Source: Candidatus Fervidifonticultor secundus | GTDB lineage: Bacteria > Sysuimicrobiota > Sysuimicrobiia > Sysuimicrobiales > Humicultoraceae | Length of the DNA stretch: 64,000 nt | NCBI GenBank assembly: GCA_031459385.1 | Contig: JAVKIP010000003.1 | Coordinates: 133,192-197,191, forward strand | Reading direction: 5' to 3' | Shown: piece after piece, positions 1 to 64,000 of the stretch | Layout: each line of letters begins with the position of its first letter | Position numbering within the stretch: position 1 is the stretch's first letter | Notes under the pieces: model-generated | The model's input: the letters and a program-made list of their open reading frames with translations, nothing else | What the model was told of the DNA's origin: nothing | Database searches by the model: none | Program-made: the position numbers and the translations under genes

Positions 1-66
1 GGCCTCGTGGCAGAGCGCACAGGGGCTGTTGCGGTACGCGCGGACGCGCCGGGAGCGCTGAGACAT
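1..66 (-). CDS. 5' fragment of a small Cys-motif (CxxCH) protein running off the window edge
   Basis: Minus-strand ATG at 66, 20 nt after the stop of the PilX-like gene, reads MSQRSRRVRAYRNSPCALCHEA; truncated by the window. Confidence 0.35.
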   Translation of the reverse strand, partial: MSQRSRRVRAYRNSPCALCHEA

Positions 67-86
67 CCCGCCCGTGTGACCCTGCC

Positions 87-2192
87 TCAAAACCGGGGGT
101 TATCGTACCAGCGGTCGATGATCTGATAGGCTGCTCGCAGGAACCGGGCATCCACGCCGCCCCCGGGGTCGAGGACGTACCCGACGCCCTGGTTGATGTG
201 GATGTACTGGCCCAGCAGCGCCCCGGTGAACTCGCCCGCCTGGTTGATGCTGATGTTGGCCCTCGGGGCGAAAACCACTGCCGACACCCGGTTCTCCTGA
301 TCCCACCAGATGGACGCGACGCCGGTCTCCTCGTACGACGGGTCGCTGGCGCAGCTCAGCACCTGGATGCGGTCCCCCGGCCAGACGAGCAGCGCGCCCG
401 GCTTGGTGTCGTCCACGCCGAACCACGACCGCTGCCCCAGACGGAACGTCCTCCCCACGTGGAAGTACACTTTTCCTCTCCCGGAGATGGCCAGGACCGC
501 GTCCCGCTCGAAGATGACGCTGGTGGCATGGATGTGCAGTTCGGCCGCGGGGTTGTCCGGCGTGCTGATCGTCATCCGCTGCCCGGCCCCCGGATGCACC
601 TCATCGTAGCGGAGTTCCTTCACCAGGCCCTCGGCCTCGCTGTGCACGATGCGCAGCGGCGCATCGTTGTTCGGGTCTGGGCTCGGCGTGCACGGGGGCG
701 GCACGAACGGCGCGCACAGGACCTCCCGCACGTGCTCCCGCACCACGCCGTCGACCTGCGCGGCACAGCCCTGCGAGCAGTTCACGTCGCGCCCTGCGAA
801 GGCGTTGCCGAAGATCGCGCGCGGCTCGGCGTAGATGACCGCCGTATCGGCGACCTTGTCGATATACCCTCGCTCGACGACCGAGGGGTTGGGGTTCAGA
901 TCGTCGAGCTGGTCGTTCCTCGGCGCGATCTCCGCGACGAACCGCCACGGCGCATTCGGCGTGCCGTCTTCCCTGCGCCGGTAGATGCGCCGCTTGAGCA
1001 CGGTGGCGCTCTCGGGAATGCCGGTGAGCTTCGTGTACTGGCCGTTCAGGTCCAGTGGACCGGCGGCGGGGCTCGCGGGGCTGCTCCCCACGGACTCGAT
1101 CTCGGCGGTCGTGGAACCCGGGTAGCGGTACACGTACGTGACCTTGTACGTGTAGCGGCCAGTCAGTCCCGGGGGCCGGACCGGCGGGTCGGCGGGAGCG
1201 GCCGCCGGCGCGCTCGCCGGCGCGGGCGGGCTGGGCGCCGTGGGGATCTGATGGATGAGCTCGCCGTCGACCCGCGTGTCGAGGTAGGTCTGCGTGCTAT
1301 TGTCCGGAATCTCGCCCACGAAGAACCACGGCCCCGTCGCCGCCTGCCCCGCGCGGGTTCTGTAGACTCTCCGCTTGACGATCGCCGCGGCGCCCAGAGG
1401 GATATTCGTCAGGGACCCGCTCTGGTTCGACAGCGCGACCGCGCCCGTCGCCGGGCTGCCGGCAGACTCGGCGCCGGCTGCGGTCACAAAGGTGACCTTC
1501 CAGGAGTAGGTGCCGGTCAGCCCGCGCGGCGCCTCGTCAGGGTCGATGGCGGTGGGCGTAAACCCGGCAGCGCCGGGGGGCGCCGCGAGGTCGTCGTCCC
1601 TCGCCTGGATGGTCCCCGGGTTGCGCCGTGGCCCCGCAACGGAGATGTCCCGATTGCTGGCCACATCGGCGGTGACAGACGTACCCTGGTCGAGCCGGAC
1701 GCCCCGCCGGCCGCAGAACCCGCCGAACGCATCGCCGCCCGGCGGCGAGCGCCGCACCCATACCTCGATCCGACGCCGAGCGCGCCCGACGCTGCTGGTG
1801 GCGATGACGTGCCGCACCTCGTTGTCCTGACAGCCTGTGGCTCCGGGCGCGGCGCCGTCGGTGCACCGCACGGCGACCTGGAACACCCCTGGACCGAATG
1901 CGATGGGTGTTCCCGACCCCGTCCAGCACTCGTCGTTGGAATGGTTCGGGGCGCACACCCAGGGCGGAGTGGTCTGCACGGCCCGGTCGTAGAGCTGCGA
2001 AATCGCGTAGGCGACGCCGGCCTCCGCCACGTTCAGCGTCTGGATCGCGAGACGGTTGGCCACCGCGCCGTGCAGGTCGCTCATGACCACCGAGAACACG
2101 CCGATGCCCATGAGCCCGACGAGGAGCGAGGTCACGAGCACGAGGGGAAGGGCGAAGCCTGGCTCCCTCCGCAGCCGGCGACACGTCACCAT
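87..2192 (-). CDS. Cassette 1 large PilX/GspK/ComZ-like minor pilin (tip protein) with two inserted FN3/Ig-like repeats
   Basis: Class III signal EPG|FALPLVLV lacking E5 (PilX hallmark), NVAEAGVAYAI PilX N-terminal motif, C-terminal IDRWYD strand; ATG with GAGG upstream. Confidence 0.8.
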   Translation of the reverse strand: MVTCRRLRREPGFALPLVLVTSLLVGLMGIGVFSVVMSDLHGAVANRLAIQTLNVAEAGVAYAISQLYDRAVQTTPPWVCAPNHSNDECWTGSGTPIAFGPGVFQVAVRCTDGAAPGATGCQDNEVRHVIATSSVGRARRRIEVWVRRSPPGGDAFGGFCGRRGVRLDQGTSVTADVASNRDISVAGPRRNPGTIQARDDDLAAPPGAAGFTPTAIDPDEAPRGLTGTYSWKVTFVTAAGAESAGSPATGAVALSNQSGSLTNIPLGAAAIVKRRVYRTRAGQAATGPWFFVGEIPDNSTQTYLDTRVDGELIHQIPTAPSPPAPASAPAAAPADPPVRPPGLTGRYTYKVTYVYRYPGSTTAEIESVGSSPASPAAGPLDLNGQYTKLTGIPESATVLKRRIYRRREDGTPNAPWRFVAEIAPRNDQLDDLNPNPSVVERGYIDKVADTAVIYAEPRAIFGNAFAGRDVNCSQGCAAQVDGVVREHVREVLCAPFVPPPCTPSPDPNNDAPLRIVHSEAEGLVKELRYDEVHPGAGQRMTISTPDNPAAELHIHATSVIFERDAVLAISGRGKVYFHVGRTFRLGQRSWFGVDDTKPGALLVWPGDRIQVLSCASDPSYEETGVASIWWDQENRVSAVVFAPRANISINQAGEFTGALLGQYIHINQGVGYVLDPGGGVDARFLRAAYQIIDRWYDNPRF

Positions 2193-2209
2193 CGTGCGCA
2201 CCTCGCCTT

Positions 2210-2848
2210 CTATGGCCCGCGTAGGCTGACGACCGTCTGGTACGTCTGCCGCTCGGGCGGCCGCCCTGCGGCCGATGCCGCCTCCACGGTCATCGTGATC
2301 CTCAGCGAGTGGACCTGCCGGCGATCGGCGGTCACGTTGCCGTCCCGATCGAGGTAGACGAACCCGCCCCCACTCTGCACGATGGGTGGGGTGAGGGCGA
2401 TGCGGCTGGGATCCGGGGCGGTCCGGGTGGTGACCTCGTCGGTGCACGGCTCCACTTCCTCGGGGCGGGTCTCCTGATAGAGCGTCTGGTTCTCCACGTA
2501 GTACACGTAGCGCAGTCGATCGTCGGGAGGTGCGCCGGGTGGGGACCGGTCCTCGAGGATGGCGTGGAAGGCCAGCCGCTGGCCGAATCCGTTGCCGGTG
2601 CCGATGACCAGGAAGCCCTCGGGGCAGGGCCGGTCGGCGTCGTAGTTCACCTGGCGCACCCGGTCGGCCAGCCACGCCATGGCCTGCCGTGCGCGCTCCT
2701 GGTCCGAGACCCGGGCGTGGACGATGAACCGCCCCCTGATGACGGCGCTGAGCAGCAGGTAGAGGCTGCTCACGACCAGCGCGGCGATGGCTAGGCTGGA
2801 GACCAGCTCGATCAGGGTCAGGCCCTCGGCGCGGCGCAGCAGCTTCAC
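2210..2848 (-). CDS. Cassette 1 PilW/GspJ-like minor pilin
   Basis: AEG|LTLIELVSSL prepilin motif; GTG overlaps the upstream stop (GTGA); C-terminal TVVSLRG typical of PilW/J. Confidence 0.8.
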   Translation of the reverse strand: MKLLRRAEGLTLIELVSSLAIAALVVSSLYLLLSAVIRGRFIVHARVSDQERARQAMAWLADRVRQVNYDADRPCPEGFLVIGTGNGFGQRLAFHAILEDRSPPGAPPDDRLRYVYYVENQTLYQETRPEEVEPCTDEVTTRTAPDPSRIALTPPIVQSGGGFVYLDRDGNVTADRRQVHSLRITMTVEAASAAGRPPERQTYQTVVSLRGP

Positions 2849-3369
2849 GGCGGGCACCGTCCGGTGAAGATCTCCGCAACGTACGTCGTGGTGGAGGCGT
2901 CCGGCGGGTACACATCCGGGTCTGGCCGCGGTCCGGGCCCCCAATCGGTCTTGTAGTAGTACACGGTGACGCGCTGCATCGCGGGCCCCGCCGGCTCGAC
3001 CTCCACGTACCCTGCGTCGGGAGCCGTCCCGGCCCGGCCCTCGACCACGGCCGGCAGCGCCGGTTCGCCCCGCAGCGTCGGATGCGGGACCTTCCAGCCC
3101 GGTTCGGGCAGCGGGGAGCACAGACGCCGCAGGAACTCGATCTCCCCCTGCATCCACAGGGTGGCTGCGCTGCGATCCTGGGACTGCTGGCGAGTGATGG
3201 TCAGGCTGCCGACGATCGCGCCCATCATGAGCGGTGTCGCCAGCCCCAGGATCAGCATCGTGACGAGCAACTCGACCAGCGTGAAGCCCCCGCGCCCAGA
3301 CCAGGACGCGAGGGCCCTCGCCGTGGCTGCGGGTGCCCTATCCACAGTCGGACGGTCGCCGCGTGTCAT
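2845..3369 (-). CDS. Cassette 1 PilV/GspI-like minor pilin
   Basis: RGG|FTLVELLVTML motif; AATLWMQGEIEFLR helix shared with the other PilV-like genes. Confidence 0.8.
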   Translation of the reverse strand: MTRGDRPTVDRAPAATARALASWSGRGGFTLVELLVTMLILGLATPLMMGAIVGSLTITRQQSQDRSAATLWMQGEIEFLRRLCSPLPEPGWKVPHPTLRGEPALPAVVEGRAGTAPDAGYVEVEPAGPAMQRVTVYYYKTDWGPGPRPDPDVYPPDASTTTYVAEIFTGRCPP

Positions 3370-3892
3370 CGGTGATCGCTCCGGTCTGCGCCGCCACGCA
3401 GATGTGGTAGGCCTTGCCTGTCAGGCTGCTGCGCACCCTGAGGGTCCCGCCGGCCTGCGGAATGCCCGTGGGGTCCCAGGCGAGCGCGGCCGGCAGGGAC
3501 GACCATTCGACATCGGCGGGGAAGCAGTAGCGCTTGATCACGGCCGCCGCCTGCGCAATCGTGTACGACGGTCGGTCGACGCATGCCGGATCGCTGGCCG
3601 CGAACGTCACATCGACGTCGGCGCGGCGCGTCAGCGCTTCCTGCTGGGCGACGCGCAGATCGGACGCCAGGGTGCGCGCCACGGCCAGCGCGCGCTGGTT
3701 GCTCTGGTAGTTGCGGTACGAGGGCAGGCTGAGCCCGAGGACGACGCCCGCCAGCGCGAGGACGAGCACGGTCTCCAGATACGAGACACCACGCTGACCC
3801 CTGTAGGGAACCGCCGCCCCGCCCATCGGCGCCGACGCCTGCGCTCGGCCCTCGCGCGCCGAGCGCCGCTCAGAATCACGAAGAGAGCGCAT
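3338..3892 (-). CDS. Cassette 1 FimT/GspH-like minor pilin
   Basis: QRG|VSYLETVLVL; LASDLRVAQQEA FimT/H motif; C-terminal VAAQTGAI. Confidence 0.8.
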   Translation of the reverse strand: MRSLRDSERRSAREGRAQASAPMGGAAVPYRGQRGVSYLETVLVLALAGVVLGLSLPSYRNYQSNQRALAVARTLASDLRVAQQEALTRRADVDVTFAASDPACVDRPSYTIAQAAAVIKRYCFPADVEWSSLPAALAWDPTGIPQAGGTLRVRSSLTGKAYHICVAAQTGAITDDTRRPSDCG

Positions 3893-3900
3893 CCGCGCGG

Positions 3901-3990
3901 CCCTCTTCGGTAGCCCGGCCGACCCGCCGACACAGCCGGGTCCCGCAGCTTTGCGCCCCCGGATCGCTCCGGGGTCAGCCCGTTCGGAGG
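3901..3990 (-). ncRNA. c-di-GMP-I (GEMM)-like riboswitch upstream of cassette 1
   Basis: CCUCCG-AACGGGC-UGA-CCCCGGA-GCGA-UCCGGGG-GCGCAAAG, a P3 hairpin, then ACCGAAGAGGG; G20/A47/C92 equivalents present; 3' strand of P1 (GAGGG) lies 8 nt before the ATG. Confidence 0.85.
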
Positions 3991-4100
3991 TGTCGGCTCG
4001 AACCTTCCCTGCAAGCTCCCTGGACCTTCACCGGAGGTGCCCCACCGCCGGCGAAGGGTTGTGAGTGTTCTCCAGGCCGGCGAGAACTCCTCCTGACGAT

Positions 4101-4150
4101 CCCCTGGGCGATTTGCCCCGGGGTGAAGGTCCCCGGGGTGATGTTCCCCT
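4101..4150. repeat. Three 15-bp tandem imperfect repeats CCCC(T/G)GGG(C/T)GA-N4 plus a partial fourth
   Basis: cccctgggcgatttg / ccccggggtgaaggt / ccccggggtgatgtt / cccct. Confidence 0.6.
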
Positions 4151-4157
4151 GCGGGGC

Positions 4158-4754
4158 TCAGTCCGGAACCTTCTCGGGCCCCCTGTTCCGGTAGGCGTTG
4201 ATGAACGCCACGATCCGGCCCTCGTCGTAGGCGTCGAGCGTCAACAGCCGCTCCCAGGCCGCCACGGCAATGGCGCGGTCGTTCTGCGGCCGCGGCGTCA
4301 GGATGACCTTGCTGCGATACCGCCCCACCAGCTCTTCCAGCTTCTCCACCAGCGCGGTGTCCTTCGGATCCCGGTAGGAGATCCAGATGCCGCCGTGTTC
4401 CAGGTTGTGAACGACGATCTCGTCGGGGATCGGCTCGCGATGGACGCCCCAGGGCGCCACCTGGTTCCCGGTGTGCCAGCCAGAGGTGGGCGGGTTGGAG
4501 TTGTATGGCGGGTGCGGTTGGCCCAGCGCGATGTGCTGTCGGCCCTGACCCGGGATGCGGTCGCCCGGGCCGGGGCGCAGCGCCGACCAGACGATGAGCG
4601 CCACCAGCACGACCGCACCCGCCGCCACGCTGCCGTAGACCGTGACCTGCCGCCTGCGCCGGCGCGTCTGCTCCTGCCGCTGGGCCTGGCGCCGGGCCTC
4701 GCGGGCGGCTTCCCGACGCTGGTGCTTGGCTTCTCGCGCGGTGGACCCGGCCAT
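4158..4754 (-). CDS. DUF3105-family membrane-anchored protein
   Basis: N-terminal basic stretch plus TM helix; YNSNPPTSGWH and VHNLEHGGIWISY motifs. Confidence 0.85.
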   Translation of the reverse strand: MAGSTAREAKHQRREAAREARRQAQRQEQTRRRRRQVTVYGSVAAGAVVLVALIVWSALRPGPGDRIPGQGRQHIALGQPHPPYNSNPPTSGWHTGNQVAPWGVHREPIPDEIVVHNLEHGGIWISYRDPKDTALVEKLEELVGRYRSKVILTPRPQNDRAIAVAAWERLLTLDAYDEGRIVAFINAYRNRGPEKVPD

Positions 4755-4991
4755 GAGGACGCTCCCTGAGCCTTCCCCCAGAGCCTGCAGGGGAGTTCTT
4801 CGATCGTGGTGTAATCTTCCCGCCGGCGCGCCTGGCGCACGGCGGTGGACCTGGCACGCTCCCTAGTCTAGCAGTTGCGTCAAGGGCCGGCACTGTCGCC
4901 TGGCGGCCTGGATCGCTTCGGCCACAGGCACTGAGGGACCGACTGGGATGCACCGCCGGTGGGCACTGTTGCTATGGAGCAGGAGTCGCGA

Positions 4992-5085
4992 CGTCCTCCG
5001 ACAATGGCCACCCCGGAGCGATCCGGGGGCGCAAAGTCCCAGGGCCCGCGCGATCCGCGGGCTGGCTGCACTGCCGAAGAGGGCG
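4992..5085 (+). ncRNA. c-di-GMP-I (GEMM)-like riboswitch upstream of cassette 2
   Basis: CGUCCUCCG-ACAAUGGC-CA-CCCCGGA-GCGA-UCCGGGG-GCGCAAAG, P3 GCCCGCG/CGCGGGC, then GCCGAAGAGGGCG; P1 CGUCCUC/GAGGGCG. Confidence 0.85.
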
Positions 5086-5133
5086 ACGTGTGAGTCATGC
5101 CAGGGCACACGCGCTGGCTCGGAGGCGAGGACC

Positions 5134-5676
5134 ATCACGTCCAGGGCGCGAGACGGATTCACCCTGCTGGAAACCCTGATCGTTGTGGCGGTGCTGGGCC
5201 TGCTCCTGGGCTTCTCTGTGCCCCTCTACCGCGGCTCCCTGGCCGACCGCGCCGTCTGGAACGCCGCCTTTCAGGTCCAGAACGACCTCCGGCTGGCGCA
5301 GCAGGTCGCCCTCGCCAGGGCAGGGCGCGGGCCGAGGGTGGAGCTGTGCTTCCTGAGCGCGAACCATGACGCCGGCTACGAGATCTACACGGTGGACTAC
5401 ACCGACCGGTTTGCGCGGACGGGCGCGGTGATCGGCCAGACGGTGAAGGTCGTCAGGGCCGGCGAGGCCTTCCGCACCGGCCTCGACGTGGACGTGGAGG
5501 CAGGGGCAACGCAGGCCTGCCTGGCCGGTGGCGGCAGACCGGCACTGGTCTACCTGAGCACGGGCAGCCCGACGTTTGCCACCGAGCGGCGCATCACCCT
5601 TACCTATCAGGGCCGCTCGCGGTGCGTCACGATCACCCCCACGACGGGCCGCGCCACGGCGGGGCGGTGTCCGTGA
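5134..5676 (+). CDS. Cassette 2 FimT/GspH-like minor pilin (start uncertain: ATC at 5134, or a frameshift from GTG 5090)
   Basis: RDG|FTLLETLIVVAV; VQNDLRLAQQVA; C-terminal ITPTTGRA; no in-frame ATG/GTG/TTG between the riboswitch and the pilin motif. Confidence 0.7.
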   Translation: MTSRARDGFTLLETLIVVAVLGLLLGFSVPLYRGSLADRAVWNAAFQVQNDLRLAQQVALARAGRGPRVELCFLSANHDAGYEIYTVDYTDRFARTGAVIGQTVKVVRAGEAFRTGLDVDVEAGATQACLAGGGRPALVYLSTGSPTFATERRITLTYQGRSRCVTITPTTGRATAGRCP

Positions 5677-6227
5677 GGGCGGTCCGTGGCAGCCGGACCG
5701 GCCCTCCCCGACTGCGCGCCGCCGGCTTTACCACCTTCGAGGTCCTGCTGGCCGCCGTGGTGGTGGCGCTCGTGGTGGCGTTCACGATCCGGGTGGTTGT
5801 CGCGACACTGGGGCTCGTGGGAAGTTCCGAGCGGGACCCGCAGCACGGCGCGCGCGCCCGGTCGCAGGCGACCGAGTGGATCCAGGCAGCGATCGAATAC
5901 AGCCGGGCCGTCGGGTTCGACGCGCTGCGCAGGGCGCCGACGTGCGCTGCGCTGACCGCGCTGTCGCCATGTCACTTCTGGATTCCGCCGGCGGTCGACA
6001 GCGCGGATAGGCCGTTCGACCTGGGGCCGGCGCTGCCTTCTGGCTTCGACTGCGGCCATGTGCAACTGGCGCAGTGGAGCGCCAGCCCGCCGCCCGGCGG
6101 CGATCTCGACAACCTGCTGTCGCTGACCGTGGAGGTCTACCGGTCCCGCACGTCCTGCGACGCCGGCGGGACCGGGCAGGCGTTCATGACCGCTCAGACC
6201 GCCATCGCCAGGCGGCAGGGACCGTAG
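5673..6227 (+). CDS. Cassette 2 PilV/GspI-like minor pilin
   Basis: AAG|FTTFEVLLAA; QATEWIQAAIEY helix; GTGA overlap with the upstream stop. Confidence 0.8.
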   Translation: MRAVRGSRTGPPRLRAAGFTTFEVLLAAVVVALVVAFTIRVVVATLGLVGSSERDPQHGARARSQATEWIQAAIEYSRAVGFDALRRAPTCAALTALSPCHFWIPPAVDSADRPFDLGPALPSGFDCGHVQLAQWSASPPPGGDLDNLLSLTVEVYRSRTSCDAGGTGQAFMTAQTAIARRQGP

Positions 6228-6241
6228 ACGAGGAACCGGGC

Positions 6242-6832
6242 GTGGTCAGGGCGACCGGCCGGGTGCGCGAGCGGGGCATGACCCTGATGGATGTGGTGGT
6301 GGGCCTGGCGCTCATGACCGTCGCGGCCCTGGGGATCTTCGCCGGCTTCAAGGGCGCGCTCACCGGCTGGACCGTGGCCCAGCAGGTCACCGCGGAATCC
6401 CACAACGCGCGCTTCGTGCTCGAGTACGTGGCGCGGCTGCTCCGGATGGCCGGGAACGAGTACGCCGGCGGTCCGCCGCTGGCCGTGACGAACCCAGACG
6501 AGGTCGTCTTCCTGGGCAACGTGGACGACGACCCGCAGGTGGAGTGCTACAGCATCTACCGCGACGGGCAGGGCGTCGTCCGCATCTTCGCGATGGAGCT
6601 GGGGGGCGCGGACCCGCCGCCGGCGGCGTGCACCGGCGCCCGGGCCGCGGGAGCGGGCCAGCCGCTGACGACCCAGGTCGAGGCGCGGAACATCACCGTG
6701 GAAGACCTGCGGCTCTCGTACAGCCCGACGGTGCTGCCGCGACGGGTGACGCTCGAGATCCGCGTGCGCGGGGTCGGCTCACCCGGACCGTTGACGATGT
6801 CCACCCAGGTGTTCTTGCGCGCAGGACAGTAG
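6242..6832 (+). CDS. Cassette 2 PilW/GspJ-like minor pilin
   Basis: ERG|MTLMDVVVG (D at position 5); NARFVLEYVARLLRMAG; C-terminal TQVFLR. Confidence 0.8.
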   Translation: MVRATGRVRERGMTLMDVVVGLALMTVAALGIFAGFKGALTGWTVAQQVTAESHNARFVLEYVARLLRMAGNEYAGGPPLAVTNPDEVVFLGNVDDDPQVECYSIYRDGQGVVRIFAMELGGADPPPAACTGARAAGAGQPLTTQVEARNITVEDLRLSYSPTVLPRRVTLEIRVRGVGSPGPLTMSTQVFLRAGQ

Positions 6833-6843
6833 GGGGCGAGCCC

Positions 6844-8640
6844 ATGGGACGCGAGGCGCACACCCACGGCGCGCACGGGCACGGCCCGCACGCACGCCGC
6901 GGGCGGGGCGAGCGGGGCACCGCGATGCTGATGGCCCTGGTGGTGGTCCTGATCCTGGCCCTGCTGACCATCGCCCTGGCCAACGTCGCCGTCACCGAGT
7001 ACTCCACGGCCGCCGCGCTGGATCGCAGCCTAAAGGCCCTGATCGGCGCCGAAGGGGCGGGCGAGGCCCTCATCGCGTTCCTGCGCACCCAGGCAGACTG
7101 GACAAACCTGGCAACCACCGGTGGCTGGACGAACGGCAGCCTGCCCGCCGCCCTCCGGCAGGGCACGCTGCCGGGCAGCGACGTCAGCTATGAGATTCGC
7201 GTGCGCCACCTGTCCGGCCCGGGTTACGATCCGGCGGTCAACATCCTGGTGCGGGTCGTGGGCGAGGCGCGCGGACAGAGCCGGGCCGTCGAGTTCCTGC
7301 TGCACAGGGTGGGCCCGGCAGACTTCATCTTCTATTCGGTAGACAACGTGGACATCTGCTCGATCGCGGGCGGCGGCAGCCTGCAGTTCCACGGCTCGGC
7401 CTACTTCCAGGCCGATCTGTGTCTCAAGGGGGGCGCCGAGTCGGGCTTCTACAACGACCGCCCGGTGTCCACGGCGCACCGCGACGCCAACGGGAACCAG
7501 CTCTTCCTCAACCATCTGTACGTGCAGGGCAACCTGGACGGCACCGGCAACCCCTCCATCGGGACCGCCTCGCAGCACTACTTCTTCCTGCACGTGGCCG
7601 GGACGCTTACCAACAGCAACAAGTTCTTCTATGACAACTTCGACCGGAACGTGAAAGACCCGTTCTATCCCGCCGTGGTGCAGATCGTCGCGCAGGCCGC
7701 CAGCAACCCGGCCAATGCGGGGCGACAGCAGGGCACACAGATGGAGCTGGCCATCTGCGAGTACAACCCGGCCGGCAACACGTGGGCGAAGGTCTACACC
7801 CCGAACCTGAGCCTGCAGGCCGGCAAGGTCTTCTACCTGCCGCGCCCTACGGTCGAGACCGGCTACTGGCTCGCGGACACGAGCCCCTGCCCGAACTCCG
7901 GGACACTCCCCGACGCGGTCCGCGCCTCGTCGCTCTACGCCCTCTACTGGGACGGACGGTCGAGCCCGGCCAGCGGGACCAGCAACCTGGTGATCCCGGT
8001 GTCCGACCGGCCGATCTACGTGCCGGGGAAAGTGCTGCACGGGCAGAACGTCCGGTTCGAGGGCAAAGGGCAGATCGTGGCAGCCAACCAGCCCGGAGCC
8101 GGCGTCAGGCTCGCCGACGGCACGCGGGTGGCGGTAGCCGCGCAGAGCACGTGTGCCTGGAACCTGGACGACCCCACCGCTGCCAACGCCACCGGCAACG
8201 ACTGCGGGGACAGCAACAATGCGGGCTACTGGGTCAGAGCGAAGGTCTCGCCATGCCGCCAGCCCCCGGGGCCGGGGCCGTTCGCCAACGACAACCCCGC
8301 CTCGACGTTCGTCCGGCGCTATGGCGCCAACGCCGCCGGCGATGTGGTCGTGTTCGTCGTCAACGGGAGTGCCGGGTCGCGGCTGAACGCCAACGCCTGC
8401 GACCAGGAGATGAACCTGATGGCCGTCGTCGGCGACGCGGCCTCGAGCGCAGGCTTCCGGATGGCCTACAAGCTGCAGTGGTACGGCGTGTTGATGACCA
8501 GGCAGATGCGCCTGGGACAGGTGCCCGACTTCTGGCAGATGCCGGATACGTTCGGCGAGCTCCCCGGCTGGATGAAGAACATCCTGCTCGGGCAGAACTC
8601 CGGGGTGGTCCGCGTGGAGCGCTGGCGGGAGCTCTTCTAA
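6844..8640 (+). CDS. Cassette 2 large PilX/GspK/ComZ-like minor pilin
   Basis: ERG|TAMLMALVVV; ALIGAEGAG; C-terminal VRVERWRELF. Confidence 0.8.
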   Translation: MGREAHTHGAHGHGPHARRGRGERGTAMLMALVVVLILALLTIALANVAVTEYSTAAALDRSLKALIGAEGAGEALIAFLRTQADWTNLATTGGWTNGSLPAALRQGTLPGSDVSYEIRVRHLSGPGYDPAVNILVRVVGEARGQSRAVEFLLHRVGPADFIFYSVDNVDICSIAGGGSLQFHGSAYFQADLCLKGGAESGFYNDRPVSTAHRDANGNQLFLNHLYVQGNLDGTGNPSIGTASQHYFFLHVAGTLTNSNKFFYDNFDRNVKDPFYPAVVQIVAQAASNPANAGRQQGTQMELAICEYNPAGNTWAKVYTPNLSLQAGKVFYLPRPTVETGYWLADTSPCPNSGTLPDAVRASSLYALYWDGRSSPASGTSNLVIPVSDRPIYVPGKVLHGQNVRFEGKGQIVAANQPGAGVRLADGTRVAVAAQSTCAWNLDDPTAANATGNDCGDSNNAGYWVRAKVSPCRQPPGPGPFANDNPASTFVRRYGANAAGDVVVFVVNGSAGSRLNANACDQEMNLMAVVGDAASSAGFRMAYKLQWYGVLMTRQMRLGQVPDFWQMPDTFGELPGWMKNILLGQNSGVVRVERWRELF

Positions 8641-8785
8641 CCTTATCACTCGCAGGTAGCAGACGCCCGGGCGCCCGGCCGTGCCCTCCCGTCGTCGCCC
8701 CTCCCGCCCGGCTGGGCGGGTCTAGGACCGCGGTCTCCGGGGCATGACCCTCCCGGGGGGACTCCGGTCAGAGGAGTGGGATCGC

Positions 8786-9283
8786 GTGCGGTGCCTTTGG
8801 CAGGCGGCCTGGCGTGGCCACACAGCTCCGACGGCCGCCGGCGTCACAGTCCTGGAGCTCGGGGTCGCGCTGGGCCTGGGGGCGTTGCTCCTGGCCCTAG
8901 CGATGCCACTGTACTTCGGCTTCGTGCGCGAGCGCCGGGTGGCCCGCGTGGCCGAGGACCTGGCCGGCCTGCTGCGCTTCGCACAGCAGCGGGCGGTGGC
9001 CCAGTCGGTCGACAGCTGCGGCGTGCAGGTCGTCACCCTGAGCTCCCGCGCCGAGGTCCGGCGGATCCCGCGGGAGGCGGACGGCGACTGCGCCGACCCG
9101 GTGACGATCCGGGTCGGCGAGCCGTACCCGCAGGGTGTCGCCGTGGCCGAGGTCACCGTCGAGTTCTCCAGTGCGGGATCCCTGGCCACGGGCAGCGCGA
9201 CCTCGATCGGCATCGCCTCGGGGGGTCGCACGCGCACGGTGTCGGTGCAGGCCGCCACGGGAAGGGTGGAGATCACGCCATGA
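8786..9283 (+). CDS. Cassette 3 FimT/GspH-like minor pilin
   Basis: AAG|VTVLELGVAL; LAGLLRFAQQRA; VQAATGRV; GAGGAG 9 nt before the GTG (alternative ATG at 8744). Confidence 0.75.
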   Translation: MRCLWQAAWRGHTAPTAAGVTVLELGVALGLGALLLALAMPLYFGFVRERRVARVAEDLAGLLRFAQQRAVAQSVDSCGVQVVTLSSRAEVRRIPREADGDCADPVTIRVGEPYPQGVAVAEVTVEFSSAGSLATGSATSIGIASGGRTRTVSVQAATGRVEITP

Positions 9284-9810
9284 CGCCGCGCAAGCCGGAT
9301 GGCGGGTTCACGCTGATCGAGGTGGTCATCGCCATGCTGCTGCTTGGCATCGTGGCGCTGGGGAGCAGCGGCGTGGTCCGGTCGCTGGGCCTGCTGGGGC
9401 GCTCGCAGATCTCCAGCGACCGCCACGAGCGGCCCGCGCGGCTGCGCACGCTGGCCATGGAGTACATCCAGGCCGAACTGGAGTACCTGCAGAACCGCTC
9501 GTACTACGCCCTGCGCGACGCCTCGGCGTGCAACCCGCCCGGGGCGCCCACGCCGATCGCCGCGGCGCGCCGCGTCCCGAGCAGCTACCTGGACGCCAGC
9601 GAGCCTCGCCTGCCGGCCTCGTTCGCAGCGGCGGACATCATCATCACGACGGATCCGACCATCACCGCGCCGGCGTCCCCGCCCCTGGACTGCCGGCCCA
9701 GGGTCATGAGCGTCACCGTCTACCTGGCGCCCGGCGACCTGCCGGCTGTGCCCGGCGGCGCAGGCGGCACCCCCTTCATCCGCGGCGCCACGGCCCGGTC
9801 GTGGCGATAG
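9280..9810 (+). CDS. Cassette 3 PilV/GspI-like minor pilin
   Basis: DGG|FTLIEVVIAM; LAMEYIQAELEYL; ATGA overlap. Confidence 0.85.
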   Translation: MTPRKPDGGFTLIEVVIAMLLLGIVALGSSGVVRSLGLLGRSQISSDRHERPARLRTLAMEYIQAELEYLQNRSYYALRDASACNPPGAPTPIAAARRVPSSYLDASEPRLPASFAAADIIITTDPTITAPASPPLDCRPRVMSVTVYLAPGDLPAVPGGAGGTPFIRGATARSWR

Positions 9811-9839
9811 CCACCGGACGCCGCCGGGAGGACGGAACG

Positions 9840-10475
9840 ATGCCACGGCACGCGACGCGGACGGCTGACCGGCGGGGCGAGCGGGCATTCACCGTGCTGG
9901 AAGTGCTGGTGGCGCTCAGCCTCTTCGGGGTGGTCCTGCTCACGGGCTTTGCGGCGTTCAACGCCAGCTACCGCGGTCTGGTGGCGGGCAAGGAGCTGGC
10001 CGACGAGCACCAGAACGCGCGGCTGGTCCTGGAGTGGATCACCCGCCGGATTCGCCTTGCCGGCATCGGCGCGCCCCCCGGCACCACGGCCTTCTTCAGC
10101 GAAGCCGGTACCAGCGCCCTGGCGTTCGTCGCCGATACCGACGCCGACGGGGTACTCGAGTGGCGCCGGTACTGCCTGGATGCCGCCGCAGGCGCGGTCC
10201 GCGAGCAGGTGCTCGAACCCGCACCCACCCCGCTGCCGTCCCCCGGCGACGCCTGCGCCGGCGCGACCATCACCTCCCAGGGGCTGCATGCGCTGCGCGT
10301 CTCCCTGCTGCAGTTCTCGTACTTCAACGGGCAGGAGGCGGCAACCAGCGCCCTGTCCCAGATCCGCCGGGTCCGGATCGTGCTGGGCCTGGACTCGAAC
10401 CGCTCGGGCGCCTACGACGCCGCCCAGGACGTCACCTTCACGATGGACGCCGTGCTGCGGAACCCGCTCCAGTAG
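9840..10475 (+). CDS. Cassette 3 PilW/GspJ-like minor pilin
   Basis: ERA|FTVLEVLVAL; QNARLVLEWITRRIRLAG; C-terminal AVLRN. Confidence 0.85.
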   Translation: MPRHATRTADRRGERAFTVLEVLVALSLFGVVLLTGFAAFNASYRGLVAGKELADEHQNARLVLEWITRRIRLAGIGAPPGTTAFFSEAGTSALAFVADTDADGVLEWRRYCLDAAAGAVREQVLEPAPTPLPSPGDACAGATITSQGLHALRVSLLQFSYFNGQEAATSALSQIRRVRIVLGLDSNRSGAYDAAQDVTFTMDAVLRNPLQ

Positions 10476-10510
10476 CGGGGACGCCGTCTGCCGCCGGAGG
10501 GCATGTGACC

Positions 10511-12382
10511 ATGGACAGCGCGCGACCCACAACGTCGGTCAGGCGATCGCCCGGCGAGGCCGGGCTGGCGCTGGCCCTCGTGCTCTTGACCATCAACGTC
10601 ATCCTGATCGTCACCGCGACCCTGGTGGCCATCGCGCTGAACGAGTACCAGGCCGCGGCTAGCGGCGAGCGGTCGCGCCAGGCATTTCAGCTGGCCGAGG
10701 CCGGGCTGGAGAAGGCGATCTACGAGCTAAAGCGCGACCTGGACTGGACCGACTCCGGCGCATCCGCAGCCGCCACCAGGAACCTCAACGACCCGCGGGA
10801 GTGGGCACCGCTGTGGGACGGGAGCGCGAACCTCGTCGACACGCCGTTCCCGGCGGGGGCGACGATCGGCGAGATCACCGTCGAGCTGTGCCGCGACGAC
10901 AACTTCGGCGACGGCAACGGCTGCCCGGGCGTGCCCGCGCCGACCGTGGCCGGGTGCACCCCGAATGCCTGCATCTGGGTGCGGGCCACCGGGCGCATCC
11001 CCGGGCTGGCCGCGCGGCAGATCGAGTTCCTCCTGAGCCAGATGGCGCCGGGGTACGACCTGATCAACTACTCGGCGAGCCCCATCAACATCGGCGCCGG
11101 CGGCGGCGGCAACGGCAGTTTCATCCTCCACGGCTCGCTCTACATCGCCTCGTGCCTCGACCCCGACGGGGGCGGTCCCCAGCCGTGCGTGGGTCTCGTC
11201 ATGCAGGGTGACGGCGCCATCCTCAACGACGTGCCGTATCCCACGCCGGGCGACCCGGACACCACCCCACCCTACAACAACAAGGTCTATGTGGTCGGTC
11301 AGATCCAGGGCCAGGGCAACTCGTGGCAGATCGGCCTGGACAGCCAGCCCATGCAGGGCGTCTATGCCACCCTGGGCTGGTCCAGCGGCTACGAGAACCA
11401 GATCGACGCGCTCGACAAGGGGACCGTGGTGCCATTTGTACCCTTCCCCGACCCCTCGAAGCTCTGTGAGCCGGGGGCCCCCGGCGATCCACCGCGGTGC
11501 CTAATGAACCGGCTCAACCTGCCACCGGCCGACGGCGGCATCACGCCCATCAACGCCGACCTGGCGTACGTCTGCACGGCCGCCACCTGCACCACTGCGG
11601 CCTCGTGGACGCCGGTGTACATCCGGGGGCCCCTGGCCGACCCCCTCACGCCGCTGCGGCTCTCGGCGAACAACCCGACGCGCACCCGGGTCGTGATTCC
11701 CGACCGCAACCCCGACGGCTCGCCGGCGGTGAACTGCACGACGACGCCGTCGACGTGCAATGTCGCCGCCGGGACCGGCAGCGTGAACGGGTCGGGGAAC
11801 TTCTCCCTGGTCTACAACGGCTACGCGGGCGCCGGCCAGGTGAACCTGTGGACGCAGTCCGGGGCCGATGCCTTCATCCACACCACCAAGCACGTTCGGA
11901 TCGACGGCGACGTGCGCTACGCCGGCCGCACGACGTTCCTGATCGAGAACGCCGACGACGTGGGCGCGGCGATGCCGGCACTGGAGATCCGCGGGTCGGT
12001 CACGCCGCTGTGCCGGGCCAGCCAGACCACCTGCGCCCAGACGTTCGGTCAGGCCAACGGGGACACCTACGCGTTCGCGGTCGGCCCCAAGTGCACGGGC
12101 GCGCCGCCCAGCGGTTCGCTGGTCTGCACGCCGACCGGGGGCGGCGTCTACGTCCGGGGGTCGGGGATCGAGCTGAACCTGGTGGTGCTGGCCCACGGGA
12201 CGCTCAAGAACGACAACCCGCAGACCTGGTACGGCATGTTCATCGCGGGCCTGCTGGACTGGGACAACAACCCGTCCATCTATCCCGTGGCCAACCTGAA
12301 GGCGAACCTCCCGCCCGGCATCGCTCCGCTGGCCAAGCCGGGGTTCGGGCTGCAGATCACGCGATGGCGCGAGGTCTTTTAG
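10511..12382 (+). CDS. Cassette 3 large Cys-rich PilX/GspK/ComZ-like minor pilin
   Basis: EAG|LALALVLL; QAFQLAEAGLEKAIYEL PilX motif; C-terminal LQITRWREVF. Confidence 0.85.
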   Translation: MDSARPTTSVRRSPGEAGLALALVLLTINVILIVTATLVAIALNEYQAAASGERSRQAFQLAEAGLEKAIYELKRDLDWTDSGASAAATRNLNDPREWAPLWDGSANLVDTPFPAGATIGEITVELCRDDNFGDGNGCPGVPAPTVAGCTPNACIWVRATGRIPGLAARQIEFLLSQMAPGYDLINYSASPINIGAGGGGNGSFILHGSLYIASCLDPDGGGPQPCVGLVMQGDGAILNDVPYPTPGDPDTTPPYNNKVYVVGQIQGQGNSWQIGLDSQPMQGVYATLGWSSGYENQIDALDKGTVVPFVPFPDPSKLCEPGAPGDPPRCLMNRLNLPPADGGITPINADLAYVCTAATCTTAASWTPVYIRGPLADPLTPLRLSANNPTRTRVVIPDRNPDGSPAVNCTTTPSTCNVAAGTGSVNGSGNFSLVYNGYAGAGQVNLWTQSGADAFIHTTKHVRIDGDVRYAGRTTFLIENADDVGAAMPALEIRGSVTPLCRASQTTCAQTFGQANGDTYAFAVGPKCTGAPPSGSLVCTPTGGGVYVRGSGIELNLVVLAHGTLKNDNPQTWYGMFIAGLLDWDNNPSIYPVANLKANLPPGIAPLAKPGFGLQITRWREVF

Positions 12383-12422
12383 GGGTCTAGGGCGGCCCGG
12401 AAACGGGCAAAGAGTTCCAGGG

Positions 12423-12514
12423 CTCCTCCGACAAAGGCTACCCCGGAGCGATCCGGCGGGCGCAAAGCTCCAGAACCCGGGTTCTCCCAGGTTGGCTGAG
12501 CTACCGAAGAGGGG
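12423..12514 (+). ncRNA. c-di-GMP-I (GEMM)-like riboswitch upstream of cassette 4
   Basis: CUCCUCCG-ACAAAGGC-UA-CCCCGGA-GCGA-UCCGGCGG-GCGCAAAG, P3 AGCUCCAGAACC/GGUUGGCUGAGCU, then ACCGAAGAGGGG immediately before GTG 12521. Confidence 0.85.
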
Positions 12515-12520
12515 AGAGTT

Positions 12521-13045
12521 GTGGGAACTGCCTTCTGCAGAGCCACGCGCACGGGCTCGAGCCCGTCCGCTCCGCACCGCACGCGCCGAATCCCACACGG
12601 TGCTCGTCAGGCGCCCTCTGGGCGCTGGCAGGCCGGGTACACGGTCCTGGAGCTGCTCATCGTCTCGGCGATCGGCCTGCTGGTGCTGTCGTTCGGGGTC
12701 GGCAGCATCAGCCGGGCCATGGCCCGCGAGGAGCTGGATGGCTGGGCCCGGGCCATCGCCGTCGAACTCACGGCCGCCCAGCAGGCGGCCATGACGCGCC
12801 GGACCAGCGTCACGGTGTCGTTCCAGAACAACGCCTTCATCGTGGTGGCCAGCGGCGGCGGCACGCTGCGCGCGCAGGACCTGCCGTCCCACATCAGCTT
12901 CGGCGCCACGCTGCAGACGGTGACGTTCGACCGGCGGGGGGTGCCAGGCGGCGCGTCCTCCGTATCGCTGACGAGCACGCGCGCCGGGAAGACCTACACC
13001 ATCACGATCCAGCCCAACACGGGACGGGTGACCGCAGATGGCTGA
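12521..13045 (+). CDS. Cassette 4 FimT/GspH-like minor pilin
   Basis: QAG|YTVLELLIVS; ELTAAQQAAM; IQPNTGRV. Confidence 0.8.
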   Translation: MGTAFCRATRTGSSPSAPHRTRRIPHGARQAPSGRWQAGYTVLELLIVSAIGLLVLSFGVGSISRAMAREELDGWARAIAVELTAAQQAAMTRRTSVTVSFQNNAFIVVASGGGTLRAQDLPSHISFGATLQTVTFDRRGVPGGASSVSLTSTRAGKTYTITIQPNTGRVTADG

Positions 13046-13475
13046 CCGCCCGCGCGCCCGCCGCGCCAGCGGCGGGTTCACCCTGATCGAGGTCGTCGTC
13101 GCCATGGCCGTGCTCTCCCTGGTGGCCACCACCGCGCTGGGCGGGCTGCTGTTCACCATGACCCAGACCCGGCGCGGCTTCGACCGGGCCCAGGCCGCGG
13201 CATGGGTCCAGGCCGAGCTGGACTTCCTGCGCACCATGGGGTACGGGCTGGCGCCGGGGACGCGCACTGTGCCCACTGACGGCTATCTGGCCAACAGCGA
13301 CCTGCAGGAACCGCGGATTCCCGACGGGTTCGACCGGGCCGAGATCGTCGTCGAGGACCTCACCGGCAGCCTGGGCATTCCCCTGAAGTCCATGACGGTG
13401 CGCCTGTACCAGACGCCGACCTCCCCGCCCTACACGATCCTCGTCACGTATGTGGCGAACTTCGACTACCCGTGA
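13038..13475 (+). CDS. Cassette 4 PilV/GspI-like minor pilin
   Basis: SGG|FTLIEVVVAM; AAAWVQAELDFLR. Confidence 0.85.
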   Translation: MADRPRARRASGGFTLIEVVVAMAVLSLVATTALGGLLFTMTQTRRGFDRAQAAAWVQAELDFLRTMGYGLAPGTRTVPTDGYLANSDLQEPRIPDGFDRAEIVVEDLTGSLGIPLKSMTVRLYQTPTSPPYTILVTYVANFDYP

Positions 13476-14185
13476 GCGGACCAGCGATGCGCCGGCCTGG
13501 GGCAGCACGGCACGGACAGGCGGGGATCTCCCTCGTCGAGGTCATGGTGGCCATGGTCATCATGACGGTCGTCATCGGGACGATCGCGACGCTGGTGGGC
13601 GCGTCGGTCCGCAGCAAGATGATCGTGGCCAGCCGGTCCTCCGACACGGAGACGGCACGCCAGACGCTGGAGATGATGTCCGAGCGGCTGCGCAACGCGG
13701 GGCTGAACATCGACCCTGCGGCCCAGCCCGACCGCTGCGACGACATGGTCGTGGCCAAGGACCCGGCCCTGCGGCCGACGGCGACCCAGCTCTACGTGGC
13801 CGGCGAGATCTTCAACTCGAACACGACCGCGGGCGACCAGGTGATCGTGCTGGGCTACCGGCTCACCGGCGGCCGGATCGTCGAGGACCGCAGCGCGTGC
13901 GGCGTATGGGCTCCGACGACCAGCGATGTCTCGAACCCCGGGATCACGGTGACGAGCCTGCTCTTCCGGTACTTCGGCTCAAGCGGCGGCGAGATCACCG
14001 TACCCACAACCGACGAGGAGGCGATCCGGAGCATCCGCGTGGTGCAGATCAGCCTCACGGTCCGGGCCGAGGAGGGACGGTCGGGCGCCCAGATCCAGCG
14101 CTTCAGCCGGCAGGTGATGCTGCGCAACCCCCGGCCGGACCGCAGTGGCTGGCTGCCGCCGGCCGGATGGGAGACGAATCCATGA
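13472..14185 (+). CDS. Cassette 4 PilW/GspJ-like minor pilin
   Basis: QAG|ISLVEVMVAM; ARQTLEMMSERLRNAG; QVMLRN. Confidence 0.85.
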   Translation: MSGPAMRRPGAARHGQAGISLVEVMVAMVIMTVVIGTIATLVGASVRSKMIVASRSSDTETARQTLEMMSERLRNAGLNIDPAAQPDRCDDMVVAKDPALRPTATQLYVAGEIFNSNTTAGDQVIVLGYRLTGGRIVEDRSACGVWAPTTSDVSNPGITVTSLLFRYFGSSGGEITVPTTDEEAIRSIRVVQISLTVRAEEGRSGAQIQRFSRQVMLRNPRPDRSGWLPPAGWETNP

Positions 14186-15591
14186 AAAGAGGCACGATGC
14201 GGCCCGCCGGCGCCGGGCGCCTGCGCCGCACGCCGGCGGGCGGCCAGGCTGGCGCGGCGCTGCTCTCGGTGGTGCTCTTCCTGCTGCTGATCCTGATGGT
14301 CACGGTGGGTGTCATGGCGGTGGTCCGCAGCGACCTGGCGGCCGGCATCCGCCAGCAGCAGGCCGTGCAGGTCTTCAACGTGGCGGAGGCGGGCGTGCAC
14401 TACGCCATCGCGCGCCTGCAGACCTCTGGGGCGAACCGGTACGACGGGGCCACGGTCCCCATCACCGACGGCAGCACCACCATCGGGACCGCCACCATCC
14501 AGGTCCGCTGCCTGGACGGCACCCTCCCGAGCGCCAGCGCCTGCAACGGTGCCGAGCCGGCCTACCGGCGGATCGCCTCCACCGGAACGCTCACGGTGGC
14601 AGGACCCCGTCGGGTGGTGACGGCGGTGGTCGAGGGCACGACCTCAGTGACACGGACCTACGCGGTGTGCGCCTACGACGCCCTGACCCTCGACCAGCAG
14701 GTGACGGTCTACGGGTCGGTGGGCACCAACGGCATTATGACGCTCAGCGGGCCCAACAACCTCAACCGTGCGGCGATCTGCGACTCCACCCCGGGCGGGC
14801 TGGGCGGCCGGTGCGGCACGCCCAATCCCGCACCCGCCAGCTCGTTCACGGCCGGCGCCTCCGCCGTGGGGACCATCACGTGCAACGGGGGCGGCTGTGC
14901 CAACCAGGTGGAAGGGCCGACGACACCCAACCAGCCGGCCGGGTCGGTATGCCCGACGGTCACGCTCCCGGGCTGGGGGCCCCCGGGCACCACGCCCCTG
15001 TCGGTGCCCCTCGGCAGCACGGTGTTCGCCAACCCCGCCACCAACTACGGCTCCGTGACGCTGGCGGATACGCCCGGCAACCCCAACCCCTGCCCGTCGG
15101 ACCCCGCGCAGCGCGCCACGCTGGTGCTGGACGCGGGCAGCGACCCCACCGCGACGGTCACGTTCCAGATGGCCACGCTGTCGGTCGGCAAGTGCGCCCG
15201 CGTCGAGATCCGCGGGCAGGGGAAGGTCGAACTGCGGTTGCTCGCGCCGACCACCACGGCGCTGCGCACCGTCCAGCGCTCGGTCCTGGGGACCACCTCG
15301 CAGACCGTCGGCAGCGAGGTGGCCGTGGAGGGCCACCGGTTCACGGTCAAGGTGGTGTCCACCCACTCGACCGCCGCCGTCGACTTCAACCAGTCGGGCT
15401 TGATCGCCGGCACGTTCATCGTGCCCAACGGCGGGTTCCACCTGGACCAGGCACAGATCACCAACGGCGCGATCCTGGCGAGGGCCGTCGACTTCGACCA
15501 GGGCACCACCTTCACGTGGGACCCGCGGTCGATCATCGGCGACCAGGTCTACGGCGACTTTCGCCGGCTGCGAGCCTGGAAGGACCAGTAG
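14182..15591 (+). CDS. Cassette 4 large PilX/GspK/ComZ-like minor pilin
   Basis: QAG|AALLSVVL; QVFNVAEAGVHYAIARL; C-terminal RLRAWKDQ; ATGA overlap. Confidence 0.85.
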   Translation: MKRGTMRPAGAGRLRRTPAGGQAGAALLSVVLFLLLILMVTVGVMAVVRSDLAAGIRQQQAVQVFNVAEAGVHYAIARLQTSGANRYDGATVPITDGSTTIGTATIQVRCLDGTLPSASACNGAEPAYRRIASTGTLTVAGPRRVVTAVVEGTTSVTRTYAVCAYDALTLDQQVTVYGSVGTNGIMTLSGPNNLNRAAICDSTPGGLGGRCGTPNPAPASSFTAGASAVGTITCNGGGCANQVEGPTTPNQPAGSVCPTVTLPGWGPPGTTPLSVPLGSTVFANPATNYGSVTLADTPGNPNPCPSDPAQRATLVLDAGSDPTATVTFQMATLSVGKCARVEIRGQGKVELRLLAPTTTALRTVQRSVLGTTSQTVGSEVAVEGHRFTVKVVSTHSTAAVDFNQSGLIAGTFIVPNGGFHLDQAQITNGAILARAVDFDQGTTFTWDPRSIIGDQVYGDFRRLRAWKDQ

Positions 15592-15639
15592 GCGCCCGAG
15601 AGGGGCCCGGCGCACACGCCGGGTGACGCCGCGCCCGCG

Positions 15640-16251
15640 TCACCCGGCGTTGTGTTTGTCGCCGGTCCCGCGTCCTGTGCCCCGAGGCGAAGGAGAGCGC
15701 CGCGCGCTATCGACAGCCGTTGTGGCGGGCGGCGATCCGGATCGGATGGGTCGCAGACGGCCCGTCGCGAACCGCTCCCGCGCTTCCGCTACTAGCCGCC
15801 AGGCCTCGGGGGCCGGAGCCCAGCCGTAGATCTCGACCGCCTTCTCCTCCAGGGTCTTGTACACGGTGAAGAAGTGCTCGACCTCTTTCAGGAAGTGGGG
15901 CGGCACGCCGTTCAGGTCGGTGACGTCCGCAAAGCGCGGGTCACCCACGGGCACCGCCAGGATCTTCTGGTCGACGCCCTTCTCGTCCCGCATGTTCAGG
16001 ACGCCGATGGGTCGTACCTCGACCAGGCACCCCGGGAACGTTGGCTCGTAGGTGAAAATCAGGACGTCCAGGTGGTCGCCGTCCTCCGCCAGGGTCTCCT
16101 CAATGAACCCGTAGTCGGCCGGGTAGTGCAGCGGCGAGTAGAGCACGCGGTCCAGGCGCAGCCGGCTGGCGGCGGCATCCCATTCGTACTTGTTGCGGCT
16201 GCCTCGCGCGATCTCCACCAACGCCCAGACGGTAGGCCCGGGCCGCGACAT
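15640..16251 (-). CDS. ppa: Family I inorganic pyrophosphatase
   Basis: VEIARGSRNKYE, LDRVLYSPLHYPADYG, DGDHLDV, HFFTVYKTLE motifs. Confidence 0.95.
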   Translation of the reverse strand: MSRPGPTVWALVEIARGSRNKYEWDAAASRLRLDRVLYSPLHYPADYGFIEETLAEDGDHLDVLIFTYEPTFPGCLVEVRPIGVLNMRDEKGVDQKILAVPVGDPRFADVTDLNGVPPHFLKEVEHFFTVYKTLEEKAVEIYGWAPAPEAWRLVAEARERFATGRLRPIRSGSPPATTAVDSARRSPSPRGTGRGTGDKHNAG

Positions 16252-16253
16252 GC

Positions 16254-16664
16254 TCACCCTCTCGCCTCCTCCACCGCGGCCAGGGTCTGGGCCAGCGCGG
16301 CCACCCGACGCCCCAGCTCGTCGCGGACCGCGCGGTAGCCCTCGAGCCCGCCGCCAGCGGGGTTGGGCAGCGGCCAGTGCTCGCTGCGTACGCCCGGCAC
16401 CACCGGGCAGGCCTCCTCCGCGCACAGCCCCACGATCAGGGCCACGTCGGGGCCCAGCGCCGCCTCCAGGGCCACGGGCCGATGCTGGCTGATGTCGAGG
16501 CCGACCTCGCGCATCGCCTCCACCGCTTCCGGACGCACGCGCTCGCCGGGTTCCGTGCCCGCGGAACCCGCCCGCCAGCCAGCCGGCGCCACCGCGTTGA
16601 ACAGCGCGGCGGCCATCGGCGAGCGGGCGGTGTTGTGATGTCAGACGAACAGGACGCGCGGCAT
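16254..16664 (-). CDS. arsC: Thioredoxin-type arsenate reductase / LMW-PTP family protein with an in-frame TGA (putative Sec) at the catalytic Cys
   Basis: MPRVLFV-TGA-HHNTARSPMA matches the VLFVC-x5-R P-loop; SAGTEP, GLDIS, LCAEEACP and HWPLPNP downstream in the same frame. Confidence 0.8.
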
Positions 16665-16670
16665 GGCTCC

Positions 16671-16679
16671 AGGATACCA
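16671..16679 (-). promoter_or_regulatory. Extended -10 (TGG-TATCCT) 6 nt before the arsC ATG: leaderless promoter
   Basis: Same TGG-TANNNT-N6-ATG layout as at argS. Confidence 0.5.
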
Positions 16680-16767
16680 CAGGCCCGCGGCTACGCCCCG
16701 CCCGGCCGCACGGTGACACGGTGACAGGGACGCCCGGAGGGCCTAGCATCGAGGTGGAGGGGGTGCG

Positions 16768-17529
16768 ATGCTGCTCGCGCTGGACATCGGCAACACCAAC
16801 GTCAAGCTCGGGGCATTCCGAGGATCGGAGCTACTGGCGACCTGGCGGGTCGCGACCGATGCGCGGCGGACGCCGGATGAGTACGCGGCGCTGGTGGCAG
16901 CGCTGCTGGGCATGCGTGGGATGACCCCGGCGCGGGTGGAGCGGGTGGTGCTGTGCAGTGTCGTGCCGCCGCTCACCGCAGTGTTTCGCGAGGTTGCGCG
17001 CGACGTGTTTGGCGCGGTCCCGCTGGTCGTCGGCGAGAACGTCGAGACCGGGCTGCGCGTGCTCTACGACCCGCCCTCCGACGTCGGGGCCGACCGGCTG
17101 GTGGCGTCGACCGCGGCCTACCGGCGCCTGGGCGGACCGGTGATCGTGGTGGAGTTCGGAACCGCCACGGTGTTCGACGCGGTCTCGGATGCCGGCGAGT
17201 ACCTCGGCGGCGCCATCCACCCTGGCCTCCAGCTGGCGGCTGAGGCCCTGTTCACGGGCACCTCCCAGCTTCGTCGCATCGAGCTGCGTCGGCCGGCGGC
17301 GGCCATCGGCCGCACGACAATTGCCGCGATCCAGTCCGGGGTGGTGCTGGGACACGTCGGCATGGTCGAGGGCATGGTTGCGCGGTTCCGGCGCGAGGTG
17401 GGCGAGCGCGCCCAGGTGGTGGCCACGGGCGGGCTCGCGCGGCTGATCGCCGCAGAGACGCCCGTCTTCGCTGCCGTCGACGAGGACCTGATCCTGCACG
17501 GCCTGCGGCTCATCGCCGAGGCCACCTGA
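16768..17529 (+). CDS. coaX: Type III pantothenate kinase
   Basis: LALDIGNTNVK, VGADR, EFGTATVFD, YLGGAIHPG. Confidence 0.95.
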   Translation: MLLALDIGNTNVKLGAFRGSELLATWRVATDARRTPDEYAALVAALLGMRGMTPARVERVVLCSVVPPLTAVFREVARDVFGAVPLVVGENVETGLRVLYDPPSDVGADRLVASTAAYRRLGGPVIVVEFGTATVFDAVSDAGEYLGGAIHPGLQLAAEALFTGTSQLRRIELRRPAAAIGRTTIAAIQSGVVLGHVGMVEGMVARFRREVGERAQVVATGGLARLIAAETPVFAAVDEDLILHGLRLIAEAT

Positions 17530-17567
17530 CGGCGCCACGGCCGGCGCCGGGACGGGGGACGGCCAGC

Positions 17568-18791
17568 ATGCCCACGGTGCTCCACGGCAAACACATCGTC
17601 CTGGGGGTCACGGGCAGCATCGCGGCTTTCAAAGCCGCCGACCTGGCGAGCAAGCTCACGCAGCACGGCGCAGCTGTGGACGTAGTGCTCACGCCGGACG
17701 CCGCCCGGTTCGTCACGCCGCTCACGTTCCAGGCCCTGACCCATCGCCCGGTCACCACCGACCTCTTCGACCCGCGGGCCGCGATCGCCATGGATCACGT
17801 GGCCCTGGCGCAGCGGGCCGACGTCATCGTCGTCTGCCCGGCGACGGCGCACACGCTGGCACGGCTGGCGCTGGGCCTGGCCGATGACGCGCTGGCGGCC
17901 ACGGTGCTGGCTTCGCGCGCGCCGCTGGTGGTGGTTCCGGCGATGGACGCCCAGATGTTCGACCACCCGGCGGTGCAGGAGCACGTGGCGCGGCTGCACG
18001 CGCGGGGCGCCCGCATCGTCGGCCCCATGGAGGGTCGGCTCGCCTCGGGGCTGGTTGGCCGCGGGCGCATGGCCGAGGTTCCGGAGGTGCTGGGCCACCT
18101 GCGCGCGGTGCTCGGCGCGGCGACCGGGGACCTGCGGGGTACGACGATCGTGGTGACCGCAGGCGGCACGCGAGAGCCGCTGGACCCCGTGCGGGTGCTG
18201 ACCAACCGGTCGTCGGGCAAGATGGGCTACGCGGTGGCCGAGGCGGCCAGGGATCGCGGGGCGCGCGCGATCCTGATCACCGCGCCGACGGCGCTCCCCG
18301 ACCCGCCGGGCGTGGACGTCCGACGGGTGGAGACCGCCCTGGAGATGCGGGAGGCCGTCCTGGCGGCCTGCCGCGATGCCGACGCCCTGGTCATGACCGC
18401 GGCGGTGGCCGACTACCGCCCCGCGGCACCGGCCCCGCAGAAGGTGAAGAAGGGCGCGCCCACCTGGACCGTCGAGCTCGTGGAGACCCCCGACATCCTC
18501 ACCGAGGCCGGCGCGGCCGCGCCGGCGCTGGTCCGGGTGGGCTTTGCCGCCGAGACGACGGACCTGGTGGCGGCCGCCCGCGCCAAACTGGTGCGCAAGG
18601 GGCTCGACCTGATCGCCGCCAACGACGTCTCGGCAGCCGGCAGTGGGTTCGGCGCCGACACGAACCGCCTGGTCCTCATCGATCGCGAGGGGCGGGTCGA
18701 GGACCTGCCCGTGCTCCCCAAGTTCGACGCCGCCTGGATCCTCCTGGACCGCGTCAGGGCCCTGCTGGCGTCTGGGTGGACGCGCCCCTAG
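17568..18791 (+). CDS. coaBC: Bifunctional phosphopantothenoylcysteine decarboxylase/ligase
   Basis: GVTGSIAAFKA, PATAH, PAMD, TAGGTREPLDPVR, NRSSGKMG. Confidence 0.95.
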   Translation: MPTVLHGKHIVLGVTGSIAAFKAADLASKLTQHGAAVDVVLTPDAARFVTPLTFQALTHRPVTTDLFDPRAAIAMDHVALAQRADVIVVCPATAHTLARLALGLADDALAATVLASRAPLVVVPAMDAQMFDHPAVQEHVARLHARGARIVGPMEGRLASGLVGRGRMAEVPEVLGHLRAVLGAATGDLRGTTIVVTAGGTREPLDPVRVLTNRSSGKMGYAVAEAARDRGARAILITAPTALPDPPGVDVRRVETALEMREAVLAACRDADALVMTAAVADYRPAAPAPQKVKKGAPTWTVELVETPDILTEAGAAAPALVRVGFAAETTDLVAAARAKLVRKGLDLIAANDVSAAGSGFGADTNRLVLIDREGRVEDLPVLPKFDAAWILLDRVRALLASGWTRP

Positions 18792-18850
18792 CAGGGAACC
18801 GCCCGCGGCGATGGAATGCACACGTAGCCAGACCCAGGAGGACTCCCGGC

Positions 18851-19468
18851 ATGGCGTTGCGCCTGCTCCCCCGCGAGGAGATCTTCTTCGAGCTGTTCAA
18901 CCAGGCGGCCGACAACGTGCTCGAAGCCGCCCGCAAGCTGCAGGAACTGCTGGACGACTACAGGGACGTCGAGTCCCGTGCGGCCGCGATCAAGGCCCTG
19001 GAGGACCGCGGCGACGAGCTCACCCACACCATCATCGACCGGCTCAACCGCACCTTCGTGGCGCCGCTGGACCGTGAGGACATCTTCGCGCTGGCCAAGC
19101 AGCTGGACGACGTCCTGGACTGGATCGAGGCCTCATCGGCGCGCATGGCCATCTACCACATCGCGCGCGCCACGCCCGAGGCCCGCGAGCTGGGCCACAT
19201 CATCGCCAGCGCCTGCCAGGCCATCGTCGAGGCGATCCGCGATCTCCGCCGGCTCGACCGGGTCGGCGCCACGCTCCGCGAGATCAACCGGCTCGAGAAC
19301 CTGGCCGACCATGTGCAGCGCGATGCCATCGCCAAACTGTTCGCCGCCGGCGGCGACCCCATCGAGATCATCAAGTGGAAAGAGGTCTACGAAACGCTGG
19401 AAGAGGCCACCGACCAGGCCGAGCATGTCGCGCACCTGCTCGAGGGCATGCAGGCCAAGCATCTCTAG
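18851..19468 (+). CDS. DUF47 / PhoU-like Pit accessory protein
   Basis: FFELF, EDRGDELTH, FVAPLDREDI, IIKWKEVYETLE; directly upstream of a Pit transporter. Confidence 0.9.
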   Translation: MALRLLPREEIFFELFNQAADNVLEAARKLQELLDDYRDVESRAAAIKALEDRGDELTHTIIDRLNRTFVAPLDREDIFALAKQLDDVLDWIEASSARMAIYHIARATPEARELGHIIASACQAIVEAIRDLRRLDRVGATLREINRLENLADHVQRDAIAKLFAAGGDPIEIIKWKEVYETLEEATDQAEHVAHLLEGMQAKHL

Positions 19469-19506
19469 GAGGCGCCGCTGGCTGGCCGGCCGTCCCCCCC
19501 TCGCTG

Positions 19507-20502
19507 ATGCCGACCGTCCTCCCCCTGGGGTTGCTGCCCGTCCTGGTGCTGGTGCTGGCCGCCGAGTTCGTCAACGGGTGGACCGACGCGCCCAACGCCA
19601 TCGCCACGGTGGTCTCCACCCGGGTCCTGACGCCGTCAGTGGCGGTCGTCGTCGCCACGGTCCTCAACGTGGTCGGCGTGATGTCGGGCACCGCCGTGGC
19701 CGCCACCATCGGCACGGGGATCGTGCGGGCCGACGTCATCGACCCGGTCACCATCGCGGCGGCCATGACGGCCATCGTCATCTGGAGCACGCTGGCATGG
19801 CTGCGCGGGCTGCCGACCAGCGAGAGCCACGCGCTGGTCGCCTCGCTGGCCGGCGCCGGCCTGGCCACCGCCGGGCCCGCCGCCCTGCTGTGGGACGGCT
19901 GGCGCAAGGTGCTGCTCGGCCTGGGCTTCTCGACCCTGCTGGGCTTCGCCGGCGGCTTCCTGTTGATGCTCACGATCAGCTGGCTGTTCCGGCGCACGCC
20001 GCTGGGAGCGGTCCGCCGGCTGTTCGGGCGGCTGCAGATCCTGTCGGCAGGCTTCATGGCCTTCAGCCACGGCAGCAACGACGGGCAGAAGTTCATGGGG
20101 GTCTTCGTCCTGACGCTGGTGCTGGGGGGTGTGCTGCCGGAGTTCCGGATCCCCTTCTGGGTGATCGTGCTGTGCGCGCTGACCATGGGGCTGGGCACGG
20201 CCCTCGGGGGCTGGCGCATCGTGCACACCATGGGCATGCGGCTGACCAAGCTGGAGCCCTTCCAGGGCTTCTCCGCCGAAACGGCGGCCGCCACGGCCAT
20301 CGAGGCGGCCAGCCGGCTGGGCATTCCGGTCAGCACGACCCACACGATCAACACCGCCATCATGGGGGTCGGGGCGACCCGCCGCCTGTCCGCGGTGCGC
20401 TGGGGCGTGGGTCTGGAGATTGTGACCGCGTGGATCCTCACGTTTCCGGTCTGCGCGCTCGTGGCCGCCGTGGTCGCGCGGTGCCTGCGGGCCGTGTTCT
20501 GA
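19507..20502 (+). CDS. pit: Inorganic phosphate transporter (PiT family)
   Basis: NGWTDAPNAIAT, LPTSESHAL, HGSNDGQK, GIPVSTTH signature motifs. Confidence 0.9.
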   Translation: MPTVLPLGLLPVLVLVLAAEFVNGWTDAPNAIATVVSTRVLTPSVAVVVATVLNVVGVMSGTAVAATIGTGIVRADVIDPVTIAAAMTAIVIWSTLAWLRGLPTSESHALVASLAGAGLATAGPAALLWDGWRKVLLGLGFSTLLGFAGGFLLMLTISWLFRRTPLGAVRRLFGRLQILSAGFMAFSHGSNDGQKFMGVFVLTLVLGGVLPEFRIPFWVIVLCALTMGLGTALGGWRIVHTMGMRLTKLEPFQGFSAETAAATAIEAASRLGIPVSTTHTINTAIMGVGATRRLSAVRWGVGLEIVTAWILTFPVCALVAAVVARCLRAVF

Positions 20503-20527
20503 GCGCCAGAGCGGCGCGCTCGTTTAA

Positions 20528-21661
<1,134 letters not shown>

Positions 21662-21835
21662 CGCCGTACCTCCTGATACTGGCCCGGGAATACCGGGCCG
21701 GGATTGAGCCGGCAGCTGCGCGTGCCCTCCGGTTCTACCCGGCCTGGCGGGAACTCCAACCGCGGACACACGAAACGGGCGATGCCGCCATGTGCACCGC
21801 CCGTTTCTGAAGACGCAACGATGACGACCGCTTCC

Positions 21836-21864
21836 ACTATAACAGGGAACTGGGAACTGCGCAA
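21836..21864 (-). promoter_or_regulatory. Sigma70-type promoter for the DEAD-box helicase
   Basis: TTGCGC-N17-TATAGT on the minus strand. Confidence 0.7.
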
Positions 21865-22095
21865 TGCCTTGGATCGCTGGCTTCCTGGAGTTCTTCCTGA
21901 GCGTGCCGCTCGCAGAACTCCAGCGGGTCAGGATATGGTGCAGCGGGCGCGGCGGGCCCGGCAGCCGCGGGCACAGCCGCTGCTGCCGAGCGTGGGGACC
22001 CCGTGGCCAGGTATCCTAGGACATTGCGGCCATCATACGTATTGTTAGTACATCCCCTGTCCGTTCCAAGGGATTCGGCCGATGATACTGGCAGG

Positions 22096-22620
22096 ATGGA
22101 ACGCGCGGTGCGGCAGCTCATGCGGGTCGGGAACAGCACGGCCGTGACCCTGCCTCCGGGGCGCCTGGCGTTCCTGGGGCTGGACCGCGGGTCGCTCGTG
22201 GAGATCCGGGATGGCCTCGGAGGCCTCCTGGTCCGGCCGGTTGGCCTGTGGGCGCTGCCGGCGGCAAGGGAGTCGGGCCGTGGCAGCGCCCACACCGCTG
22301 CGGCGCTCGCCCAGGACTTTCGGATGGCCCTGACGTCCATCTACGGGCGGCGTCTCCAAACCGTGCACCGGGAACATCCCACCGCCGGAGAAGTGCGGTT
22401 TTGGGTGGTACTCGACCGGATCGACGACTACGCCGCCGAGATTGAGCGGACGGGAGAGCTGGTGGCCACGCTGTCTGTCATCCACGGGCTCACGGTGAGC
22501 CGCGTCTTCGTCCCAGCACAGGCGTGGAGCCGCTGGAAGCGGCGAGTTGGACACCGGATGGAGCCCCTGCAACGTCTCGCCGGCGACGATCGGCGTGCGG
22601 CACGTGGAGAGCACGCGTGA
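22096..22620 (+). CDS. AbrB/MazE DNA-binding domain fused to a degenerate MNT-like nucleotidyltransferase domain
   Basis: RQLMRVGNSTAVTLP...LGLDRGSLV (AbrB); LTSIYGRRL...VVLDRIDDYAAEIERT...LSVIHGLTVSRVF (MNT-like scaffold) without the GS/DxD motif. Confidence 0.65.
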   Translation: MERAVRQLMRVGNSTAVTLPPGRLAFLGLDRGSLVEIRDGLGGLLVRPVGLWALPAARESGRGSAHTAAALAQDFRMALTSIYGRRLQTVHREHPTAGEVRFWVVLDRIDDYAAEIERTGELVATLSVIHGLTVSRVFVPAQAWSRWKRRVGHRMEPLQRLAGDDRRAARGEHA

Positions 22621-23165
22621 GGCGTGACACACAACGACTCCTCGACCGCGCCTGGCGGACGTTCCTGGGAGCGCGCATGGTGGCTCGCCGGGGCAACGGG
22701 GATCTCGTCGCGGTGCTGGCATACCGGGCAATGGAAACCGTCGCCCGGGCGCTGTTGGTCCAGCAGCAGATCTACTGCGGGGCCTCAGACGACGTGCGCG
22801 AGCAGTTCACGCGCCGGCTGGTCGGCGAAGATGCGCGCACCCGGCGATGGCTCCAGTGGATGCTGGACGCGCGCGACATGTGCGCGCAGGCAGAGGTCGA
22901 GGGGGATGCGCCCATCAGCGACGATGCAGCCCGCAGGCTGATCGAACGGGCAGGGACCATGGTGCGCGAGGCCCGCGACGCCCTCTGGCTCGATGCGGCG
23001 CGACGTCGCGGCAGTCTGCTCCTCGATCCGCGCCCGGCTACAGGAGGGGATCCTCCTCTCGAACCTCGACCCGCGCCAGGTCCACCCCTGCTGCCTCCAG
23101 CAACGACCGTGCCAGGGGATCGGGGTAGTCGCCAGCAAACACGACGCGCCGGATCCCGGCGTTGA
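22617..23165 (+). CDS. Degenerate HEPN-domain protein
   Basis: LLDRA...AYRAMETVARALL...VREQF...ISDDAARRLIERA matches the HEPN helical pattern; GTGA coupling to the MNT-like gene. Confidence 0.6.
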   Translation: MRRDTQRLLDRAWRTFLGARMVARRGNGDLVAVLAYRAMETVARALLVQQQIYCGASDDVREQFTRRLVGEDARTRRWLQWMLDARDMCAQAEVEGDAPISDDAARRLIERAGTMVREARDALWLDAARRRGSLLLDPRPATGGDPPLEPRPAPGPPLLPPATTVPGDRGSRQQTRRAGSRR

Positions 23166-23505
23166 GGAGCATCTTGGCACAGGTCAGGCATGGCTGGTGT
23201 GTCACGTAGATGGCGGCGCCGTTGATGCTGACCCCGTGGTAGGCGGCCTGGATCACGCAGTTCATCTCCGCGTGAATGCACAGGCAGGTGTCGTGCCCGG
23301 TACCCGACGGCACCGGGCCGGCGCAGCGGGCGCAGCCTCCATCTCCGCAGTTGGGGACGCCGCGGGGCGTGTCGTTGTACCCCGTGGAGAGCACCATCCG
23401 GTCCTTGACGATGACGGCTCCCACCCGCCGCCGCCGACACGTCGACCGGCTCGAGGCGAGGTGGGCGATTCGCATGAAGTACTCATCCCAGGATGGCCGC
23501 ATCAT
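23038..23505 (-). CDS. dCMP deaminase (ComEB family)
   Basis: RPSWDEYFM, STCRRRRVGAV, TGYND, HAEMN, PCLTC zinc motifs. Confidence 0.92.
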   Translation of the reverse strand: MMRPSWDEYFMRIAHLASSRSTCRRRRVGAVIVKDRMVLSTGYNDTPRGVPNCGDGGCARCAGPVPSGTGHDTCLCIHAEMNCVIQAAYHGVSINGAAIYVTHQPCLTCAKMLLNAGIRRVVFAGDYPDPLARSLLEAAGVDLARVEVREEDPLL

Positions 23506-23546
23506 CGATCCCCCTCCGGCCTCTGCGCAGCCAGCGCGCAACGCCG

Positions 23547-25325
23547 CTACCCGCCCCCAGGGGTTCGCGACGTGGTGCGGCGATTTCCCCGCGGCTCACT
23601 CACCGGAGGCGCGCCGGCCAGCACCTCGAACCCCAGCGCGGCCCCGCGGGCCACGAAGTACTCGATCTCCTCGGTCCGGGTGCGGTCGCCCAGGCTCACG
23701 CGGTCGTATGCCCGCTCGAGCCCGATGATCACCGTCTCGGCCAGACACGCTGGCACCTTGCCCGGGCCGTAGCCGAAGTCGAGCTGCCCTCCCGGGGTCC
23801 CGGGAAGGCGCACGACCCCCCCGGCCACCACCTCGACCCCCTCCACAGCGGCCACGGCCGGATGCACGTCAGGTGGACGTCCCAGGTCGATGAGCAGCGC
23901 GCCAGGCTTCACGTGCTCGGGGTACACCACGGGCGTCGGCTCGGAGGTGGCCGCAAAGATCACGTCGGCATCGCGCAGGGCAGCGTATGCGGTCGTGGCG
24001 TCGACCTGGAGCCCCGGATGCCGCCGCGCCAGCAACTCCCGGGACCGCTCGAGCCGGTCCTGGTGGCGGCCGAGCATCACCAGGCGCCGCACGTGCCCGG
24101 CGACGGCCCGGCAGATGCCGAAGCCGACCACGCCGCTGGCGCCGACCACGGCCGCTGTCACCTCCGCGGGATCGACGCCGCGCAGGCGCAGCCGCTCCAG
24201 TACGAAGGGCACGACCATCTTCACTGTCCCGGCCGTGTAGGCGCCGCCGTTGGTGATGGCGATCGGCGAGCGGGCCTGGACGTCGGTCCCCTTGTTGCCG
24301 ACCACCGACCAGTACGCGCCCAGCCCCAGCACCGTGGCACCGAGGTTGGCGGCCAGCTGTGCCGCCTCCACCGCCCGCCGCACCGCCAGGTCCGGCTCGG
24401 CCTGGATCTGGTCGGGGAACAGCGGCACGCCGATGAGGTAGACGCGCACCCGCCGGCCGTCGGCTGTGACGATCGGGTGCACATCGTCCACCTTCATGGG
24501 CCGCACGTGGCGCGCCAGCAGCCGCAGCGTCCGCTCGGTCACCACGCCGCGCCGGTAGAGCGGCTCGAGCCAGCCGAACCGCCGGGCCTGCCAGAAGTCG
24601 GCCGCCGTCATGGGGTGAATCAGGAACGCGCAGACCGCGTCCTCGCCGGGGCGGCCAGGCAGCGGCAGGCGCTCGTGCACCCGCGGCTCGGTCCCGTCGG
24701 CGATCCTGGCCAGGTGTTCCTTGTAGTTCCAGAGAGTGACCAGCGCGTAGGCCAACGCGCCTGCCACGTAGGGCACCGGCGCACGCGTGAGCGCCAGCAG
24801 TGCGGGTAGGGTGGCGGAGGCCAGCACTGTGGCGAGCGAGAGAAACCCCCACCGACCCCATGCGAACCGGGGGAAGCCCAGCGTTATCGCCGCCACGAGC
24901 GCCGGGATGACCACTGCGGCCCCTGCGATCCCGCCTGCGGCGGCCAGCGCACCCAGCGCGCCGGCGGCGGCGACCACCCCTTTCACCCGCACGCCGGCCG
25001 GTGGCGGCAGGAAGACCTGCGGCGACCGGGCGTGACTGACCAGGAGCACGGCGACCGCCAGCACGAGCCCCCAGCCCCCGACCCCGAGCCACGACGCCAC
25101 GAGCACCGCCAGCGCGCCCTTGGCCAGATCCAGGGCGGCGGCCAGGGCAACCGTGCGGGCGCCGGCCGCCGCCAGGACGCCGTGGAGGCCCAGGTTGTGC
25201 GGCGAGTACCGCCGCACGTCCATGCCCCCCAACCACCGGCCCGCCAGGTACCCGGTGGGGACGGCCCCCAGGACTGCGGCGGCGAGTGCGGCCAGCAACG
25301 TCGCGCCCAGTGGGGACGCCATCAC
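23547..25325 (-). CDS. Fusion of a PlsY-like acyltransferase membrane domain with an acyl-ACP-reductase-like Rossmann domain
   Basis: GAVPTGY...DVRRYSPHNLG, LDLAKG, KGV, LARIADGTEP (PlsY-like); AFLIHP, GLGAYWSVVG, TNGGAYT, VVGASGVVG, DLGRPPDV, ACLAET (AAR-like). Confidence 0.75.
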   Translation of the reverse strand: MMASPLGATLLAALAAAVLGAVPTGYLAGRWLGGMDVRRYSPHNLGLHGVLAAAGARTVALAAALDLAKGALAVLVASWLGVGGWGLVLAVAVLLVSHARSPQVFLPPPAGVRVKGVVAAAGALGALAAAGGIAGAAVVIPALVAAITLGFPRFAWGRWGFLSLATVLASATLPALLALTRAPVPYVAGALAYALVTLWNYKEHLARIADGTEPRVHERLPLPGRPGEDAVCAFLIHPMTAADFWQARRFGWLEPLYRRGVVTERTLRLLARHVRPMKVDDVHPIVTADGRRVRVYLIGVPLFPDQIQAEPDLAVRRAVEAAQLAANLGATVLGLGAYWSVVGNKGTDVQARSPIAITNGGAYTAGTVKMVVPFVLERLRLRGVDPAEVTAAVVGASGVVGFGICRAVAGHVRRLVMLGRHQDRLERSRELLARRHPGLQVDATTAYAALRDADVIFAATSEPTPVVYPEHVKPGALLIDLGRPPDVHPAVAAVEGVEVVAGGVVRLPGTPGGQLDFGYGPGKVPACLAETVIIGLERAYDRVSLGDRTRTEEIEYFVARGAALGFEVLAGAPPVSEPRGNRRTTSRTPGGG

Positions 25326-25350
25326 GCCCGCCCCGTCACACCGCGTCCGG

Positions 25351-25980
25351 CTACTTCGTCCCGAACAGGCGGTCCCCGGCGTCGCCCAGGCCGGGCACGA
25401 TGTAGCCCTTCTCGTTCAGGTGACTGTCCACCGCGGCAGTATAGATGGCCACGTCCGGGTGCGTGCGGTGCACCTTCTCGATGCCCTCGGGAGCGGCGAT
25501 GATCGCCATGACCTGGATGCGGCGACAGCCGGCGCGCTTGAGGGTGTCGATGGCAGCCACGGTGGAGCCCCCGGTCGCCAGCATCGGATCGAGGATCATC
25601 GCCTGGCGCTCGGCGATGTCGGGCGGCAACTTGACGAAGTAGCTCACGGGCTGCAGGGTGTCGTGCTCGCGGTAGATGCCGATGTGCCCCACCCGGGCCG
25701 TGGGCATCAGACGCATGATGCCGTTCTCCATGATGAGCCCTGCCCGCAGGATCGGCACCACGGCGATCTCCTGCCCTGCGATCGACCACCCCGTGGTCCT
25801 CGCCAGCGGCGTCTCGACGTCGACCTCGCGGACCGGGTGGGACCGCGTCGCCTCGAACGCCATGAGCATGGCCAGCTCCTCGGTGAGCTCCCGGAACTCC
25901 TTGTGCCCGGTGCGCCGGTCGCGCAGGATCGTCAGCTTGTGCCTGATGAGCGGGTGGTCGAACACGTGCAGATCGCGCAC
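25351..25980 (-). CDS. upp: Uracil phosphoribosyltransferase
   Basis: [42 protein letters not shown]. Confidence 0.97.
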
Positions 25981-26076
25981 GATGTGCCTCCTCTCGTCGC
26001 GGGCCCGGCAGGCAGGCCGCCGCGGCCCACCGAAGATTCACCATAACACACCCGTACAGCCTCCCGGGAGGCCACC

Positions 26077-27405
26077 ATGGCGCTGGCCGCACAGGACCCT
26101 GAACTCTACACCTGGCTGGAGCGCGAGCGCGCGCGCCAGCGCGACGGCGTCGAGCTGATCCCCTCGGAGAACTACGCGTCGCCGGCGGTGCTGGAGGCGA
26201 TGGGATCGGTCCTCACCAACAAGTACTCGGAGGGCTACCCCGGGCGCCGCTACTACGGCGGCAACGAGGTCGTGGACGAGATCGAGCGGCTCGCCCAGCG
26301 CCGGGCGCAGCAGCTCTTCGGGGTGCCCCACGTCAACGTGCAGCCCTACTCCGGCAGCCCGGCCAACCTGGCCGTCTACCTGGCCACCTGCCAGCCCGGC
26401 GACGTGATCATGGGCCAGAACCTGCCCGACGGCGGCCACCTGACCCACGGGTGGAAGGTGAGCGCCACCGGCATCTTCTACCGCAGCGTGCCCTACCACG
26501 TGCGGCCCGACGGCTACATCGACTTGGAGGAGGTGCGCCAGCTGGCGCAGGCACAGCGGCCGCGGCTGCTCTGGTGCGGGGCGACCGCCTACGTGCGCGA
26601 GTTCCCCTTCGCCGCCCTGGCGGAGGTCGCGAACGAGGTCGGCGCCTACTTCGCCGCCGACATCGCCCACATCGCCGGTCTCGTCGCCGGCGGAGTGCAC
26701 CCGAGCCCGGTGCCCCACGCGCACATCGTGACCACCACCACCCACAAGACGCTGCGCGGCCCGCGTGGGGCGATGATCATGGTGACCGAACGTGGCCTGG
26801 CCAAGGATCCGGAGCTGGCGGAGAAGGTGGATCGGGCGATCTTCCCGGGGCTCCAGGGCGGGCCCCACGACCACACCACCGCGGCCATCGCCGTGGCGCT
26901 GGGCGAGGCGATGCGGCCCGAGTTCCGGGCCTACGCGGCGCAGGTCGTCGCCAACGCCAAGGCCCTGGCCGCGGCCCTGCTGGAGCGCGGCTTCCGGCTG
27001 GTCACCGGCGGCACCGACAACCACATGCTGCTGGTGGACCTGACCCCCGGCGGGGCGGGCCGCGGGGTGTTCCTGCAGGAGGCTCTGGACGCCGTCGGCA
27101 TCACCGTGAACAAGAACACGATCCCCGGCGAGCCGTCCTCGGCATTCTACCCCTCGGGCATCCGCCTGGGCACCCCGGCGGCGACCACCCGCGGGATGCG
27201 CGAGCCGGAGATGGTCCGGCTGGCAGGCTGGATCGCCCGGGTCCACACGCTGATCGAGGGAGCGCAGCTCCCTGCCGATCCCAGGGCCCGCGCGGGCGCG
27301 GTACGGGAGTTCCGGGCGATGCTGGCGGGGCATCCGACGCTGCGCGCCATCCGCGAGGAGGTGCGCGCGTTCTGCCGGCAGTTCCCCGTGCCGGGGATCG
27401 GCTGA
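26077..27405 (+). CDS. glyA: Serine hydroxymethyltransferase
   Basis: LIPSENY, NKYSEGYPGRRYYGG, GGHLTHG, TTTTHKTLRGPRG. Confidence 0.97.
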   Translation: MALAAQDPELYTWLERERARQRDGVELIPSENYASPAVLEAMGSVLTNKYSEGYPGRRYYGGNEVVDEIERLAQRRAQQLFGVPHVNVQPYSGSPANLAVYLATCQPGDVIMGQNLPDGGHLTHGWKVSATGIFYRSVPYHVRPDGYIDLEEVRQLAQAQRPRLLWCGATAYVREFPFAALAEVANEVGAYFAADIAHIAGLVAGGVHPSPVPHAHIVTTTTHKTLRGPRGAMIMVTERGLAKDPELAEKVDRAIFPGLQGGPHDHTTAAIAVALGEAMRPEFRAYAAQVVANAKALAAALLERGFRLVTGGTDNHMLLVDLTPGGAGRGVFLQEALDAVGITVNKNTIPGEPSSAFYPSGIRLGTPAATTRGMREPEMVRLAGWIARVHTLIEGAQLPADPRARAGAVREFRAMLAGHPTLRAIREEVRAFCRQFPVPGIG

Positions 27406-27433
27406 GGTTGCCTCGTGTCGCTTCCCGGGCCCC

Positions 27434-27883
27434 TCAACACCTGCGTTCGCGCTCGTAGCGGTGGATCTTCTCCACCCGCGGAATGTGGCGGCCGCCTTCA
27501 AACGGCGTCGTGAGGAACGTTCGCACGATCTCCTTGGCCACCTCGGACCCGACGATGCGCGCCCCCAGCGCGATCATGTTGGCATCGTTGTGGAACCGCG
27601 CCAGGCGCGCCGTGGTCACGTCGTGCACGACGGCGCAGCGGATACCCCGGACCTTGTTGGCCGCCATCGCCTCGCCGTTCCCCGTGCCCCCGAAGATGAT
27701 GCCACGGTCGGCCTCGCCCCGCGCCACGGCCTCGGCCACGGGAATGCAGAAGTCGGGGTAGTCTACCGGCTCGGCGCTGTTCGTGCCGAGGTCGCGGACC
27801 TCGTGCCCCAGCTCCAGCAGCAGCCGCGCGATGTCGGCCTTGAGGATGACCCCCGCGTGGTCGCCGCCGATTGCGATCCGCAT
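27434..27883 (-). CDS. rpiB: Ribose-5-phosphate isomerase B
   Basis: [36 protein letters not shown]. Confidence 0.93.
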
Positions 27884-27907
27884 CGTCGCTTCACCTCGCC
27901 TGGTCCG

Positions 27908-28381
27908 TCACGCCGCCGCCGGCAGCGCCCCGACGCGCCCGGCGTCCAGCACCAGGTCTACCTCGTCGCCCACCACGAAGACGACCTGCTGCGCCGTGGG
28001 TGCCGGCCGCCCGCCCGCGGGAGCCGTCGCGGCGGCCAGCGCCACCCCGGCATCGCGCAGCAGGGCCCGCGCCACCGGGTGCGCGGGCGCCCGCGCGAGG
28101 CCGCCCGCGCCGGCTGCATCCTGCTCGGAGGCGACGAACCGCACGATCTGATCGGGCGCGGCGCCGGTGACCTGCCGCAACCGGTCCACCGCGGCCGCGT
28201 CGGACGCCGCGCAGCCCACGTAGTAGCCATCCTCGGCGGGAAAGACGAGGAGTCCGCCGGCGCGCAGCACGTCCACCGCCCGGCGCGGCGCCGCACCTTC
28301 TGCGGGGTCGACGCGGATGATCGGCACGGGATTCGGCTGCCGGGTCACCGCCGGCTGGAACGTCAGCTGGTAATAGCGCAC
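27908..28381 (-). CDS. Shortened, degenerate TsaC/Sua5 (YrdC)-like protein
   Basis: AVDVLRAGGLLVFPAEDGYYVGC, HPVARALL, VDLVLDAG; occupies the tsaC slot after prmC; start uncertain. Confidence 0.65.
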   Translation of the reverse strand: MRYYQLTFQPAVTRQPNPVPIIRVDPAEGAAPRRAVDVLRAGGLLVFPAEDGYYVGCAASDAAAVDRLRQVTGAAPDQIVRFVASEQDAAGAGGLARAPAHPVARALLRDAGVALAAATAPAGGRPAPTAQQVVFVVGDEVDLVLDAGRVGALPAAA

Positions 28382-29247
28382 CGGTCGTCGTCCGCAGCCC
28401 GCAGACGCGCGCTCACCACCCGCTCCCATCCCGCCAGGTCGCGGTGGGTGGCGATCTGCACATACCGGGCTGCGCGCTCTAGCAGTTCGACGACCTGGGC
28501 GGCCTGGCCTGCCGCGACCTCCATGGCCAGCAGGCCGCCCGGCCGCAGCACGCGGGGGCTCTGGGCCACCAGCCGGCGGTGCACGCTCACCCCCTCCGGG
28601 GCTACCACCGCCTCCCGCGGCTCGAAGTTGCGGATCTCGACGGGCAGGGTCGCCGCCGTGGCGGGGTCGACGTACGGCGGGTTGCAGGCCAGTGCATCGA
28701 GGCGCACGGAGGACGCGGCGAGGGGCTCGACCAAATCCCCGCACAGGAAGCGCACGCGCCCGCCCACCCCGTGCCGGGCGGCGTTTGTCCGCGCCACTTC
28801 CAGCGCCCCCGGCGAGATGTCGGTGGCGAAGACCAAGGCGTCCGGGCGCGCCACTGCCAGGCTCACCGCGATGGCGCCGCTCCCCGTCCCAATGTCGGCC
28901 ACGAGGGGTGCCGCCTGTCCGGCCAGCGCTGCCAGCACCACGTCCACCAGCAGTTCCGTCTCGGGCCGCGGGATCAGCACCCGCTCGTCCACCAGGAACT
29001 CCAGTCCCCAGAACTCGCGGCGCCCGACGATGTAGGCCACGGGACGGCCGCGCGCCCGCTCGGCGAGCAGCGCCTCGTAGCGCGGCCATGCGGCGGGATC
29101 GAGAGGACGGTGCCAGTGCAGGTAGAGATCGGTGCGGGACCAGCCCAGGGCGTGGCGCAAGAGCACCTCGGCGCTTGCGCCCGGCTCCGGCACCCCCAGG
29201 GCCGCCAGGTGCTCACGCCCTGCCATCCAGGCCTCGCCGACCGTCAC
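28363..29247 (-). CDS. prmC: Release factor glutamine methyltransferase
   Basis: VLIPRPETE, DIGTGSGAIA, NPPY. Confidence 0.95.
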   Translation of the reverse strand: MTVGEAWMAGREHLAALGVPEPGASAEVLLRHALGWSRTDLYLHWHRPLDPAAWPRYEALLAERARGRPVAYIVGRREFWGLEFLVDERVLIPRPETELLVDVVLAALAGQAAPLVADIGTGSGAIAVSLAVARPDALVFATDISPGALEVARTNAARHGVGGRVRFLCGDLVEPLAASSVRLDALACNPPYVDPATAATLPVEIRNFEPREAVVAPEGVSVHRRLVAQSPRVLRPGGLLAMEVAAGQAAQVVELLERAARYVQIATHRDLAGWERVVSARLRAADDDRCAITS

Positions 29248-29267
29248 CCCGGCGGGTGCCGCCGCGC

Positions 29268-30347
<1,080 letters not shown>

Positions 30348-30469
30348 GGCCCTCACCGCCCCGATTATAGCACCGGCGGCCGCGACACCCTGCCGTGGCA
30401 ACGCCACAGCCGCGGCGCCATCACCCGCGATGGCGCCGGCGCCCCCGTCGCGTGCTGGGGGAGCGACCG

Positions 30470-30673
30470 CTAGACCTTCAGGCCGTACTTGCGGGCGAAC
30501 TTCTGGACCCGGCCCTCGGTGTCGACGAGGCGCCGCTGGCCGGTGTAGTAGGGGTGGCACTTCGAGCAGATCTCGACCCGGATCTGCTTGCGCGTCGAGC
30601 CGGTGACGAACGTCTCACCGCATGCGCACACGACCTGCGCCTGGTAGTACGCGGGGTGAATGCCCTGCTTCAT
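30470..30673 (-). CDS. rpmE: 50S ribosomal protein L31 (Zn-binding type)
   Basis: [23 protein letters not shown]. Confidence 0.95.
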
Positions 30674-30767
30674 CGTCGCTCCTCGTACGGCATGGATCGG
30701 GAAGATGGCAACACGCGCATTATATCAGACCGCGGCGGCCCTACTCTACCGGTCTGCCCTGCGCTCC

Positions 30768-31907
30768 CTACCGCAGGTATCTGATGGGGTTGACGGGACG
30801 GCCGCCGATGTGCACCTCGAAGTGCAGATGCGGCCCGGTGCAGGCGCCGGTGCACCCGACGCGGGCGATGAGCTGTCCCCGCGTCACGGGCTCGCCGGCC
30901 CGCACCAGGAGCTGGCTGGCGTGGGCGTACACAGAGGTGACCCCGTCGTGATGCCGCAGGTAGACCACGCGCCCGTAGCCGCCCCGCCAGCCCGCGAACT
31001 CCACCACGCCGTCGCTGGCGGCGTAGATCGGCGCCCCGGAGGGGGAGGCCACGTCGATGCCGTTGTGATGGTAGCGGTACCGGCGCCAGCCGAACCGCGA
31101 GGTGATGACGCCGCGGGCCGGCCAGATCAGCCTTAGCCCGGTGCGCAGCGCCGACCCGGCCCCCGCCACGGGTTCGCTGTGCCCTCCGCGCGCGCTCGGC
31201 GCGCGCCCGCTCACGACCAGGCGCTGTCCGGGCTGGAGCCGGTCGGGGTCGTCGAGCCCGTTCAGGTCGAGCAGGGCCTCCACCGTGGTGCCGTACCGGT
31301 AGGCGATGCTCCAGAGGGTGTCCCCTGGCTGGACCTCGTAGGTCGAGCGCTGGACGCGGCCCGGGGTCCGGGGCGGGGTGCGACCCGCCGTGGCGCCCTC
31401 GTCGCTTTCCGGCACCACCAGCGTCTTCCCCACCGGCAACACGGCCTGTGGGCCCAGGTCGTTGGCGGCGGCCAGGGCCTCGACCGATACCCCGTAGCGC
31501 CGCGCCAGTGACCACAGCGTGTCGCCGCTCTGCAGGCGGTGCGTGCGGGTCGCCGCGGCGCCGCGCGACGCCACCGTCCGGACGGGAGGACGCGCCGGGC
31601 GGGCCGCCTGAGGCCCGGGGGCGCTGGCGCCCCGCGCCGGCGCAGCGGCCGGCAGCGCGGCCACCCGCGGCGCAGCGGCTGCCACCCGCATCCGTCGCAC
31701 GGCCTCCAGGCCCGGTGTCGCGCGCAGCACCTCGCGGAACGCGTGCTCGCGGTCGGGCCCTGCCGTGGTCGCATCGGCCTGCGGCATCAGGCGCGCTGGA
31801 GGGAGTGCCGTCGCGTCGGGGGACCCCGACGCGCCCGGCCCGAGGGCCGGGGCGACGAGGAGCAAGATCGAGGCCACTGCAAACGGTGCACGCGCGCTTC
31901 GCACCAC
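30768..31907 (-). CDS. Secreted 2xLysM + M23 peptidase
   Basis: Signal peptide; two GDTLWS(L/I)A LysM repeats; HNGID, YAH, TGPHLHFEV; start approximate. Confidence 0.9.
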   Translation of the reverse strand: MVRSARAPFAVASILLLVAPALGPGASGSPDATALPPARLMPQADATTAGPDREHAFREVLRATPGLEAVRRMRVAAAAPRVAALPAAAPARGASAPGPQAARPARPPVRTVASRGAAATRTHRLQSGDTLWSLARRYGVSVEALAAANDLGPQAVLPVGKTLVVPESDEGATAGRTPPRTPGRVQRSTYEVQPGDTLWSIAYRYGTTVEALLDLNGLDDPDRLQPGQRLVVSGRAPSARGGHSEPVAGAGSALRTGLRLIWPARGVITSRFGWRRYRYHHNGIDVASPSGAPIYAASDGVVEFAGWRGGYGRVVYLRHHDGVTSVYAHASQLLVRAGEPVTRGQLIARVGCTGACTGPHLHFEVHIGGRPVNPIRYLR

Positions 31908-32137
31908 CACTACCTCGCGCCGCGACGTGCCGGACCGGCGCCGGCCGAAACGTCCTGAGTTGCACTGCTGCTGTCCTCGGCGCGCGCGCGGGCTGCGCGC
32001 GCCTGCCCGCAACGACCAGTTAGGTTAGCGCCTCATCGAGCTGGCTGCAGACGAAACACGCAAATAGTTCGCCGCCGCGAGCCCATCTCCTGCCAGGCGT
32101 CCCAAAACGGGCAGGGAGGCGAGCCCCTCCCCGGGGG

Positions 32138-33400
32138 TCAGTTGGTGTTCTCCTCGCTGCTCTTCACGATCGACCGCAGGAAGGCCGCGTTGTTCGCCGT
32201 CTTGCGCAGCCGGTCGAGGATCAGCTCGGTCATCGCCACGGTGTCGAGCTGCTCCAGGCTCTTGCGCAGCACCCACACCTTCCGCAACTCTTCCTCGGAC
32301 AGGAGCAGTTCCTCCCGGCGGGTTCCCGACATCTTGATGTCGATCGCCGGGAACGTGCGGCGCTCCTGCAGTTTCCGGTTCAGGTGCAGTTCCATGTTGC
32401 CGGTGCCCTTGAACTCCTCGTAGATGACGTCGTCCATGCGGCTGCCCGTGTCCACCAGGGCTGTAGCGATGATAGTCAGCGAGCCTCCCTCCTCGATCTT
32501 GCGCGCGGCGCCGAAGAAGCGCTTGGGCCGGTGCAGGGCCGCGGGGTCCAGGCCGCCGGACAGCGTGCGCCCCGACGGCGGGATGACCAGGTTGTTGGCC
32601 CGGGAGAACCGCGTCAGGCTGTCCAGCAGGATCACCACATCCCGGCCCCCCTCGACCAGGCGCTTGGCGCGGTCCAGGACCAGGTCCGCGACTTGAATGT
32701 GCTCCTCCGGCGCCTTGTCGAACGTCGACGCGATGACCTCGGCCTCGACCGAGCGCCGCATGTCGGTGACCTCTTCGGGCCGCTCGTCCAGCAGCAGCAC
32801 GATCAGGTAGATCTCGGGATGGTTCTGGACGATCGCCTGCCCGATCTTCTTGAGGAGGGTGGTCTTGCCGGCCTTCGGCGGCGAGACGATCATGCCGCGC
32901 TGGCCCTTGCCGATGGGCGCAAAGAGGTCGACCACGCGCACGGTCAGGTCGCCGTCGGGGGTCTCCAGCCGGATGCGCTCGTGGGGGAAGACCGGGGTGA
33001 GGTGCTCGAATCCCGGGCGCGTGCGCGCCTGCTCGGGGTCGAGGCCGTTGACCGCCTCGACGCGCAGCAGCGCGTAGTACTTCTCGTTGTCCTTGGGCGG
33101 CCGGACCTGGCCCAGTACCTCGTCGCCGACCCGCAGCCCGAAGCGCTTGATCTGCGACGGCGAGACGTAGATGTCCTCGCTGCCCGGCAGGTAGCCGCTC
33201 GTCCGCAGGAAGCCGTACCCTTCCGGCATGATCTCGAGGATCCCGGCCCGGATCTCCAACCCCTGGGCGGCGGTCTGTGCCTGGAGCACGCGCATGATCA
33301 ACTCCTGCTTCCGGAAGCGCCGGAAGTTGGGAATATTGAGTTCCTTGGCCAGATCCTGGAGCTCCGCCAGGGTCTTGGCCTCAAGTTCTGCGATAGCCAC
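32138..33400 (-). CDS. rho: Transcription termination factor Rho
   Basis: [39 protein letters not shown]. Confidence 0.98.
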
Positions 33401-33531
33401 GAGGGGGTCACGCTCCTGTCAGTTGTTCTATGCCCGATTCCCCGGACATCTCTCCACGCTCTACGGCCCCCGGCGGCACCCTCCGGGCGGGGCACGGCGG
33501 CCGCCGCGGCCCGAATCGCCTCGAGACCGAC

Positions 33532-34203
33532 CTATACCCGGGTCCGACGGGCCTCCAGCTCTGCCTGCAGGCGCCGGGCGTCCGCGAGGAACCGCTCCAG
33601 CCCCACGTCGGTCAGGGTGTGCTTGAAGAGTTGCTCCATGACCTTGAAGGGCATGGTGGCCACGTCGGCGCCCGCCCGGGCCGCTTCGACGACGTGCACG
33701 GGGTGGCGCAGGCTCGCGGCCAGCACTCTGGTCTCGAACCGGTAGGTCCGGAAGACCGTCACGATGTCGCGCACGACCTGCATGCCGTCGTGCCCGATGT
33801 CGTCCAACCGGCCCACGAACGGGCTGACGTAGGTGGCACCGGCCTTGGCCGCCAGCAGCGCCTGGTTCACGGAGAAGACCAGGGTGACGTTGACCGGGAT
33901 GCCCCGGGCGCGCAGGGCGCGCAGCGCCAGAAGGCCCGCAGGGGTGACGGGCACCTTGACCACCACGTTGGGCGCCCACGTGGCGAACTCCTCGCCTTCG
34001 CGAACCATACCGTCGGCGTCGGCCACGGTGGTCTCGACACTCACGGGGCCGGACGTGATGCGGCAGATCTCCTCGATCTGGGCCCGATGCGGGCGCCCTT
34101 CCTTCGCCACCAGGGTCGGGTTGGTGGTGACGCCATCCAGGATGCCCCACCCGTGCGCCGTGCGGATCTCCTCCAGGTTGGCGGTGTCCACGAAGAAGAG
34201 CAT
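33532..34203 (-). CDS. fsa: Transaldolase / fructose-6-phosphate aldolase (FSA family)
   Basis: [42 protein letters not shown]. Confidence 0.93.
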
Positions 34204-34207
34204 CGCC

Positions 34208-35698
34208 TCACCGTCCCGTGGCTTCGATGTACATGACCTCGCCGGCGTCGGTCGGCTTGAGCATCTTCAACTGGTCGCCGGGGCGCAGCTGCAGCAGCAG
34301 CACCGGCTGGTCGTTGCGGTAGATCGCGCTCAAGACCGCGACGCGGTGCGAGCGGATCTGCTTGTTGGCGTCTTCGACAACCACGATGGGCGGCGGGCCG
34401 CCGCGGATCTCGCGCAGGGTGGCGGTGGTGTAGTCATAGCGGCCCAGCGCCTCCATGAGGGCGTTGAAGGCCAGCACGGCGTCGCCGCGGGTCGCGGTCC
34501 GGCCCGGCCGGAACGCCCCGTCGCCGGCCGGCAGCACCAGCCGGCGCTCGAGCGCGACGACCACGCTCCCGCGGTGCTCGACCGGCACGTCCCCGGCGTC
34601 AGGGATGCGCAGCGGGTCGTTGGCCTTGTGCACCGCCTCGCCGGCCAGGCCCATGGCCCGCACGACGAAGGCGGCCAGTTCGGCCCGCGTCACGGGCTGG
34701 CGCGGCCGGAAGGTGTTGTCGGGAAACGCCGTGATGACCCCCCGCTGGAAGCCGATCACCAGCTGCGTCGGGTTGTCCTTGGTGGTGTGCACGGCCACCA
34801 GCTCGTAGCGCCCGGGCCGCACCGGCTGGTCGTTCTGGTCGAGCTGCCGCCACCGCGTCATCTCGACGTACCTGGCCCCGGCCGCCAGCGGCCACGGCCG
34901 GTCGACGGCCTGGAACGGCCGGTTCAGCGACCAGCGGGCCACCTCGTTGCCCTCGACGTCGCGCACGATGAAGTCGTGGAACTGCGAGGTGGCGTACTCG
35001 AACCAGACGTCCGGGAGGAAGAACACCCGGAGGCCGGCCCTGGGCTCGACCTTCCCCGGCTCGACCACCTCCAGCAACGTGCCGTCGTTGCGCACGTCGA
35101 CCACGCGGACGCGGCCCACGGCCTCGCGCCCCGGCCCCTGGGGCCGCTGGGTCTCGACGTAGAGCTGGCCCTCGTACCCCGCCCGGAGCCCTTCGCTGAG
35201 CCGGATGCGCGGGCGGCCCCGGTCGAGCCCGGTGATGACAGTCTCGCGTCCGGGGCCCTCGTTGGCGATGGTGAGGGTCATCTCGACCGTTTCATCGGGC
35301 GCGTAAGAGACCTTGTTCACGGTGAACGTGTAGGTGACGGTCCCCTTGCGCAGCTCCACCCGGCGGGCCGAGACCGTCCCCAGGCTGACAGCCGCCGCCA
35401 CCGCCGGCCGGTCGCCGGGCGGGATCTGGTCGACGTCGCGGAAGTCGGGGACGCGCACCCCCCCGGTGGGGAGCCCGATCGTGCGTGCCAGGAAGACCGC
35501 CATGTCCAAGCGCGTCAGCGGCTCGTCGGGCGCCAGCCGGCCGTCGGGGAGCCGCGTGACGATCCCCTTGGCGGCCAGGCGCTCGGCGGCCCGACGCGAC
35601 GGGTGATCGCGCATGTCGGTGAAGATCTGGGCCGCCGCCGGCACCCCCAGCAGCACCAGCGCCGCCACCGCGGCGAGCACGCGCATCAGCATCGTCAT
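34208..35698 (-). CDS. Secreted S-layer-homology (SLH) protein with a BsuPI-like Ig domain
   Basis: Signal peptide; SLH motifs [58 protein letters not shown] resembles BsuPI. Confidence 0.75.
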
Positions 35699-35974
35699 GG
35701 CGGAGGACGCCTCCTCGATCTGCGCTGGCAGCCTGCAGGTTGGTTATGCGTTGACGCCGGACTCACTATGGGTCTCACGTCGCCTGGGACACGGCCCGGA
35801 CACTGAGGGCCGAGAAGGTCGCCGGCGGGCGGGACACACCAGCCGTCACGTGCGAATCGTGCGAAATATTTGTACCACACTCCATGTCGCGGTTGCAAGC
35901 CTGGTCCCCTCGGCCTGCCCTGTCCCACGCCCTCCCAGCCCCCGAGGGGCTCCCTGAACCCTCGCCGCCCGGGT

Positions 35975-37666
35975 CTACATCCGGTCGGGGGCAGAGACCC
36001 CCAGCAGGCCCAGCACCCGCCGGAGCACGGTGCGGGTGGCGTCCACCAGGGCCAGCCGGGCTGCGGTCAGCTCGGCATCGTCGCCGAGCACGCGGCAGTG
36101 GGTGTAGAACAGGTGGAAGGCTTCGGCCACCTCGCGCGCGTAGGCGCACAGCCGGTGCGGCTCCCGGCGCAGGCCGGCGGTGCGGACGACCTCGGGGAAC
36201 TCGGCGAGGGTGTGGATCAGGATCGCCTCGTGCTCGTGCTCGAGGCGGGCCAGCGCGGCCCCGTGGGGGTTGCCCGGCGCAGCCGGCCGCAGGGCCTGCG
36301 CGGCGGCCTCGCGGAGGATGCCCGCGATCCGCGCGTGGGCGTACTGCACGTAGTAGACGGGGTTGTCCTGCGAGTGCCGCACCGCCAGCGCCACGTCGAA
36401 GTCCATGGGCACCGTGTACGAGGTCATGGCGTAGAAGTACCGGGCGGCGTCGGTGCCCACGGCGTCGATCAGGTCGCGCAGCGTGACGAACTCGCCGCTG
36501 CGCTTGGACATCCGGAGCACCTCGCCCTCGTTCTTCAGCCGCACGTGCTGGTGGATGAGCAGCTCCAGCGTCCCCGGGGACACGCCCAGGGCCTGCAGCC
36601 CGCCCTGCACCCGCGCCACGTCCCCGATGTGGTCGATCCCCCACACGTCGATGAGCAGGTCGAAGCCGCGGGCCAGCTTGTCGAGGTGGTACGCCAGATC
36701 GGTGGCGAAGTACGTCCAGCCGCCGTCGGGCCGCCAGACGACCCGGTCCTTCTCGTCGCCGAAGCTCGTCGCGCGGAACCACACCTTGTCGTCGGCCTCG
36801 TAGATGTAGCCACGCGCACGCAGCATCTCCAGGACGCGATCCACCGCGCCCGAGGCGACCAGCGCGCGTTCGCTGAACCACACGTCGAACCGGACGCGAA
36901 AGCGCGCCAGGACCTCGCGGATCTCGGCCAGAACCGCGTCCACCGCCACCTGCCGGAAGTGTTCCAGGCGCTGCGCCTCGGGCCGCTCGAGCCAGGCCGG
37001 GCCGTCCCGGGCGGCGATTGCGCGCGCCAGGTCCACCACGTAGTCGCCGCGGTAGCCGTCGTCGGGGAACGGCATGGCGCGGCCGAACTGCTCGAAGTAC
37101 CGCGCCTCCACCGAGCGCGCCAGGTTCACGACCTGCTGGCCGGCGTCGTTGACGTAGTACTCGCGCGTGACCTCGAAGCCCAGCGCGGCCAGCAGGTTGG
37201 CGACGACGTCGCCCACCACGGCGTTGCGGCCCGTGCCGACGTGCAGCGGCCCCGTGGGGTTGGCGCTGACGAACTCCACGTTCACGCGCACGCGCGACCC
37301 GTCGGGCCGCACCCCGAGCGGCTGGGTCCCGTACGCCTCGCCGGCCTGCAGAATCGCGGCGACCAGCTCGCGCCGCCACGGCCACGCCACCGTCAGGTTG
37401 ATGAACCCGGGGCCGGCCACCTGCGCCCTGGCGATCCGCGCCGCCGGCGGCGCCCAGGCTGCCAGCAGCCGCTCGGCCACCTCCTGCGGCTTGAGGCCTG
37501 TGATCCGGGCCAGCACCAGCGCCGCGTTGGTGGCGTAGTCGCCGTGGCGCCGGTCGCGTGGTACCTCGACCTCCACCTCGGGGAGATCGGCCGGCGGCAG
37601 CGCCCCGGTCTCCATGGCCCGCCCGATGGCGGCCCGCAGCTCGGCTCGCAGCACGTCGCGAAACAT
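35975..37666 (-). CDS. argS: Arginyl-tRNA synthetase
   Basis: HGDYATN, GPGFIN, VEFVSANPTGPLHVG, YYVNDAG, MSKRSG, NPVYYVQYAHARI. Confidence 0.97.
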   Translation of the reverse strand: MFRDVLRAELRAAIGRAMETGALPPADLPEVEVEVPRDRRHGDYATNAALVLARITGLKPQEVAERLLAAWAPPAARIARAQVAGPGFINLTVAWPWRRELVAAILQAGEAYGTQPLGVRPDGSRVRVNVEFVSANPTGPLHVGTGRNAVVGDVVANLLAALGFEVTREYYVNDAGQQVVNLARSVEARYFEQFGRAMPFPDDGYRGDYVVDLARAIAARDGPAWLERPEAQRLEHFRQVAVDAVLAEIREVLARFRVRFDVWFSERALVASGAVDRVLEMLRARGYIYEADDKVWFRATSFGDEKDRVVWRPDGGWTYFATDLAYHLDKLARGFDLLIDVWGIDHIGDVARVQGGLQALGVSPGTLELLIHQHVRLKNEGEVLRMSKRSGEFVTLRDLIDAVGTDAARYFYAMTSYTVPMDFDVALAVRHSQDNPVYYVQYAHARIAGILREAAAQALRPAAPGNPHGAALARLEHEHEAILIHTLAEFPEVVRTAGLRREPHRLCAYAREVAEAFHLFYTHCRVLGDDAELTAARLALVDATRTVLRRVLGLLGVSAPDRM

Positions 37667-37672
37667 CGCCTG

Positions 37673-37681
37673 ACTATACCA
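37673..37681 (-). promoter_or_regulatory. Extended -10 (TGG-TATAGT) 6 nt before the argS ATG: leaderless promoter
   Basis: TATAGT overlaps the anmK stop codon; no strong SD before the ATG. Confidence 0.6.
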
Positions 37682-38879
37682 TACGCCCGGCGGCCGGTTT
37701 CGGCACCCACTTGCCCAGCACGCGCGGGCCTGCGGCGCCGGTGGCGGCCGGCACGTTGGTCGGCCGCCCCGCCACCGCCTCCGAGGCCAGCAGGGCAAAC
37801 GCCATCGCTTCCTTCAACTTGGCGTCGACCCCGAACTCGTCGCAGGTCCGCACGGGCACCGACAGCCCCGCAGCGATGCGCCGGCGCAGGAACGCGTTGT
37901 ACGCGCCGCCGCCGCACAGCACGACCTCGTCCAGGCCGGCGCGAGGCACCAGGAAGTCGCGGCAGGCGCGCACGATGCTGTCGGCGGTGAGCGCCGAGAC
38001 CGTGGCCACGATGTCCTCGAGCACGAGCCCGCGCCGCCGGGCCTCCTCGAGCAGGCGAGCGGCGTGGGGCCGGCCGTAGACCTCGCGCCCGGTGGACTTG
38101 GGCGGGGGCAGGTGCAGGTACGGGTCGTCGAGCAGCGCCGCCAGCCACGCCTCGTCGACGCGGCCTGCGATGGCCATGGCGCCGTCGCGGTCGAACGCCT
38201 GGGCGCCGCCGGTGAGCGTGCGCACCGTCTCGTCGATGAGCATGTTGCCCGGGCCGGTGTCGAAGGCCACGGCCGCCCGCGGGCCCCTGGCCGCCGGCTC
38301 GGTGCCGGCCGGCAGGTACGTGACGTTCGCGATCCCCCCGATGTTCTGGACGGCGCGGGCCAGCGTCGGGTGGCGGAACACCACCAGGTCGAAGTAGGGC
38401 ACCAGCGGCGCGCCGTGGCCGCCAGCGGCGATGTCGGCCACGCGGAAGTCGGCGACGACCGGCAGCCCGGTGCGCTCGGCGATCACCGCCGGCTCGCCGA
38501 TCTGCAGCGTCGCGCCGGCTGGCGCGGGGATGTGCCAGACCGTCTGCCCGTGCGATCCGATCAGGTCTACCTGGTCGGGCCGCCGACCGCTGCGGGCGAT
38601 CACGGCCAGCGCCGCCTCGGCGAACAGTTCGCCCAGCCGGAAGTTGAACCGGCAGATCCGGTCGACCGTGCCGGTGGCCGGCTCGAACAGGCGGAAGAGC
38701 TCCTCCCGGTCGGCCTGGGGCAGCGGGTGGGTCAGGCCCGCGAGCAGCCGCAGCCTGGCCTCCAGGCCCCAGCCCTGGATCTCCACGAGCGCCGCGTCGA
38801 TGCCATCGGCAGAGGTCCCCGAGATCAACCCGACGACCACCCGCGGGTCCTTGCGGGCCAGGTCAGCGATCTCGCGCAT
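37674..38879 (-). CDS. anmK: Anhydro-N-acetylmuramic acid kinase
   Basis: GLISGTSADGID, GSHGQT, DFRVADIAAGGHGAPLVP, NIGGIAN, FDTGPGN, KSTGRE. Confidence 0.96.
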   Translation of the reverse strand: MREIADLARKDPRVVVGLISGTSADGIDAALVEIQGWGLEARLRLLAGLTHPLPQADREELFRLFEPATGTVDRICRFNFRLGELFAEAALAVIARSGRRPDQVDLIGSHGQTVWHIPAPAGATLQIGEPAVIAERTGLPVVADFRVADIAAGGHGAPLVPYFDLVVFRHPTLARAVQNIGGIANVTYLPAGTEPAARGPRAAVAFDTGPGNMLIDETVRTLTGGAQAFDRDGAMAIAGRVDEAWLAALLDDPYLHLPPPKSTGREVYGRPHAARLLEEARRRGLVLEDIVATVSALTADSIVRACRDFLVPRAGLDEVVLCGGGAYNAFLRRRIAAGLSVPVRTCDEFGVDAKLKEAMAFALLASEAVAGRPTNVPAATGAAGPRVLGKWVPKPAAGRMV

Positions 38880-38949
38880 GGTGTCTCCTCCGGGCCAGGC
38901 AGTTCCCGTCGCAGCCGTCCGCGGTGACCGGCCCGTGGTTCCATGCGCG

Positions 38950-39918
38950 TCACCGCCGCGCCGCGGCACCCCCGACCGCCCGGCGCACGTGCCCGCCGGC
39001 ACGGGCCAGCCGCCGCTCTGCCGCGGCCCGGCTGCAGCGGGCCAGCGCCATCACGATGGCTACCTTCGGCCGGCCCCCGGCCGCGCGCAGCAGCCGCGCG
39101 GCCTCGCCGGCATCGACGCCGGCGGCCTCGGCCACGATGCGCCAGGCCCGCGCCAGCAGCTTCCGGTTGGACGGTACCACGTCCACCATGAGGTTGGAGT
39201 AGACCTTGCCCAGACGCACCATGGCCGCGGTGCTCAACATGTTCAGCACTAGCTTCTGCGCCGTGCCGGCCTTCATGCGCGTGGAGCCGGTGAGGACCTC
39301 GGGCCCCACGCGCGGCGTGATGGCCACGTGCGCGGTGCGCGCGAGCGGCGAACCGGGCGCGCTGGTGACGCCGACCACGACCGCGCCCCTGCGCCGCGCC
39401 TCGTCCACGGCGCCGAGCACGAACGGCGTGACGCCGCTCGCGGTCAGGCCCACCACCACGTCGCGACGGCCGACGCGCAGCGCCCTGATCTGCGCTGCGC
39501 CGCCCGCGCGGTCGTCCTCGGCCGGCGCGGCCGCGCCGATGGTCGCCCGGGCGCCGCCGGCGACCACGGTCCGGATACGGTCCGGGCGCACCCCGAACGT
39601 CGGCGGCCACTCCAGCGCGTCGAGCAGGCCGATGCGGCCGCTGGTGCCGGCGCCCACGTAGACGACGCGGCCGCCGGCGCGCAGCGCCCGCACCACGGCC
39701 GCGACCGCGCGCGCGATGCGCGGGATCTCGGCGGCCACCGCCGCGGGCACCCGCCGGTCCTCGCGGTTGATGAGGCGCAGGATCTCCACAACCGACAGGC
39801 GGTCGAGGTCGCGCGAGGCGGGGTTGCGCTGTTCCGTGGGCAGGCGGTCGAGGGTGCGCAACAGGGCAGCCTGCCGCCCGGTGGGGCGCGGGTCCGGGGC
39901 GGCGCGGCGGGCCGTCAC
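38950..39918 (-). CDS. murQ: N-acetylmuramic acid 6-phosphate etherase
   Basis: TEQRNP, GAGTSGRIG, GPEVLTGSTRMKAGTAQKLVLNMLST; note ALEW where ASEC is usual. Confidence 0.93.
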   Translation of the reverse strand: MTARRAAPDPRPTGRQAALLRTLDRLPTEQRNPASRDLDRLSVVEILRLINREDRRVPAAVAAEIPRIARAVAAVVRALRAGGRVVYVGAGTSGRIGLLDALEWPPTFGVRPDRIRTVVAGGARATIGAAAPAEDDRAGGAAQIRALRVGRRDVVVGLTASGVTPFVLGAVDEARRRGAVVVGVTSAPGSPLARTAHVAITPRVGPEVLTGSTRMKAGTAQKLVLNMLSTAAMVRLGKVYSNLMVDVVPSNRKLLARAWRIVAEAAGVDAGEAARLLRAAGGRPKVAIVMALARCSRAAAERRLARAGGHVRRAVGGAAARR

Positions 39919-40904
39919 GGGTCGCGGCCGTCCTCTACCGCCACGGGCGGGAAGGCCCGCGAGAGGTCGCGGACCATCCCCTCGACGTCCGCACCCGCCG
40001 CCCGGGCGGCCAGCAGTGCCGCGCCCACCTCCGGCGGGAAGCGAGCCGGCCGCAGGCGAGGTACGCATCCGGCCGCAGCCAGGGCGCGGAGCATCGGGCC
40101 GCGCAGCATCTCCCCGGCCTCGAACATCCCGCCGGTGGCGACCAGCGCGAAGGGCGTCTGCGCCCACCCCAGCCGCCGCGCCACCGCCGCCACCATCGCG
40201 GCGAGCGCTTCCCCTGCGTTCGCCATGATCCGCAGCGCCACCGCATCGCCGGCGCGCGCCGCGCCCGCGGCCAGCGGCGCGACCGCTGCCACCTGGTCGA
40301 TGCTCAGGCCCCGGACGATGAGCTTCAGCGACGCCAGCGAGGCCAGGCCGAAGCGCGCCCGCACCTCCTCCGCCAGGGCCGTGGCCGGGCCGCGGCCGTC
40401 GAAGGCCTGCATAGCGGCGCGCAGGATGGCGCGGCCCACATCGTACCCGCTGCCTTCGTCGTTCAGCAGCGGCCCCCACCCGCCGGCGCGCGCCCGGCGG
40501 CCGGCCGCGTCGACGCCGAAGGCAACAGAACCGGTCCCCGCGACGATCACGATGCCCGGCTGCAGGGCCGTGCCTCCGGCGAGCGCCACCGCCGCATCGT
40601 GGTCGATGGCGACCAGACGCGCCACACCGGCGCCGCGCAACGCTCGCTCGAGCCGCTCCCGGATGTCCGGGTCGTCCGCGCCCGCGAGCCCTGCCCCCAA
40701 TGCGGCCACAGGTGGCGTCAGGCCGGCCTGCGCCAGGGCAGCCCGGGCCGCCTCGGCGACCACGGCTGCCGCTTCCTCGGGCTCGCGGTGGTAGGCGCTG
40801 GCCGACCGCACCGTCGCCACGTTTCGCGCCGCACCGCCGGCCAGGACCACCGCCCGGGTCTTGGTCGCGCCACCGTCCACGCCGATGAGCACCGCCTCAG
40901 CCAT
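39915..40904 (-). CDS. BadF-family N-acetylglucosamine/MurNAc kinase
   Basis: GVDGGATKT, DHDA, VAGTGS, GGWGPLLNDEGSG. Confidence 0.88.
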   Translation of the reverse strand: MAEAVLIGVDGGATKTRAVVLAGGAARNVATVRSASAYHREPEEAAAVVAEAARAALAQAGLTPPVAALGAGLAGADDPDIRERLERALRGAGVARLVAIDHDAAVALAGGTALQPGIVIVAGTGSVAFGVDAAGRRARAGGWGPLLNDEGSGYDVGRAILRAAMQAFDGRGPATALAEEVRARFGLASLASLKLIVRGLSIDQVAAVAPLAAGAARAGDAVALRIMANAGEALAAMVAAVARRLGWAQTPFALVATGGMFEAGEMLRGPMLRALAAAGCVPRLRPARFPPEVGAALLAARAAGADVEGMVRDLSRAFPPVAVEDGRDP

Positions 40905-42096
40905 CGCACGCCTCGATGACGGCGTCGTGGAAGGCCGGGCGGAACGCCACGATGGCCTCGCCGGACGCCGATGGATGCACACGGTTCGTCAGCAGGACGA
41001 TGACGAGCGCACGCGCCGGATCGACGAGCAGGGAGGTGCCGGTGAACCCCGTGTGGCCAAACGCCGCCGGGGAGGCGCGGCGGCCCGCGAACGGCCAGCC
41101 CGCCAGCGCCCATCCGAGTCCGCGCCGTCCTGGCTGTGCGTCCCCCGTGTGGTCGCGCGTCGCCTCTGCGATGACCTCTGCCGGCAGGAGCCGCGCGCCA
41201 TCGGCGACGCCGCCGCCAAGCCAGGCCTCGCCCGCGCGCGCCACGTCGGCGGCAGTCCCGAACAGGCCAGCGTGGCCGGCCACTCCGCGCCCCACGTACC
41301 AGGCGTTGCCGTCGTGCACCTCGCCCCGCAGCACGTGGGTGCGCCAGCGAAACCTCGCCCCTAGTCCCTGTTCGGCCGCCCGCTGGCGCTCGTAGGCGTT
41401 GCCTGTCTCCGTGGCCACGCAGCGCCACGACGCCGGCGGCCGGTAGCGCAGCGTGCGCAGCCCCAGGGGCCGTGCGACGAGGCGTCGGACGAGCCGGTCC
41501 AGCGGCTCGCCTGCGACCCGCTCGACCAGATAGCCCAGCGCGATGAATCCCAGGTCGCTGTACTCCACCCTGGCGCCCGGAGGCGCGGCTAGCGGGGTGG
41601 CGGCGATGCGGCGGGTGGCCTCCGCCACCGTGCGGCAGGCGCGGTGGCGGAGGCCGCGGGGGGCGCCGGCCGCCGGCAGATAGAGCGGTTCCCACGCGGG
41701 CAGGCCCGCCGTGTGCACCAGGAGGTGGCGCACCGTGACAGCTGCGTGCGCCCCGTGCCCGAAGGCGGGGAGGTAGACGGCGACGGCCGCGTCCAGGTCG
41801 AGACGGCGCCGGCTCCAGAGGTCCAGGACCACGGCGGCCGTCGCCAGGGGCTTGGTCAGGCTGGCCAGGTCGAAGACGGCGTCGAGGGTCATCGGCCGAG
41901 GCCGCGGGACGACCTGGGCCCGGCCGAAGGCGGCGTGCGCGAGCCACCGCCCCTCCTGGCGCACGGCCACCACGGCGCCCGGGAACACCCCCCGCGCCAG
42001 GCCATCGGCGATCGCCGCGCGCACCGCGTCGCGCACCCGTGCCGCGGCGGCCGGCCGCTGGCGGGATGTTGTCGCGCGCAGCCCGGGAGGAGTCAC
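40897..42096 (-). CDS. Serine hydrolase, beta-lactamase-related (AmiE-like)
   Basis: FDLASLTK (SxxK), YSD, GEVHDGNA, GHAGLF, GHTGFTGTS. Confidence 0.9.
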   Translation of the reverse strand: MTPPGLRATTSRQRPAAAARVRDAVRAAIADGLARGVFPGAVVAVRQEGRWLAHAAFGRAQVVPRPRPMTLDAVFDLASLTKPLATAAVVLDLWSRRRLDLDAAVAVYLPAFGHGAHAAVTVRHLLVHTAGLPAWEPLYLPAAGAPRGLRHRACRTVAEATRRIAATPLAAPPGARVEYSDLGFIALGYLVERVAGEPLDRLVRRLVARPLGLRTLRYRPPASWRCVATETGNAYERQRAAEQGLGARFRWRTHVLRGEVHDGNAWYVGRGVAGHAGLFGTAADVARAGEAWLGGGVADGARLLPAEVIAEATRDHTGDAQPGRRGLGWALAGWPFAGRRASPAAFGHTGFTGTSLLVDPARALVIVLLTNRVHPSASGEAIVAFRPAFHDAVIEACDG

Positions 42097-42139
42097 GCGG
42101 GCCGCGGGCCCGGCAGGCCGCAGGACGTCGGCAGGCGCG

Positions 42140-43078
42140 TCATCGCAGCCTGGGGTCCAGCAGGTCGCGCAGCCCGTCGCCGAGCAGGTTGAACCCGAGC
42201 ACCACCACCATGATCGCCAGCCCCGGGAAGACCGCGTTCCAGGGCGCCAGCTCCAGGAACTGCCGGCCCTCGCTCAGCATGTTCCCCCACGAGGGCGTGG
42301 GTGGCTGCGTGCCCAGGCCCAGGAACGACAGGGCCGACTCCGAAAGGATTGCCAGCGACAGGCTCAGCGAGACCTGCACGATCACGGGCGCCAGCACGTT
42401 GGGCAGCACGTGGCGCCCGAGGATGCGCCCGTGGCCGAGCCCCAGTGCCCGGGCGGCGTCCACGAACTCGAGCCCGCGGACCGCGAGCGCGGCCGCCCGC
42501 GCCACCCGCGCGAACTGCGGCGTGTAGACGATGCCGATGGCCAGCACCAGGTTGAACAGGCTCGTGCCGAGCACGGCCATGATGGCGATGGCCAGCAGGA
42601 TCGCCGGGAACGCGAACAGGACGTCCATGGCGCGCATGACCACGGCGTCCCACCACCCGCCGTAGTAGCCCGCGGCCAGGCCGAGGGTCGTGCCCAGCGC
42701 CAGCGCCGTCAGCACCGACAGGAAGGCCACCACCAGCGAGACGCGGGAGCCCACGAGCACCCGGCTGAACACGTCCCGGCCGAACTCGTCGGTGCCGAAC
42801 CAGTAGCGCGCGCCCGGCGGGCGCAGGCTATCCTCCGGGTGCATCGCGCGCACGTCATGGGGCACGAGGCGCGGGGCCAGGGCGCCCACCAGCACCGACG
42901 TCAGCACGATAGCCAGGCCCAAAGGCGCCGCGCGGGTACGCCAGAACCGCCGCGCCCACCACCGCCAGCCGACCTGCAGGCGCGGCCCCTCGGCCGCGGC
43001 CGCCGCAGCCCGTCCCGCGCGGACGGCGGGGGCGGGCGCCGAGCTAGCCGTATCGGATCCGCGGGTCGATCCAGGCAT
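42140..43078 (-). CDS. Peptide ABC transporter permease (DppC/OppC-like)
   Basis: FGTDEFGRDVFSR, EFVDAARALG, HVLPN, LSFLGLG; start uncertain. Confidence 0.9.
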   Translation of the reverse strand: MPGSTRGSDTASSAPAPAVRAGRAAAAAAEGPRLQVGWRWWARRFWRTRAAPLGLAIVLTSVLVGALAPRLVPHDVRAMHPEDSLRPPGARYWFGTDEFGRDVFSRVLVGSRVSLVVAFLSVLTALALGTTLGLAAGYYGGWWDAVVMRAMDVLFAFPAILLAIAIMAVLGTSLFNLVLAIGIVYTPQFARVARAAALAVRGLEFVDAARALGLGHGRILGRHVLPNVLAPVIVQVSLSLSLAILSESALSFLGLGTQPPTPSWGNMLSEGRQFLELAPWNAVFPGLAIMVVVLGFNLLGDGLRDLLDPRLR

Positions 43079-43991
43079 AGGCCAGGTCCACGACCAGATT
43101 GGTGAGCACGAACAGGAGCGCGATCACCAGTACGACCCCCTGCACCACCGGGTAGTCGCGCTGGAAGATTGCCTGCAGCACGAGCCGGCCCATGCCGGGC
43201 AGGGCGAAGATCTCCTCGATGACGACCGTCCCGCCCAGCAGGTAGCCCATCTGGAAGCCCGCCACCGTGATCACCGGGATCAGAGCGTTGGGCAGGGCGT
43301 GGCGCAGCATCACCGTCTGCTCGCGCAGCCCCTTGCCCCGGGCGGTACGCACGTAGTCCTGCCCCAGCACCTCGAGCAGCGACGAGCGCACGTAGCGCAT
43401 GAGGATCGCCGCGATGGCCGCGCCGAGGGCCAGGGCCGGCAGGTAGAGGCTCTGCAGCGTCGCCAGCGGGTTCACCGTGACCGGCGTGTACTGGCCGAGC
43501 GACACGTGCAGGTAGCGCGAGAAGACCAGGATCAGCATGGCGCCCAGCCAGAAGTTGGGCATCGAGAGCCCCAGCAGGCCCCCGACGCGCACGGCGACGT
43601 CGAGGGCCGCGTTGCGCATCACCGCCGAAGCGATCCCCAGGGGGACCGCCAGCGCCACGGCCACCACCAGCGCCAGGGTCGCCAGCTGGAACGACAGCGG
43701 CAGCCGCTGCAGGATGTCGGGCAGCACCGGCCGCGATGTGCGCAGCGAGACCCCGAAGTCGCCCCGCACCACCCGGCCCAGGTAGTCCAGGAACTGCGCC
43801 CAGAGCGGCTTGTCGACGCCGAAGAAGCGCCGCAGCTCCGCCATCTGCTCCGGGGTCATCTCGACCTGGGTGCCCAGGAAGAGCTGCACCGCGTCGCCGG
43901 GGATCAGGCGGATGAGCAGGAAGACCACCACCAGGATCCCCAGCAGCACGGGGATCAACGCCAGCAGGCGGGCGGCCAGGTACCGCTGCAC
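43044..43991 (-). CDS. Peptide ABC transporter permease (DppB/OppB-like)
   Basis: LIPGD, PNFWLG, QDYVRTARGKG, HALPNA, RDYPVVQG. Confidence 0.92.
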   Translation of the reverse strand: MQRYLAARLLALIPVLLGILVVVFLLIRLIPGDAVQLFLGTQVEMTPEQMAELRRFFGVDKPLWAQFLDYLGRVVRGDFGVSLRTSRPVLPDILQRLPLSFQLATLALVVAVALAVPLGIASAVMRNAALDVAVRVGGLLGLSMPNFWLGAMLILVFSRYLHVSLGQYTPVTVNPLATLQSLYLPALALGAAIAAILMRYVRSSLLEVLGQDYVRTARGKGLREQTVMLRHALPNALIPVITVAGFQMGYLLGGTVVIEEIFALPGMGRLVLQAIFQRDYPVVQGVVLVIALLFVLTNLVVDLAYAWIDPRIRYG

Positions 43992-44056
43992 GGGGAACGA
44001 CCACCGGCGGTGGGGAGCGGCCGTCTGCTCGCTCCCCCACCGCCGGTCGACGCGTC

Positions 44057-45571
44057 CTACCGGTCGACGGTCGCCTCCTCCAGGAAGTAGAGCGAGCCGT
44101 TGCCGACGATCCGGAACCCCTTCACGTACCCCTGCAGGACCTGGGTCTCCATGGGCGTGTACAGGAACAGTGCCGGCGCTGCCTCGATCAGCGCCCGCTC
44201 CAGCTGCGCGTAGATCGGCCGGCGGGCCTCCGCGTCGAGGTTCACGCGGCCGCGCTCCAGCAGCCGGTCGATGGCCGCGTCTTTGAACAGGAAGTTGTTG
44301 ACGGCACCGGTGCTGTGGAATGTGCGGTACAGGAAGCGGTCAGGGTCGGGGTCCCCGCCGCGCAGCTCGATCATGGTGTCGAAGTCGCGCTGCACCCACC
44401 GGTTGATGTAGGTACCCCACTCGATCGTCTCCAGGGTGGCCGTGACGCCCACCGCCCGCAGCTGCTCCTGGATGACCTGCGCCACGGCGATGCCGCCCTC
44501 GTAGGTGGGCGACGTCACGATGCGCATGGCGAAGCCGCCGCCCACGCCGGCCTCGGCCAGCAGGCGCCGGGCCCGCTCCACGTCCCGCTGGTAGGAGGGC
44601 AGCCGCGCCGCGGGCGTGGCCCAGGGCGTCGAGGCCGGGATCGGACCGGAGACCTGCGCGAAGCCGAACTCCGCGGTGTTGACGATGGCCTGGCGGTCGA
44701 TGGCCCACGAGAGGGCGTAGCGCACCCTTGGGTCGGTGAACGGCGGCCGGGTGGTGTTGAACGAGAAGATGCGCAGGTTGATGCCGGGCTTCTGCATCAC
44801 CACCAGGCCCGCCTCGCGCCGGGCCTGGACGATGACCGGACCCTGGTTGATCGTCGCCATGTCCAACGCACGGGTGCGGACGCCGGCCAGGAGCGAGGCC
44901 TGATCGGGGATGACCCGGATGATGATCGTGTCGATCTTGGGCAGGCCGCGGCGGAAGTAGTGCGGGTTCCGGACCAGCCGCATGAAGTTGTCGGGCACCC
45001 ACTCCGCCAGCATGTAGGGGCCGGTGCCGGCCACGTTGCGCTGGAGGTTGCCGAAGCGCTGCACGGCCGCCCGCTCGACGATCGAGAGGTTCGCCGAGGC
45101 CAGGCCCGAGAGCAGCGACGCCAGCGGGAAGCCCATCCTGACCCGGACGGTATAGCGGTCCACAGCCTCCACGCTGGTGATCACGTCGATGAAGGACCGG
45201 CCCGGCGAGCGCGTGGCCGGGTCGAGGACTCGCTCCAGCGTGAACTTCACGTCGTCGGCGGTCGCCTCTGCGCCGCTGTGGAACCGGACGCCCCGCCGCA
45301 GGCGGAAGACAGCGGTGCGGGGATCCGGGAACTCCCACGACTCGGCCAGGTCCGGCTCGATCTCCAGCCGGTCGTTGTAGCGCACCAGCTTGTTGTAGAG
45401 GAAATCGATGCGGCGGAACGACGAGAACGCCGTCACCAGGTTGGGGTCGAGCCCCACGACCTCCTGGTCGACGCCGATCGTCAGCGTCACCCCGCCAGGC
45501 GCCGCCCGCACCGGCACGGCCGGCGCGACCAGCGCGACCACCACCAGCACCACCCACCAGCGAACGCTCAC
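44057..45571 (-). CDS. Family 5 ABC substrate-binding protein
   Basis: Signal peptide; PDLAESW, LRRGVRFH, ADDVKFT, GTGPY, RYALSWAIDR. Confidence 0.92.
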   Translation of the reverse strand: MSVRWWVVLVVVALVAPAVPVRAAPGGVTLTIGVDQEVVGLDPNLVTAFSSFRRIDFLYNKLVRYNDRLEIEPDLAESWEFPDPRTAVFRLRRGVRFHSGAEATADDVKFTLERVLDPATRSPGRSFIDVITSVEAVDRYTVRVRMGFPLASLLSGLASANLSIVERAAVQRFGNLQRNVAGTGPYMLAEWVPDNFMRLVRNPHYFRRGLPKIDTIIIRVIPDQASLLAGVRTRALDMATINQGPVIVQARREAGLVVMQKPGINLRIFSFNTTRPPFTDPRVRYALSWAIDRQAIVNTAEFGFAQVSGPIPASTPWATPAARLPSYQRDVERARRLLAEAGVGGGFAMRIVTSPTYEGGIAVAQVIQEQLRAVGVTATLETIEWGTYINRWVQRDFDTMIELRGGDPDPDRFLYRTFHSTGAVNNFLFKDAAIDRLLERGRVNLDAEARRPIYAQLERALIEAAPALFLYTPMETQVLQGYVKGFRIVGNGSLYFLEEATVDR

Positions 45572-46164
45572 GGACGTCCCTCCCTCTGTGTCGTGCTATG
45601 GTCGGCGGGTCCCGCCCCGGGGCTGCGGGTGCCCTGCAGCGGCCCGCGGGTCTTGCGCATGAGGACCTCGGTGATCCCCGGTACCACGTAGTCGACCAGC
45701 GCGCCCACCCGGGCGTACCCGCGGCGCCGGTAGAACGCCTGCGCGCGCCGGTTGAAGCGCGAGACGGTCAGGAAGACGTTGGGCCCCCGCCGGAAGATCC
45801 GCTCCTCGGCGTGGCGCAGCAGCGCCCCTCCCACCCCCTGCCCGCGCGCGGCGGGCGCCACAGCCAGCCAGCGCACGTAGCCGCTGTGGTGGAACGTCCC
45901 CTCGCGTCTGAACCAGATGAACCCCAGCACGGCGCCACCGGATGCGGCCACGGCCACGTCGCCGGCCTTGAGCGCGCTGGCGCCCCCGCGGCGGGCGGCC
46001 GCCAGCGCCCCTCGCAACGCACGCCGCGCGCCAGCCAGCGTCAGCCCGTAGCGCCGCCACAGCGGATCGCCGGCCACGATGCGCGCGCACGCCTCCACGT
46101 CCGTGGCGCGCAGACGCCGGATGCGCACGGAGCGGCGCTGACGACGAGACGGCTCGCTGGACAC
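45568..46164 (-). CDS. GNAT acetyltransferase
   Basis: LAVAPAARGQGVG, NRRAQAFYRRRGY; AGGAG SD before the GTG. Confidence 0.85.
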   Translation of the reverse strand: MSSEPSRRQRRSVRIRRLRATDVEACARIVAGDPLWRRYGLTLAGARRALRGALAAARRGGASALKAGDVAVAASGGAVLGFIWFRREGTFHHSGYVRWLAVAPAARGQGVGGALLRHAEERIFRRGPNVFLTVSRFNRRAQAFYRRRGYARVGALVDYVVPGITEVLMRKTRGPLQGTRSPGAGPADHSTTQREGRP

Positions 46165-46384
46165 GGTGCGGCAACTCCTGCCGCCCAGTATAGCGCCGGC
46201 CGGGGGGCGTGCCCATACGATCCCGCCCTGAGGAGCGCCGCCGACTGCTCCCGGGCCACCGCCAGGCCCCCGCGCCCACCTTGCCGGGGCGCCCGCCCCG
46301 GGCCAGACAGGACCCGCTTCGCGGCGCCGCGAACCTTCGCATCGTCGCCGCACCGGCGGCCGTCCTCCCGGGAGGTGAGCACGG

Positions 46385-47917
46385 ATGCACCGGTGGCTTC
46401 TCCTGCTCGTCACCGCCAGCATGGTCCTGGCGTTGCTGACCCCGGCCGCCCCCGCGCCGGCACCCGCCGGGATGCTGCGCGTGGGCATGGAAGCGCAACC
46501 CACGACCATGGACCCGGGGCTGTCGACCGACCTCTACTCCCACCAGGTGTACTCGCACATCCTGGAAGGCCTGGTGGTGCTGGACACCCAGGGCGTGCCG
46601 CGCCCGGCTCTGGCCGACGCGTGGACCACGTCCGCGGACGGCCGCACGTGGACGTTCCGGCTCCGGCAGGGTGTGCGGTTCCACGACGGCAGCGAGTTCA
46701 CCGCCGACGACGTGAAGTACACCATCGACCGGATCCTGGATCCGGCCACGCGCTCCCCGCAGCGAGGCGCGCTGTCGCAGATCACCGCGGTGGACGTCGT
46801 CGACCGCCACACCGTGCGCATCACGACCCGGGCCGCCTTCATCCCGATTCTCACCAACCTGGCCACCTCCGCCTACATCCTGCCCCGGGCGGCGCACGCG
46901 CGGTTGGGCCGCGACTTCGCGCGGCGGCCGGTGGGCACCGGCCCGTACAAGTGGGTCGAGTGGGTGCCCGATGAGCGCATCGTCCTCGAGGCCAACCCCG
47001 ACTACCATGGCGGCCGCCCGGCGATGGACCGCGTGCAGTTCCGCTTCATCCCCGAGGGCAGCGTGCGGCTGGCCGAGCTGGAGTCGGGCGGGGTCGACCT
47101 GATCGCCGGCGTGCCCGCCCCCGACCTGCGGCGGCTGCGGGTGAGCCTGCTGGTGGACCTGCACGAGGTCATCGGCACGAACTACCGGCTCATCGCCTTC
47201 AACACCTCGGTCAAGCCCTTCGACGACGTGCGGGTCCGCCAGGCCATCGCCATGGCCATCGACAAGAAGAAGATCATCGACGTCGTCTGGCAGGAGCGCG
47301 CCGTGCTGGCCGAGGGCCCCATCCCGCCTACGTCCTGGGCCTACGACGAGCGGTTCAAGGGCCACCCCTACAACCTGGCCCGGGCCCGGCAGCTCCTGGC
47401 CGAGGCGGGGATGGCCGGGGGCTTCGAGATGAACTACCTGATCTCGGAGAGCGAGGAGCTCCGCCGCGAGGCGCCGTTGCTCATCGACATGCTGAAGCCG
47501 CTCAACATCACCGTGAAGGTCACCGTGGTGGACTTCCCCACGCTGCTCCAGCGGCTGCTCCGCGCCGAGTACGACACGCTGCGCGTGGGCTGGACCACCA
47601 ACCCCGAGCCGGACTCGCTGCTCTACAGCCCCTTCCACACGTCGGCGATCGGGGGCTTCAACTTCACCAAGTACCGCAACCCGCGCGTCGACGACCTGCT
47701 GGATCGCGGCCGCACCGTCGCCAACCCGGCCGAGCGCACCCGCATCTACCGCGAGGCACAGCGGCTGATCGTGCAGGACGCGCCCATGGTCTTCATCTTC
47801 CACGAGAAGCGTACCTACGCCAGCCGGAAGGCGGTCACGGGGTTCAAGCCACACGTCAGCGGCTGGATCGTGCTGAAGACGCCGTACGGGATCGACGTGA
47901 AGGCCCCCCGCCAGTAG
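46385..47917 (+). CDS. Family 5 ABC substrate-binding protein
   Basis: Signal peptide; LRQGVRFHDG, PVGTGPYK, VRQAIAMAID. Confidence 0.93.
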   Translation: MHRWLLLLVTASMVLALLTPAAPAPAPAGMLRVGMEAQPTTMDPGLSTDLYSHQVYSHILEGLVVLDTQGVPRPALADAWTTSADGRTWTFRLRQGVRFHDGSEFTADDVKYTIDRILDPATRSPQRGALSQITAVDVVDRHTVRITTRAAFIPILTNLATSAYILPRAAHARLGRDFARRPVGTGPYKWVEWVPDERIVLEANPDYHGGRPAMDRVQFRFIPEGSVRLAELESGGVDLIAGVPAPDLRRLRVSLLVDLHEVIGTNYRLIAFNTSVKPFDDVRVRQAIAMAIDKKKIIDVVWQERAVLAEGPIPPTSWAYDERFKGHPYNLARARQLLAEAGMAGGFEMNYLISESEELRREAPLLIDMLKPLNITVKVTVVDFPTLLQRLLRAEYDTLRVGWTTNPEPDSLLYSPFHTSAIGGFNFTKYRNPRVDDLLDRGRTVANPAERTRIYREAQRLIVQDAPMVFIFHEKRTYASRKAVTGFKPHVSGWIVLKTPYGIDVKAPRQ

Positions 47918-48051
47918 CGGCCGGACGCGGGCGGTCCGGCAGTCTCCGGCGGGATCCGTGGGGAGCGTCGCCTCGGGCCACAGGAGCCGCCGGCAGGCGC
48001 CGGCGGCGTCGCGGCAGGGCGTCCCGTGACCGGCGTGTCGGGGCATCCCTA

Positions 48052-49038
48052 GTGGGCCGCTACATCGCGCGGCGCCTGCTGGCCATGGTCCCCCTGCTGT
48101 TCGGGATCTCGGTCGTCATCTTCGCGATCATCCGGCTCGTCCCGGGCGACCCGATCGTCATCATGATCGGAGCCGAGAACGCCACGCCCGACGAGGTCGT
48201 GCGCCTGCGGCAGGTGCTGGGCCTGGACCAGCCGATTCCCATCCAGTACCTGAAGTTCCTCGGGCGCATCGCGACCGGCGACCTGGGCTCCTCCCTGGCC
48301 TCGGACGAACCGGTGACCCGGCTGATCCGGGAGCGCCTCCCGGCCACCATCGAGCTGACCCTGGCCGCCATGGCGGTCGCCCTGGCCATCGCCATCCCGG
48401 TCGGCGTGCTCTCGGCGATCCGCAAGTACACCATCGTCGACACGGCCGGCACCGTCGCGGCGCTGCTGGGCATCTCCATGCCCAACTTCTGGCTGGGCGT
48501 CATGTTGATCTTCCTGTTCTCGCTGCGCCTGGGCTGGCTGCCGGCGTCGGGGCGCGCCGAGTCGCTCACCGGTGGCCTGGTCCGCCTGGTGGCGACCGGC
48601 GACCCGGCTGCGCTACTTTCGGCCGCGGCCCACCTGGTGCTGCCGGCGGTGACGCTGGGCTCGGCGCTGGCCGCGGTGGTCACGCGCCTGACCCGCAGCG
48701 CCATGCTGGAGGTCATCGGGCAGGACTACATCCGCACCGCGCGGGCCAAGGGCCTGCGCGGGACGCGGGTGGTGCTGCGGCACGCGCTGCGCAACGCCCT
48801 GATTCCAGTGGTGACGGTCGTAGGGCTCGAGTTCGGCGCGCTGCTCGGCGGGGCGGTGATCACCGAGACGATCTTCGCCTGGCCCGGGATCGGCCGGCTG
48901 GCGATCCGGTCGATCTTCCAGCGGGACTTCCCCGTGGTGCAGGGCGTCGTGCTGATGATCGCCGTGGTGCGCATCTGCGCCAACCTGGCGGTGGACGTGT
49001 GCTATGCGGTCATCGACCCGCGCATCCGGTACGCGTAG
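48052..49038 (+). CDS. Peptide ABC transporter permease (DppB-like)
   Basis: LVPGDP, PNFWLG, QDYIRTARAKG, HALRNA. Confidence 0.93.
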   Translation: MGRYIARRLLAMVPLLFGISVVIFAIIRLVPGDPIVIMIGAENATPDEVVRLRQVLGLDQPIPIQYLKFLGRIATGDLGSSLASDEPVTRLIRERLPATIELTLAAMAVALAIAIPVGVLSAIRKYTIVDTAGTVAALLGISMPNFWLGVMLIFLFSLRLGWLPASGRAESLTGGLVRLVATGDPAALLSAAAHLVLPAVTLGSALAAVVTRLTRSAMLEVIGQDYIRTARAKGLRGTRVVLRHALRNALIPVVTVVGLEFGALLGGAVITETIFAWPGIGRLAIRSIFQRDFPVVQGVVLMIAVVRICANLAVDVCYAVIDPRIRYA

Positions 49039-49049
49039 GGGGCGGTGCC

Positions 49050-49952
49050 GTGCGTGAGGGCACGCGTCCGCTGCGCAGCGGGCTCGTCACCGCCGTTCCG
49101 GCCGGGGGCCGCCACGAGAGCTCCTGGGCGGCCGCCTGGCGCCGGCTGCGGCGCCACCGGCTGGCGATGCTGGGGATGGGCATTATCGCTGGCATCGTCT
49201 TGCTGGCCGTCTTCGCGCCGCTGGTCGCGCCCGCCGACCCGCTGGCGATCGACTATGCCCACCCCGCGGTGCCGCCCGGCGTGGCCGGGCACCTGCTGGG
49301 CACCGACGCCATCGGCCGCGACATCCTGGCGCGCCTGATCTACGGGACACGGGTGTCCCTGCAGGTGGGCCTGGTGGCCGTGGGCATCGCGGCCACGCTG
49401 GGCACCGCCGTGGGCCTCGCCGCTGGCTACTACGGCGGCTGGGTCGACAGCGTGTTGATGCGCACCGTCGACGTCTTCCTGGCGTTCCCGGTGATCGTCC
49501 TGGCCATCGGGATCATCGCGGTGCTGGGGCCGAGCCTGGTCAACGTGATGATCGCGCTGGGCCTGGTGGCGTGGACGACCTACGCCCGAGTGGTCCGCGG
49601 GCAGGTGCTGGTGCTGCGCGAGCTGGAGTTCGTACACGCGGCCCGGGCGATGGGCGTGGGCGACTGGCGCATCCTGGTGCGCCACGTCCTGCCCAACACG
49701 CTGGCGCCCATCATCGTGCTGGCCACCGTCGGCATGGCCACGGCCATCATCGCGGAAGCCGCCCTGTCGTTCCTGGGCCTGGGCGTGCAGCCGCCGACCC
49801 CCTCGTGGGGTACCATGCTCAACGAGGGCCGCGGCTTCCTGCGCACCGCGCCGCACATCTCGACGTTTCCCGGCCTGGCGATCATGCTGACGGTGCTGGG
49901 GTTCAACTTCCTGGGCGACGGGCTGCGCGACGCGCTCGACCCGCGGCTGTAG
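49050..49952 (+). CDS. Peptide ABC transporter permease (DppC-like)
   Basis: HLLGTDAIGRD, HVLPN, LSFLGLG, GDGLRDALDPR. Confidence 0.93.
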   Translation: MREGTRPLRSGLVTAVPAGGRHESSWAAAWRRLRRHRLAMLGMGIIAGIVLLAVFAPLVAPADPLAIDYAHPAVPPGVAGHLLGTDAIGRDILARLIYGTRVSLQVGLVAVGIAATLGTAVGLAAGYYGGWVDSVLMRTVDVFLAFPVIVLAIGIIAVLGPSLVNVMIALGLVAWTTYARVVRGQVLVLRELEFVHAARAMGVGDWRILVRHVLPNTLAPIIVLATVGMATAIIAEAALSFLGLGVQPPTPSWGTMLNEGRGFLRTAPHISTFPGLAIMLTVLGFNFLGDGLRDALDPRL

Positions 49953-50177
49953 CAGGTCGCGCCCGAGCAGCACCTGCCCGCCCAGCGCGACGGTGTCGAC
50001 GATCTGCCGTCCCGCCGCCGCCTCGACCTCCGCAGCGTACACCGGGGCGCGGTGTGCCGGCACACAGCCGGCGGGACGGGGCCAGGGGGAGGAAGCTCGG
50101 GACCGTGCGGGAACTCCCCGTCCGCAGTGGACGCGCCGTCGGGGGACCCTGGGGGCATGGAGAGGAGGCGCAACGCG

Positions 50178-52337
50178 ATGAGCAGACCGGCCATCACGCT
50201 GGACGACGTCCTGGCGATCCAGTTCACCTCGGCCCACGCCTGGTCCCCGGATGGCCAGGAGGTCGGCTACATCAACGACGATGGCGGCCACTACACGCTG
50301 CGCGTCGTGCAAGTCTCCACTGGCACCATCACCCAGGTCTCGCGCGGCGACGCGCCGGTGGACGCCTTCGCGTGGGGGCCCGACGGGCGCCTGGCATACG
50401 CGCAGGGCGGGCGGATCGTCGTAGCGTCGCGTGACGCTGCTGGAGGGTGGCGGGGCCGCGAGGTCTACGCCAGCACCTCCCAGCCGGCCAGCGGCGTGGC
50501 CTGGTCACCGCAAGGGCCACTGGCGTTCGTGGCCGGGCAGCGGCTCTGGCTGTGGGACGACGCCGTCCCTGCCCTGCGCGAGCTGCCGGTCCCCGGGCGC
50601 GTGCGGGCGCTGCACCACCAGCCGGCCGTCGTGTGGGCGCCCGACGGGTCGGCCCTGGCCGCGACCTTCGAGGAAGACGGCCGGTGGGACCTGGCGGTGG
50701 TGACGCCGGCGGGCGCGCTGCTGTGGCGGTCGCGCACCGAGAACCTGGAGGGCCCGGCGACGTGGCTGCGAGGGGACCGGCTGCTCTTCGCGCGACCCTC
50801 GGTCGCGTACACGGCGCGCGAGTGGTGCGTGCTGGACCTGCCTGGCGGTGGTGCGCCCCGCATCGTGCACCGCGAAGACGAGCCCGAGGGGCTGGGCGCG
50901 CCCTTTGCGGCCCAGGCGCTCCCCGACGGCAGGCGGGCCGTGCTGGTGCTCCGGCACGAGGGGTGGTGGCACCTCTACCTCCTCGACGTCGACACCGGCG
51001 CGCTCCGGGCGCTGACGCGCGGGGTCGGCGAAGACGTCGGGCACGCCTACGACCACCCGCGGGTGAGCCCGGACGGCCGCGAGGTGGCCTTCGCGTCGAA
51101 CCGGATCGACCTGGGGCTGCGGCACCTGTTCTGCGTCGACGTCGACAGCGGCCGGCTGCGCCAGGTGGTGACCGCGCACGGTACCAGCGTCGAGCCCGAG
51201 TGGTCGCCCGCGGGCGATCGCCTGGTCTTCAAGCACAGCACGGTCGAGCACGCGCCGGAGCTGTGGGTCGTCGATCGGGACGGAAGCCGCCTGCGGCGCC
51301 TCACCCGCTCGATGCCCGACGGGTGCGACCCGGCGCGCTTCGCGCGGCCGCGCCTGGTGGACACCCCGGGGCCCGGCGGCTGGCAGATCCCGGGCTACCT
51401 CCTCGCGCCCCGCACGCTGGTGCCCGGTCGGAGGTACCCCGCGCTCGTCTACGTCCACGGCGGCGGCATGCGCCAGATGCGCGAGGGGTTTCCGCCGCTG
51501 GAGGCCTACGCGTTCTTCTACGCCGTGTCGCTGTGGCTGGCGGAGCTGGGCGTGGTGTCGTACCTAGTCAACTACCGGGGGAGCATCGGCTACGGCAAGG
51601 CCTTCGAGCAGGGCAACGCGGGCGGCCTGGCCACCGTCGAGTGCGAGGACTGCGTGCGGGCGGGCGAGTGGCTCAAGACCCTTCCCTTCGTCGACGCCGC
51701 GCGCGTGGGCATCTGGGGGCTGTCGTACGGCGGGTGGCTGACACTGGCGGCGCTGACACGCTTCCCCGAGACGTTCGCGCTCGGGGTCAACATCGCCGGC
51801 ATCTGGGACTTCGACCGGTGGATGGCGTGGGCGAAGGGCGCGTTCCGGCCCGCCTACGACTACTTCCTGGGCCGGACCCGCGGGGAACGCGAGCAGCGCC
51901 CGGAGGTCTGGCGCCAGGCCTCGCCGCGGCACTGGGTCGCGCAGATGCGCGCGCCGCTGGTGAACTTCCACGGCACCCGCGACGAGGCCGTGCCCTTCGA
52001 GCAGCTGGACCTGATCGTGGCGGACTGCGTCGCCCACGGAAAGGTGTTCGAGACCCACTACTATCCCGGCGAGACGCACCTGTTCACGCACCGGGCGACC
52101 TGGCGCGACGCGCTCGGAAAGGTGCTGCGGGCGCTCCAGGACTACCTGGAGTGGAGCCCGGCGCCGCATGGCGTAGCAGCCCCGGCCCCGGAGGCTGCCC
52201 CCGCCCCGGAAGCCGTCCACGTCCCTGCGTCCGGCGCCGCGCGCCTGCACGCCGAGGCGCCTGTCGAGGAACCCGCGGCCGTCGAGGCGCTGGACGCGCT
52301 CGGGCTGCAGGCAGAGTACGGCGGCGAGGTATCGTAG
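50178..52337 (+). CDS. S9 family (prolyl oligopeptidase / acylaminoacyl) peptidase
   Basis: WSPDG beta-propeller repeats; VHGGG, NYRGS, GLSYGG nucleophile, HGTRDEAV, YPGETH. Confidence 0.92.
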   Translation: MSRPAITLDDVLAIQFTSAHAWSPDGQEVGYINDDGGHYTLRVVQVSTGTITQVSRGDAPVDAFAWGPDGRLAYAQGGRIVVASRDAAGGWRGREVYASTSQPASGVAWSPQGPLAFVAGQRLWLWDDAVPALRELPVPGRVRALHHQPAVVWAPDGSALAATFEEDGRWDLAVVTPAGALLWRSRTENLEGPATWLRGDRLLFARPSVAYTAREWCVLDLPGGGAPRIVHREDEPEGLGAPFAAQALPDGRRAVLVLRHEGWWHLYLLDVDTGALRALTRGVGEDVGHAYDHPRVSPDGREVAFASNRIDLGLRHLFCVDVDSGRLRQVVTAHGTSVEPEWSPAGDRLVFKHSTVEHAPELWVVDRDGSRLRRLTRSMPDGCDPARFARPRLVDTPGPGGWQIPGYLLAPRTLVPGRRYPALVYVHGGGMRQMREGFPPLEAYAFFYAVSLWLAELGVVSYLVNYRGSIGYGKAFEQGNAGGLATVECEDCVRAGEWLKTLPFVDAARVGIWGLSYGGWLTLAALTRFPETFALGVNIAGIWDFDRWMAWAKGAFRPAYDYFLGRTRGEREQRPEVWRQASPRHWVAQMRAPLVNFHGTRDEAVPFEQLDLIVADCVAHGKVFETHYYPGETHLFTHRATWRDALGKVLRALQDYLEWSPAPHGVAAPAPEAAPAPEAVHVPASGAARLHAEAPVEEPAAVEALDALGLQAEYGGEVS

Positions 52338-52434
52338 CGGCAGACCCTCGGGCGCGCTGCGGCGCGCGGCTGTAGTCGGGCATGGCTGTGGCATGGCTAT
52401 AATGTGGGGAGACGGCACCGCCGGGGGATGAGCG

Positions 52435-53454
52435 ATGGTGCTGGCGAGCCGGGCGATCCCGCCCGAAGTCCACGGAGGCGGCCGGTTCGTGATCCGGTCG
52501 GCAGACTTCGTCCCCGCGTACATCCGCACCTACGAAGAAGGTCGGCTGCGCGCGAAGGTCGAGGAAGCCCTGGAGGCGCTGCGCACCTGCCGGCTCTGCC
52601 CCCGCGACTGCGGGGTCGACCGCCTGGCCAACCGGTTCGCGGTGTGCAAGACGGGCCGATTTGCCCGGGTCTCGTCGTTCTTCCACCACTTCGGGGAAGA
52701 GGACGTGCTGCGCGGGTGGAACGGCTCGGGGACGATCTTCTTCGCGTGGTGCAATCTGCGTTGCGTCTTTTGCCAGAACTTCGAAACCAGCCAGATCGGT
52801 GAGGGCGTCGACGTCACGCCCGACCAGCTGGCCCGCATGATGCTGCAGCTCCAGGAGGAAGGGTGCCACAACATCAACTTCGTCACCCCAGAGCACGTCG
52901 TGCCGCAGATCCTGGAGGCGCTGCACCTGGCCGTGCAGCGCGGATTGCGCCTGCCGCTGGTCTACAACACCGGCGCCTACGACAGCGAGCACAGCATCCG
53001 GCTCATGGACGGCGTGGTGGACGTCTACATGCCCGACTTCAAGCTGTGGGACCGGGAGCGCAGCCGCCGCTACCTGCTGGCCCCCGACTACCCCGAGGCG
53101 GCGCGGCGGGTGATCCGCATGATGCACGAGCAGGTGGGCGTCCTCAAGGTCAACGAGGACGGCCTGGCCGTGCGCGGCGTGCTGGTGCGCCACCTGGTCA
53201 TGCCGGGGATGCTGGACGACACCCGCGAGATCATGGGCTACCTGGCCGGGCTGTCGCCCGACACCTACGTGAACGTCATGGACCAGTACTACCCGGCCTG
53301 GCGGGCGAAGACCGAGGAGCGCTTCCGCGACATCAACCGGCGGATCTCGCGCGCCGAACTGGAGCAGGCGTTTGCGCACGCCCGCGCGGCTGGCCTGTGG
53401 CGCTTCGACACCCGGTGGCGCCGCCTGCCCGCGACGGCGCTCGCCTGGGCGTGA
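52435..53454 (+). CDS. Radical SAM protein, PflX-like
   Basis: CRLCPRDC, HFGEE, GSGTIFF, CNLRCVFCQN, HNINFVTP, RHLVMPG. Confidence 0.9.
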   Translation: MVLASRAIPPEVHGGGRFVIRSADFVPAYIRTYEEGRLRAKVEEALEALRTCRLCPRDCGVDRLANRFAVCKTGRFARVSSFFHHFGEEDVLRGWNGSGTIFFAWCNLRCVFCQNFETSQIGEGVDVTPDQLARMMLQLQEEGCHNINFVTPEHVVPQILEALHLAVQRGLRLPLVYNTGAYDSEHSIRLMDGVVDVYMPDFKLWDRERSRRYLLAPDYPEAARRVIRMMHEQVGVLKVNEDGLAVRGVLVRHLVMPGMLDDTREIMGYLAGLSPDTYVNVMDQYYPAWRAKTEERFRDINRRISRAELEQAFAHARAAGLWRFDTRWRRLPATALAWA

Positions 53455-53464
53455 CGGCAGGGCC

Positions 53465-53773
53465 GTGAAGCTGGTCGACGCGCGCCGCCCGGCCGGCTTC
53501 TTCCGGCTCGTGGCGGGCACCGCACGCTCGCAGGCGGCCACCATGGTGCTGGCGCCGGGGCGGTCGACCGGCGGGGCGGACAACGTCCACGATGCCTCGG
53601 ACCAGTGGCTCTACGTGATCTCGGGTACGGGCGAGGCGGTCGTCGACGGCCGGCGCGTGACCCTGGCCCCCGGCGGGTTGCTGCTCATCGAGGCCGGCGA
53701 GCCGCACGAGATCCGCAACACCGGGCGCAGGGCGCTGGTGACGGTCAACGTCTACGCGCCGCCGGTGTATTGA
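53465..53773 (+). CDS. Cupin domain protein
   Basis: NVH..SDQWLYVISG, GEPHEIRNTG, NVYAPPVY. Confidence 0.85.
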   Translation: MKLVDARRPAGFFRLVAGTARSQAATMVLAPGRSTGGADNVHDASDQWLYVISGTGEAVVDGRRVTLAPGGLLLIEAGEPHEIRNTGRRALVTVNVYAPPVY

Positions 53774-53862
53774 ACCTGGCCGGGACCTCAGGCCGCGCAC
53801 CACCCGTCACGCGTCGCCCTCTCCGTGCTGCCCCGACCATGCTGGGCAGGCCGCGCCCTGGC

Positions 53863-54408
53863 TCAGGCGTGGCTTGCCGCCACCCGCCGCGCAGCCAGCG
53901 CCCGGATCACCTCGCGGCAGAACGCCGGCAGGTCGGGCGGCGTGCGAGACGAGATCAGGGTGCCATCGACGACGACCTCCTGGTCCACCCAGGTCGCGCC
54001 GGCGTTGACCAGGTCGTCTTTGATGGCCCCTACGCTGGTGACGGTGCGGCCGCGGACGATACCGGCCGAGATCGGCACCCAGCCGGCGTGGCAGATGAAT
54101 GCCACCACCTTTCCCGCCTCGTGGAGGCCGCGCACGAACGCCAGCATCGCCTTGTGACGGCGCATGCGGTCGGGCGCGTACCCGCCGGGAATCACCACGC
54201 CATCGAACGCCTCGGGCCGCGCGTCGTCCATACCGAGGTCGGCCTTCACCGGGTAGCCGTACTTGCTCTTGTAGGTCTCGCCGGCCCGGGGGCCGACGAT
54301 CGTGACGGTAGCGCCAGCCTCGCGCAACCGCAGCACCGGGTACCACAGTTCGAGGTCTTCGTAAAGGTCCTCGGCCAGGACGGCCACCTGCAGTCCTTTC
54401 AGATCCAC
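53863..54408 (-). CDS. PfpI/DJ-1 family protein (type 1 glutamine amidotransferase-like)
   Basis: YEDLELWYP, IPGGYAPD, ICHAGW, SRTPPDL. Confidence 0.92.
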   Translation of the reverse strand: MDLKGLQVAVLAEDLYEDLELWYPVLRLREAGATVTIVGPRAGETYKSKYGYPVKADLGMDDARPEAFDGVVIPGGYAPDRMRRHKAMLAFVRGLHEAGKVVAFICHAGWVPISAGIVRGRTVTSVGAIKDDLVNAGATWVDQEVVVDGTLISSRTPPDLPAFCREVIRALAARRVAASHA

Positions 54409-54582
54409 CGCGTCCTCACCTCCGGGCCGACCGGCACGTCTGGATCGCGCCGGGGCCCGGAGAGGCTTTGGACGCAGCGCGAGGGCGTTCCTGCGCGTCG
54501 CCAACGCCGGGAGGCACGGCCGGAGGCACGGCCCCCTGGGAGTTGGTGACGGCTGGTCAGCGGTGTGCGTGCTGCCGGCGGG

Positions 54583-55509
54583 TTAGGGGTTCAGCACACC
54601 CTGGAGGAAGCGCAAGAACTCCAGAGCGTAGTCGGGCTCGCTGATGCCGAAGACACGCTCGAACGCTGCCCAGCGGCCGTCGACACGCGCGGCCGTGCAG
54701 TACGCGTCCAGTGCCTGGGGCCCGCCGGTCCGCTCGATGAGACGTTCCACCGCCAGGAGGGCCACGCCGTAGGTGGCCGGTGATCCCCGCGCCTGGACCA
54801 GCCGGGCCCACTCCTGCCGGTCGAGCTGCACCAGCGTGGGAATAACGGTGCGCTGGTAGGTCCGCCGGATGACCTCCAACCGCTCGGCCCGCTGCGCCGC
54901 GTAGGGGCGCAGCTGGGCCAGGTCCACCGTGCGGAACCCCGCCCATTCGGCCCACCCCTCCGTGACCCACGAGGGCACGGCGCCGGGACAGAGCTTGACC
55001 GCTCCCTGCACGATGTGGGTCAGCTCATGGGACACGTGGCGGACCGCGACGATGCGGTCGGGCCCGCCAGGTCCAAACCGGTCGAGCCGGGTGAACACGT
55101 AGTTGCCGGTGCGGTCGCGAATGGCCCGGCCCGTGCTCCACACCAACGCCTCGGCGCGCTCACGGGAGTAGCCCAGCAGCGTCTGGTAGCCTTCGAGGAG
55201 GGCCGTCTGGTCCGGAAACAGAACGTATCGGACCGTCTGGCCGGCAAGCCCCAACCCTTCTGTCTCCATGATGGGCAGCGCGGTCTTCACGGCATCTTCG
55301 AAGAGCGCGCGTACCCGCTCGGGCACCCCCCGCCACGCCTCGACGGCGACAGGAAGCTGCGCGATCGCAGGCCAGCCCACGACCGCCACGGCTGCGGCCA
55401 GTGCCGCGATCAGCGCCCGGGAGCCTCGCCCCACCCTCGTCCCCAGACGCCCTGCGGCCGCCGGCGTCGCTGCAGCGCGGTTCTCCTGGTGACGTTCGTC
55501 CGTCATCAC
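54583..55509 (-). CDS. Secreted putative zinc metallopeptidase (peptidase MA-like)
   Basis: Hydrophobic N-terminal segment; HELTH followed by WVTEGWAEW. Confidence 0.7.
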   Translation of the reverse strand: MMTDERHQENRAAATPAAAGRLGTRVGRGSRALIAALAAAVAVVGWPAIAQLPVAVEAWRGVPERVRALFEDAVKTALPIMETEGLGLAGQTVRYVLFPDQTALLEGYQTLLGYSRERAEALVWSTGRAIRDRTGNYVFTRLDRFGPGGPDRIVAVRHVSHELTHIVQGAVKLCPGAVPSWVTEGWAEWAGFRTVDLAQLRPYAAQRAERLEVIRRTYQRTVIPTLVQLDRQEWARLVQARGSPATYGVALLAVERLIERTGGPQALDAYCTAARVDGRWAAFERVFGISEPDYALEFLRFLQGVLNP

Positions 55510-55573
55510 TCACCCCCAGGCTCGTCACGGGTCGAACCGGCCCAGCACATCCTCATCGTCTCCCCAGCCCGCG

Positions 55574-56806
55574 TCAGTCACCCAGCGCGGCGACCATTAC
55601 GCGCCGCGCCTGGGGCGCGTCGGCGGGCAGGCGCAGCGCGACCACGGCCGCCAGCGCCGCCACCGCCGCGCACGCGTAGATCACCGCGCCGAGCCCGGCG
55701 CCGTCCGCCAGGACGCCGAACGGCGTCGCCGCCAGCGAGGCGGTACCCGAGGCGGCCAGCACGAGCCCGCCCCCCAGCCCCGTGCGGCGCGGCAGGTACT
55801 CCTGCGACATCACCAACGTGATTGGCACCGACCCCATCGAGGCGCTGCCGACCAGGAACAGCACGGCCCACATCACCGGCCCGCGCAGGACCGGCAGCGT
55901 CAGGGTGAGGAGGCAGAACGCGGCCACGGTAGCCACCAGCACGCCGCGCCGGCTCCACCGGTCGGCGAGTCGCCCGATCACCGGCCCGGCCACGATACCC
56001 GAAACGAGCAGCAGCGACAGCGACAGGGAGGCGACCGTACGGCTCATGCCCGCCACGTCGATCAGGTAGGCAGGGTAGAAGACCGTCAGCGACTGGTGCG
56101 CGGCGGCCCGCAGGAGCACCACCGCGAAGAGCGTGCGGTAGTCGCCCCAGCGGTCGGCGCTGTCGGCGGCATCGGCGCCGGCGCGGGTCGCCGCGAAGGG
56201 CAGCACGCGGGCGCTGGCCAGCCACAGGGCCGCGGCCACGGGCAGCGCCCCGGCGATCCACCACCGCATCCCGGCCAGCCCGAACGTCCCGGCGATGGCG
56301 CCGACCAGCGCCGGGCCCAGCGCCCAGCCCACGCTGCCGCCCACCGTGAAGTACGACATCGCCGTCGCGCGGCGCTCGCCGCCCAGCCGGTGCATCGTGC
56401 GCAGCGCTTCCGGGTGGAACATCGCCGAGCCCAGGGCAACGAGCCCGAGCGCCAGCGCGGCGGCAGTCGCGCTCGTGACGAACCCTGTGAGACTCAGGCC
56501 GAGGGCCGCCAGGGCGCCGCCTGCAGCCGCGGTCCAGGGCCGGCGTCGGGCGTCGGCCAGCAGGCCGAAGAGCACCTGGGCGACGGCCCCGCCCAGGGCG
56601 GACGCCGTGACGATGGCGCCCAGCACGGTGTACGAGAGGCCGAGCTGCGCACGGAAGAACTGCACCAGCGCCGGCTTGGCGCCCGCGCCCGCGTCGACGG
56701 TCGCATGGGTGACGATCAGGGCCACGGCGTACAGCGCGGCCAGACGCGCCGGGCGCCGCCCGGCGTCCCGGACGCCCGCCTCTGCGTCCGCGGGGGGTGC
56801 ACGCAT
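55574..56806 (-). CDS. MFS transporter (Fsr-like)
   Basis: THATVD, GLLADARRR, MFHPE, GRLADRWSRR; many TM segments. Confidence 0.88.
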   Translation of the reverse strand: MRAPPADAEAGVRDAGRRPARLAALYAVALIVTHATVDAGAGAKPALVQFFRAQLGLSYTVLGAIVTASALGGAVAQVLFGLLADARRRPWTAAAGGALAALGLSLTGFVTSATAAALALGLVALGSAMFHPEALRTMHRLGGERRATAMSYFTVGGSVGWALGPALVGAIAGTFGLAGMRWWIAGALPVAAALWLASARVLPFAATRAGADAADSADRWGDYRTLFAVVLLRAAAHQSLTVFYPAYLIDVAGMSRTVASLSLSLLLVSGIVAGPVIGRLADRWSRRGVLVATVAAFCLLTLTLPVLRGPVMWAVLFLVGSASMGSVPITLVMSQEYLPRRTGLGGGLVLAASGTASLAATPFGVLADGAGLGAVIYACAAVAALAAVVALRLPADAPQARRVMVAALGD

Positions 56807-56933
56807 GGGTGGACAGCGAGACACTTTCGCACCGGCCCGCGGAGATCCCTGCGGAGGCCAGCCCCGCGAGGAGTGCACCCGCGTGCGGCAGAACCATGCT
56901 TTCCGAACCCATCACCGGCAGCGCGGAGCCTGT

Positions 56934-58133
56934 ATGTCCACACCGCGGCCGCTCGACGGCCTGCTCGTGCTCGACCTCTCGACCATCGTCTCGGGCGGGA
57001 CGACCACGTCGGTGCTGGCCGACTTCGGCGCGCGCGTGATCAAGGTCGAGCACCCACGGGGCGGTGACCCGCTGCGGGCGTGGGGGCCGGCGCGCGACGG
57101 CGTGTCGCTGTGGTGGAAGGTGCTCTCGCGCAACAAGGAGTCGATCACCCTCGACCTGCGCGCTCCGCGCGGCCAGGAGTTGCTGCGGGCGCTGGCCGCC
57201 CGGGCGGATGCCCTGGTCGAGAACTTCCGGCCGGGCACGCTGGAGCGCTGGCACCTGGGCCCCGAGGTCCTGGAGGCGATAAACCCCCGGCTCGTGGTGG
57301 TCCGCATCTCGGGCTTCGGGCAGACCGGGCCGTACCGCGACCGGCCAGGTTTCGGCACTATCGCCGAGGCGATGAGCGGCTACGTCGCGCTGTCCGGGTT
57401 CCCTGACGGCCCGCCCCTGCTGCCGCCGATGCCCCTCGCCGACGAGGTCTGCGGGCTGCTGGGCGCCGCCGCGGTGCTGGCGGCGATCCACTACCGTGAC
57501 CACGGCGGCGGCCGCGGCCAGGTCATCGACCTTAGCCTCTACGAGCCGCTGTTCCGCCTCCTGATCCCCTACATCCCGCAGTGCGCGCTGCTGGGTCAGG
57601 TGCAGCAGCGCACCGGCAACCGCTTCCCGGGCGCGGCCCCCCGCAATCTGTACCAGGCCGGCGACGGCGAGTGGGTCGCGATCTCGGCCACCAGCCAGCG
57701 CACGTTCGAGCGCCTGGCGCAGGCCATGGGCCGGCCGGATTTGATCGTCGACCCGCGCTTCGCCGACAACGCGGGGCGCATCGCACACGCCGACGCCCTC
57801 GATGCCATCATCCAGGACTGGATGCGCGCGCTGCCGCTCGACGAGGTCCTCCGTCGGCTCGGCGACGCCGAGGCCGTCGCCGGCCCGGTCTACGACACGC
57901 GACGGATCCTGGCCGACCCGCACTACGCCGCCCGCGAGGACGTCGTCACCGTGGCCGACGACGAACTGGGCGCGATTCCCATGCCCGCGGTGATCCCCAG
58001 GTTCTCCCGCACCCCAGGGCAGGTAGCCTTCGCCGGCCCGCCGCTTGGGGCCCACAACGACCGCGTCTACGGCGACATGCTCGGGCTCACCCGGGAGGAG
58101 ATGGCGCGCCTGCACGCGGAAGGGGTGATCTGA
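56934..58133 (+). CDS. CaiB/BaiF family III CoA-transferase
   Basis: PLDGLLVLDL, LADFGARVIKVE, RNKESITLDL, ENFRPG, ISGFGQTGPY. Confidence 0.93.
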   Translation: MSTPRPLDGLLVLDLSTIVSGGTTTSVLADFGARVIKVEHPRGGDPLRAWGPARDGVSLWWKVLSRNKESITLDLRAPRGQELLRALAARADALVENFRPGTLERWHLGPEVLEAINPRLVVVRISGFGQTGPYRDRPGFGTIAEAMSGYVALSGFPDGPPLLPPMPLADEVCGLLGAAAVLAAIHYRDHGGGRGQVIDLSLYEPLFRLLIPYIPQCALLGQVQQRTGNRFPGAAPRNLYQAGDGEWVAISATSQRTFERLAQAMGRPDLIVDPRFADNAGRIAHADALDAIIQDWMRALPLDEVLRRLGDAEAVAGPVYDTRRILADPHYAAREDVVTVADDELGAIPMPAVIPRFSRTPGQVAFAGPPLGAHNDRVYGDMLGLTREEMARLHAEGVI

Positions 58134-58135
58134 CC

Positions 58136-59026
58136 ATGCCGCCAGGGGGTCCCGCATCAGGCGCTGCCGTCGCCCGCCCGCGCCGCAGCCTGCTCTTCGT
58201 GCCGGCCGACCAGCCGCTGAAGCTCCGCAAGGCCGCCACCGTCCCCTGCGACGGCGTCATCCTGGACCTGGAAGACGGCGTGGCGCCGGGCCGCAAGGCC
58301 GACGCGCGCGCAGGGGCGCTCGAGGCCCTGCGCGACCTGCCGCTCGCCCCGCGCGAGCGCCTGGTGCGGATCAACGCGCTTGCGTCGCCGTGGGGGCACG
58401 ACGATCTCGCCGCCGTGCGCACCGCCGACGTCCTGCCCGACGTGGTGGTCATCCCTAAGGTGCAGGGCCCCGACGACGTGCGGGCGGTGGCGCGCGCCCT
58501 GGCGGGCACCGGGGTCGGCCTGCTCCCGCACATCGAGAGCGCGCGCAGCCTGCTGCGTGCCGCCGAGATCGCGGGGTGCTGCGAAGAGGTGGTGGGCCTG
58601 TTCTTCGGCGCCGGCGACCTGCTGGTGGAAACCGGCGGGCAGCGCACGCCGCTGTCGCTGCTCTACCCCCGGTCGGTGGTGGCGACCGCCGCGGCCGCCG
58701 CCGGGGTCGTCGCCATCGACACCCCGTGGTTCCGCCTGGGCGATCTCGTCGGCCTCGAAGACGACGCGCGCGACGCCGCCGACCTCGGCTTCGCCGGCAA
58801 GGCCGCCATCCACCCCGAACAGATCGACGTGATCAACCGCGTCTTCACGCCCTCGCCCGAGCGGGTCGCGTGGGCCGAGCGCGTGCTGGACGTGGCGGCC
58901 CGACAGACCGCCGGCGCCTGGGTGGTCGACGGGGAGATGGCAGATGCGATGACGGTACGCGTGGCAAAGCGGATCGTGGCGGCGGCGCGGGCGCTGGGGG
59001 TGCAGGGTGAGGCCGACGATGGGTAG
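58136..59026 (+). CDS. CitE/HpcH-family CoA-ester lyase
   Basis: RSLLFVP, DLEDGV, VRIN, IPKV, GKAAIHPEQI. Confidence 0.92.
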   Translation: MPPGGPASGAAVARPRRSLLFVPADQPLKLRKAATVPCDGVILDLEDGVAPGRKADARAGALEALRDLPLAPRERLVRINALASPWGHDDLAAVRTADVLPDVVVIPKVQGPDDVRAVARALAGTGVGLLPHIESARSLLRAAEIAGCCEEVVGLFFGAGDLLVETGGQRTPLSLLYPRSVVATAAAAAGVVAIDTPWFRLGDLVGLEDDARDAADLGFAGKAAIHPEQIDVINRVFTPSPERVAWAERVLDVAARQTAGAWVVDGEMADAMTVRVAKRIVAAARALGVQGEADDG

Positions 59027-59074
59027 GATCACTGCGCGTACGGCGCACCGCCGCCGCGCTCGGATCGGGCGGCG

Positions 59075-59917
59075 ATGCGCACCCTGACCGTCGACGCCGT
59101 CACCCGGGCCATCGCCGACCTCTGCGTCGAGGTCAACCACCGGATGCAGCCGGACATGCTGGCGGCGCTGGAGCGGGCGCGCGACGCGGAGGTTTCGCCC
59201 GTGGGCCGGCGGGTGCTGGAGCAGATCCTGGACAATGCGCGGGTCGCGCGCGAGCAGTGGTACCCGCTCTGCCAGGACACGGGGCAGGCGGTCGTCTTCG
59301 TGGACCTGGGCCAGGACGTCCGGGTCACCGGCGGCAGCCTGGCGGAGGCGATCCAGGAAGGCGTGCGCCGGGGGTACGCCGAGGGCTACCTGCGCCGCTC
59401 CGTGGTCCGCGACGCCCTGCGGCGCGAGAACACGGGCGACAACACGCCGGCGGTCGTCTACTTCGACGTCACGCCGGGCGACCGCGTGCGGATCGGCTTC
59501 ATCGCCAAGGGTGCGGGCTGCGACAACGCCAGCCGCGCGGCCATGCTGACGCCCGCAGCGGGCAGGCAGGGCATGGAAGCCTTCGTCGTCGAGACGGTCG
59601 ACCAGGCAGGTCCGAACGCCAGCCCGCCGGTGGTGGTCGGCGTGGGCCTGGGCGGGACGTTCGAGAAAGCGGCGCTGCTGGCCAAGCGGGCGCTGCTGCG
59701 GCCGGTGGGACAGCCGTCGCCCGACCCGGAGCTGGCGGCGCTCGAGGCCCGCCTGCTGGACCGCATCAACGCCCTGGGCATCGGCCCGGCGGGCTTCGGT
59801 GGCAGCGTAACCGCGCTCGCGGTGCACGTGGAGGGGTATGCCACGCACATCGCGAGCTTCCCGGTGGCGGTGAACCTCGACTGCCACTCACACCGGGCGA
59901 AGACGGTCGAGCTGTGA
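59075..59917 (+). CDS. Class I fumarate/tartrate hydratase alpha subunit
   Basis: PLCQDTG, YLRRSVV, NTGDNTPA, KGAGCDN, GIGPAGFGG, HIASFPVAVNLDCH. Confidence 0.93.
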   Translation: MRTLTVDAVTRAIADLCVEVNHRMQPDMLAALERARDAEVSPVGRRVLEQILDNARVAREQWYPLCQDTGQAVVFVDLGQDVRVTGGSLAEAIQEGVRRGYAEGYLRRSVVRDALRRENTGDNTPAVVYFDVTPGDRVRIGFIAKGAGCDNASRAAMLTPAAGRQGMEAFVVETVDQAGPNASPPVVVGVGLGGTFEKAALLAKRALLRPVGQPSPDPELAALEARLLDRINALGIGPAGFGGSVTALAVHVEGYATHIASFPVAVNLDCHSHRAKTVEL

Positions 59918-59991
59918 GCGGTGCGAACATCGAGCTGTGAGCGACGCCGGACCGCCAACGACGCCGGTCGAACGGTGCGCGGAGCCGACCT

Positions 59992-60570
59992 GTGACCAAC
60001 GCGGAGCCCGTTGAGCTGACCACGCCGCTGGCCGACGACGCGGTGGCGCGCCTGCACGCCGGCGACCACGTGCTGCTGTCGGGCGTCGTCTACACGGCGC
60101 GCGACGCCGCCCACGAGCGCCTGGCAGGCCTGCTGGCCCGCGGCGAGGCGCTCCCGGTCGACCTGCGAGGCCAGGTGCTCTACTACTGCGGGCCGACCCC
60201 GCCGCGGCCCGGGCGCCCCATCGGGGCCGCGGGCCCGACCACGGCGACGCGCATGGACCCGTACACGCCCGCGCTGCTGGCGCTGGGCCTGCGAGGGATG
60301 ATCGGCAAGGGCCGCCGCGGGCCGGAGGTGCGCGCAGCGCTGGCGCGCTACCGCGCCGTCTACTTCGCGGCGGTGGAAGGCACCGCCGCGTTGCTGGGAC
60401 AGAGGGTGCGCGCGGCCGAGGTCGTCGCCTTCCCCGACCTCGGCCCCGAGGCGATCTACCGGCTCGAGGTGGACCGGTTCCCCGTCGTCGTCGCCAACGA
60501 CATCTATGGCCAGGACGTCTACGACCTGGGACGGCGGCAGTACGCGCGGCCGCCGGCGGCGCCAGGGTGA
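59992..60570 (+). CDS. Class I fumarate/tartrate hydratase beta subunit
   Basis: TARDAAH, YYCGP, GPTTATRM, MIGKG, DLGPEAI. Confidence 0.93.
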   Translation: MTNAEPVELTTPLADDAVARLHAGDHVLLSGVVYTARDAAHERLAGLLARGEALPVDLRGQVLYYCGPTPPRPGRPIGAAGPTTATRMDPYTPALLALGLRGMIGKGRRGPEVRAALARYRAVYFAAVEGTAALLGQRVRAAEVVAFPDLGPEAIYRLEVDRFPVVVANDIYGQDVYDLGRRQYARPPAAPG

Positions 60571-61430
60571 CCGCACTGGCCCTGGCGCTGATCCTGGCAG
60601 CCGCTGCCATCCATGCGGTCTGGAACCTGCTGGCCAAGCGCGCCGCCGGCGGCGGCCCGTTCGTCTGGCTGTTCACCCTGCTCTCGGCGGTGCTCTATGC
60701 GCCGGCGGTGGCGGCGCTACTCGTCCTGCGTCCGGCGGCCATCGGCGTCGTCGGGGTGCTGTTCATGGCCGGCTCGGCGCTGCTGCACGTCGTCTACTTC
60801 GTGAGCCTGCAGCGCGGCTATCAGACGGGCGACCTGTCGCTGGTCTACCCCCTGGCACGCGGGACCGGACCCCTGCTGGCGACGCTGGCCGCGGTGGCGG
60901 TCCTGGATGAGCGGCCGACGCCCCTGGCGCTGGCCGGCGCGGCGCTCATCGTCGGCGGCGTGTTCGTCCTGACCGGGGGGACCCGCGTGCTGGCCGCCGC
61001 TCGAGGCAACCCGTGGGCGGTCCGCTACGGCCTGCTCACGGGCGCCACGATCGCCTGCTACACGCTCTGGGACAAGATCGGCGTGGGCCTGGTGGGCGTA
61101 CCTCCCCTGGTGTACGACTGGGGCTCCAACCTGGGCTGCGCGGCGCTGCTGGCACCGGTGGCGCTGCGGCGGTGGCGCGAGGTGCGCGCGCACTGGGCGG
61201 CGCACCGCCTGGAGATCGTGGGCATCGCGCTGCTGGCGCCGCTGGCCTATCTCCTGGTGCTGACCGCGATGGTCGTCACGCCCGTCAGCTACGTGGCGCC
61301 GGCGCGCGAGATCAGCATCCTGGTGGCCACGGTGCTGGGCACGCGGGTGCTGGCCGAGGGCGACGCGCCGCGGCGGCTGGCCGCAGCGGGGAGCATGGTC
61401 GCCGGCCTGGTGGCGCTCGCGCTGGGATAG
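60567..61430 (+). CDS. EamA/DMT transporter
   Basis: HAVWNLLAK, GDLSLVYPLARG, SYVAPARE. Confidence 0.9.
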   Translation: MTALALALILAAAAIHAVWNLLAKRAAGGGPFVWLFTLLSAVLYAPAVAALLVLRPAAIGVVGVLFMAGSALLHVVYFVSLQRGYQTGDLSLVYPLARGTGPLLATLAAVAVLDERPTPLALAGAALIVGGVFVLTGGTRVLAAARGNPWAVRYGLLTGATIACYTLWDKIGVGLVGVPPLVYDWGSNLGCAALLAPVALRRWREVRAHWAAHRLEIVGIALLAPLAYLLVLTAMVVTPVSYVAPAREISILVATVLGTRVLAEGDAPRRLAAAGSMVAGLVALALG

Positions 61431-61543
61431 CGGGTCGCGCCGGGACGGGCGCTGGCGGCACGGGGTGATACGCAGTGCCGGGATGGGCGCCGGCGGCGCA
61501 GGTGGGGATGCGCCGGGCTTGACCGCGCGTCGTCGGAGGGACC

Positions 61544-62464
61544 ATGGAGATCGCCGTCATGATCGAAGGGCAGAACGGCCTGACCTGGCCGCGCTGGCAG
61601 CGCCTGGTCCGGGCGGTCGAGGACCTGGGCTTCGCGGGGCTGTACCGCTCGGACCACTTCACCAACATGGCCGCGCCCGACCGCGAGTCGCTGGAGTGCT
61701 GGATCTCCCTGGCCTGGCTCGCGGCCCACACGCGGCGGGTCGAGTTCGGGCCGCTGGTGAGCCCGGTGTCGTTTCGCCATCCGGTGTTCCTGGCGCGCTG
61801 GGGGATGCAGCTGGACGACCTCGCCGGCGGCCGCCTGCGTCTGGGCGTGGGCGCGGGCTGGCAGGCGCGCGAGCACACGATGTTCGGGTTCGACCTGCTG
61901 GCCGGCGCCGGCCGGTTCGCCAGGCTGCGCGAGGCGCTGGAGGTCATCACGCGCCTCGTGCAGAGCGAGGCGCCGGTGACGTTCGCCGGGCGGTTCTACC
62001 GGCTGGAAGCGGCCGTGCTGCTGCCGCGGCCGCAGCGCGCCGGCCGCCTGCCGATCGTCGTCGGCGGCAACGGCCCGCGCCGCACCCTGGCCCTGGCCGC
62101 GCGCTACGCCGACGAGTGGAACGCCACGTTCCAGACGCCCGAGCGCTTCGCCGCGCTCAGCCAGCGACTCGACGCGCTGGTGGCAGGGGCCGGCCGGCGG
62201 CCACAGGACGTGCGCCGCACCCTGATGACCGGGATCGTCTTCGGCCGCACCGACGCCGAAGTCGCCCGCCGGCTGGCCCACCGCGGGGTACCGGCGGAAC
62301 AGCTCCGCGCGCGGGGCGTCGTCATCGGCACGGCGGGGGAGGTGGTCGACCACCTCGGCCGCCTGGCCGAGGCCGGCGTGCAGCGCGTTATGCTGCAGTG
62401 GCTCGACCTGGACGATCTGGACGGGCTGGAGGCGCTGGCCCAGGCCACCATCGGGCGCACCTGA
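61544..62464 (+). CDS. LLM-class (luciferase-like, possibly F420-dependent) oxidoreductase
   Basis: MIEGQNG, RSDHF, LVSPVSFRHP, GVGAGW, ARYADEWN. Confidence 0.9.
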   Translation: MEIAVMIEGQNGLTWPRWQRLVRAVEDLGFAGLYRSDHFTNMAAPDRESLECWISLAWLAAHTRRVEFGPLVSPVSFRHPVFLARWGMQLDDLAGGRLRLGVGAGWQAREHTMFGFDLLAGAGRFARLREALEVITRLVQSEAPVTFAGRFYRLEAAVLLPRPQRAGRLPIVVGGNGPRRTLALAARYADEWNATFQTPERFAALSQRLDALVAGAGRRPQDVRRTLMTGIVFGRTDAEVARRLAHRGVPAEQLRARGVVIGTAGEVVDHLGRLAEAGVQRVMLQWLDLDDLDGLEALAQATIGRT

Positions 62465-62553
62465 GCGCCGCGTCGGTCAGGCCCCGGGTTCCTCGCTCCG
62501 GCTGCAGGCTCCCGCTCCGGCTGCCGGGTACCGCTCAGGCCGCCGGCTCCCGT

Positions 62554-63930
62554 TCAGGCCGCAGCATATTCGTAGAGGAACGCCGCCACCGAGCGCTCGA
62601 ACAGCCGCATGCCGGCCAGCGTCGCGTACTCGTTGGGGCTGTGGGGCCGGCCGCCGTGCCCGAGCCCGCCCATGGCGAACGGCTGGCCGAGCACGCGGCG
62701 GAACAGGTAGAACGGGGCCGAGCCCGCGATGTGCGGCCAGATCTCGGGCTCGAAGCCCAGGGAGCGGATGGCGCGGACGAGCGCCTGGACCACGGGCTCC
62801 CGGACGCTGGTCTTTGCCGGCGGGTAGCCCTCGTAGAAGTGCACCTCCAGGTCGCCCCGGCCGATGCGCGCCAGGTGCGCCCGGATGCGCTGGCGGACGC
62901 GCTCGGGCTCCATCTCCGGCACCAGGCGCACGTCCATCTTCACGCGCACCTCGTGCGGCAGCAGGGTCTTGGTGCCGGGTCCAGTGTACCCGCCCCAGAT
63001 GCCGTCGATGTTCAGCGTCGGGTCGTAGAGGTACCGGCGCAGCAGGTCGGCGCCGGCCAGATCGTACTTGAACCGCTCGGCGTCCCACATCCACAGCTCG
63101 GTGGCCGGGTCGAAGGTGCGCCCTAGCGCCGCCAGCAGTTCCTCGTCCTCGGCGCTCGGCGGGGCCACGTCATCGTAGAACCCCTCGATCTGGATACGCT
63201 CGTCGTCGTCCATCATGGTGCAAAGCGCGCGCAGCAGGCGCCAGGCCGGGCTGCCGATCCAGACCGCGTTGCTGCCGTGGACGCCGCGCGTCCGCGGACC
63301 GCCCCAGGCGCCGCCCCGGCAGGCGATCTCGAAGTACTGGATGCCCTTGACCCCCAGCCACAGCATCGGCTTGCCGTGCCGGTCCTGATTGTAGAAGGCG
63401 AAGTAGGTGGCGTCTGCGCCCAGGCGGTCCCGGTAGGCGTGAATGAACTGCGGCAGGTGGGGGCTCGACAGCTCTTCCTCCCCTTCCACCACGAACTTCA
63501 CGTTGACCGGCAGGCGACCGCGCACGGCCTGGATGGCTTCGAGCACGTGGAAGAGTCCGGCGAGCGGTCCCTTGGTGTTGTAGACGCCGCGGGCGACCAC
63601 GCTGGGCCCGAACTCGGGCAGGTCCACCACGTCGCCCGCGAAGGGCGGGGCCAGCCACTGCTCGCCCTCCACCGGCTGCACGTCGTACATGCCGTAGAGC
63701 AGCAGGGTCTTGGGCGCGCCGGCGTCCACCTCGCCGTAGACCACGGGCCAGCCGTCGGTGGGCACGACCGCGGCCGTCCCGCCCAGCTGCCGGATGCTGT
63801 CGGCGACCAGCTCGGCCATCTCCCGCATCCCGAGGCCCTCGCCGCTGATGCTGGGCTGGCGGACGAACCGCTGCACCCGCGCCAGGTGGGCGTCGAAGTG
63901 CCGGTCCAGGTGGGCGATGATGTCGTCCAC
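62554..63930 (-). CDS. M20 family metallopeptidase
   Basis: YGMYDVQP, ARGVYNTKG, VEGEEE, HSPNE; usual metal ligands appear substituted (H to M, DD to NT). Confidence 0.85.
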   Translation of the reverse strand: MDDIIAHLDRHFDAHLARVQRFVRQPSISGEGLGMREMAELVADSIRQLGGTAAVVPTDGWPVVYGEVDAGAPKTLLLYGMYDVQPVEGEQWLAPPFAGDVVDLPEFGPSVVARGVYNTKGPLAGLFHVLEAIQAVRGRLPVNVKFVVEGEEELSSPHLPQFIHAYRDRLGADATYFAFYNQDRHGKPMLWLGVKGIQYFEIACRGGAWGGPRTRGVHGSNAVWIGSPAWRLLRALCTMMDDDERIQIEGFYDDVAPPSAEDEELLAALGRTFDPATELWMWDAERFKYDLAGADLLRRYLYDPTLNIDGIWGGYTGPGTKTLLPHEVRVKMDVRLVPEMEPERVRQRIRAHLARIGRGDLEVHFYEGYPPAKTSVREPVVQALVRAIRSLGFEPEIWPHIAGSAPFYLFRRVLGQPFAMGGLGHGGRPHSPNEYATLAGMRLFERSVAAFLYEYAAA

Positions 63931-64000
63931 GCTGCCTCCTCGCGACAGGTTGGGGGCCCTCCCACATTGGTGGCCCCGCTGCAGGGGGCGGCGCGCTGAA

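Follow-up and report, generated by a model that had tools for sequence, protein, structure and literature searches.

A described counterpart of the cassettes analyzed here is the pilA1-pilA2-pilA3-comZ set of Thermus thermophilus, in which ComZ is a tip pilin with a beta-solenoid. According to PMC6561018, the Thermus minor pilins are themselves nearer to type II pseudopilins. Pilus genes under riboswitch control have been published, as have genomes or loci with several minor-pilin sets, but our literature search disclosed no paper on riboswitch-gated minor-pilin cassettes. We analyzed a 64-kb stretch of DNA (the window) of an uncultured bacterium, in which four pilus-tip gene sets lie side by side between positions 87 and 15591. 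In our opinion they are likely to be paralogous minor-pilin operons that provide alternative tip or priming sets under the control of c-di-GMP.

Gene content of the four cassettes

All four cassettes possess the gene order A-B-C-D claimed in the initial annotation, in which a minor pilin of the GspH type is followed by two prepilins of smaller size and by a large pilin without Glu5 (Table 1). All 16 reading frames run uninterrupted over their full length. Each A protein passed the Pfam model GspH (23.7-27.7 bits; cut-off 21), in agreement with the label FimT-like, whereas the labels PilV-like and PilW-like for the B and C proteins are based only on gene order, size and sub-threshold matches; curated models did not assign these proteins to the GspI/PilV or GspJ/PilW families. 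A prepilin motif with an acidic residue at +5 was present in all 12 A, B and C proteins (11 Glu, one Asp) and in none of the four D proteins. The previously noted coupling of genes is reflected by five 4-nt overlaps of start and stop codons (GTGA three times, ATGA twice). A strong terminator-like hairpin follows cassette 4; no comparable site was found between cassettes 2, 3 and 4. The paralogues are only 23-33% identical (e.g., 28% for c2B and c3B; 30%, E 2e-13, for c2C and c3C), yet have retained the order, the cleavage motifs and the overlaps.

Table 1. Positions of genes, aptamers and other elements of the locus within the window.
Feature	Position	Strand	Remarks
c1D, large Glu5-less pilin	87..2192	-	701 aa from ATG 2192; alternative start GTG 2201
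c1C, third prepilin, GspJ/PilW position	2210..2848	-	motif G/LTLIE; N_methyl 19.3 bits, under cut-off 21.2; GTG start overlaps c1B stop (GTGA)
c1B, second prepilin, GspI/PilV position	2845..3345	-	motif G/FTLVE; N_methyl 27.5 bits; alternative start ATG 3369
c1A, GspH/FimT-type minor pilin	3338..3892	-	GspH 27.2 bits; start candidates ATG 3892 (35-aa leader) and ATG 3826 (13-aa leader)
RS1 expression-platform hairpin	3879..3909	-	CGAAGAGGGC paired with GCUCUCUUCG
RS1 aptamer	3906..3990	-	before cassette 1; RF01051 43.0 bits, E 4.4e-05
Weak motif variant AGTCTA-N13-GGGCC	4865..4895	+	131 nt before RS2; one mismatch per half; lead only
RS2 aptamer	4996..5078	+	before cassette 2; RF01051 47.3 bits, E 4e-06
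GTG-TGA start-stop	5088..5093	+	in the start-codon place of cassettes 1 and 4
c2A, GspH-type minor pilin	5134..5676	+	GspH 26.0 bits
c2B, second prepilin	5673..6227	+	motif G/FTTFE; no Pfam match; GTGA overlap with c2A stop
c2C, third prepilin	6263..6832	+	motif G/MTLMD; alternative start GTG 6242
c2D, ComZ-like large pilin	6844..8640	+	598 aa
Promoter-like motif GGTCTA-N15-GGGCA	8719..8744	+	exact copy; before cassette 3
c3A, GspH-type minor pilin	8786..9283	+	GspH 23.7 bits; GTG 8786 start preferred
c3B, second prepilin	9280..9810	+	N_methyl 33 bits; ATGA overlap with c3A stop
c3C, third prepilin	9840..10475	+	N_methyl 23.4 bits; GGGAGGA 7 nt before ATG
c3D, large Glu5-less pilin	10511..12382	+	623 aa
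Promoter-like motif GGTCTA-N15-GGGCA	12384..12409	+	exact copy; ends 14 nt before RS4 P1 5' strand
RS4 aptamer	12426..12508	+	before cassette 4; RF01051 43.1 bits
c4A, GspH-type minor pilin	12521..13045	+	GspH 27.7 bits; GTG start 12 nt past aptamer (39-aa leader), in frame also in G001 and G002; ComGD match E 3.2e-12, below its cut-off
c4B, second prepilin	13038..13475	+	N_methyl 33.4 bits
c4C, third prepilin	13472..14185	+	N_methyl 28.1 bits; GTGA overlap with c4B stop
c4D, ComZ-like beta-solenoid tip pilin	14182..15591	+	469 aa
Terminator-like hairpin, strong	15616..15650	+	3' of cassette 4; 14 pairs, then T-rich tail

Relationship of the D proteins to ComZ

The AlphaFold2 model of c4D (pLDDT 87) had ComZ (6qvi) as its top Foldseek match (E 4.5e-06, probability 1.00). 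By VIA-align, residues 155-448 superimposed on the solenoid of the ice-binding protein 4nu2 (Z 18.1, rmsd 2.7 A, 191 aligned), and c4D aligned with ComZ (Z 15.6, rmsd 11.5 A, 325 aligned). For c2D (pLDDT 73.7), three ComZ 6qvi chains were the sole Foldseek matches with E <= 0.001 (best E 3.2e-10, TM 0.37-0.42). The other two proteins were compared with the c4D family by hhalign. The protein c1D aligned along its full length with one large insertion (probability 99.4, E 3.2e-21, 404 columns). This extra insert of about 250 aa is made up of two repeats, each about 90 aa long, for which no Pfam family was found; c1D also gave a weak DUF7305 match below the cut-off. With c3D the alignment covered the N-terminal 205 columns (probability 95.2); this protein shares 28% identity with c2D across 304 aa (E 3e-18) and reached 17.5 bits with PilX_N, under the cut-off. 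A complex of c4D and c4B was predicted with a score of 0.71 (best control 0.01), passing a mark that 116 of 157 solved complexes but only two of 215 mismatched pairs reached. At least 95% of the contacts were common to three runs, and the pLDDT of the partner was at least 86; the pass may nevertheless stem from likeness to solved GspK-GspI-type complexes. Altogether, the data support the proposed reading of the cassettes as core minor-pilin sets of the H-I-J-K type, the fourth protein being a ComZ-like beta-solenoid tip pilin.

Pilus machinery of the host genome

The contig of the window did not reveal any match to T2SSE, T2SSF or Peptidase_A24, and a scan for prepilin motifs disclosed no prepilin on it beyond the four cassettes, which agrees with the reported absence of a major pilin and of PilB, PilC and PilD. 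A PilY1 search gave no match, but its control matched nowhere either, so that this result does not establish the absence of the gene. Another contig harbors pilB (with MshEN domain), pilT, pilC, pilA, pilM, pilN, pilO, a GGDEF gene (the genome has seven GGDEF matches), pilD and an AMIN-domain pilQ, the single type IVa set of the genome.

Could the cassettes instead supply pseudopilins to another filament or to a type II secretion-like system, and not the tips of the type IVa pilus? The A proteins match the GspH family, weak sub-threshold matches to GspG, GspI, GspJ, GspK and Xps models occurred, the Thermus minor pilins lean the same way according to PMC6561018, and there is a second PilB-like ATPase (820 aa, TPR and MshEN domains). 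On the evidence of the pilus, T2SSF and secretin genes covered here, we nevertheless consider this highly improbable, as the type IVa set is complete, including PilM, PilN, PilO, PilT and the AMIN-domain PilQ, the remaining T2SSF and secretin genes are confined to a Tad-like cluster, and the D proteins match a pilus tip pilin. Type IVa tips thus remain our preferred assignment. The initial annotation had assigned one machine to all tips. A single type IVa set is indeed present and most likely serves all four cassettes; the second MshEN-type PilB-like ATPase and the Tad system count against this shared use.

c-di-GMP-I aptamers in front of three cassettes

Across the window, Rfam models gave three matches in all, each an aptamer in sense orientation just upstream of the first gene of cassette 1, 2 or 4. 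All scored above the RF01051 (c-di-GMP-I) gathering score of 35 bits. Among 72 distinct aptamers of the lineage, 93.5% of the cells were paired compared to 76.6% in shuffles (none of 500 reached the observed value), a statistic that leans towards the model structure because the alignment was fitted to it. In P1, formed by CCUC with GAGG, all four pairs vary on both sides and 97.5% are paired. Judged by sequence and pairing, all three leaders contain a genuine aptamer of the c-di-GMP-I class. Where the Rfam model has a conserved bulged A, which we take to be A47 of the Vc2 riboswitch, the leaders carry G, C and C, respectively, so that the affinity could differ from that of the studied examples. 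Upstream of cassette 3 no aptamer was found with our own model and filters switched off (the best hit, with 7.2 bits and E 0.16, was on the opposite strand); the orthologue in the same-genus genome G002 lacks a riboswitch as well, as had been stated for this cassette.

The three expression platforms are unlike one another. In RS1 a hairpin can form that uses the 3' strand of P1, which is also the Shine-Dalgarno sequence, and contains ATG 3892 in its loop. In folding, the whole leader was bistable, reaching -103.3 kcal/mol with the hairpin and -94.6 kcal/mol when the aptamer was enforced. Homologous stems occur in terminators of relatives: in seven pilin-linked leaders of four other genera (two in G007, one each in G041, G022, G012, G013 and G011), the same strand GAAGAGGGC constitutes the 5' half of a hairpin that precedes a U-rich tract, which makes for ligand-ON logic. 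Because of this homology, we lean slightly towards c-di-GMP switching cassette 1 on. In RS4 the GAGG of P1 resides within the Shine-Dalgarno sequence GAGGGGAG, the alternative hairpin is weak, and the three same-genus leaders of cassette 4 have lost the U-rich terminator tail. Since the ribosome-binding site lies inside P1, c-di-GMP may well dampen cassette 4, for which we rate the chances as even. The assumption of purely post-transcriptional control may not apply throughout, as the platform of cassette 1, by its homology to transcription terminators of relatives, need not act on translation alone.

A uniform translational OFF mechanism, in which c-di-GMP stabilizes P1 and covers the ribosome-binding site, so that cassettes 1, 2 and 4 are turned off and cassette 3 alone would be made at high c-di-GMP, seems unlikely to us though worth serious attention. 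It would agree with the position of the Shine-Dalgarno GAGG in the 3' strand of the covariation-supported P1, with start codons that, for cassettes 1 and 4, lie 12-13 nt past the aptamer, with the missing U-rich tails in the genus, and with a modelled accessibility of the ribosome site that falls for RS1 and RS4 when the aptamer is enforced. The folding as a whole gives little hint of the sign of any switch: this accessibility differed little from state to state (RS1 0.23/0.47, RS4 0.39/0.63, RS2 0.30/0.30), and the GAGG of cassettes 1 and 4 is base-paired whether P1, with ligand bound, or the alternative hairpin is formed. Against the uniform mechanism, the RS1 hairpin has its homologues in ON-logic terminators of four other genera and, with the ligand absent, conceals both the ATG and the ribosome site still more tightly, while cassette 2 offers a usable ribosome site (GGAGG, 5121-5125) 43 nt beyond the aptamer and outside P1. 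Our tentative preference is for switches of differing sign in cassettes 1 and 4. As the 3' strand of P1 is a ribosome-binding site or half of a competing hairpin, a ligand that binds must alter expression of the first gene, and through the overlapping stop and start codons the downstream genes would probably be affected too.

A promoter-like motif and possible indirect input to cassette 3

Cassettes 3 and 4 are preceded by exact copies of a promoter-like motif, which also occurs before pilus and c-di-GMP genes. Of the 18 genomic GTCTA-N14-17-GGGCA sites, to which the copy before cassette 3 belongs, seven precede pilus genes or c-di-GMP riboswitches. The motif is only mildly over-represented (18 sites versus 8-17 in five Markov-1 simulations) and is conserved upstream of the cassette-4 riboswitch in the same-genus genomes G001 and G002. 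For c3A we prefer the GTG start, because ATG 8744 overlaps the motif. The candidate sigma gene for the motif is preceded by a c-di-GMP riboswitch of its own. Cassette 3 is thus more than the unswitched default of the initial annotation: by way of three riboswitches and the motif with its riboswitch-linked candidate sigma gene, c-di-GMP would reach all cassettes, three directly and the fourth perhaps indirectly.

Cassettes in related genomes

Strong D-type matches (E below 1e-20) were obtained in 27 of 34 genomes of the family, 16 of which contained two or more. By hand comparison of coordinates, at least 14 genomes have an aptamer on the strand of such a match and no more than 3.5 kb upstream of it. 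The linkage of riboswitch and cassette thus recurs in relatives, but the number four does not, as relatives possess one to four cassettes and those bearing riboswitches vary.

These data also bear on the idea that the sets are mere duplicates, redundant or partly in decay, with riboswitches that act on the first gene only or are relics, and that no tip is chosen. Cassette 2 may have suffered partial decay or misassembly, because c2A lacks a canonical start codon: between aptamer and cleavage site there is no ATG, GTG or TTG, the sole in-frame candidate being ATC 5134, 8 nt downstream of the GGAGG, and the GTG-TGA start-stop lies ahead. Within the genus the content varies (G002 has three cassettes, G001 two), cassette 1 occurred in this genome alone among the loci compared, and RS4 has the weak alternative hairpin described above. 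Against this stand the intact frames, the order, motifs and overlaps kept by strongly diverged paralogues, aptamers that still score above the cut-off and still pair, and orthologues of cassettes 2 and 4 persisting across genera. We regard decay without tip choice as quite improbable and favor functional alternative sets.

Discussion

We propose that the locus comprises four core minor-pilin operons that are old paralogues of one another. Each has a GspH-type pilin, two small pilins that occupy the GspI/PilV and GspJ/PilW positions, and a GspK/PilX-type protein without Glu5 that carries a beta-solenoid. By homology, each set would build the complex that primes a type IV filament and forms its tip. 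The solenoid is probably the part exposed at the tip, and it diverges most between the sets, so the pili should differ in their tip properties; adhesion, DNA uptake and prey or host recognition, as suggested in the initial annotation, are candidate functions. Because three of the four sets lie behind c-di-GMP sensors, the signal probably helps to choose the tip that is made. As c2D and c4D share the fold of ComZ in predicted models, each cassette resembles pilA1-pilA2-pilA3-comZ of T. thermophilus and may be regarded as its equivalent, present here in four sets.

Aptamers and layout of the cassettes

The Rfam scan of the 64 kb window yielded exactly three matches above the family cut-offs, all of which belonged to the c-di-GMP-I class (RF01051, gathering score 35). 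Each of these aptamers (RS1, RS2 and RS4; see table) lies in sense orientation directly 5' of an A gene, which encodes the GspH-type minor pilin of a cassette. The GEMM-like leaders that the initial annotation had proposed for cassettes 1, 2 and 4 by inspection hence passed the Rfam covariance check in all three cases. For cassette 3, said to have no riboswitch, a sensitive search was carried out between positions 8200 and 9100 using our own leader model with filters off. Nothing was found ahead of this cassette (best hit 7.2 bits, wrong strand), and the spacer between c2D and c3A was not unusually structured (z 0.87).

The leader model was trained on nine pilin-linked leaders, and an alignment was made of 75 lineage aptamers, which comprised 72 distinct sequences. 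In the distinct sequences 93.5% of the cells were paired (76.6% in shuffles) and 21 of 28 pairs changed on both sides, values that are favoured by the fitting of the alignment to the model; the structure scored far above slid controls. Within P1, the outer closing helix (CCUC with GAGG), all four pairs changed on both sides and 97.5% were paired, a covariation which argues that this helix is real. Its 3' strand is at the same time the GAGG of the sole Shine-Dalgarno sequence ahead of the start codons of cassettes 1 and 4. All three leaders possess a G just 5' of the first stem, which we take to be the equivalent of G20 of the Vc2 riboswitch, a base that is A in variants sensing cGAMP. At the position aligned with the conserved bulged A (presumably A47 of Vc2) the three leaders have G, C and C; this position varies in other aptamers of the genome too.

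The identical gene order of the four cassettes was recovered from reading frames and start-codon tables, as was the coupling of their genes by GTGA and ATGA overlaps, 4-nt overlaps being present at five junctions (three GTGA, two ATGA). Paralogues at the same position share only 23-33% identical residues, so that the duplications must be old. The large D proteins resemble one another only in their N-terminal 200-300 residues, so that divergence is greatest in the part presumed to be exposed at the tip. A strong terminator-like hairpin was detected 3' of cassette 4 and none between cassettes 2, 3 and 4. Between RS1 and RS2 there is a DUF3105 gene, with which cassette 1 could be co-transcribed because it is encoded on the same strand. 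Metatranscriptome run X1 (contigs) contained three short near-perfect contigs (c1D, c1C and c3A) and many partial matches, which are not proof of transcription.

Positions of the features described in the text. C numbers are contigs of the genome under study (G000), L numbers other loci that were compared.
Feature	Sequence	Position	Strand	Remark
Cassette 1	window	A 3892-3338, B 3345-2845, C 2848-2210, D 2192-87	minus	reading frames and start-codon tables
Cassette 2	window	A ?-5676, B 5673-6227, C 6263-6832, D 6844-8640		reading frames and start-codon tables
Cassette 3	window	A 8786-9283, B 9280-9810, C 9840-10475, D 10511-12382		reading frames and start-codon tables
Cassette 4	window	A 12521-13045, B 13038-13475, C 13472-14185, D 14182-15591		reading frames and start-codon tables
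RS1	window	3906-3990	minus	RF01051, 43.0 bits
RS2	window	4996-5078	plus	RF01051, 47.3 bits
RS4	window	12426-12508	plus	RF01051, 43.1 bits
Insert of c1D	window	813-1625	minus	solenoid region
DUF3105 gene	window	4158-4754	minus	between RS1 and RS2
Start region of c2A	window	5088-5136
Leader peptide region of c4A	window	12521-12637		orthologues in L046, L049
Motif sites	window	8719-8744, 12384-12409		cassette 3, RS4
Motif sites	C5, C10	C5:77619, C10:13440, 15326, 52046, 57358		three other c-di-GMP riboswitches, pilM, pilD-pilQ spacer
Sigma/LC7 module	C10 (L003, L008)	15435-16869		aptamer and terminator
Sigma/LC7 module	L065	1961-3456
Sigma/LC7 module	L062	6637-8108
PilB-like ATPase	C10 (L099)	16888-19350		MshEN
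PilB-like ATPase	C10 (L100)	21487-23196		MshEN
GGDEF-domain gene	C10 (L101)	54508-55485 (L101: 2509-3486)		between pilO and pilD
c-di-GMP-I aptamer	C4 (L004)	76608-76687		with terminator

Small pilins

All four A proteins passed the Pfam model GspH (23.7-27.7 bits, cut-off 21) and contain the prepilin cleavage motif G/xxxxE (the slash marking the cut), while the NCBIfam equivalog models GspH and ComGD stayed below their cut-offs. The B and C proteins exhibit the prepilin methylation motif. Their sole Pfam match was N_methyl, which passed in three of the four B and two of the four C proteins; matches to the gspI, XpsI, gspJ and PilV models were far under the cut-offs. Assignment of B and C to families by PDB sequence profiles was dropped, since only N-terminal helices were matched (E 0.006 or worse), and placements obtained from the protein atlas are leads only. 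The labels PilV-like and PilW-like of the initial annotation thus hold for position and size, no curated GspI/PilV or GspJ/PilW model having been reached. A Glu or Asp residue at +5 after the cleavage Gly or Ala is present in each of the 12 A, B and C proteins.

Two of the A genes deviate at their 5'-ends. The first gene of cassette 2 is devoid of an ATG, GTG or TTG start and shows a GTG-TGA start-stop at the position where the other cassettes begin. Its only candidate start is an ATC at 5134, 8 nt past a strong GGAGG. A rare start codon, decay of the gene or a faulty assembly could account for this. In c4A only a GTG 12 nt after the aptamer can serve as start, and it occurs in frame at the same position in both same-genus genomes. 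The apparent leader peptides of c4A and its two orthologues (39, 40 and 23 residues) are unusually long because the only canonical start sits right after the aptamer. In-frame ATC codons were considered as alternative starts of the cassette-4 A genes and ruled out, as no ribosome site accompanies them and chance would account for their presence.

Large D proteins

In none of the four D proteins is the cleavage Gly followed by Glu or Asp at +5. The absence of Glu5 together with a hydrophobic N-terminal helix characterizes GspK-type tip subunits. For c4D, an AlphaFold2 model (37 homologues, pLDDT 87) was used for a Foldseek search, in which the only matches with E <= 0.001 were the three chains of ComZ (6qvi; E 4.5e-06, probability 1.00), a beta-solenoid pilin of the tip that is associated with competence in Thermus thermophilus. 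With VIA-align, residues 155-448 of c4D were superposed on the solenoid of the ice-binding protein 4nu2 (Z 18.1, rmsd 2.7 A, 191 aligned), and the comparison with ComZ gave Z 15.6 and an rmsd of 11.5 A over 325 aligned residues. We attribute this high rmsd to a different angle between the domains of the modelled and the solved protein. The c2D model, an AlphaFold2 model from 15 sequences (pLDDT 73.7), matched ComZ only (Foldseek E 3.2e-10); an attempt to join c2D to the c4D family by hhalign had covered 38 columns only (probability 46.6) and was abandoned, the fold search then placing c2D with ComZ. By hhalign, the entire c1D protein could be aligned with the c4D family (probability 99.4). The alignment of c3D comprised c2D and, over its N-terminal part, the c4D family, and c3D is linked to the ComZ type through this part only. 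The models thus identify c4D and c2D as predicted ComZ/beta-solenoid type pilins, and the hhalign result connects c1D with them.

The solenoid region of c1D carries an insert of about 250 residues consisting of two repeats of about 90 aa with the motif ...YxYKVTxV...RRxYR..., for which a Pfam search disclosed no family.

Binding of a D protein to a neighbouring small pilin was predicted for c4D (54-469) and c4B (43-145). In this one cognate pair run the complex scored 0.71 and the best control 0.01; this mark was attained by 116 of the 157 solved complexes and by 2 of the 215 mismatched pairs. The c4D-c4B runs had at least 95% of the contacts in common, with a pLDDT of the partner of at least 86. 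As GspK-GspI-type complexes have already been solved, the pass may reflect likeness to these.

Expression platforms and the probable sign of switching

The expression platforms of RS1, RS2 and RS4 differ from one another. In RS1, the strand CGAAGAGGGC can pair instead with GCUCUCUUCG (codons 2-5), giving rise to a hairpin with the ATG at 3892 in its loop. For this leader we calculated -103.3 kcal/mol with the hairpin versus -94.6 kcal/mol with the aptamer enforced, a modelled gap that could plausibly be bridged by ligand binding. RS4 has the same architecture in a weak form (AGAGGG with CCUUCU), and its extended P1 covers GAGGGGAG. In RS2, the GTG at the corresponding position runs straight into TGA. 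A pairing of the 5' P1 strand of RS2 (CCUCCGA) with the distal ribosome site (UCGGAGG) was present in the shorter fold and absent from the longer one, and is a lead only.

Thermodynamic folding of the leaders gave no decision on the sign of the switches. In seven pilin-linked leaders from four other genera (G007 twice, G041, G022, G012, G013 and G011), the strand GAAGAGGGC makes up the 5' half of a hairpin that precedes a U-rich tract. This is the classical layout in which ligand binding would prevent termination, and homology to these leaders makes an ON switch the most likely reading for RS1. The ribosome site of RS4 is part of P1, which speaks rather for an OFF or damping switch.

In three other genomes (G018, G014, G044; loci L086, L095, L098) c-di-GMP-I aptamers were observed ahead of genes for small prepilins of 119-125 aa (G/FGMIEVL). 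Their platforms resemble an antiterminator-terminator pair, and thus OFF logic, in contrast to the ON-type leaders of the cassettes.

Promoter-like motif and candidate sigma factor

The sequence GGTCTA-N15-GGGCA occurs in exact form ahead of cassette 3 and again ending 14 nt before RS4; a weak variant precedes RS2 and none precedes RS1. Genome-wide, GTCTA-N14-17-GGGCA was detected at 18 sites versus 8-17 in five Markov-1 simulations, and seven of the 18 are positioned directly ahead of c-di-GMP riboswitches or pil genes (see table). The motif was also found ahead of the cassette-4 riboswitch in both same-genus genomes. Since copies are shared with pil genes and c-di-GMP riboswitches, cassettes 3 and 4 probably have their own promoters of a pilus-associated class. 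A sigma-70 promoter scan of positions 1-16500 revealed no sites (0.6 expected) and is uninformative for this lineage.

On contig C10 a candidate gene for an alternative sigma factor (Sigma70 r2, r3 and r4) is preceded by a c-di-GMP riboswitch of its own, with a Roadblock/LC7 gene downstream. Cassette 3, though without a riboswitch in its RNA, is therefore not necessarily independent of c-di-GMP. The sigma/LC7 module, with aptamer and terminator, is situated beside pilus motor genes in this genome and was seen in two further loci.

One reading would combine opposite signs within one locus (cassettes 1 and perhaps 2 switched ON, cassette 4 switched OFF) with a cassette 3 controlled solely via the riboswitch-gated sigma factor, the c-di-GMP level being read by the mRNAs as a selector of four tip complexes on a shared type IV pilus, conserved in Candidatus Sysuimicrobiota. 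We regard this combination as unlikely.

Pilus machine

The window corresponds to positions 133192-197191 of contig C23 of a 3.3 Mb assembly (97.6% complete, 5.5% contamination). The families of the machine genes described below had no match on C23, in agreement with the absence of PilB, PilC and PilD from the window that had been remarked in the initial annotation. Contig C10 harbors pilB (with MshEN domain), pilT, pilC, a small pilA, pilM, pilN, pilO, a GGDEF gene, pilD and an AMIN-domain pilQ, besides a second PilB-like ATPase of 820 aa (TPR and MshEN) and further PilT-like genes. There is one pilC, one pilD and one pilMNO-pilQ set in the genome, and a Tad-like cluster on C25. Four minor-pilin sets on C23 beside a single set of machine genes is the genomic constellation of the multiple-core-set type of Myxococcus and cyanobacteria. 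A search of the genome for Pfam T4P_PilY1 gave no match, its control likewise matching in no genome.

The genome contains seven GGDEF matches and eight c-di-GMP-I aptamers. One GGDEF-domain gene is placed within the pilus cluster, and both PilB-like ATPases, of which one has the TPR repeats, possess MshEN, which is a c-di-GMP-binding module in some ATPases. Another aptamer with terminator, on contig C4, precedes genes for an apparent Fur-family regulator and a metal-uptake binding protein (identified by translations only).

Occurrence in related genomes

Aptamers of the c-di-GMP-I class were present in 41 of 41 genomes sampled from the order. In one same-genus genome (G002) a riboswitch is followed by a paralogue resembling cassette 3 (43-55% identical), the orthologue of cassette 3 (~80%, no riboswitch), a second riboswitch and the orthologue of cassette 4. 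The other (G001) contains a cassette 2 orthologue, without a riboswitch in the 2.9 kb available upstream, and then a riboswitch with cassette 4. Locus L058 (Candidatus Fervidifonticultor) comprises a single riboswitch followed by cassettes 2 and 4, and in G003, G004 and a CSP1-3 record a riboswitch is followed by the sigma gene, the LC7 gene and cassette 4. Among the loci compared, an orthologue of cassette 1 was found in this genome only.

With an HMM of the N-terminal domain of D (E below 1e-20), 27 of 34 genomes of the family were positive, 16 of them with two or more matches; without the unpublished genomes G010 and G019 the numbers are 25/32 and 14/32. Four was the highest number of D matches per genome, reached by this genome and G010. 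In at least 14 genomes (at least 13 without G010) an aptamer lies on the same strand within 3.5 kb upstream of a D gene, as determined by comparing coordinates by hand. Each of the best 13 hits of the leader model, nine of which were training sequences, is followed by a prepilin gene, whose start is within about 130 nt in 12 cases; in the thirteenth, from the unpublished G010, the prepilin motif appears only at +617. The relatives recovered by the protein-based scan are MAGs labelled Armatimonadota, Candidatus Fervidifonticultor or Candidatus Geohabitans. NCBI taxonomy lists Fervidifonticultor under Candidatus Sysuimicrobiota, family Humicultoraceae.

Significance and comparison with known systems

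The locus is a real and conserved arrangement of ComZ-type tip or priming sets. We infer that three of the sets sense c-di-GMP through their own mRNA leaders, which would bind the ligand and switch with the signs proposed here, and that the products would be located at the tip of filaments made by a single machine. How a single type IV pilus machine comes to make filaments suited to different tasks is under active study, and recent work on Myxococcus and cyanobacteria indicates alternative minor-pilin priming sets that are chosen via transcription factors. Here, the choice appears to be wired into the mRNAs, a c-di-GMP sensor being attached to three of four alternative tip operons, and the layout is repeated throughout a family of an uncultured phylum. 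Should the switches have different signs or thresholds, they would offer a compact and testable case in which a second messenger selects a surface structure and no protein regulators take part. As the leaders are short, they can be studied in vitro or in a heterologous host despite the uncultured organism.

In Thermus thermophilus HB27, the pilA1-pilA2-pilA3-comZ competence locus encodes three small pilins and, after them, the far larger pilin-like protein ComZ, which combines a pilin fold with a triangular beta-solenoid superposing on the ice-binding protein FfIBP, has been placed at the pilus tip and binds the second pilin, PilA2 (PMC6561018). The gene order of the cassettes, the likeness of the c4D solenoid to an ice-binding protein and the predicted binding of c4D to c4B agree with these data. 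Unlike Thermus with its one set, there are four tandem sets here, 23-33% identical to one another, and three of them carry a riboswitch, none being described for the Thermus locus in the excerpts of PMC6561018. In cyanobacteria, two core minor-pilin sets prime different filaments on a shared machine and include beta-solenoid PilX subunits; pilA5-6 and pilA9-12 are there regulated in opposite ways by cAMP and c-di-GMP, at the level of transcription and by CRP-family regulators (PMC13759059). Here as in cyanobacteria, several complete minor-pilin sets would prime different filaments on one machine. In contrast to the transcriptional control of two sets in cyanobacteria, c-di-GMP would be sensed here by mRNA leaders, in four sets and in a different phylum.

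For Myxococcus xanthus, Treuner-Lange et al. are said to have reported in 2020 that alternative minor-pilin/PilY1 sets each prime the same type IVa pilus. We know of no riboswitch at the minor-pilin clusters of this organism. While the Myxococcus sets reportedly include PilY1, no PilY1 match was obtained here, with a control that matched nowhere either; the solenoid of the D proteins may take the place of PilY1. The riboswitch of Clostridioides difficile is of class II and present in one copy ahead of pilA1, the major pilin gene, and of the main pilus cluster, whereas class I aptamers precede several alternative minor-pilin operons here. Direct control of type IV pilus genes by a c-di-GMP riboswitch has been described for that species (PMC6366702, PMC6200980). 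The genes associated with GEMM in 2007 include pilM, pilO, pilQ, pulF and cpaA, and GEMM terminators were noted to overlap the aptamer, an arrangement in which expression rises with the ligand (PMC1950547). The RNA class is the same, but neither minor-pilin/tip cassettes nor several gated paralogous cassettes per locus are part of that list.

A literature search outside subscription journals, in which c-di-GMP riboswitches were combined with minor pilins, pseudopilins or prepilins, gave reviews and the C. difficile work, with no paper dealing with riboswitch-gated minor-pilin cassettes; in the main text of the paper naming Sysuimicrobiota, the words pili, pilus, c-di-GMP and riboswitch do not occur (PMC11604079). 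The components and the general idea are thus already known from other systems. New in comparison with these is that riboswitches directly gate several paralogous minor-pilin operons, and that the expression platforms vary inside a single locus.

Follow-up and report, generated by a model that had tools for sequence, protein, structure and literature searches.

The window, i.e., the whole 64-kb stretch of DNA analysed here, carries three c-di-GMP-I (GEMM-I) riboswitch aptamers (A, B and C), each of which heads a minor-pilin module that encodes one GspH/FimT-like pilin, a pair of N-methyl pilins and one large PilX-like protein (Table 1). The modules were recognized from a prepilin N-terminus (G↓F/Y/V-T/S-x-x-E with a hydrophobic helix) together with family domains: PF12019 (GspH) was matched in four proteins and PF07963 (N_methyl) in five, with PilX_N and DUF7305 scoring below their cut-offs. 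Two ORFs of module B have pilin-like N-termini with no Pfam match, and the large protein of that module has no Pfam match either. Module B' begins with a second GspH-like pilin, ahead of which there is no aptamer; Rfam returned nothing at E≤1 over positions 8500-8900. Elsewhere in the genome there are 7 GGDEF matches, PilB/PilT-type ATPases and one prepilin peptidase, and strong Shine-Dalgarno (SD) motifs are in use. The host is a hot-spring bacterium, and no RNA runs holding this stretch were found.

Table 1. Features of the aptamer-headed minor-pilin modules, in window coordinates
Feature	Position	Strand	Details
Rest of module A	87-3369	-	N-methyl pilins 3369-2845 and 2848-2210; PilX-like/DUF7305 protein 2192-87
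GspH/FimT-like minor pilin A	3338-3892	-	PF12019, E 5.9e-6; prepilin site G↓VSYLE
Copy A 12-bp hairpin	3879-3909	-	RNAfold; 5' arm is the aptamer tail CGAAGAGGGC
Copy A c-di-GMP-I aptamer	3906-3990	-	RF01051, 43.0 bits; P1 5' strand CCUC 3990-3987; linker after GGC is UGA; loop GCGA
Copy B c-di-GMP-I aptamer	4996-5078	+	RF01051, 47.3 bits, best of three
Copy B platform	5079-5136	+	GAGGG 5079-5083; ACG 5086 in pilin frame; hairpin 5082-5115
Modules B and B'	5134-12382	+	GspH-like pilin B (to 5676); ORFs 5622-6227 and 6074-6832; large protein 6544-8640
Module B'	8744-12382	+	Second GspH-like pilin 8744-9283; PilX-like protein 10034-12382
Copy C c-di-GMP-I aptamer	12426-12508	+	RF01051, 43.1 bits
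Copy C RBS	12509-12523	+	GAGGGGAG, then GTG 12521
Module C	12521-15591	+	GspH-like pilin 12521-13045; N-methyl pilins 13038-13475 and 13472-14185; PilX-like/DUF7305 protein 14167-15591

All three RNAs are c-di-GMP-I aptamers with P1 in register. A search of both strands of the window against 4227 Rfam families gave three matches to RF01051, with E values of 4e-6 to 4.4e-5 and bit scores that all exceed the gathering score of 35 bits; each copy aligns to the full length of the model (1-87), and in clan competition RF01051 prevailed over RF03167 every time. The strings CCUCCG, CCCCGGA-GCGA-UCCGG, GCGCAAAG and CCGAAGAGGG, reported in an initial annotation as common to three GEMM aptamers, are indeed present in copies A, B and C. 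The same annotation held that the P3 stems still pair despite differing in sequence. Across the 12 pilin-linked copies, 92.0% of cells are paired in the GEMM-I fold, compared with 83.5 ± 1.0% upon shuffling (a level reached in 0 of 500 shuffles) and 27-51% in slid-partner controls. Compensatory changes occur in 15 of 27 pairs, 8 of them in P3, and helices P1, P2 and P3 of the RF01051 fold all have covariation support.

P1 was defined as the nucleotides just 5' of CGA paired with those just 3' of CCGAA, and in the present copies it joins CCUC to the GAGG that directly follows CCGAA. At least three contiguous pairs in this register were found in 33 of 42 clade copies, and two more copies have five pairs in register -1; the covarying P1 types of the clade include UUC:GAA, CAC:GUG, CGC:GCG, CCU:AGG and GUU:AAC. 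GAG opens the tail after CCGAA in 23/42 clade copies, which makes GAGG a generic P1 strand of the clade, and GAGG also follows CCGAA in copies that have their terminator 50-100 nt further on. Aptamer-only transcripts fold to the GEMM shape; with downstream sequence added, non-P1 folds are better by 4-7 kcal/mol in this RNA, which is 72% GC and for which MFE predictions are noisy. The initial annotation proposed that ligand binding closes P1 and hides the ribosome binding site (RBS) in every copy. Ligand binding would close P1 (CCUC:GAGG), with an outcome that probably differs copy by copy.

Only copy C and its two same-genus orthologues fit that proposal. The P1 of copy C has six contiguous pairs (CUCCUC 12423-12428 with GAGGGG 12509-12514), and pilin C has no canonical in-frame start other than GTG 12521, located 6 nt after GAGGGG. 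The 3' strand of P1 would then be the SD of GTG 12521, and P1 closed by c-di-GMP would hide the RBS. The same arrangement is seen in the two same-genus orthologues, with GAGGGG-N6-GTG in one (G002) and GAGGGCG-TTG in the other (G001), so that an in-frame start 2-6 nt after GAGGG(G) is kept in both although the leader sequence has diverged. Pilin C lacks another canonical in-frame start in all three genomes, and no hairpin competing for the aptamer tail was found within +220 nt of copies B and C or of their same-genus orthologues. Copy C is therefore most likely a translational OFF switch responding to c-di-GMP, a reading that we consider somewhat better than even. Two points count against it: the resulting 39-aa leader is unusual, homologues elsewhere having leaders of 8-27 aa (read by eye), and its GC3 is 0.74 compared with 0.94 in the mature part, so that the GC3 signal typical of coding sequence is missing from the leader.

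Copy A is built differently. Here the aptamer tail, with the 3' strand of P1 (GAGG 3905-3902) in it, supplies the 5' arm of a 12-bp hairpin whose loop and closing pair hold ATG 3892. Pairing of this tail with the next 40 nt is predicted at -16.1 kcal/mol (z -4.2; 0/500 shuffles as good). Directly after the hairpin comes UGAUUCU (3878-3872; 4 U in the first 8 nt). Pilin A may start at ATG 3892, which sits 8 nt after GAGGG, has a good SD and would give a 35-aa leader, or at the in-frame ATG 3826, which lacks a good SD and would give a 13-aa leader. The leaders of two A-type homologues that have no nearby riboswitch are shorter, 13 and 17 aa (read by eye). If ATG 3892 is the true start, its SD is paired in both states.

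The copy A hairpin has counterparts in relatives. Tail-complement hairpins were found in G007, G041 and G022 (z -4.1 to -6.1) and, more weakly, in G011 (matched by 0.04 of the shuffles), and in these four copies the hairpin is followed by a U-rich tail and then by a separate SD, start codon and short leader. The same hairpin appears in 3/3 metagenome copies of the subfamily core (-24.5 to -26.3 kcal/mol), and in L083, L085, L086, L049, L109 and L110 a terminator with a U-tract clearly overlaps the P1 3' strand. Where the hairpin runs into a U-rich tail and the RBS lies apart from it further downstream, the design as read from these sequences is of the ON type, and ON polarity is predicted for G007, G041, G022, G011 and L108-L110. 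The overlap between the hairpin 5' arm and the P1 3' strand is present in copy A and absent in copies B and C. A tail competitor is absent in 7/12 pilin-linked copies tested, and thus the ON-type hairpin is not universal.

Because relatives carry the homologous hairpin as a terminator, we infer ON polarity for copy A. Hairpin and aptamer exclude each other, and c-di-GMP would prevent the hairpin and so turn the module on, either by read-through or by unmasking, possibly with ATG 3826 as the translation start. This is the most likely reading of copy A, to which we give roughly even weight, given that the U-tract is weak, no consensus terminator is called at the hairpin and the SD of ATG 3826 is poor. 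The proposed OFF switch does not fit this copy: both GAGGG and ATG 3892 lie within the competing 12-bp hairpin and are locked in it when P1 is open, which would leave the gene silent whether P1 is open or closed.

The OFF assignment does not fit copy B either. GTG 5090, which lies 6 nt after GAGGG and had been taken as the start, is not in the pilin frame; it opens a 29-codon frame ending at TGA 5177-5179, while GTG 5088 is directly followed by TGA. The pilin B frame contains no ATG, GTG or TTG from the aptamer to the G↓FTLLE site, and no indel was found at the start region in contigs of 4 runs from one study, which is possibly the source of this DNA. The P1 of copy B, which pairs 4995-4998 with 5079-5082, has seven contiguous pairs and can be extended (4987-4998 with 5079-5090) to 11 pairs plus one A.A mismatch. 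This long P1 is followed by no in-frame canonical start. Translation of the first gene may begin at a non-canonical codon, either ATC 5134 or ACG 5086, or the gene may instead be decaying.

Decay, or constitutive behavior in which P1 stays closed regardless of ligand and an ATG-type pilin start has been lost to ACG 5086, is possible, albeit doubtful, and it is the strongest of the alternatives. The length of P1, the missing canonical start with no assembly slip in the 4 runs to explain it, and the location of ACG 5086 at the very position taken in G001 by the in-frame TTG that follows GAGGGCG all point to it. However, copy B is the best-scoring aptamer of the three, its pilin frame is intact with a strong coding signal (GC3 0.90), P1 is absent from its MFE structure once downstream sequence is added, and GGAGG 5121-5125 precedes the in-frame ATC 5134 by 8 nt, a start that would yield a typical 8-aa leader.

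Overall, the three expression platforms differ in kind and not just in degree, which overtakes the earlier idea that copy-specific differences set graded thresholds. The reading we prefer, with about as much weight for it as against it, is that the three c-di-GMP-I aptamers place separate minor-pilin modules, for pilus priming and the pilus tip, under c-di-GMP control, with a platform effect that differs by copy. It is a point against this reading that a flip from ON to OFF between sister genera is not parsimonious. A stronger form of it, in which the locus is a c-di-GMP-driven selector of tip modules and a single aptamer subfamily works with opposite polarity side by side (A ON, C OFF), appears unlikely. 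If it were true, a rise in c-di-GMP would swap the minor-pilin/PilX set that primes and caps the type IV pilus, and the OFF platform would have arisen in the genus through loss of the ancestral terminator and a move of the start codon to the P1 strand.

Uniform polarity in either direction seems less likely still. That all three copies are translational OFF switches, in which ligand-stabilized P1 hides the SD and copy differences only tune thresholds, draws on real features: each copy uses GAGG(G) as the 3' strand of P1, a start-like codon follows it at the spacing given in the initial annotation (8, 6 and 6 nt), strong SD motifs are in use in the genome, and copy C and its two orthologues conform. 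What stands of that model is the overlap of P1 with GAGG and the case of copy C; what does not fit are copies A and B, GTG 5090 not being a pilin start, and in relatives the hairpins homologous to that of copy A act as terminators, with an RBS of its own after each. We regard it as improbable, and we are just as skeptical that all three are ON switches of the ancestral terminator design, with the P1-adjacent starts of A and C unused or P1 opened by the ribosome. The tail-competitor terminators in the four shuffle-tested copies outside the genus and, by fold, in the metagenome copies argue for this, as do the short leaders of homologues, the lack of a coding GC3 signal in the leader regions here and the Clostridioides difficile c-di-GMP riboswitch reported to turn type IV pilus genes on (PMC6366702). 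But no tail competitor was found within +220 nt of copies B and C or their same-genus orthologues, and in three genomes pilin C would be left without a canonical in-frame start.

The preferred reading of c-di-GMP control presumes the cognate ligand, which the three RNAs are predicted to bind. Vc2 numbers were mapped to model columns by us, and the roles of the ligand-contact bases and of the interhelical C-G pair in Vc2 are as described in PMC4744006. In the Rfam consensus alignment, the equivalents of G20, A47 and C92 are G, A and C in all three copies, as initially annotated; they are read as the G before paired GC, the A after GC in GCAAAG and the first C of CCGAA, and the interhelical pair is read as the C in GGC/GAC with the central G of the P3 GGC. 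The P2 loop, by contrast, had been called non-consensus and is not: a GYRA tetraloop is the norm, occurring in 37/41 parsed clade copies (GCGA, the loop here, in 18), the P3 receptor columns, which in this family go with a GAAA loop, are deleted in the alignment of the copies, and a variant with a GYRA loop lacking the receptor was described in 2007 (PMC1950547).

Only the linker is unusual, and here the earlier observation that AAA is replaced after G21-C22 was right: it is UGA in copy A, CA in copy B and UA in copy C, compared with AAA in 32/41 parsed clade copies. Among these 41, the linkers UGA, CA, UA and UAA are confined to pilin-linked copies of the genus and one other copy of the same genome (L008), and the altered linker genuinely sets the subfamily apart. 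We know of no ligand-contact role for AAA of the internal loop, and a G rather than an A at the G20 place speaks against the cGAMP type. A shift of specificity away from c-di-GMP through the short altered linker (Y-A for AAA, with GC for GAC opposite) is highly improbable: the pilin-linked subfamily keeps the variant in two genera and in metagenome copies, and these pilin-linked copies score lowest against RF01051 (42-47 bits vs 58-80 for other clade copies), but the three contact positions and the C of the interhelical pair are canonical, and one additional base pair in P2 would account for the change.

The three switches are further members of the known c-di-GMP-I riboswitch kind. With the reference Vc2 RNA from the Vibrio cholerae tfoY leader they share the Rfam family, the three-helix fold, the G20/A47/C92-type bases and the interhelical C, as presented in PMC4744006, and they differ from it in having a GCGA (GYRA) tetraloop with no 11-nt receptor, an internal loop of 2+2 or 3+2 instead of AAA/GAC, and a CCUC:GAGG P1. 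Bc2 of Bacillus thuringiensis, a class I riboswitch for which rising downstream reporter transcription with c-di-GMP is described (PMC11218506), has the ON polarity predicted for copy A and its hairpin-bearing relatives, although target gene and organism are different, and copy A has a weak U-tract and a start codon inside the hairpin. Cdi-2-4, ahead of pilA1 in C. difficile, likewise puts type IV pilus genes under a c-di-GMP riboswitch that is reported in the same paper (PMC6366702) to act ON by read-through, but it is of class II, acts on the major pilin together with the pilB operon downstream, and occurs once, whereas here separate minor-pilin modules each have a copy. The GEMM-associated genes given by Weinberg et al. 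in 2007 include pilM, pilO, pilQ, pulF and cpaA as well as pili assembly genes of Geobacter (PMC1950547); these belong to the assembly machine, and GspH/FimT-type minor-pilin modules are not among the genes in the excerpt drawn on here. Myxococcus xanthus has several paralogous minor-pilin/PilY1 sets that are described as priming and tipping the pilus and as differentially expressed (PMC7541494, PMC9109919, 10.1101/2021.07.28.454143); according to the title of PMC9109919 their regulation is by phosphorelay, with no riboswitch reported in the excerpts cited, whereas the modules described here would be regulated through c-di-GMP-I aptamers.

Each of three paralogous minor-pilin modules in this locus has its own c-di-GMP-I (GEMM-I) aptamer, here called copies A, B and C, and the three expression platforms are unlike. 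Four such modules lie within 15.5 kb, three of them on the plus strand (B, B' and C) and one, module A, on the minus strand. The first gene behind each aptamer codes for a GspH/FimT-like pilin (PF12019; pilins A, B and C below). The next two pilins carry the N-terminal methylation motif (PF07963) in modules A and C; their module B counterparts are ORFs with pilin-like N-termini and no Pfam match. Each module also codes for a large protein whose N-terminus is PilX-like and which matches DUF7305 weakly, except that the module B copy is without a Pfam match. Neither an aptamer nor a remnant of one was found with Rfam ahead of the fourth module, B', even at E<=1. The counterpart of this fourth module in G002, a genome of the same genus, stands directly behind the orthologue of the copy B aptamer. 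A-type pilin homologues in three clade genomes (G011, G012 and G018) have no aptamer within 1.5 kb. The leaders of copies A and B are separated by a DUF3105 gene, which is upstream of module A, shares its strand and is divergent from copy B.

Features of the pilin locus and of related aptamers in the same genome. Positions refer to the window unless a contig is named.
Feature	Position	Strand	Remarks
Four minor-pilin modules	87-15591		A, B, B' and C
Copy A aptamer	3990-3906	-	RF01051, 43.0 bits; 4 contiguous P1 pairs
Copy A tail (aptamer 3' end)	3909-3900	-	CGAAGAGGGC
Partner of copy A tail	3890-3879	-	12-bp hairpin
DUF3105 gene	4158-4754	-	E 1.1e-27
Copy B aptamer	4996-5078	+	RF01051, 47.3 bits; 7 contiguous P1 pairs
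Copy B downstream hairpin	5082-5115	+
Pilin B	5086-5676 (from candidate start ACG 5086)	+	GspH-like
GGAGG	5121-5125	+
TGA ending the GTG 5090 frame	5177-5179	+
Module B'	starts 8744	+
CUCCUC of copy C P1	12423-12428	+	pairs with GAGGGG
Copy C aptamer	12426-12508	+	RF01051, 43.1 bits; 6 contiguous P1 pairs
GAGGGG	12509-12514	+
Pilin C leader	12521-12637	+	39 aa
Aptamers L008 and L003	contig C10, within 13518-25500		flank type IV pilus core cluster
Aptamer L001	contig C5, within 77660-81612		precedes histidine-kinase-like gene

Exactly three Rfam matches in the window exceed the gathering score, all of them full-length matches to the c-di-GMP-I model (E 4e-6 to 4.4e-5) in DNA of 72% G+C. The observation of three aptamers is thus confirmed and far exceeds chance. 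The sequence strings quoted in the initial annotation were found in all three copies, and the Rfam alignment agrees with it that the bases corresponding to Vc2 G20, A47 and C92 are canonical, as is the C of the interhelical pair (roles of these bases as in PMC4744006). With the canonical GEMM-I structure imposed on 12 aligned pilin-linked copies, standard pairs form in 92.0% of cells, compared to 83.5 +/- 1.0 for shuffles (none of 500 as high) and 27-51% for a slid-partner control. The claim that the P3 stems differ in sequence yet pair holds, because both-sided changes occur in 15 of the 27 pairs, 8 of these in P3. P1, with its 5' strand just 5' of CGA and its 3' strand just 3' of CCGAA, forms at least three contiguous pairs in this register in 33 of 42 clade copies, and two further copies have five pairs in a register shifted by one. 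The P1 pair types seen in the clade include UUC:GAA, CAC:GUG, UAC:GUG, CGC:GCG, CCC:GGG, CCU:AGG and GUU:AAC. If a single A.A mismatch is allowed, P1 of copy B can be lengthened to 11 pairs. When the 31 nt upstream were matched to the 42 nt downstream and set against shuffles, copy C alone stood out (~2.6 sd); extended P1 was dropped as a general feature since it is not conserved in the copy C orthologues. For all three copies, the MFE structure of a transcript ending just past P1 is GEMM-shaped and includes P1; with 50 nt more, a P1-free fold gains 7.2 kcal/mol in copy A, 3.8 in copy B and 4.2 in copy C. This comparison is given little weight because fold-energy predictions are noisy in GC-rich RNA. 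Vc2 is a very tight ligand binder, and tight binding could plausibly cover differences of 3.8-7.2 kcal/mol.

The GCGA loop of P2, initially described as non-consensus, turned out to be the local norm, since GYRA tetraloops are present in 37 of the 41 copies parsed among 43 clade copies examined (18 GCGA, 9 GUGA, 7 GCAA and 3 GUAA), the rest being GAAA (2) and GAGA (2). That GYRA loops come without a receptor was already noted in 2007 by Weinberg et al. (PMC1950547). The altered linker after G21-C22 is a genuine departure: AAA is found in 32 of the 41 parsed copies, and UGA, CA, UA and UAA are confined among them to pilin-linked copies of this genus and to L008, another aptamer of the same genome. 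UA and AA linkers recur in sister-genus and metagenome copies with the same P2 sequence. The variant can be read as one extra P2 pair, which would shrink the internal loop from 3+3 to 2+2, and by sequence comparison it is a conserved signature of the pilin-linked subfamily.

All three copies had initially been taken for translational OFF switches, with the Shine-Dalgarno (SD) sequence in the P1 3' strand and starts at ATG 3892 (A), GTG 5090 (B) and GTG 12521 (C). This uniform model is supported for copy C alone of the three. In P1 of copy C, GAGGGG pairs with CUCCUC, and GTG 12521, 6 nt past GAGGGG, is the sole in-frame ATG, GTG or TTG before the G/YTVLE site of pilin C. The orthologues of copy C in G002 and in G001, also of this genus, have GAGGGG-N6-GTG and GAGGGCG-TTG, respectively, both in frame; the aptamers are near-identical and the leader sequence has almost wholly diverged. 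No complement to the copy C tail turned up in the next 40 nt or 220 nt, and a long-range anti-SD search to +220 nt gave nothing significant for copies B and C and their orthologues. Copy C is most likely a translational OFF switch with its SD in P1, as first proposed, with two caveats. C-type pilins of this genus have leaders of 39, 40 and 23 aa up to the cleavage-site glycine (pilin C and its orthologues at L044 and L041), longer than the 8-27 aa of homologous pilins elsewhere (read from sequences), and the leader of pilin C lacks a coding GC3 signal (0.74 vs 0.94 in the mature part). It looks as though what was once a 5' UTR now forms part of the reading frame in these leaders. In-frame ATC codons within them were considered as starts and judged to be chance because no SD lies ahead. 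The C-type leaders of the genus are barely conserved, with GC3 below that of the mature parts.

In copy A, the GAGGG-bearing tail and ATG 3892 are both part of a 12-bp hairpin, whose 5' arm takes in part of the conserved CCGAA plus the P1 strand and whose loop and closing pair hold the ATG. The tail pairs with the next 40 nt at -16.1 kcal/mol (z -4.2; 0 of 500 shuffles pair as well), and the hairpin and the aptamer are mutually exclusive. If ATG 3892 were the real start of pilin A, its SD would be paired in the ligand-bound and ligand-free states alike, an arrangement that makes little sense. The other candidate start, ATG 3826 in the same frame, would leave a leader of 13 aa (13 and 17 aa in two A-type homologues, read from sequences) and has no good SD ahead. 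Tail-complement hairpins are also present in pilin-linked copies from other genera. Those in G007 (z -6.1) and G022 (z -4.1) are followed by a U-rich tail, an SD, a start and a short leader (10 aa in G022), that in G041 (z -5.8) by a U-rich tail and a downstream start (read from sequence), and that in G011 (z -1.9, 0.04 of shuffles as good) by a run of seven U. All three metagenome copies with the subfamily core have the hairpin as judged from predicted folds, followed in two of them by a pilin with a short leader; a further example from an unpublished genome (L069, G010) carries no conclusion. Terminators that use the P1 3' strand as their 5' arm are classical for ON switches. With its hairpin built in this way as well, copy A looks like a terminator-type ON design, and its polarity is probably ON. 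It departs from that design in a weak U-tract (UGAUUCU) and in the SD and ATG embedded in the hairpin, and a consensus terminator scan called none after any of the three aptamers. Apparent single-base deletions at 3974 and 3977 were rejected as variants; the contigs that show them are short and have 3 mismatches, and probably derive from other GEMM-I paralogues that cross-mapped here.

In copy B, the frame opened by GTG 5090 is not that of the pilin and ends after 29 codons, GTG 5088 meets TGA at the next codon, and ATG 5097 is in the third frame relative to pilin B. The pilin B frame is intact and strongly coding, with no ATG, GTG or TTG from the aptamer to G/FTLLE. The missing start is not an assembly slip, since 4940-5159 is free of indels in DNA contigs of four runs, used only to check this frame and all belonging to one study that may include the source. 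Candidate starts are ACG 5086, at the same place as a TTG in G001, and ATC 5134, 8 nt past GGAGG, whose leader would be of a typical length, 8 aa. A hairpin without a U-tract overlaps the extended P1 3' strand, and no competitor for the tail was found downstream. In G002, the first in-frame start lies at least 51 nt downstream of the orthologous aptamer.

The whole assembly (3.3 Mb, 59 contigs) has eight RF01051 matches, seven GGDEF matches and one prepilin peptidase. The pilus core cluster flanked by L008 and L003 consists of PilB-, PilT- and PilC-like genes (read from translations), and one of the contig C10 aptamers precedes sigma-factor-like and Roadblock/LC7-like genes (read from translations, without a family scan). 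Another aptamer of the genome is ahead of a Fur-like gene. The kinase-like gene behind L001 (read from its translation) is followed by two GGDEF genes, an arrangement that may form a c-di-GMP feedback loop. L001, L002 and L003 score best against RF03167 (c-di-GMP-I-GGC; 60.7-66.2 bits, cut-off 59) and not RF01051. The order aptamer-sigma-Roadblock-GspH recurs in genera g2, g3 and g12 (L075-L079); the GEMM-I found there ~1.65 kb upstream of GspH-like genes heads the sigma-factor-like and Roadblock-like genes (likewise read from translations) and is no orthologue of copies A, B or C. The clade is unusually rich in GEMM-I, with 1-14 matches in each of the 41 genomes examined of the same order (41 of 41; 1.5-4.6 Mb; unpublished G010 and G019 included). 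The sole named relative found is a Candidatus Fervidifonticultor MAG (Candidatus Sysuimicrobiota) with 57% identity to pilin C, and the runs containing this DNA bear the label hot springs metagenome, in keeping with an organism from an uncultured hot-spring lineage. Among the runs listed for 3300-13100, none is of RNA.

These copies and their relatives form a natural series in which the platform changes on a constant aptamer, from terminator to hairpin with weak U-tract to SD in P1. If the polarities truly differ, c-di-GMP would set the composition of the pilus tip and not merely whether pili form, a testable idea of how one set is selected where a bacterium has several minor-pilin sets. That opposite polarities let c-di-GMP swap the tip modules is, in our assessment, unlikely.

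Pilus assembly genes preceded by GEMM-I were already on record in 2007 (PMC1950547). In C. difficile, pilA1 is switched on by a c-di-GMP riboswitch of class II (PMC6366702), and Myxococcus has several minor-pilin/PilY1 sets that are differentially expressed (PMC7541494, PMC9109919, 10.1101/2021.07.28.454143). The riboswitch class, the ligand it probably binds and its connection with pili are already known. A full-text search, with subscription journals outside its scope, returned no paper having both a c-di-GMP riboswitch and a minor pilin in its title or abstract. In the parts of these reports that concern pilus genes, c-di-GMP riboswitches stand at assembly genes or the major pilin only, whereas here they precede minor-pilin modules. 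The novelty is modest and lies in minor-pilin modules with one aptamer apiece in a candidate phylum, a subfamily marked by a conserved linker variant, and three different platforms on near-identical aptamers.

Follow-up and report, generated by a model that had tools for sequence, protein, structure and literature searches.

A UGA codon at the nucleophile position of an LMW-PTP-fold arsenate reductase family gene points to a selenoprotein associated with phosphate-uptake genes

In the window analysed here (the whole stretch of 64,000 nucleotides from Candidatus Fervidifonticultor secundus), a minus-strand gene of the LMW-PTP-fold arsenate reductase (ArsC) family carries a UGA at the codon of its P-loop nucleophile. 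The locus raises the question of whether this UGA is decoded as selenocysteine (Sec), acts as a stop, or is read as a standard amino acid, and, if it is a Sec codon, on which substrate the enzyme acts. The frame MPRVLFV-UGA-HHNTARS described in the initial annotation can be read directly on the minus strand, where the codons that follow the ATG are CCG CGC GTC CTG TTC GTC TGA CAT CAC AAC ACC GCC CGC TCG, and it remains open as far as a TGA stop at 16256-16254. With the internal TGA translated as U, its 136 codons plus the stop give a protein of 136 residues (MPRVLFVUHHNTARS...LCAEEACP...HWPLPNPAG...). Both later cysteines that had been claimed (LCAEEACP) are present, encoded by TGC 16424-16422 and TGC 16409-16407, and the N-terminus is indeed missing from the mechanical ORF list, in which the gene begins only at Met17 (16254..16616, 120 aa). 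The claim of an extended -10 located 6 nt before the ATG stood in part: the sequence TGgTATCCT does end 6 nt upstream of the ATG, but the promoter scan of the minus strand returned no sigma-70-type site, so that the term describes a sequence match only. Furthermore, this sequence is kept only in two genomes of the same genus, and in other genera GGAG/GAGG-like purine runs lie ahead of the start in its place. The features of the locus are collected in the Table.

Table. Features of the locus, with positions given in the window
Feature	Positions	Strand	Basis
Predicted selenoprotein gene, LMW-PTP-fold ArsC-like (U8, R14, S15, C81, C86, N101)	16254..16664	-	Translation, Pfam LMWPc, AF2 model
In-frame UGA, putative Sec codon (codon 8, P-loop nucleophile)	16641..16643	-	TGA in orthologues, Cys in distant and nested homologues
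Start codon ATG	16662..16664	-	Start position conserved in orthologues
GGAG (16670-16667) and TGgTATCCT (16679-16671), possible SD and/or extended -10	16667..16679	-	Sequence
C81-x4-C86 pair (LCAEEACP), aligned with resolving Cys82/Cys89 of pI258 ArsC	16407..16424	-	HMMER alignment to 1LJL/1LJU
SECIS-like long imperfect hairpin, +11 to +75 after the UGA; apical loop CUGUUCAA at 16597-16604	16566..16630	-	Folding, pairing counts, codon-preserving nulls
Inorganic pyrophosphatase gene ppa	15640..16251	-	Pfam Pyrophosphatase 8.4e-54
coaX, between the Sec gene and DUF47/PiT	16768..17529		
coaBC, between the Sec gene and DUF47/PiT	17568..18791		
DUF47 (PhoU_div) and PiT/PHO4 phosphate permease	18776..20502	+	Pfam; 2.1 kb from the Sec gene

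If the TGA were a true stop, the product would start at Met17 (the 120-aa ORF), or the locus would represent a pseudogene or a sequencing error; gene callers and public databases do annotate just the Met17 form. Such a product, however, is predicted from the structural model to be without strand beta1 and the whole P-loop. The same TGA is found in four assemblies: four hot-spring runs of a single study each yielded one contig that carries it with 0 differences, and two of the four may be where this DNA came from. In addition, the codon is conserved far beyond these assemblies. Of the 61 related genomes in a first set, 26, counting that of the window itself, have an orthologue that is 59-86 % identical, and all 26 carry TGA at exactly this codon, in the context [start]-x2-V-L-F-[VL]-U-x-x-N-[ST]-A-R-S. 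In a phylum set of 94 genomes, 39 have a match at E <= 1e-35, and one in-frame TGA was present in 42/42 of the matches that cover the N-terminus (a 43rd begins at residue 23). The codon position was confirmed codon by codon in each of these 39 genomes, and the TGA stays while protein identity across the orthologues goes down to 56 % (range 56-86 %). One unpublished genome, G019 (locus L029), is among those counted, and without it the two tallies read 25/25 and 41/41. The P-loop has variants among the orthologues (U-RGNSM-RS and U-VGNRA-RS), and the start, ATG or GTG, always lies 7 codons ahead of the UGA. The codons in between vary synonymously (GTC/GTG/GTT, CTG/CTC/CTT/CTA and TTC/TTT), which indicates that the stretch before the TGA is under coding selection. 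A true stop is thus a very improbable reading of the TGA.

The codon found in close homologues is therefore TGA and not TGC/TGT, and Cys occurs at this position in distant and nested homologues. All four distant homologues (L048-L051, 36-47 % identical) have Cys (TGT/TGC) at the UGA position, and P0020 and P0016, two proteins from the database, are Cys forms of full length. A maximum-likelihood tree of 34 rows, which has a midpoint root only, placed both of the latter inside the Sec clade (clade support 95/88), with P0016 grouping with L030/L032 (support 97/88). Cys forms nested in this way fit an occasional replacement of Sec by Cys.

The Sec machinery that the initial annotation proposed to look for (selA, selB, selD and tRNA-Sec) is all present in the genome from which the window was taken (contig G000:C23 of a 3.3-Mb genome, 97.6 % complete), and each of the matches exceeds its family cut-off. 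The tRNA-Sec scored 64.5 bits with Rfam and was called SeC, anticodon tca, by ARAGORN; selA (465 bits) and selB (368 bits) are clustered on contig C12, and the Sec-type selD (388 bits) has an in-frame TGA of its own. Among the relatives, SelA was detected in 51/61 genomes and tRNA-Sec in 52/61, and a further unpublished genome, G010, enters only these machinery tallies. Cross-tabulation of the Sec machinery against the TGA form was not discriminating, since nearly all of the order has the trait. When selenium is scarce, UGA is known to be read as Cys or Trp by near-cognate read-through, and in this lineage the TGA could likewise stand for a standard amino acid (Trp, Gly or Cys) and not for Sec, through reassignment or read-through. 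Against this, TGA is also the gene's own stop codon, with the ppa start 2 nt on, and it is the stop in 22/26 of the Sec orthologues, which argues that TGA is not generally reassigned. Furthermore, the Sec machinery is complete, and the UGA lies exactly where homologues have the catalytic Cys. Reassignment or read-through as a standard amino acid can hence be regarded as extremely improbable.

A hairpin after the UGA, with a possible lower stem, had also been claimed, and it was recovered by folding: GCCGCCGCG-CUGUUCAA-CGCGGUGGC forms the apical part of the minimum-free-energy fold, and a lower stem begins at +11 to +14. The fold energy is -32.2 kcal/mol (z -1.81), and 7/200 dinucleotide shuffles fold as well. 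Similar long hairpins around a UUCAA loop are found in most Sec orthologues and are absent from the Cys homologues. When compared with a codon-preserving null, in which the peptide was fixed and synonymous codons were redrawn by G000 usage only (63 nt, +12 to +75), the Sec forms were more stable (mean z -2.59; 22/26 in the lower 5 % tail), whereas the Cys forms had a mean z of -0.46, with 1/4 in that tail. The consensus structure was RIBOSUM-scored and derived from the same related sequences on which pairing was counted; on this structure, 84.5 % of the cells were paired in register across the 38 distinct Sec rows that remain once a wrong-frame match in L077 is left out, against 36.7-57.6 % when the 3' partners were slid by 1-4 nt and 27.4 % in the four Cys rows. 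Compensatory changes, on both sides, were observed in 7/21 pairs of the consensus hairpin. Default RNAalifold gave a weak consensus (-5.1 kcal/mol, 11 pairs), and a shorter rival hairpin (cols 14-18/30-34), with 76 % of its cells paired in a count that includes one wrong-frame L077 row, may be part of an alternative fold. The Rfam scan of positions 15500-17000 returned only two sub-threshold matches to miRNA models.

A G in the small apical loop is given as typical of bacterial SECIS elements in the SECIS passages of PMC1088965. At loop position 2 we found G in 23, C in 14 and A in 1 of the 38 distinct rows, and this gene has G (CUGUUCAA). At ~37 nt from the UGA, the start of the apical loop is distant by the standard of the published bacterial SECIS model; the selD of the same genome has a candidate loop, CGUGC, at +33 to +37, a similar spacing. 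The long hairpin that begins ~11 nt after the UGA probably acts as a SECIS element, and an RNA structure under selection 3' of the UGA also argues against a true stop. As judged from sequence comparisons, the gene is very likely a genuine selenoprotein gene, into whose product selenium would be incorporated at residue 8.

The protein has a sole Pfam match, LMWPc (PF01451; E 5.8e-20, 72 bits versus a cut-off of 23). It matches the NCBIfam models arsC_pI258 (TIGR02691) with 68.3 bits and NF010053 with 74.9 bits, under their cut-offs of 174.3 and 215, respectively. Sequence matches in the PDB were led by 1Y1L (2.2e-20), followed by pI258 ArsC (~1e-18) and then B. subtilis ArsC; the YwlE/LMW-PTP phosphatases matched at ~1e-8, ~10 orders of magnitude weaker than ArsC. 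An AF2 model built from the 34-row alignment (pLDDT 95.3) superimposed on ArsC structures with a TM of 0.82-0.89. In a fold search of the PDB, all 19 rows listed through rank 23 were arsenate reductases, with a TM to the query of 0.73-0.83, and phosphatases among the matches listed began at rank 24. The P-loop, U8-HHNTA-R14-S15, fits C-X5-R-(S/T) with Sec in place of Cys, and U8, C81 and C86 align with Cys10, Cys82 and Cys89 of pI258 ArsC. The segment GLCxEE[AG]CP, with both cysteines, is kept in 26/26 Sec orthologues. The equivalent of Asp105 is Asn101 (AAC 16364-16362), and N, D, S or G occupies this position in the orthologues; 1Y1L also has N. The features of phosphatase membership that were looked for are absent, since there is no general-acid Asp in the DP loop (Asn101) and the closest relatives are not phosphatases. 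Fold and family are supported as those of an LMW-PTP-fold ArsC.

The best sequence match among solved structures is the Archaeoglobus fulgidus ArsC 1Y1L, from structural genomics (43 % identity, TM 0.89, rmsd 1.7 A). It shares with the Sec protein the x-H-N-T-A-R-S P-loop, the C-x4-C pair and an 'NP' instead of 'DP'; it is archaeal and has a Cys nucleophile where the Sec protein would have a UGA-encoded Sec. The ArsC enzymes of S. aureus pI258 (1LJL, 1JF8) and B. subtilis (1JL3) share their fold and the C-X5-R-S oxyanion loop with the Sec protein and likewise have two cysteines further downstream. The Sec protein differs from them in its predicted Sec nucleophile, in a Cys spacing of x4 (theirs is x6) and in Asn for Asp105, and its gene sits outside an ars operon, unlike the pI258-type ArsC context.

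Selenocysteine has been associated with arsenic enzymes before. The Sec-containing 'arsenate reductases' in the literature comprise COG1393/pfam03960/TIGR00014 (UxxS) and cd03032/NF041106 (UxxC), reported from the Sargasso Sea in 2005 and from GOS in 2008, as given in PMC1088965 and PMC2398784, and also in Table 1 of a 2026 review (PMC13188914). They were likewise predicted by Sec/Cys pairing and a SECIS-like hairpin, according to the two earlier papers, but they have an unrelated Spx/glutaredoxin-like fold, in contrast to the LMW-PTP fold and U-x5-R motif of the Sec protein; the latter gave no match to TIGR00014 or NF041106 at E <= 0.01. A B. subtilis ArsC engineered to carry Sec (U89), inserted at a UAG codon as a mass-spectrometry reporter, is described by Haruna et al. 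2014 (NAR; PMC4150793). Both it and the Sec protein are LMW-PTP-fold ArsC forms with selenocysteine; the engineered one, as described there, is artificial and carries Sec at the resolving Cys89, whereas the Sec protein is natural and its UGA-encoded Sec would occupy the nucleophile position. A Sec-containing arsenite methyltransferase, ArsM (NF008823, UxxG), is listed as experimentally verified (PMC13188914). It is another selenoenzyme of the arsenic pathway, but a different enzyme with a different fold, and its substrate is arsenite, which ArsC produces. A candidate Sec ArsM with the motif U-L-S-G is encoded in the same genome as the Sec gene.

A mechanism can be proposed from the three-step cascade of thioredoxin-coupled ArsC, reportedly worked out by Messens et al. 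in 2002. SelB and Sec-tRNA(Sec) would decode the UGA at codon 8. If the protein then works as pI258 ArsC does, the U8 selenolate, held in the U-X5-R-S oxyanion loop, would attack arsenate; C81 would then attack, so that a Se-S bond is formed and arsenite is released; C86 would resolve this bond, leaving a C81-C86 disulfide, and thioredoxin would reduce the disulfide. In the cell, the Sec enzyme may clear arsenate that came in through phosphate transporters, and the arsenite could then be methylated by ArsM or leave through a MIP channel. The genome encodes an ArsM (268.7 bits versus a cut-off of 263 bits) and a MIP channel.

The gene neighbourhood bears on the substrate. The start of ppa lies 2 nt beyond the stop of the Sec gene, and hence the two genes probably form one operon. 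In a survey of the 26 loci, covering ~1.5 kb on either side where the contig allows, ppa was immediately downstream and on the same strand in 14. The pair pstB-phoU was upstream on the same strand in L028, L029 and L031, phoU-pstB was convergent with the Sec gene in L030, and DUF47-PiT was directly divergent from it in L038, L042, L043 and L047. A phosphate-metabolism gene was thus present in the flanks of 22/26 loci; the loci are kin, yet three different arrangements were found. SAM-methyltransferases that lie beside L038, L045 and L047 were considered as ArsM and rejected, all of them scoring far under the cut-offs. The Sec gene was found in no ars operon among the loci examined, its own neighbours being ppa, coaX, coaBC, DUF47 and PiT, and no Acr3, ArsB or ArsC/Spx-family PF03960 gene was found in its own, 97.6 % complete genome. 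It is the sole PF01451 (LMWPc) gene of this genome, one mis-binned contig aside: the 'second copy' on G000:C33 was ruled out as a paralogue, since 3,305 nt of it match a G031 contig at 100 % identity, which makes it a shared or mis-binned contig. Among the 61 relatives, Acr3 exceeded the cut-off in 10, of which 6 belong to the 26 Sec-form genomes, and ArsB was found in 0/61. Where an ArsC adjoins Acr3 (G009:C90 and G006:C241), it is a Cys paralogue.

These observations would also suit a genuine selenoprotein with a substrate other than arsenate, which might serve phosphate homeostasis, for instance by acting on another tetrahedral oxyanion or a phospho-substrate, and use its Sec and Cys pair for a different redox or transfer chemistry. 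The phosphate linkage (ppa 14, pstB-phoU 4 and DUF47-PiT 4), the position outside ars operons in an organism without Acr3 or ArsB, the Cys type of the Acr3-linked ArsC paralogues in the same order, the status of the Sec gene as the only LMWPc-family gene in its genome and the scores under the NCBIfam ArsC equivalog cut-offs all speak for such a substrate. Nevertheless, all close solved relatives are arsenate reductases, with true phosphatases scoring far lower, the redox pair equivalent to Cys82/Cys89 is invariant in the Sec clade, and the Asp that phosphatases require as general acid for turnover is unconserved (N, D, S or G). Furthermore, arsenate uptake occurs through Pit and Pst, which accounts for the linkage to phosphate genes, and ArsM and the MIP channel offer outlets for arsenite. 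We consider a non-arsenate substrate unlikely, and arsenate is the substrate that we favour, with moderate confidence.

The Sec machinery, the conserved TGA, the LMWPc match and the ArsC identity of the nearest structures support the initial proposal of a Sec-containing LMW-PTP-fold ArsC, for which the incorporation of selenium and the action on arsenate are predicted. Since the gene probably shares an operon with ppa and its relatives lie beside Pst/PhoU or DUF47/PiT genes, we read it as a phosphate-uptake-linked arsenate reductase, and this overall reading, a selenoprotein of the LMW-PTP-fold, thioredoxin-type ArsC family, is held with good confidence. A more specific and tentative idea, to which we give less than even weight, is that the Sec clade represents a distinct selenoenzyme coupled to phosphate uptake and not to ars-operon detoxification. 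It would be an oxyanion 'proof-reader', for arsenate or a substrate not considered here, co-inherited with ppa, Pst/PhoU or DUF47/PiT, and Sec might have been selected since a selenolate works at trace substrate or high temperature, where the Cys enzyme would be too slow.

The protein appears to be an uncatalogued Sec form of a known enzyme family, as judged from Table 1 of the May 2026 review (PMC13188914) and a full-text literature search. That table has 119 selenoprotein families or subfamilies, none of them PF01451, although the supplementary lists might include one. Neither the main text of PMC13188914 nor that of the BSepDB paper, whose family table might still include it, contains the words phosphatase, tyrosine, LMW or PF01451. 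The full-text search returned no natural Sec LMW-PTP or Sec ArsC of the LMW-PTP fold, the engineered U89 being the only hit, and in NCBIfam release 20 no selenoprotein model matches the Sec protein. A collection of 5.8 billion proteins gave 1,015 clusters with a match at E <= 1e-10, and the best 120 of these are mostly 113-128 aa long and cover 82-88 % of the query; nearly all of the 120 start at Met17 (MAEGLFN) or at a GTG just past the TGA, so that the entries are without the catalytic loop, and their names are 'arsenate reductase ArsC' or 'protein-tyrosine-phosphatase'. An exhaustive search of representatives found these to be likewise shortened at the N-terminus.

These results expose a systematic annotation error, in which entries that are still called arsenate reductase ArsC have lost the catalytic loop. 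They also add a selenoprotein family whose fold and type of active site, a P-loop U-X5-R, were not found among the 119 families of PMC13188914. Cys forms that branch within the Sec clade make a natural Sec/Cys pair, which would let the benefit of selenium in arsenate chemistry be tested. If the 'proof-reader' reading were true, the LMW-PTP fold would gain a new functional class in the Sec clade, which would also be the first selenoenzyme in nature to use a P-loop (C-X5-R) nucleophile. Finally, the linkage to phosphate genes points to a way in which hot-spring bacteria that have neither Acr3 nor ArsB may handle the arsenate brought in by phosphate transporters.

Around the window's UGA-containing ArsC-like gene (Sec-ArsC) and the downstream pyrophosphatase gene ppa, the large pilin-like ORF converges on ppa, and a terminator-like hairpin lies between the two (see the table). 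On the other side, the mechanically listed DUF47 and PiT ORFs of the phosphate-permease pair share 94 nt, and the real PiT start is probably further downstream than the listed one.

Features in and beyond the window (G000, the window's own genome; G006, G009 and G037, related genomes; C, contig)
Feature	Position	Strand	Remarks
Pilin-like ORF, large	window 13450-15591	+	convergent with ppa
Terminator-like hairpin	window 15616-15650		GC-rich, 14-bp
ppa	window 15640-16251	-	
DUF47 ORF	window 18776-19468	+	
PiT ORF	window 19375-20502	+	
selD	G000:C1:104038-104961 (outside window)	-	in-frame UGA, ..ACAG-U-ASKL..
ArsM-like gene	G000:C56:125513-126108 (outside window)		in-frame TGA, W-A-G-U-L-S-G
Cys-type ArsM	G000:C16:29747-30403		score above its cut-off
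SelA	G037:C4:42326-43325		two overlapping pieces
Cys-type LMW-PTP ArsC paralogue	region G009:C90:9875-11367		directly adjoins Acr3
Cys-type LMW-PTP ArsC paralogue	region G006:C241:5180-6147		directly adjoins Acr3

Outside the window, a stretch of G000 (C33:1-3305) was 100% identical to contig C35 of G031, a genome of another genus, and the Sec-ArsC and ppa that it carries are those of G031's organism. From this identity we take the stretch to be a shared or mis-binned contig, which the contamination estimate for G000 (5.5%) fits.

The selD of G000 is also a selenoprotein gene, with a candidate SECIS loop, CGUGC, at +33 to +37 from the UGA. The motif of the ArsM-like gene is of the UxxG type of known Sec-ArsM; the N-terminal half and the C-terminal half of this gene are not in one reading frame, which indicates a frameshift, an assembly error or a pseudogene. 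In G037, a 100%-complete genome, SelA appears to be split and no match to tRNA-Sec was found; this genome may be losing the Sec trait.

Among the database homologues, the top-scoring representatives at 50% clustering (P0123-P0125 and P0128; 281-460 aa) each gave two matched stretches; they are LMW-PTP ArsC domains of the Cys type, in tandem or fused. An ArsC next to Acr3, as in G009 and G006, is a canonical layout of ars genes. G009 carries its Sec gene on a different contig from the Acr3-linked Cys paralogue, placed after pstB-phoU.
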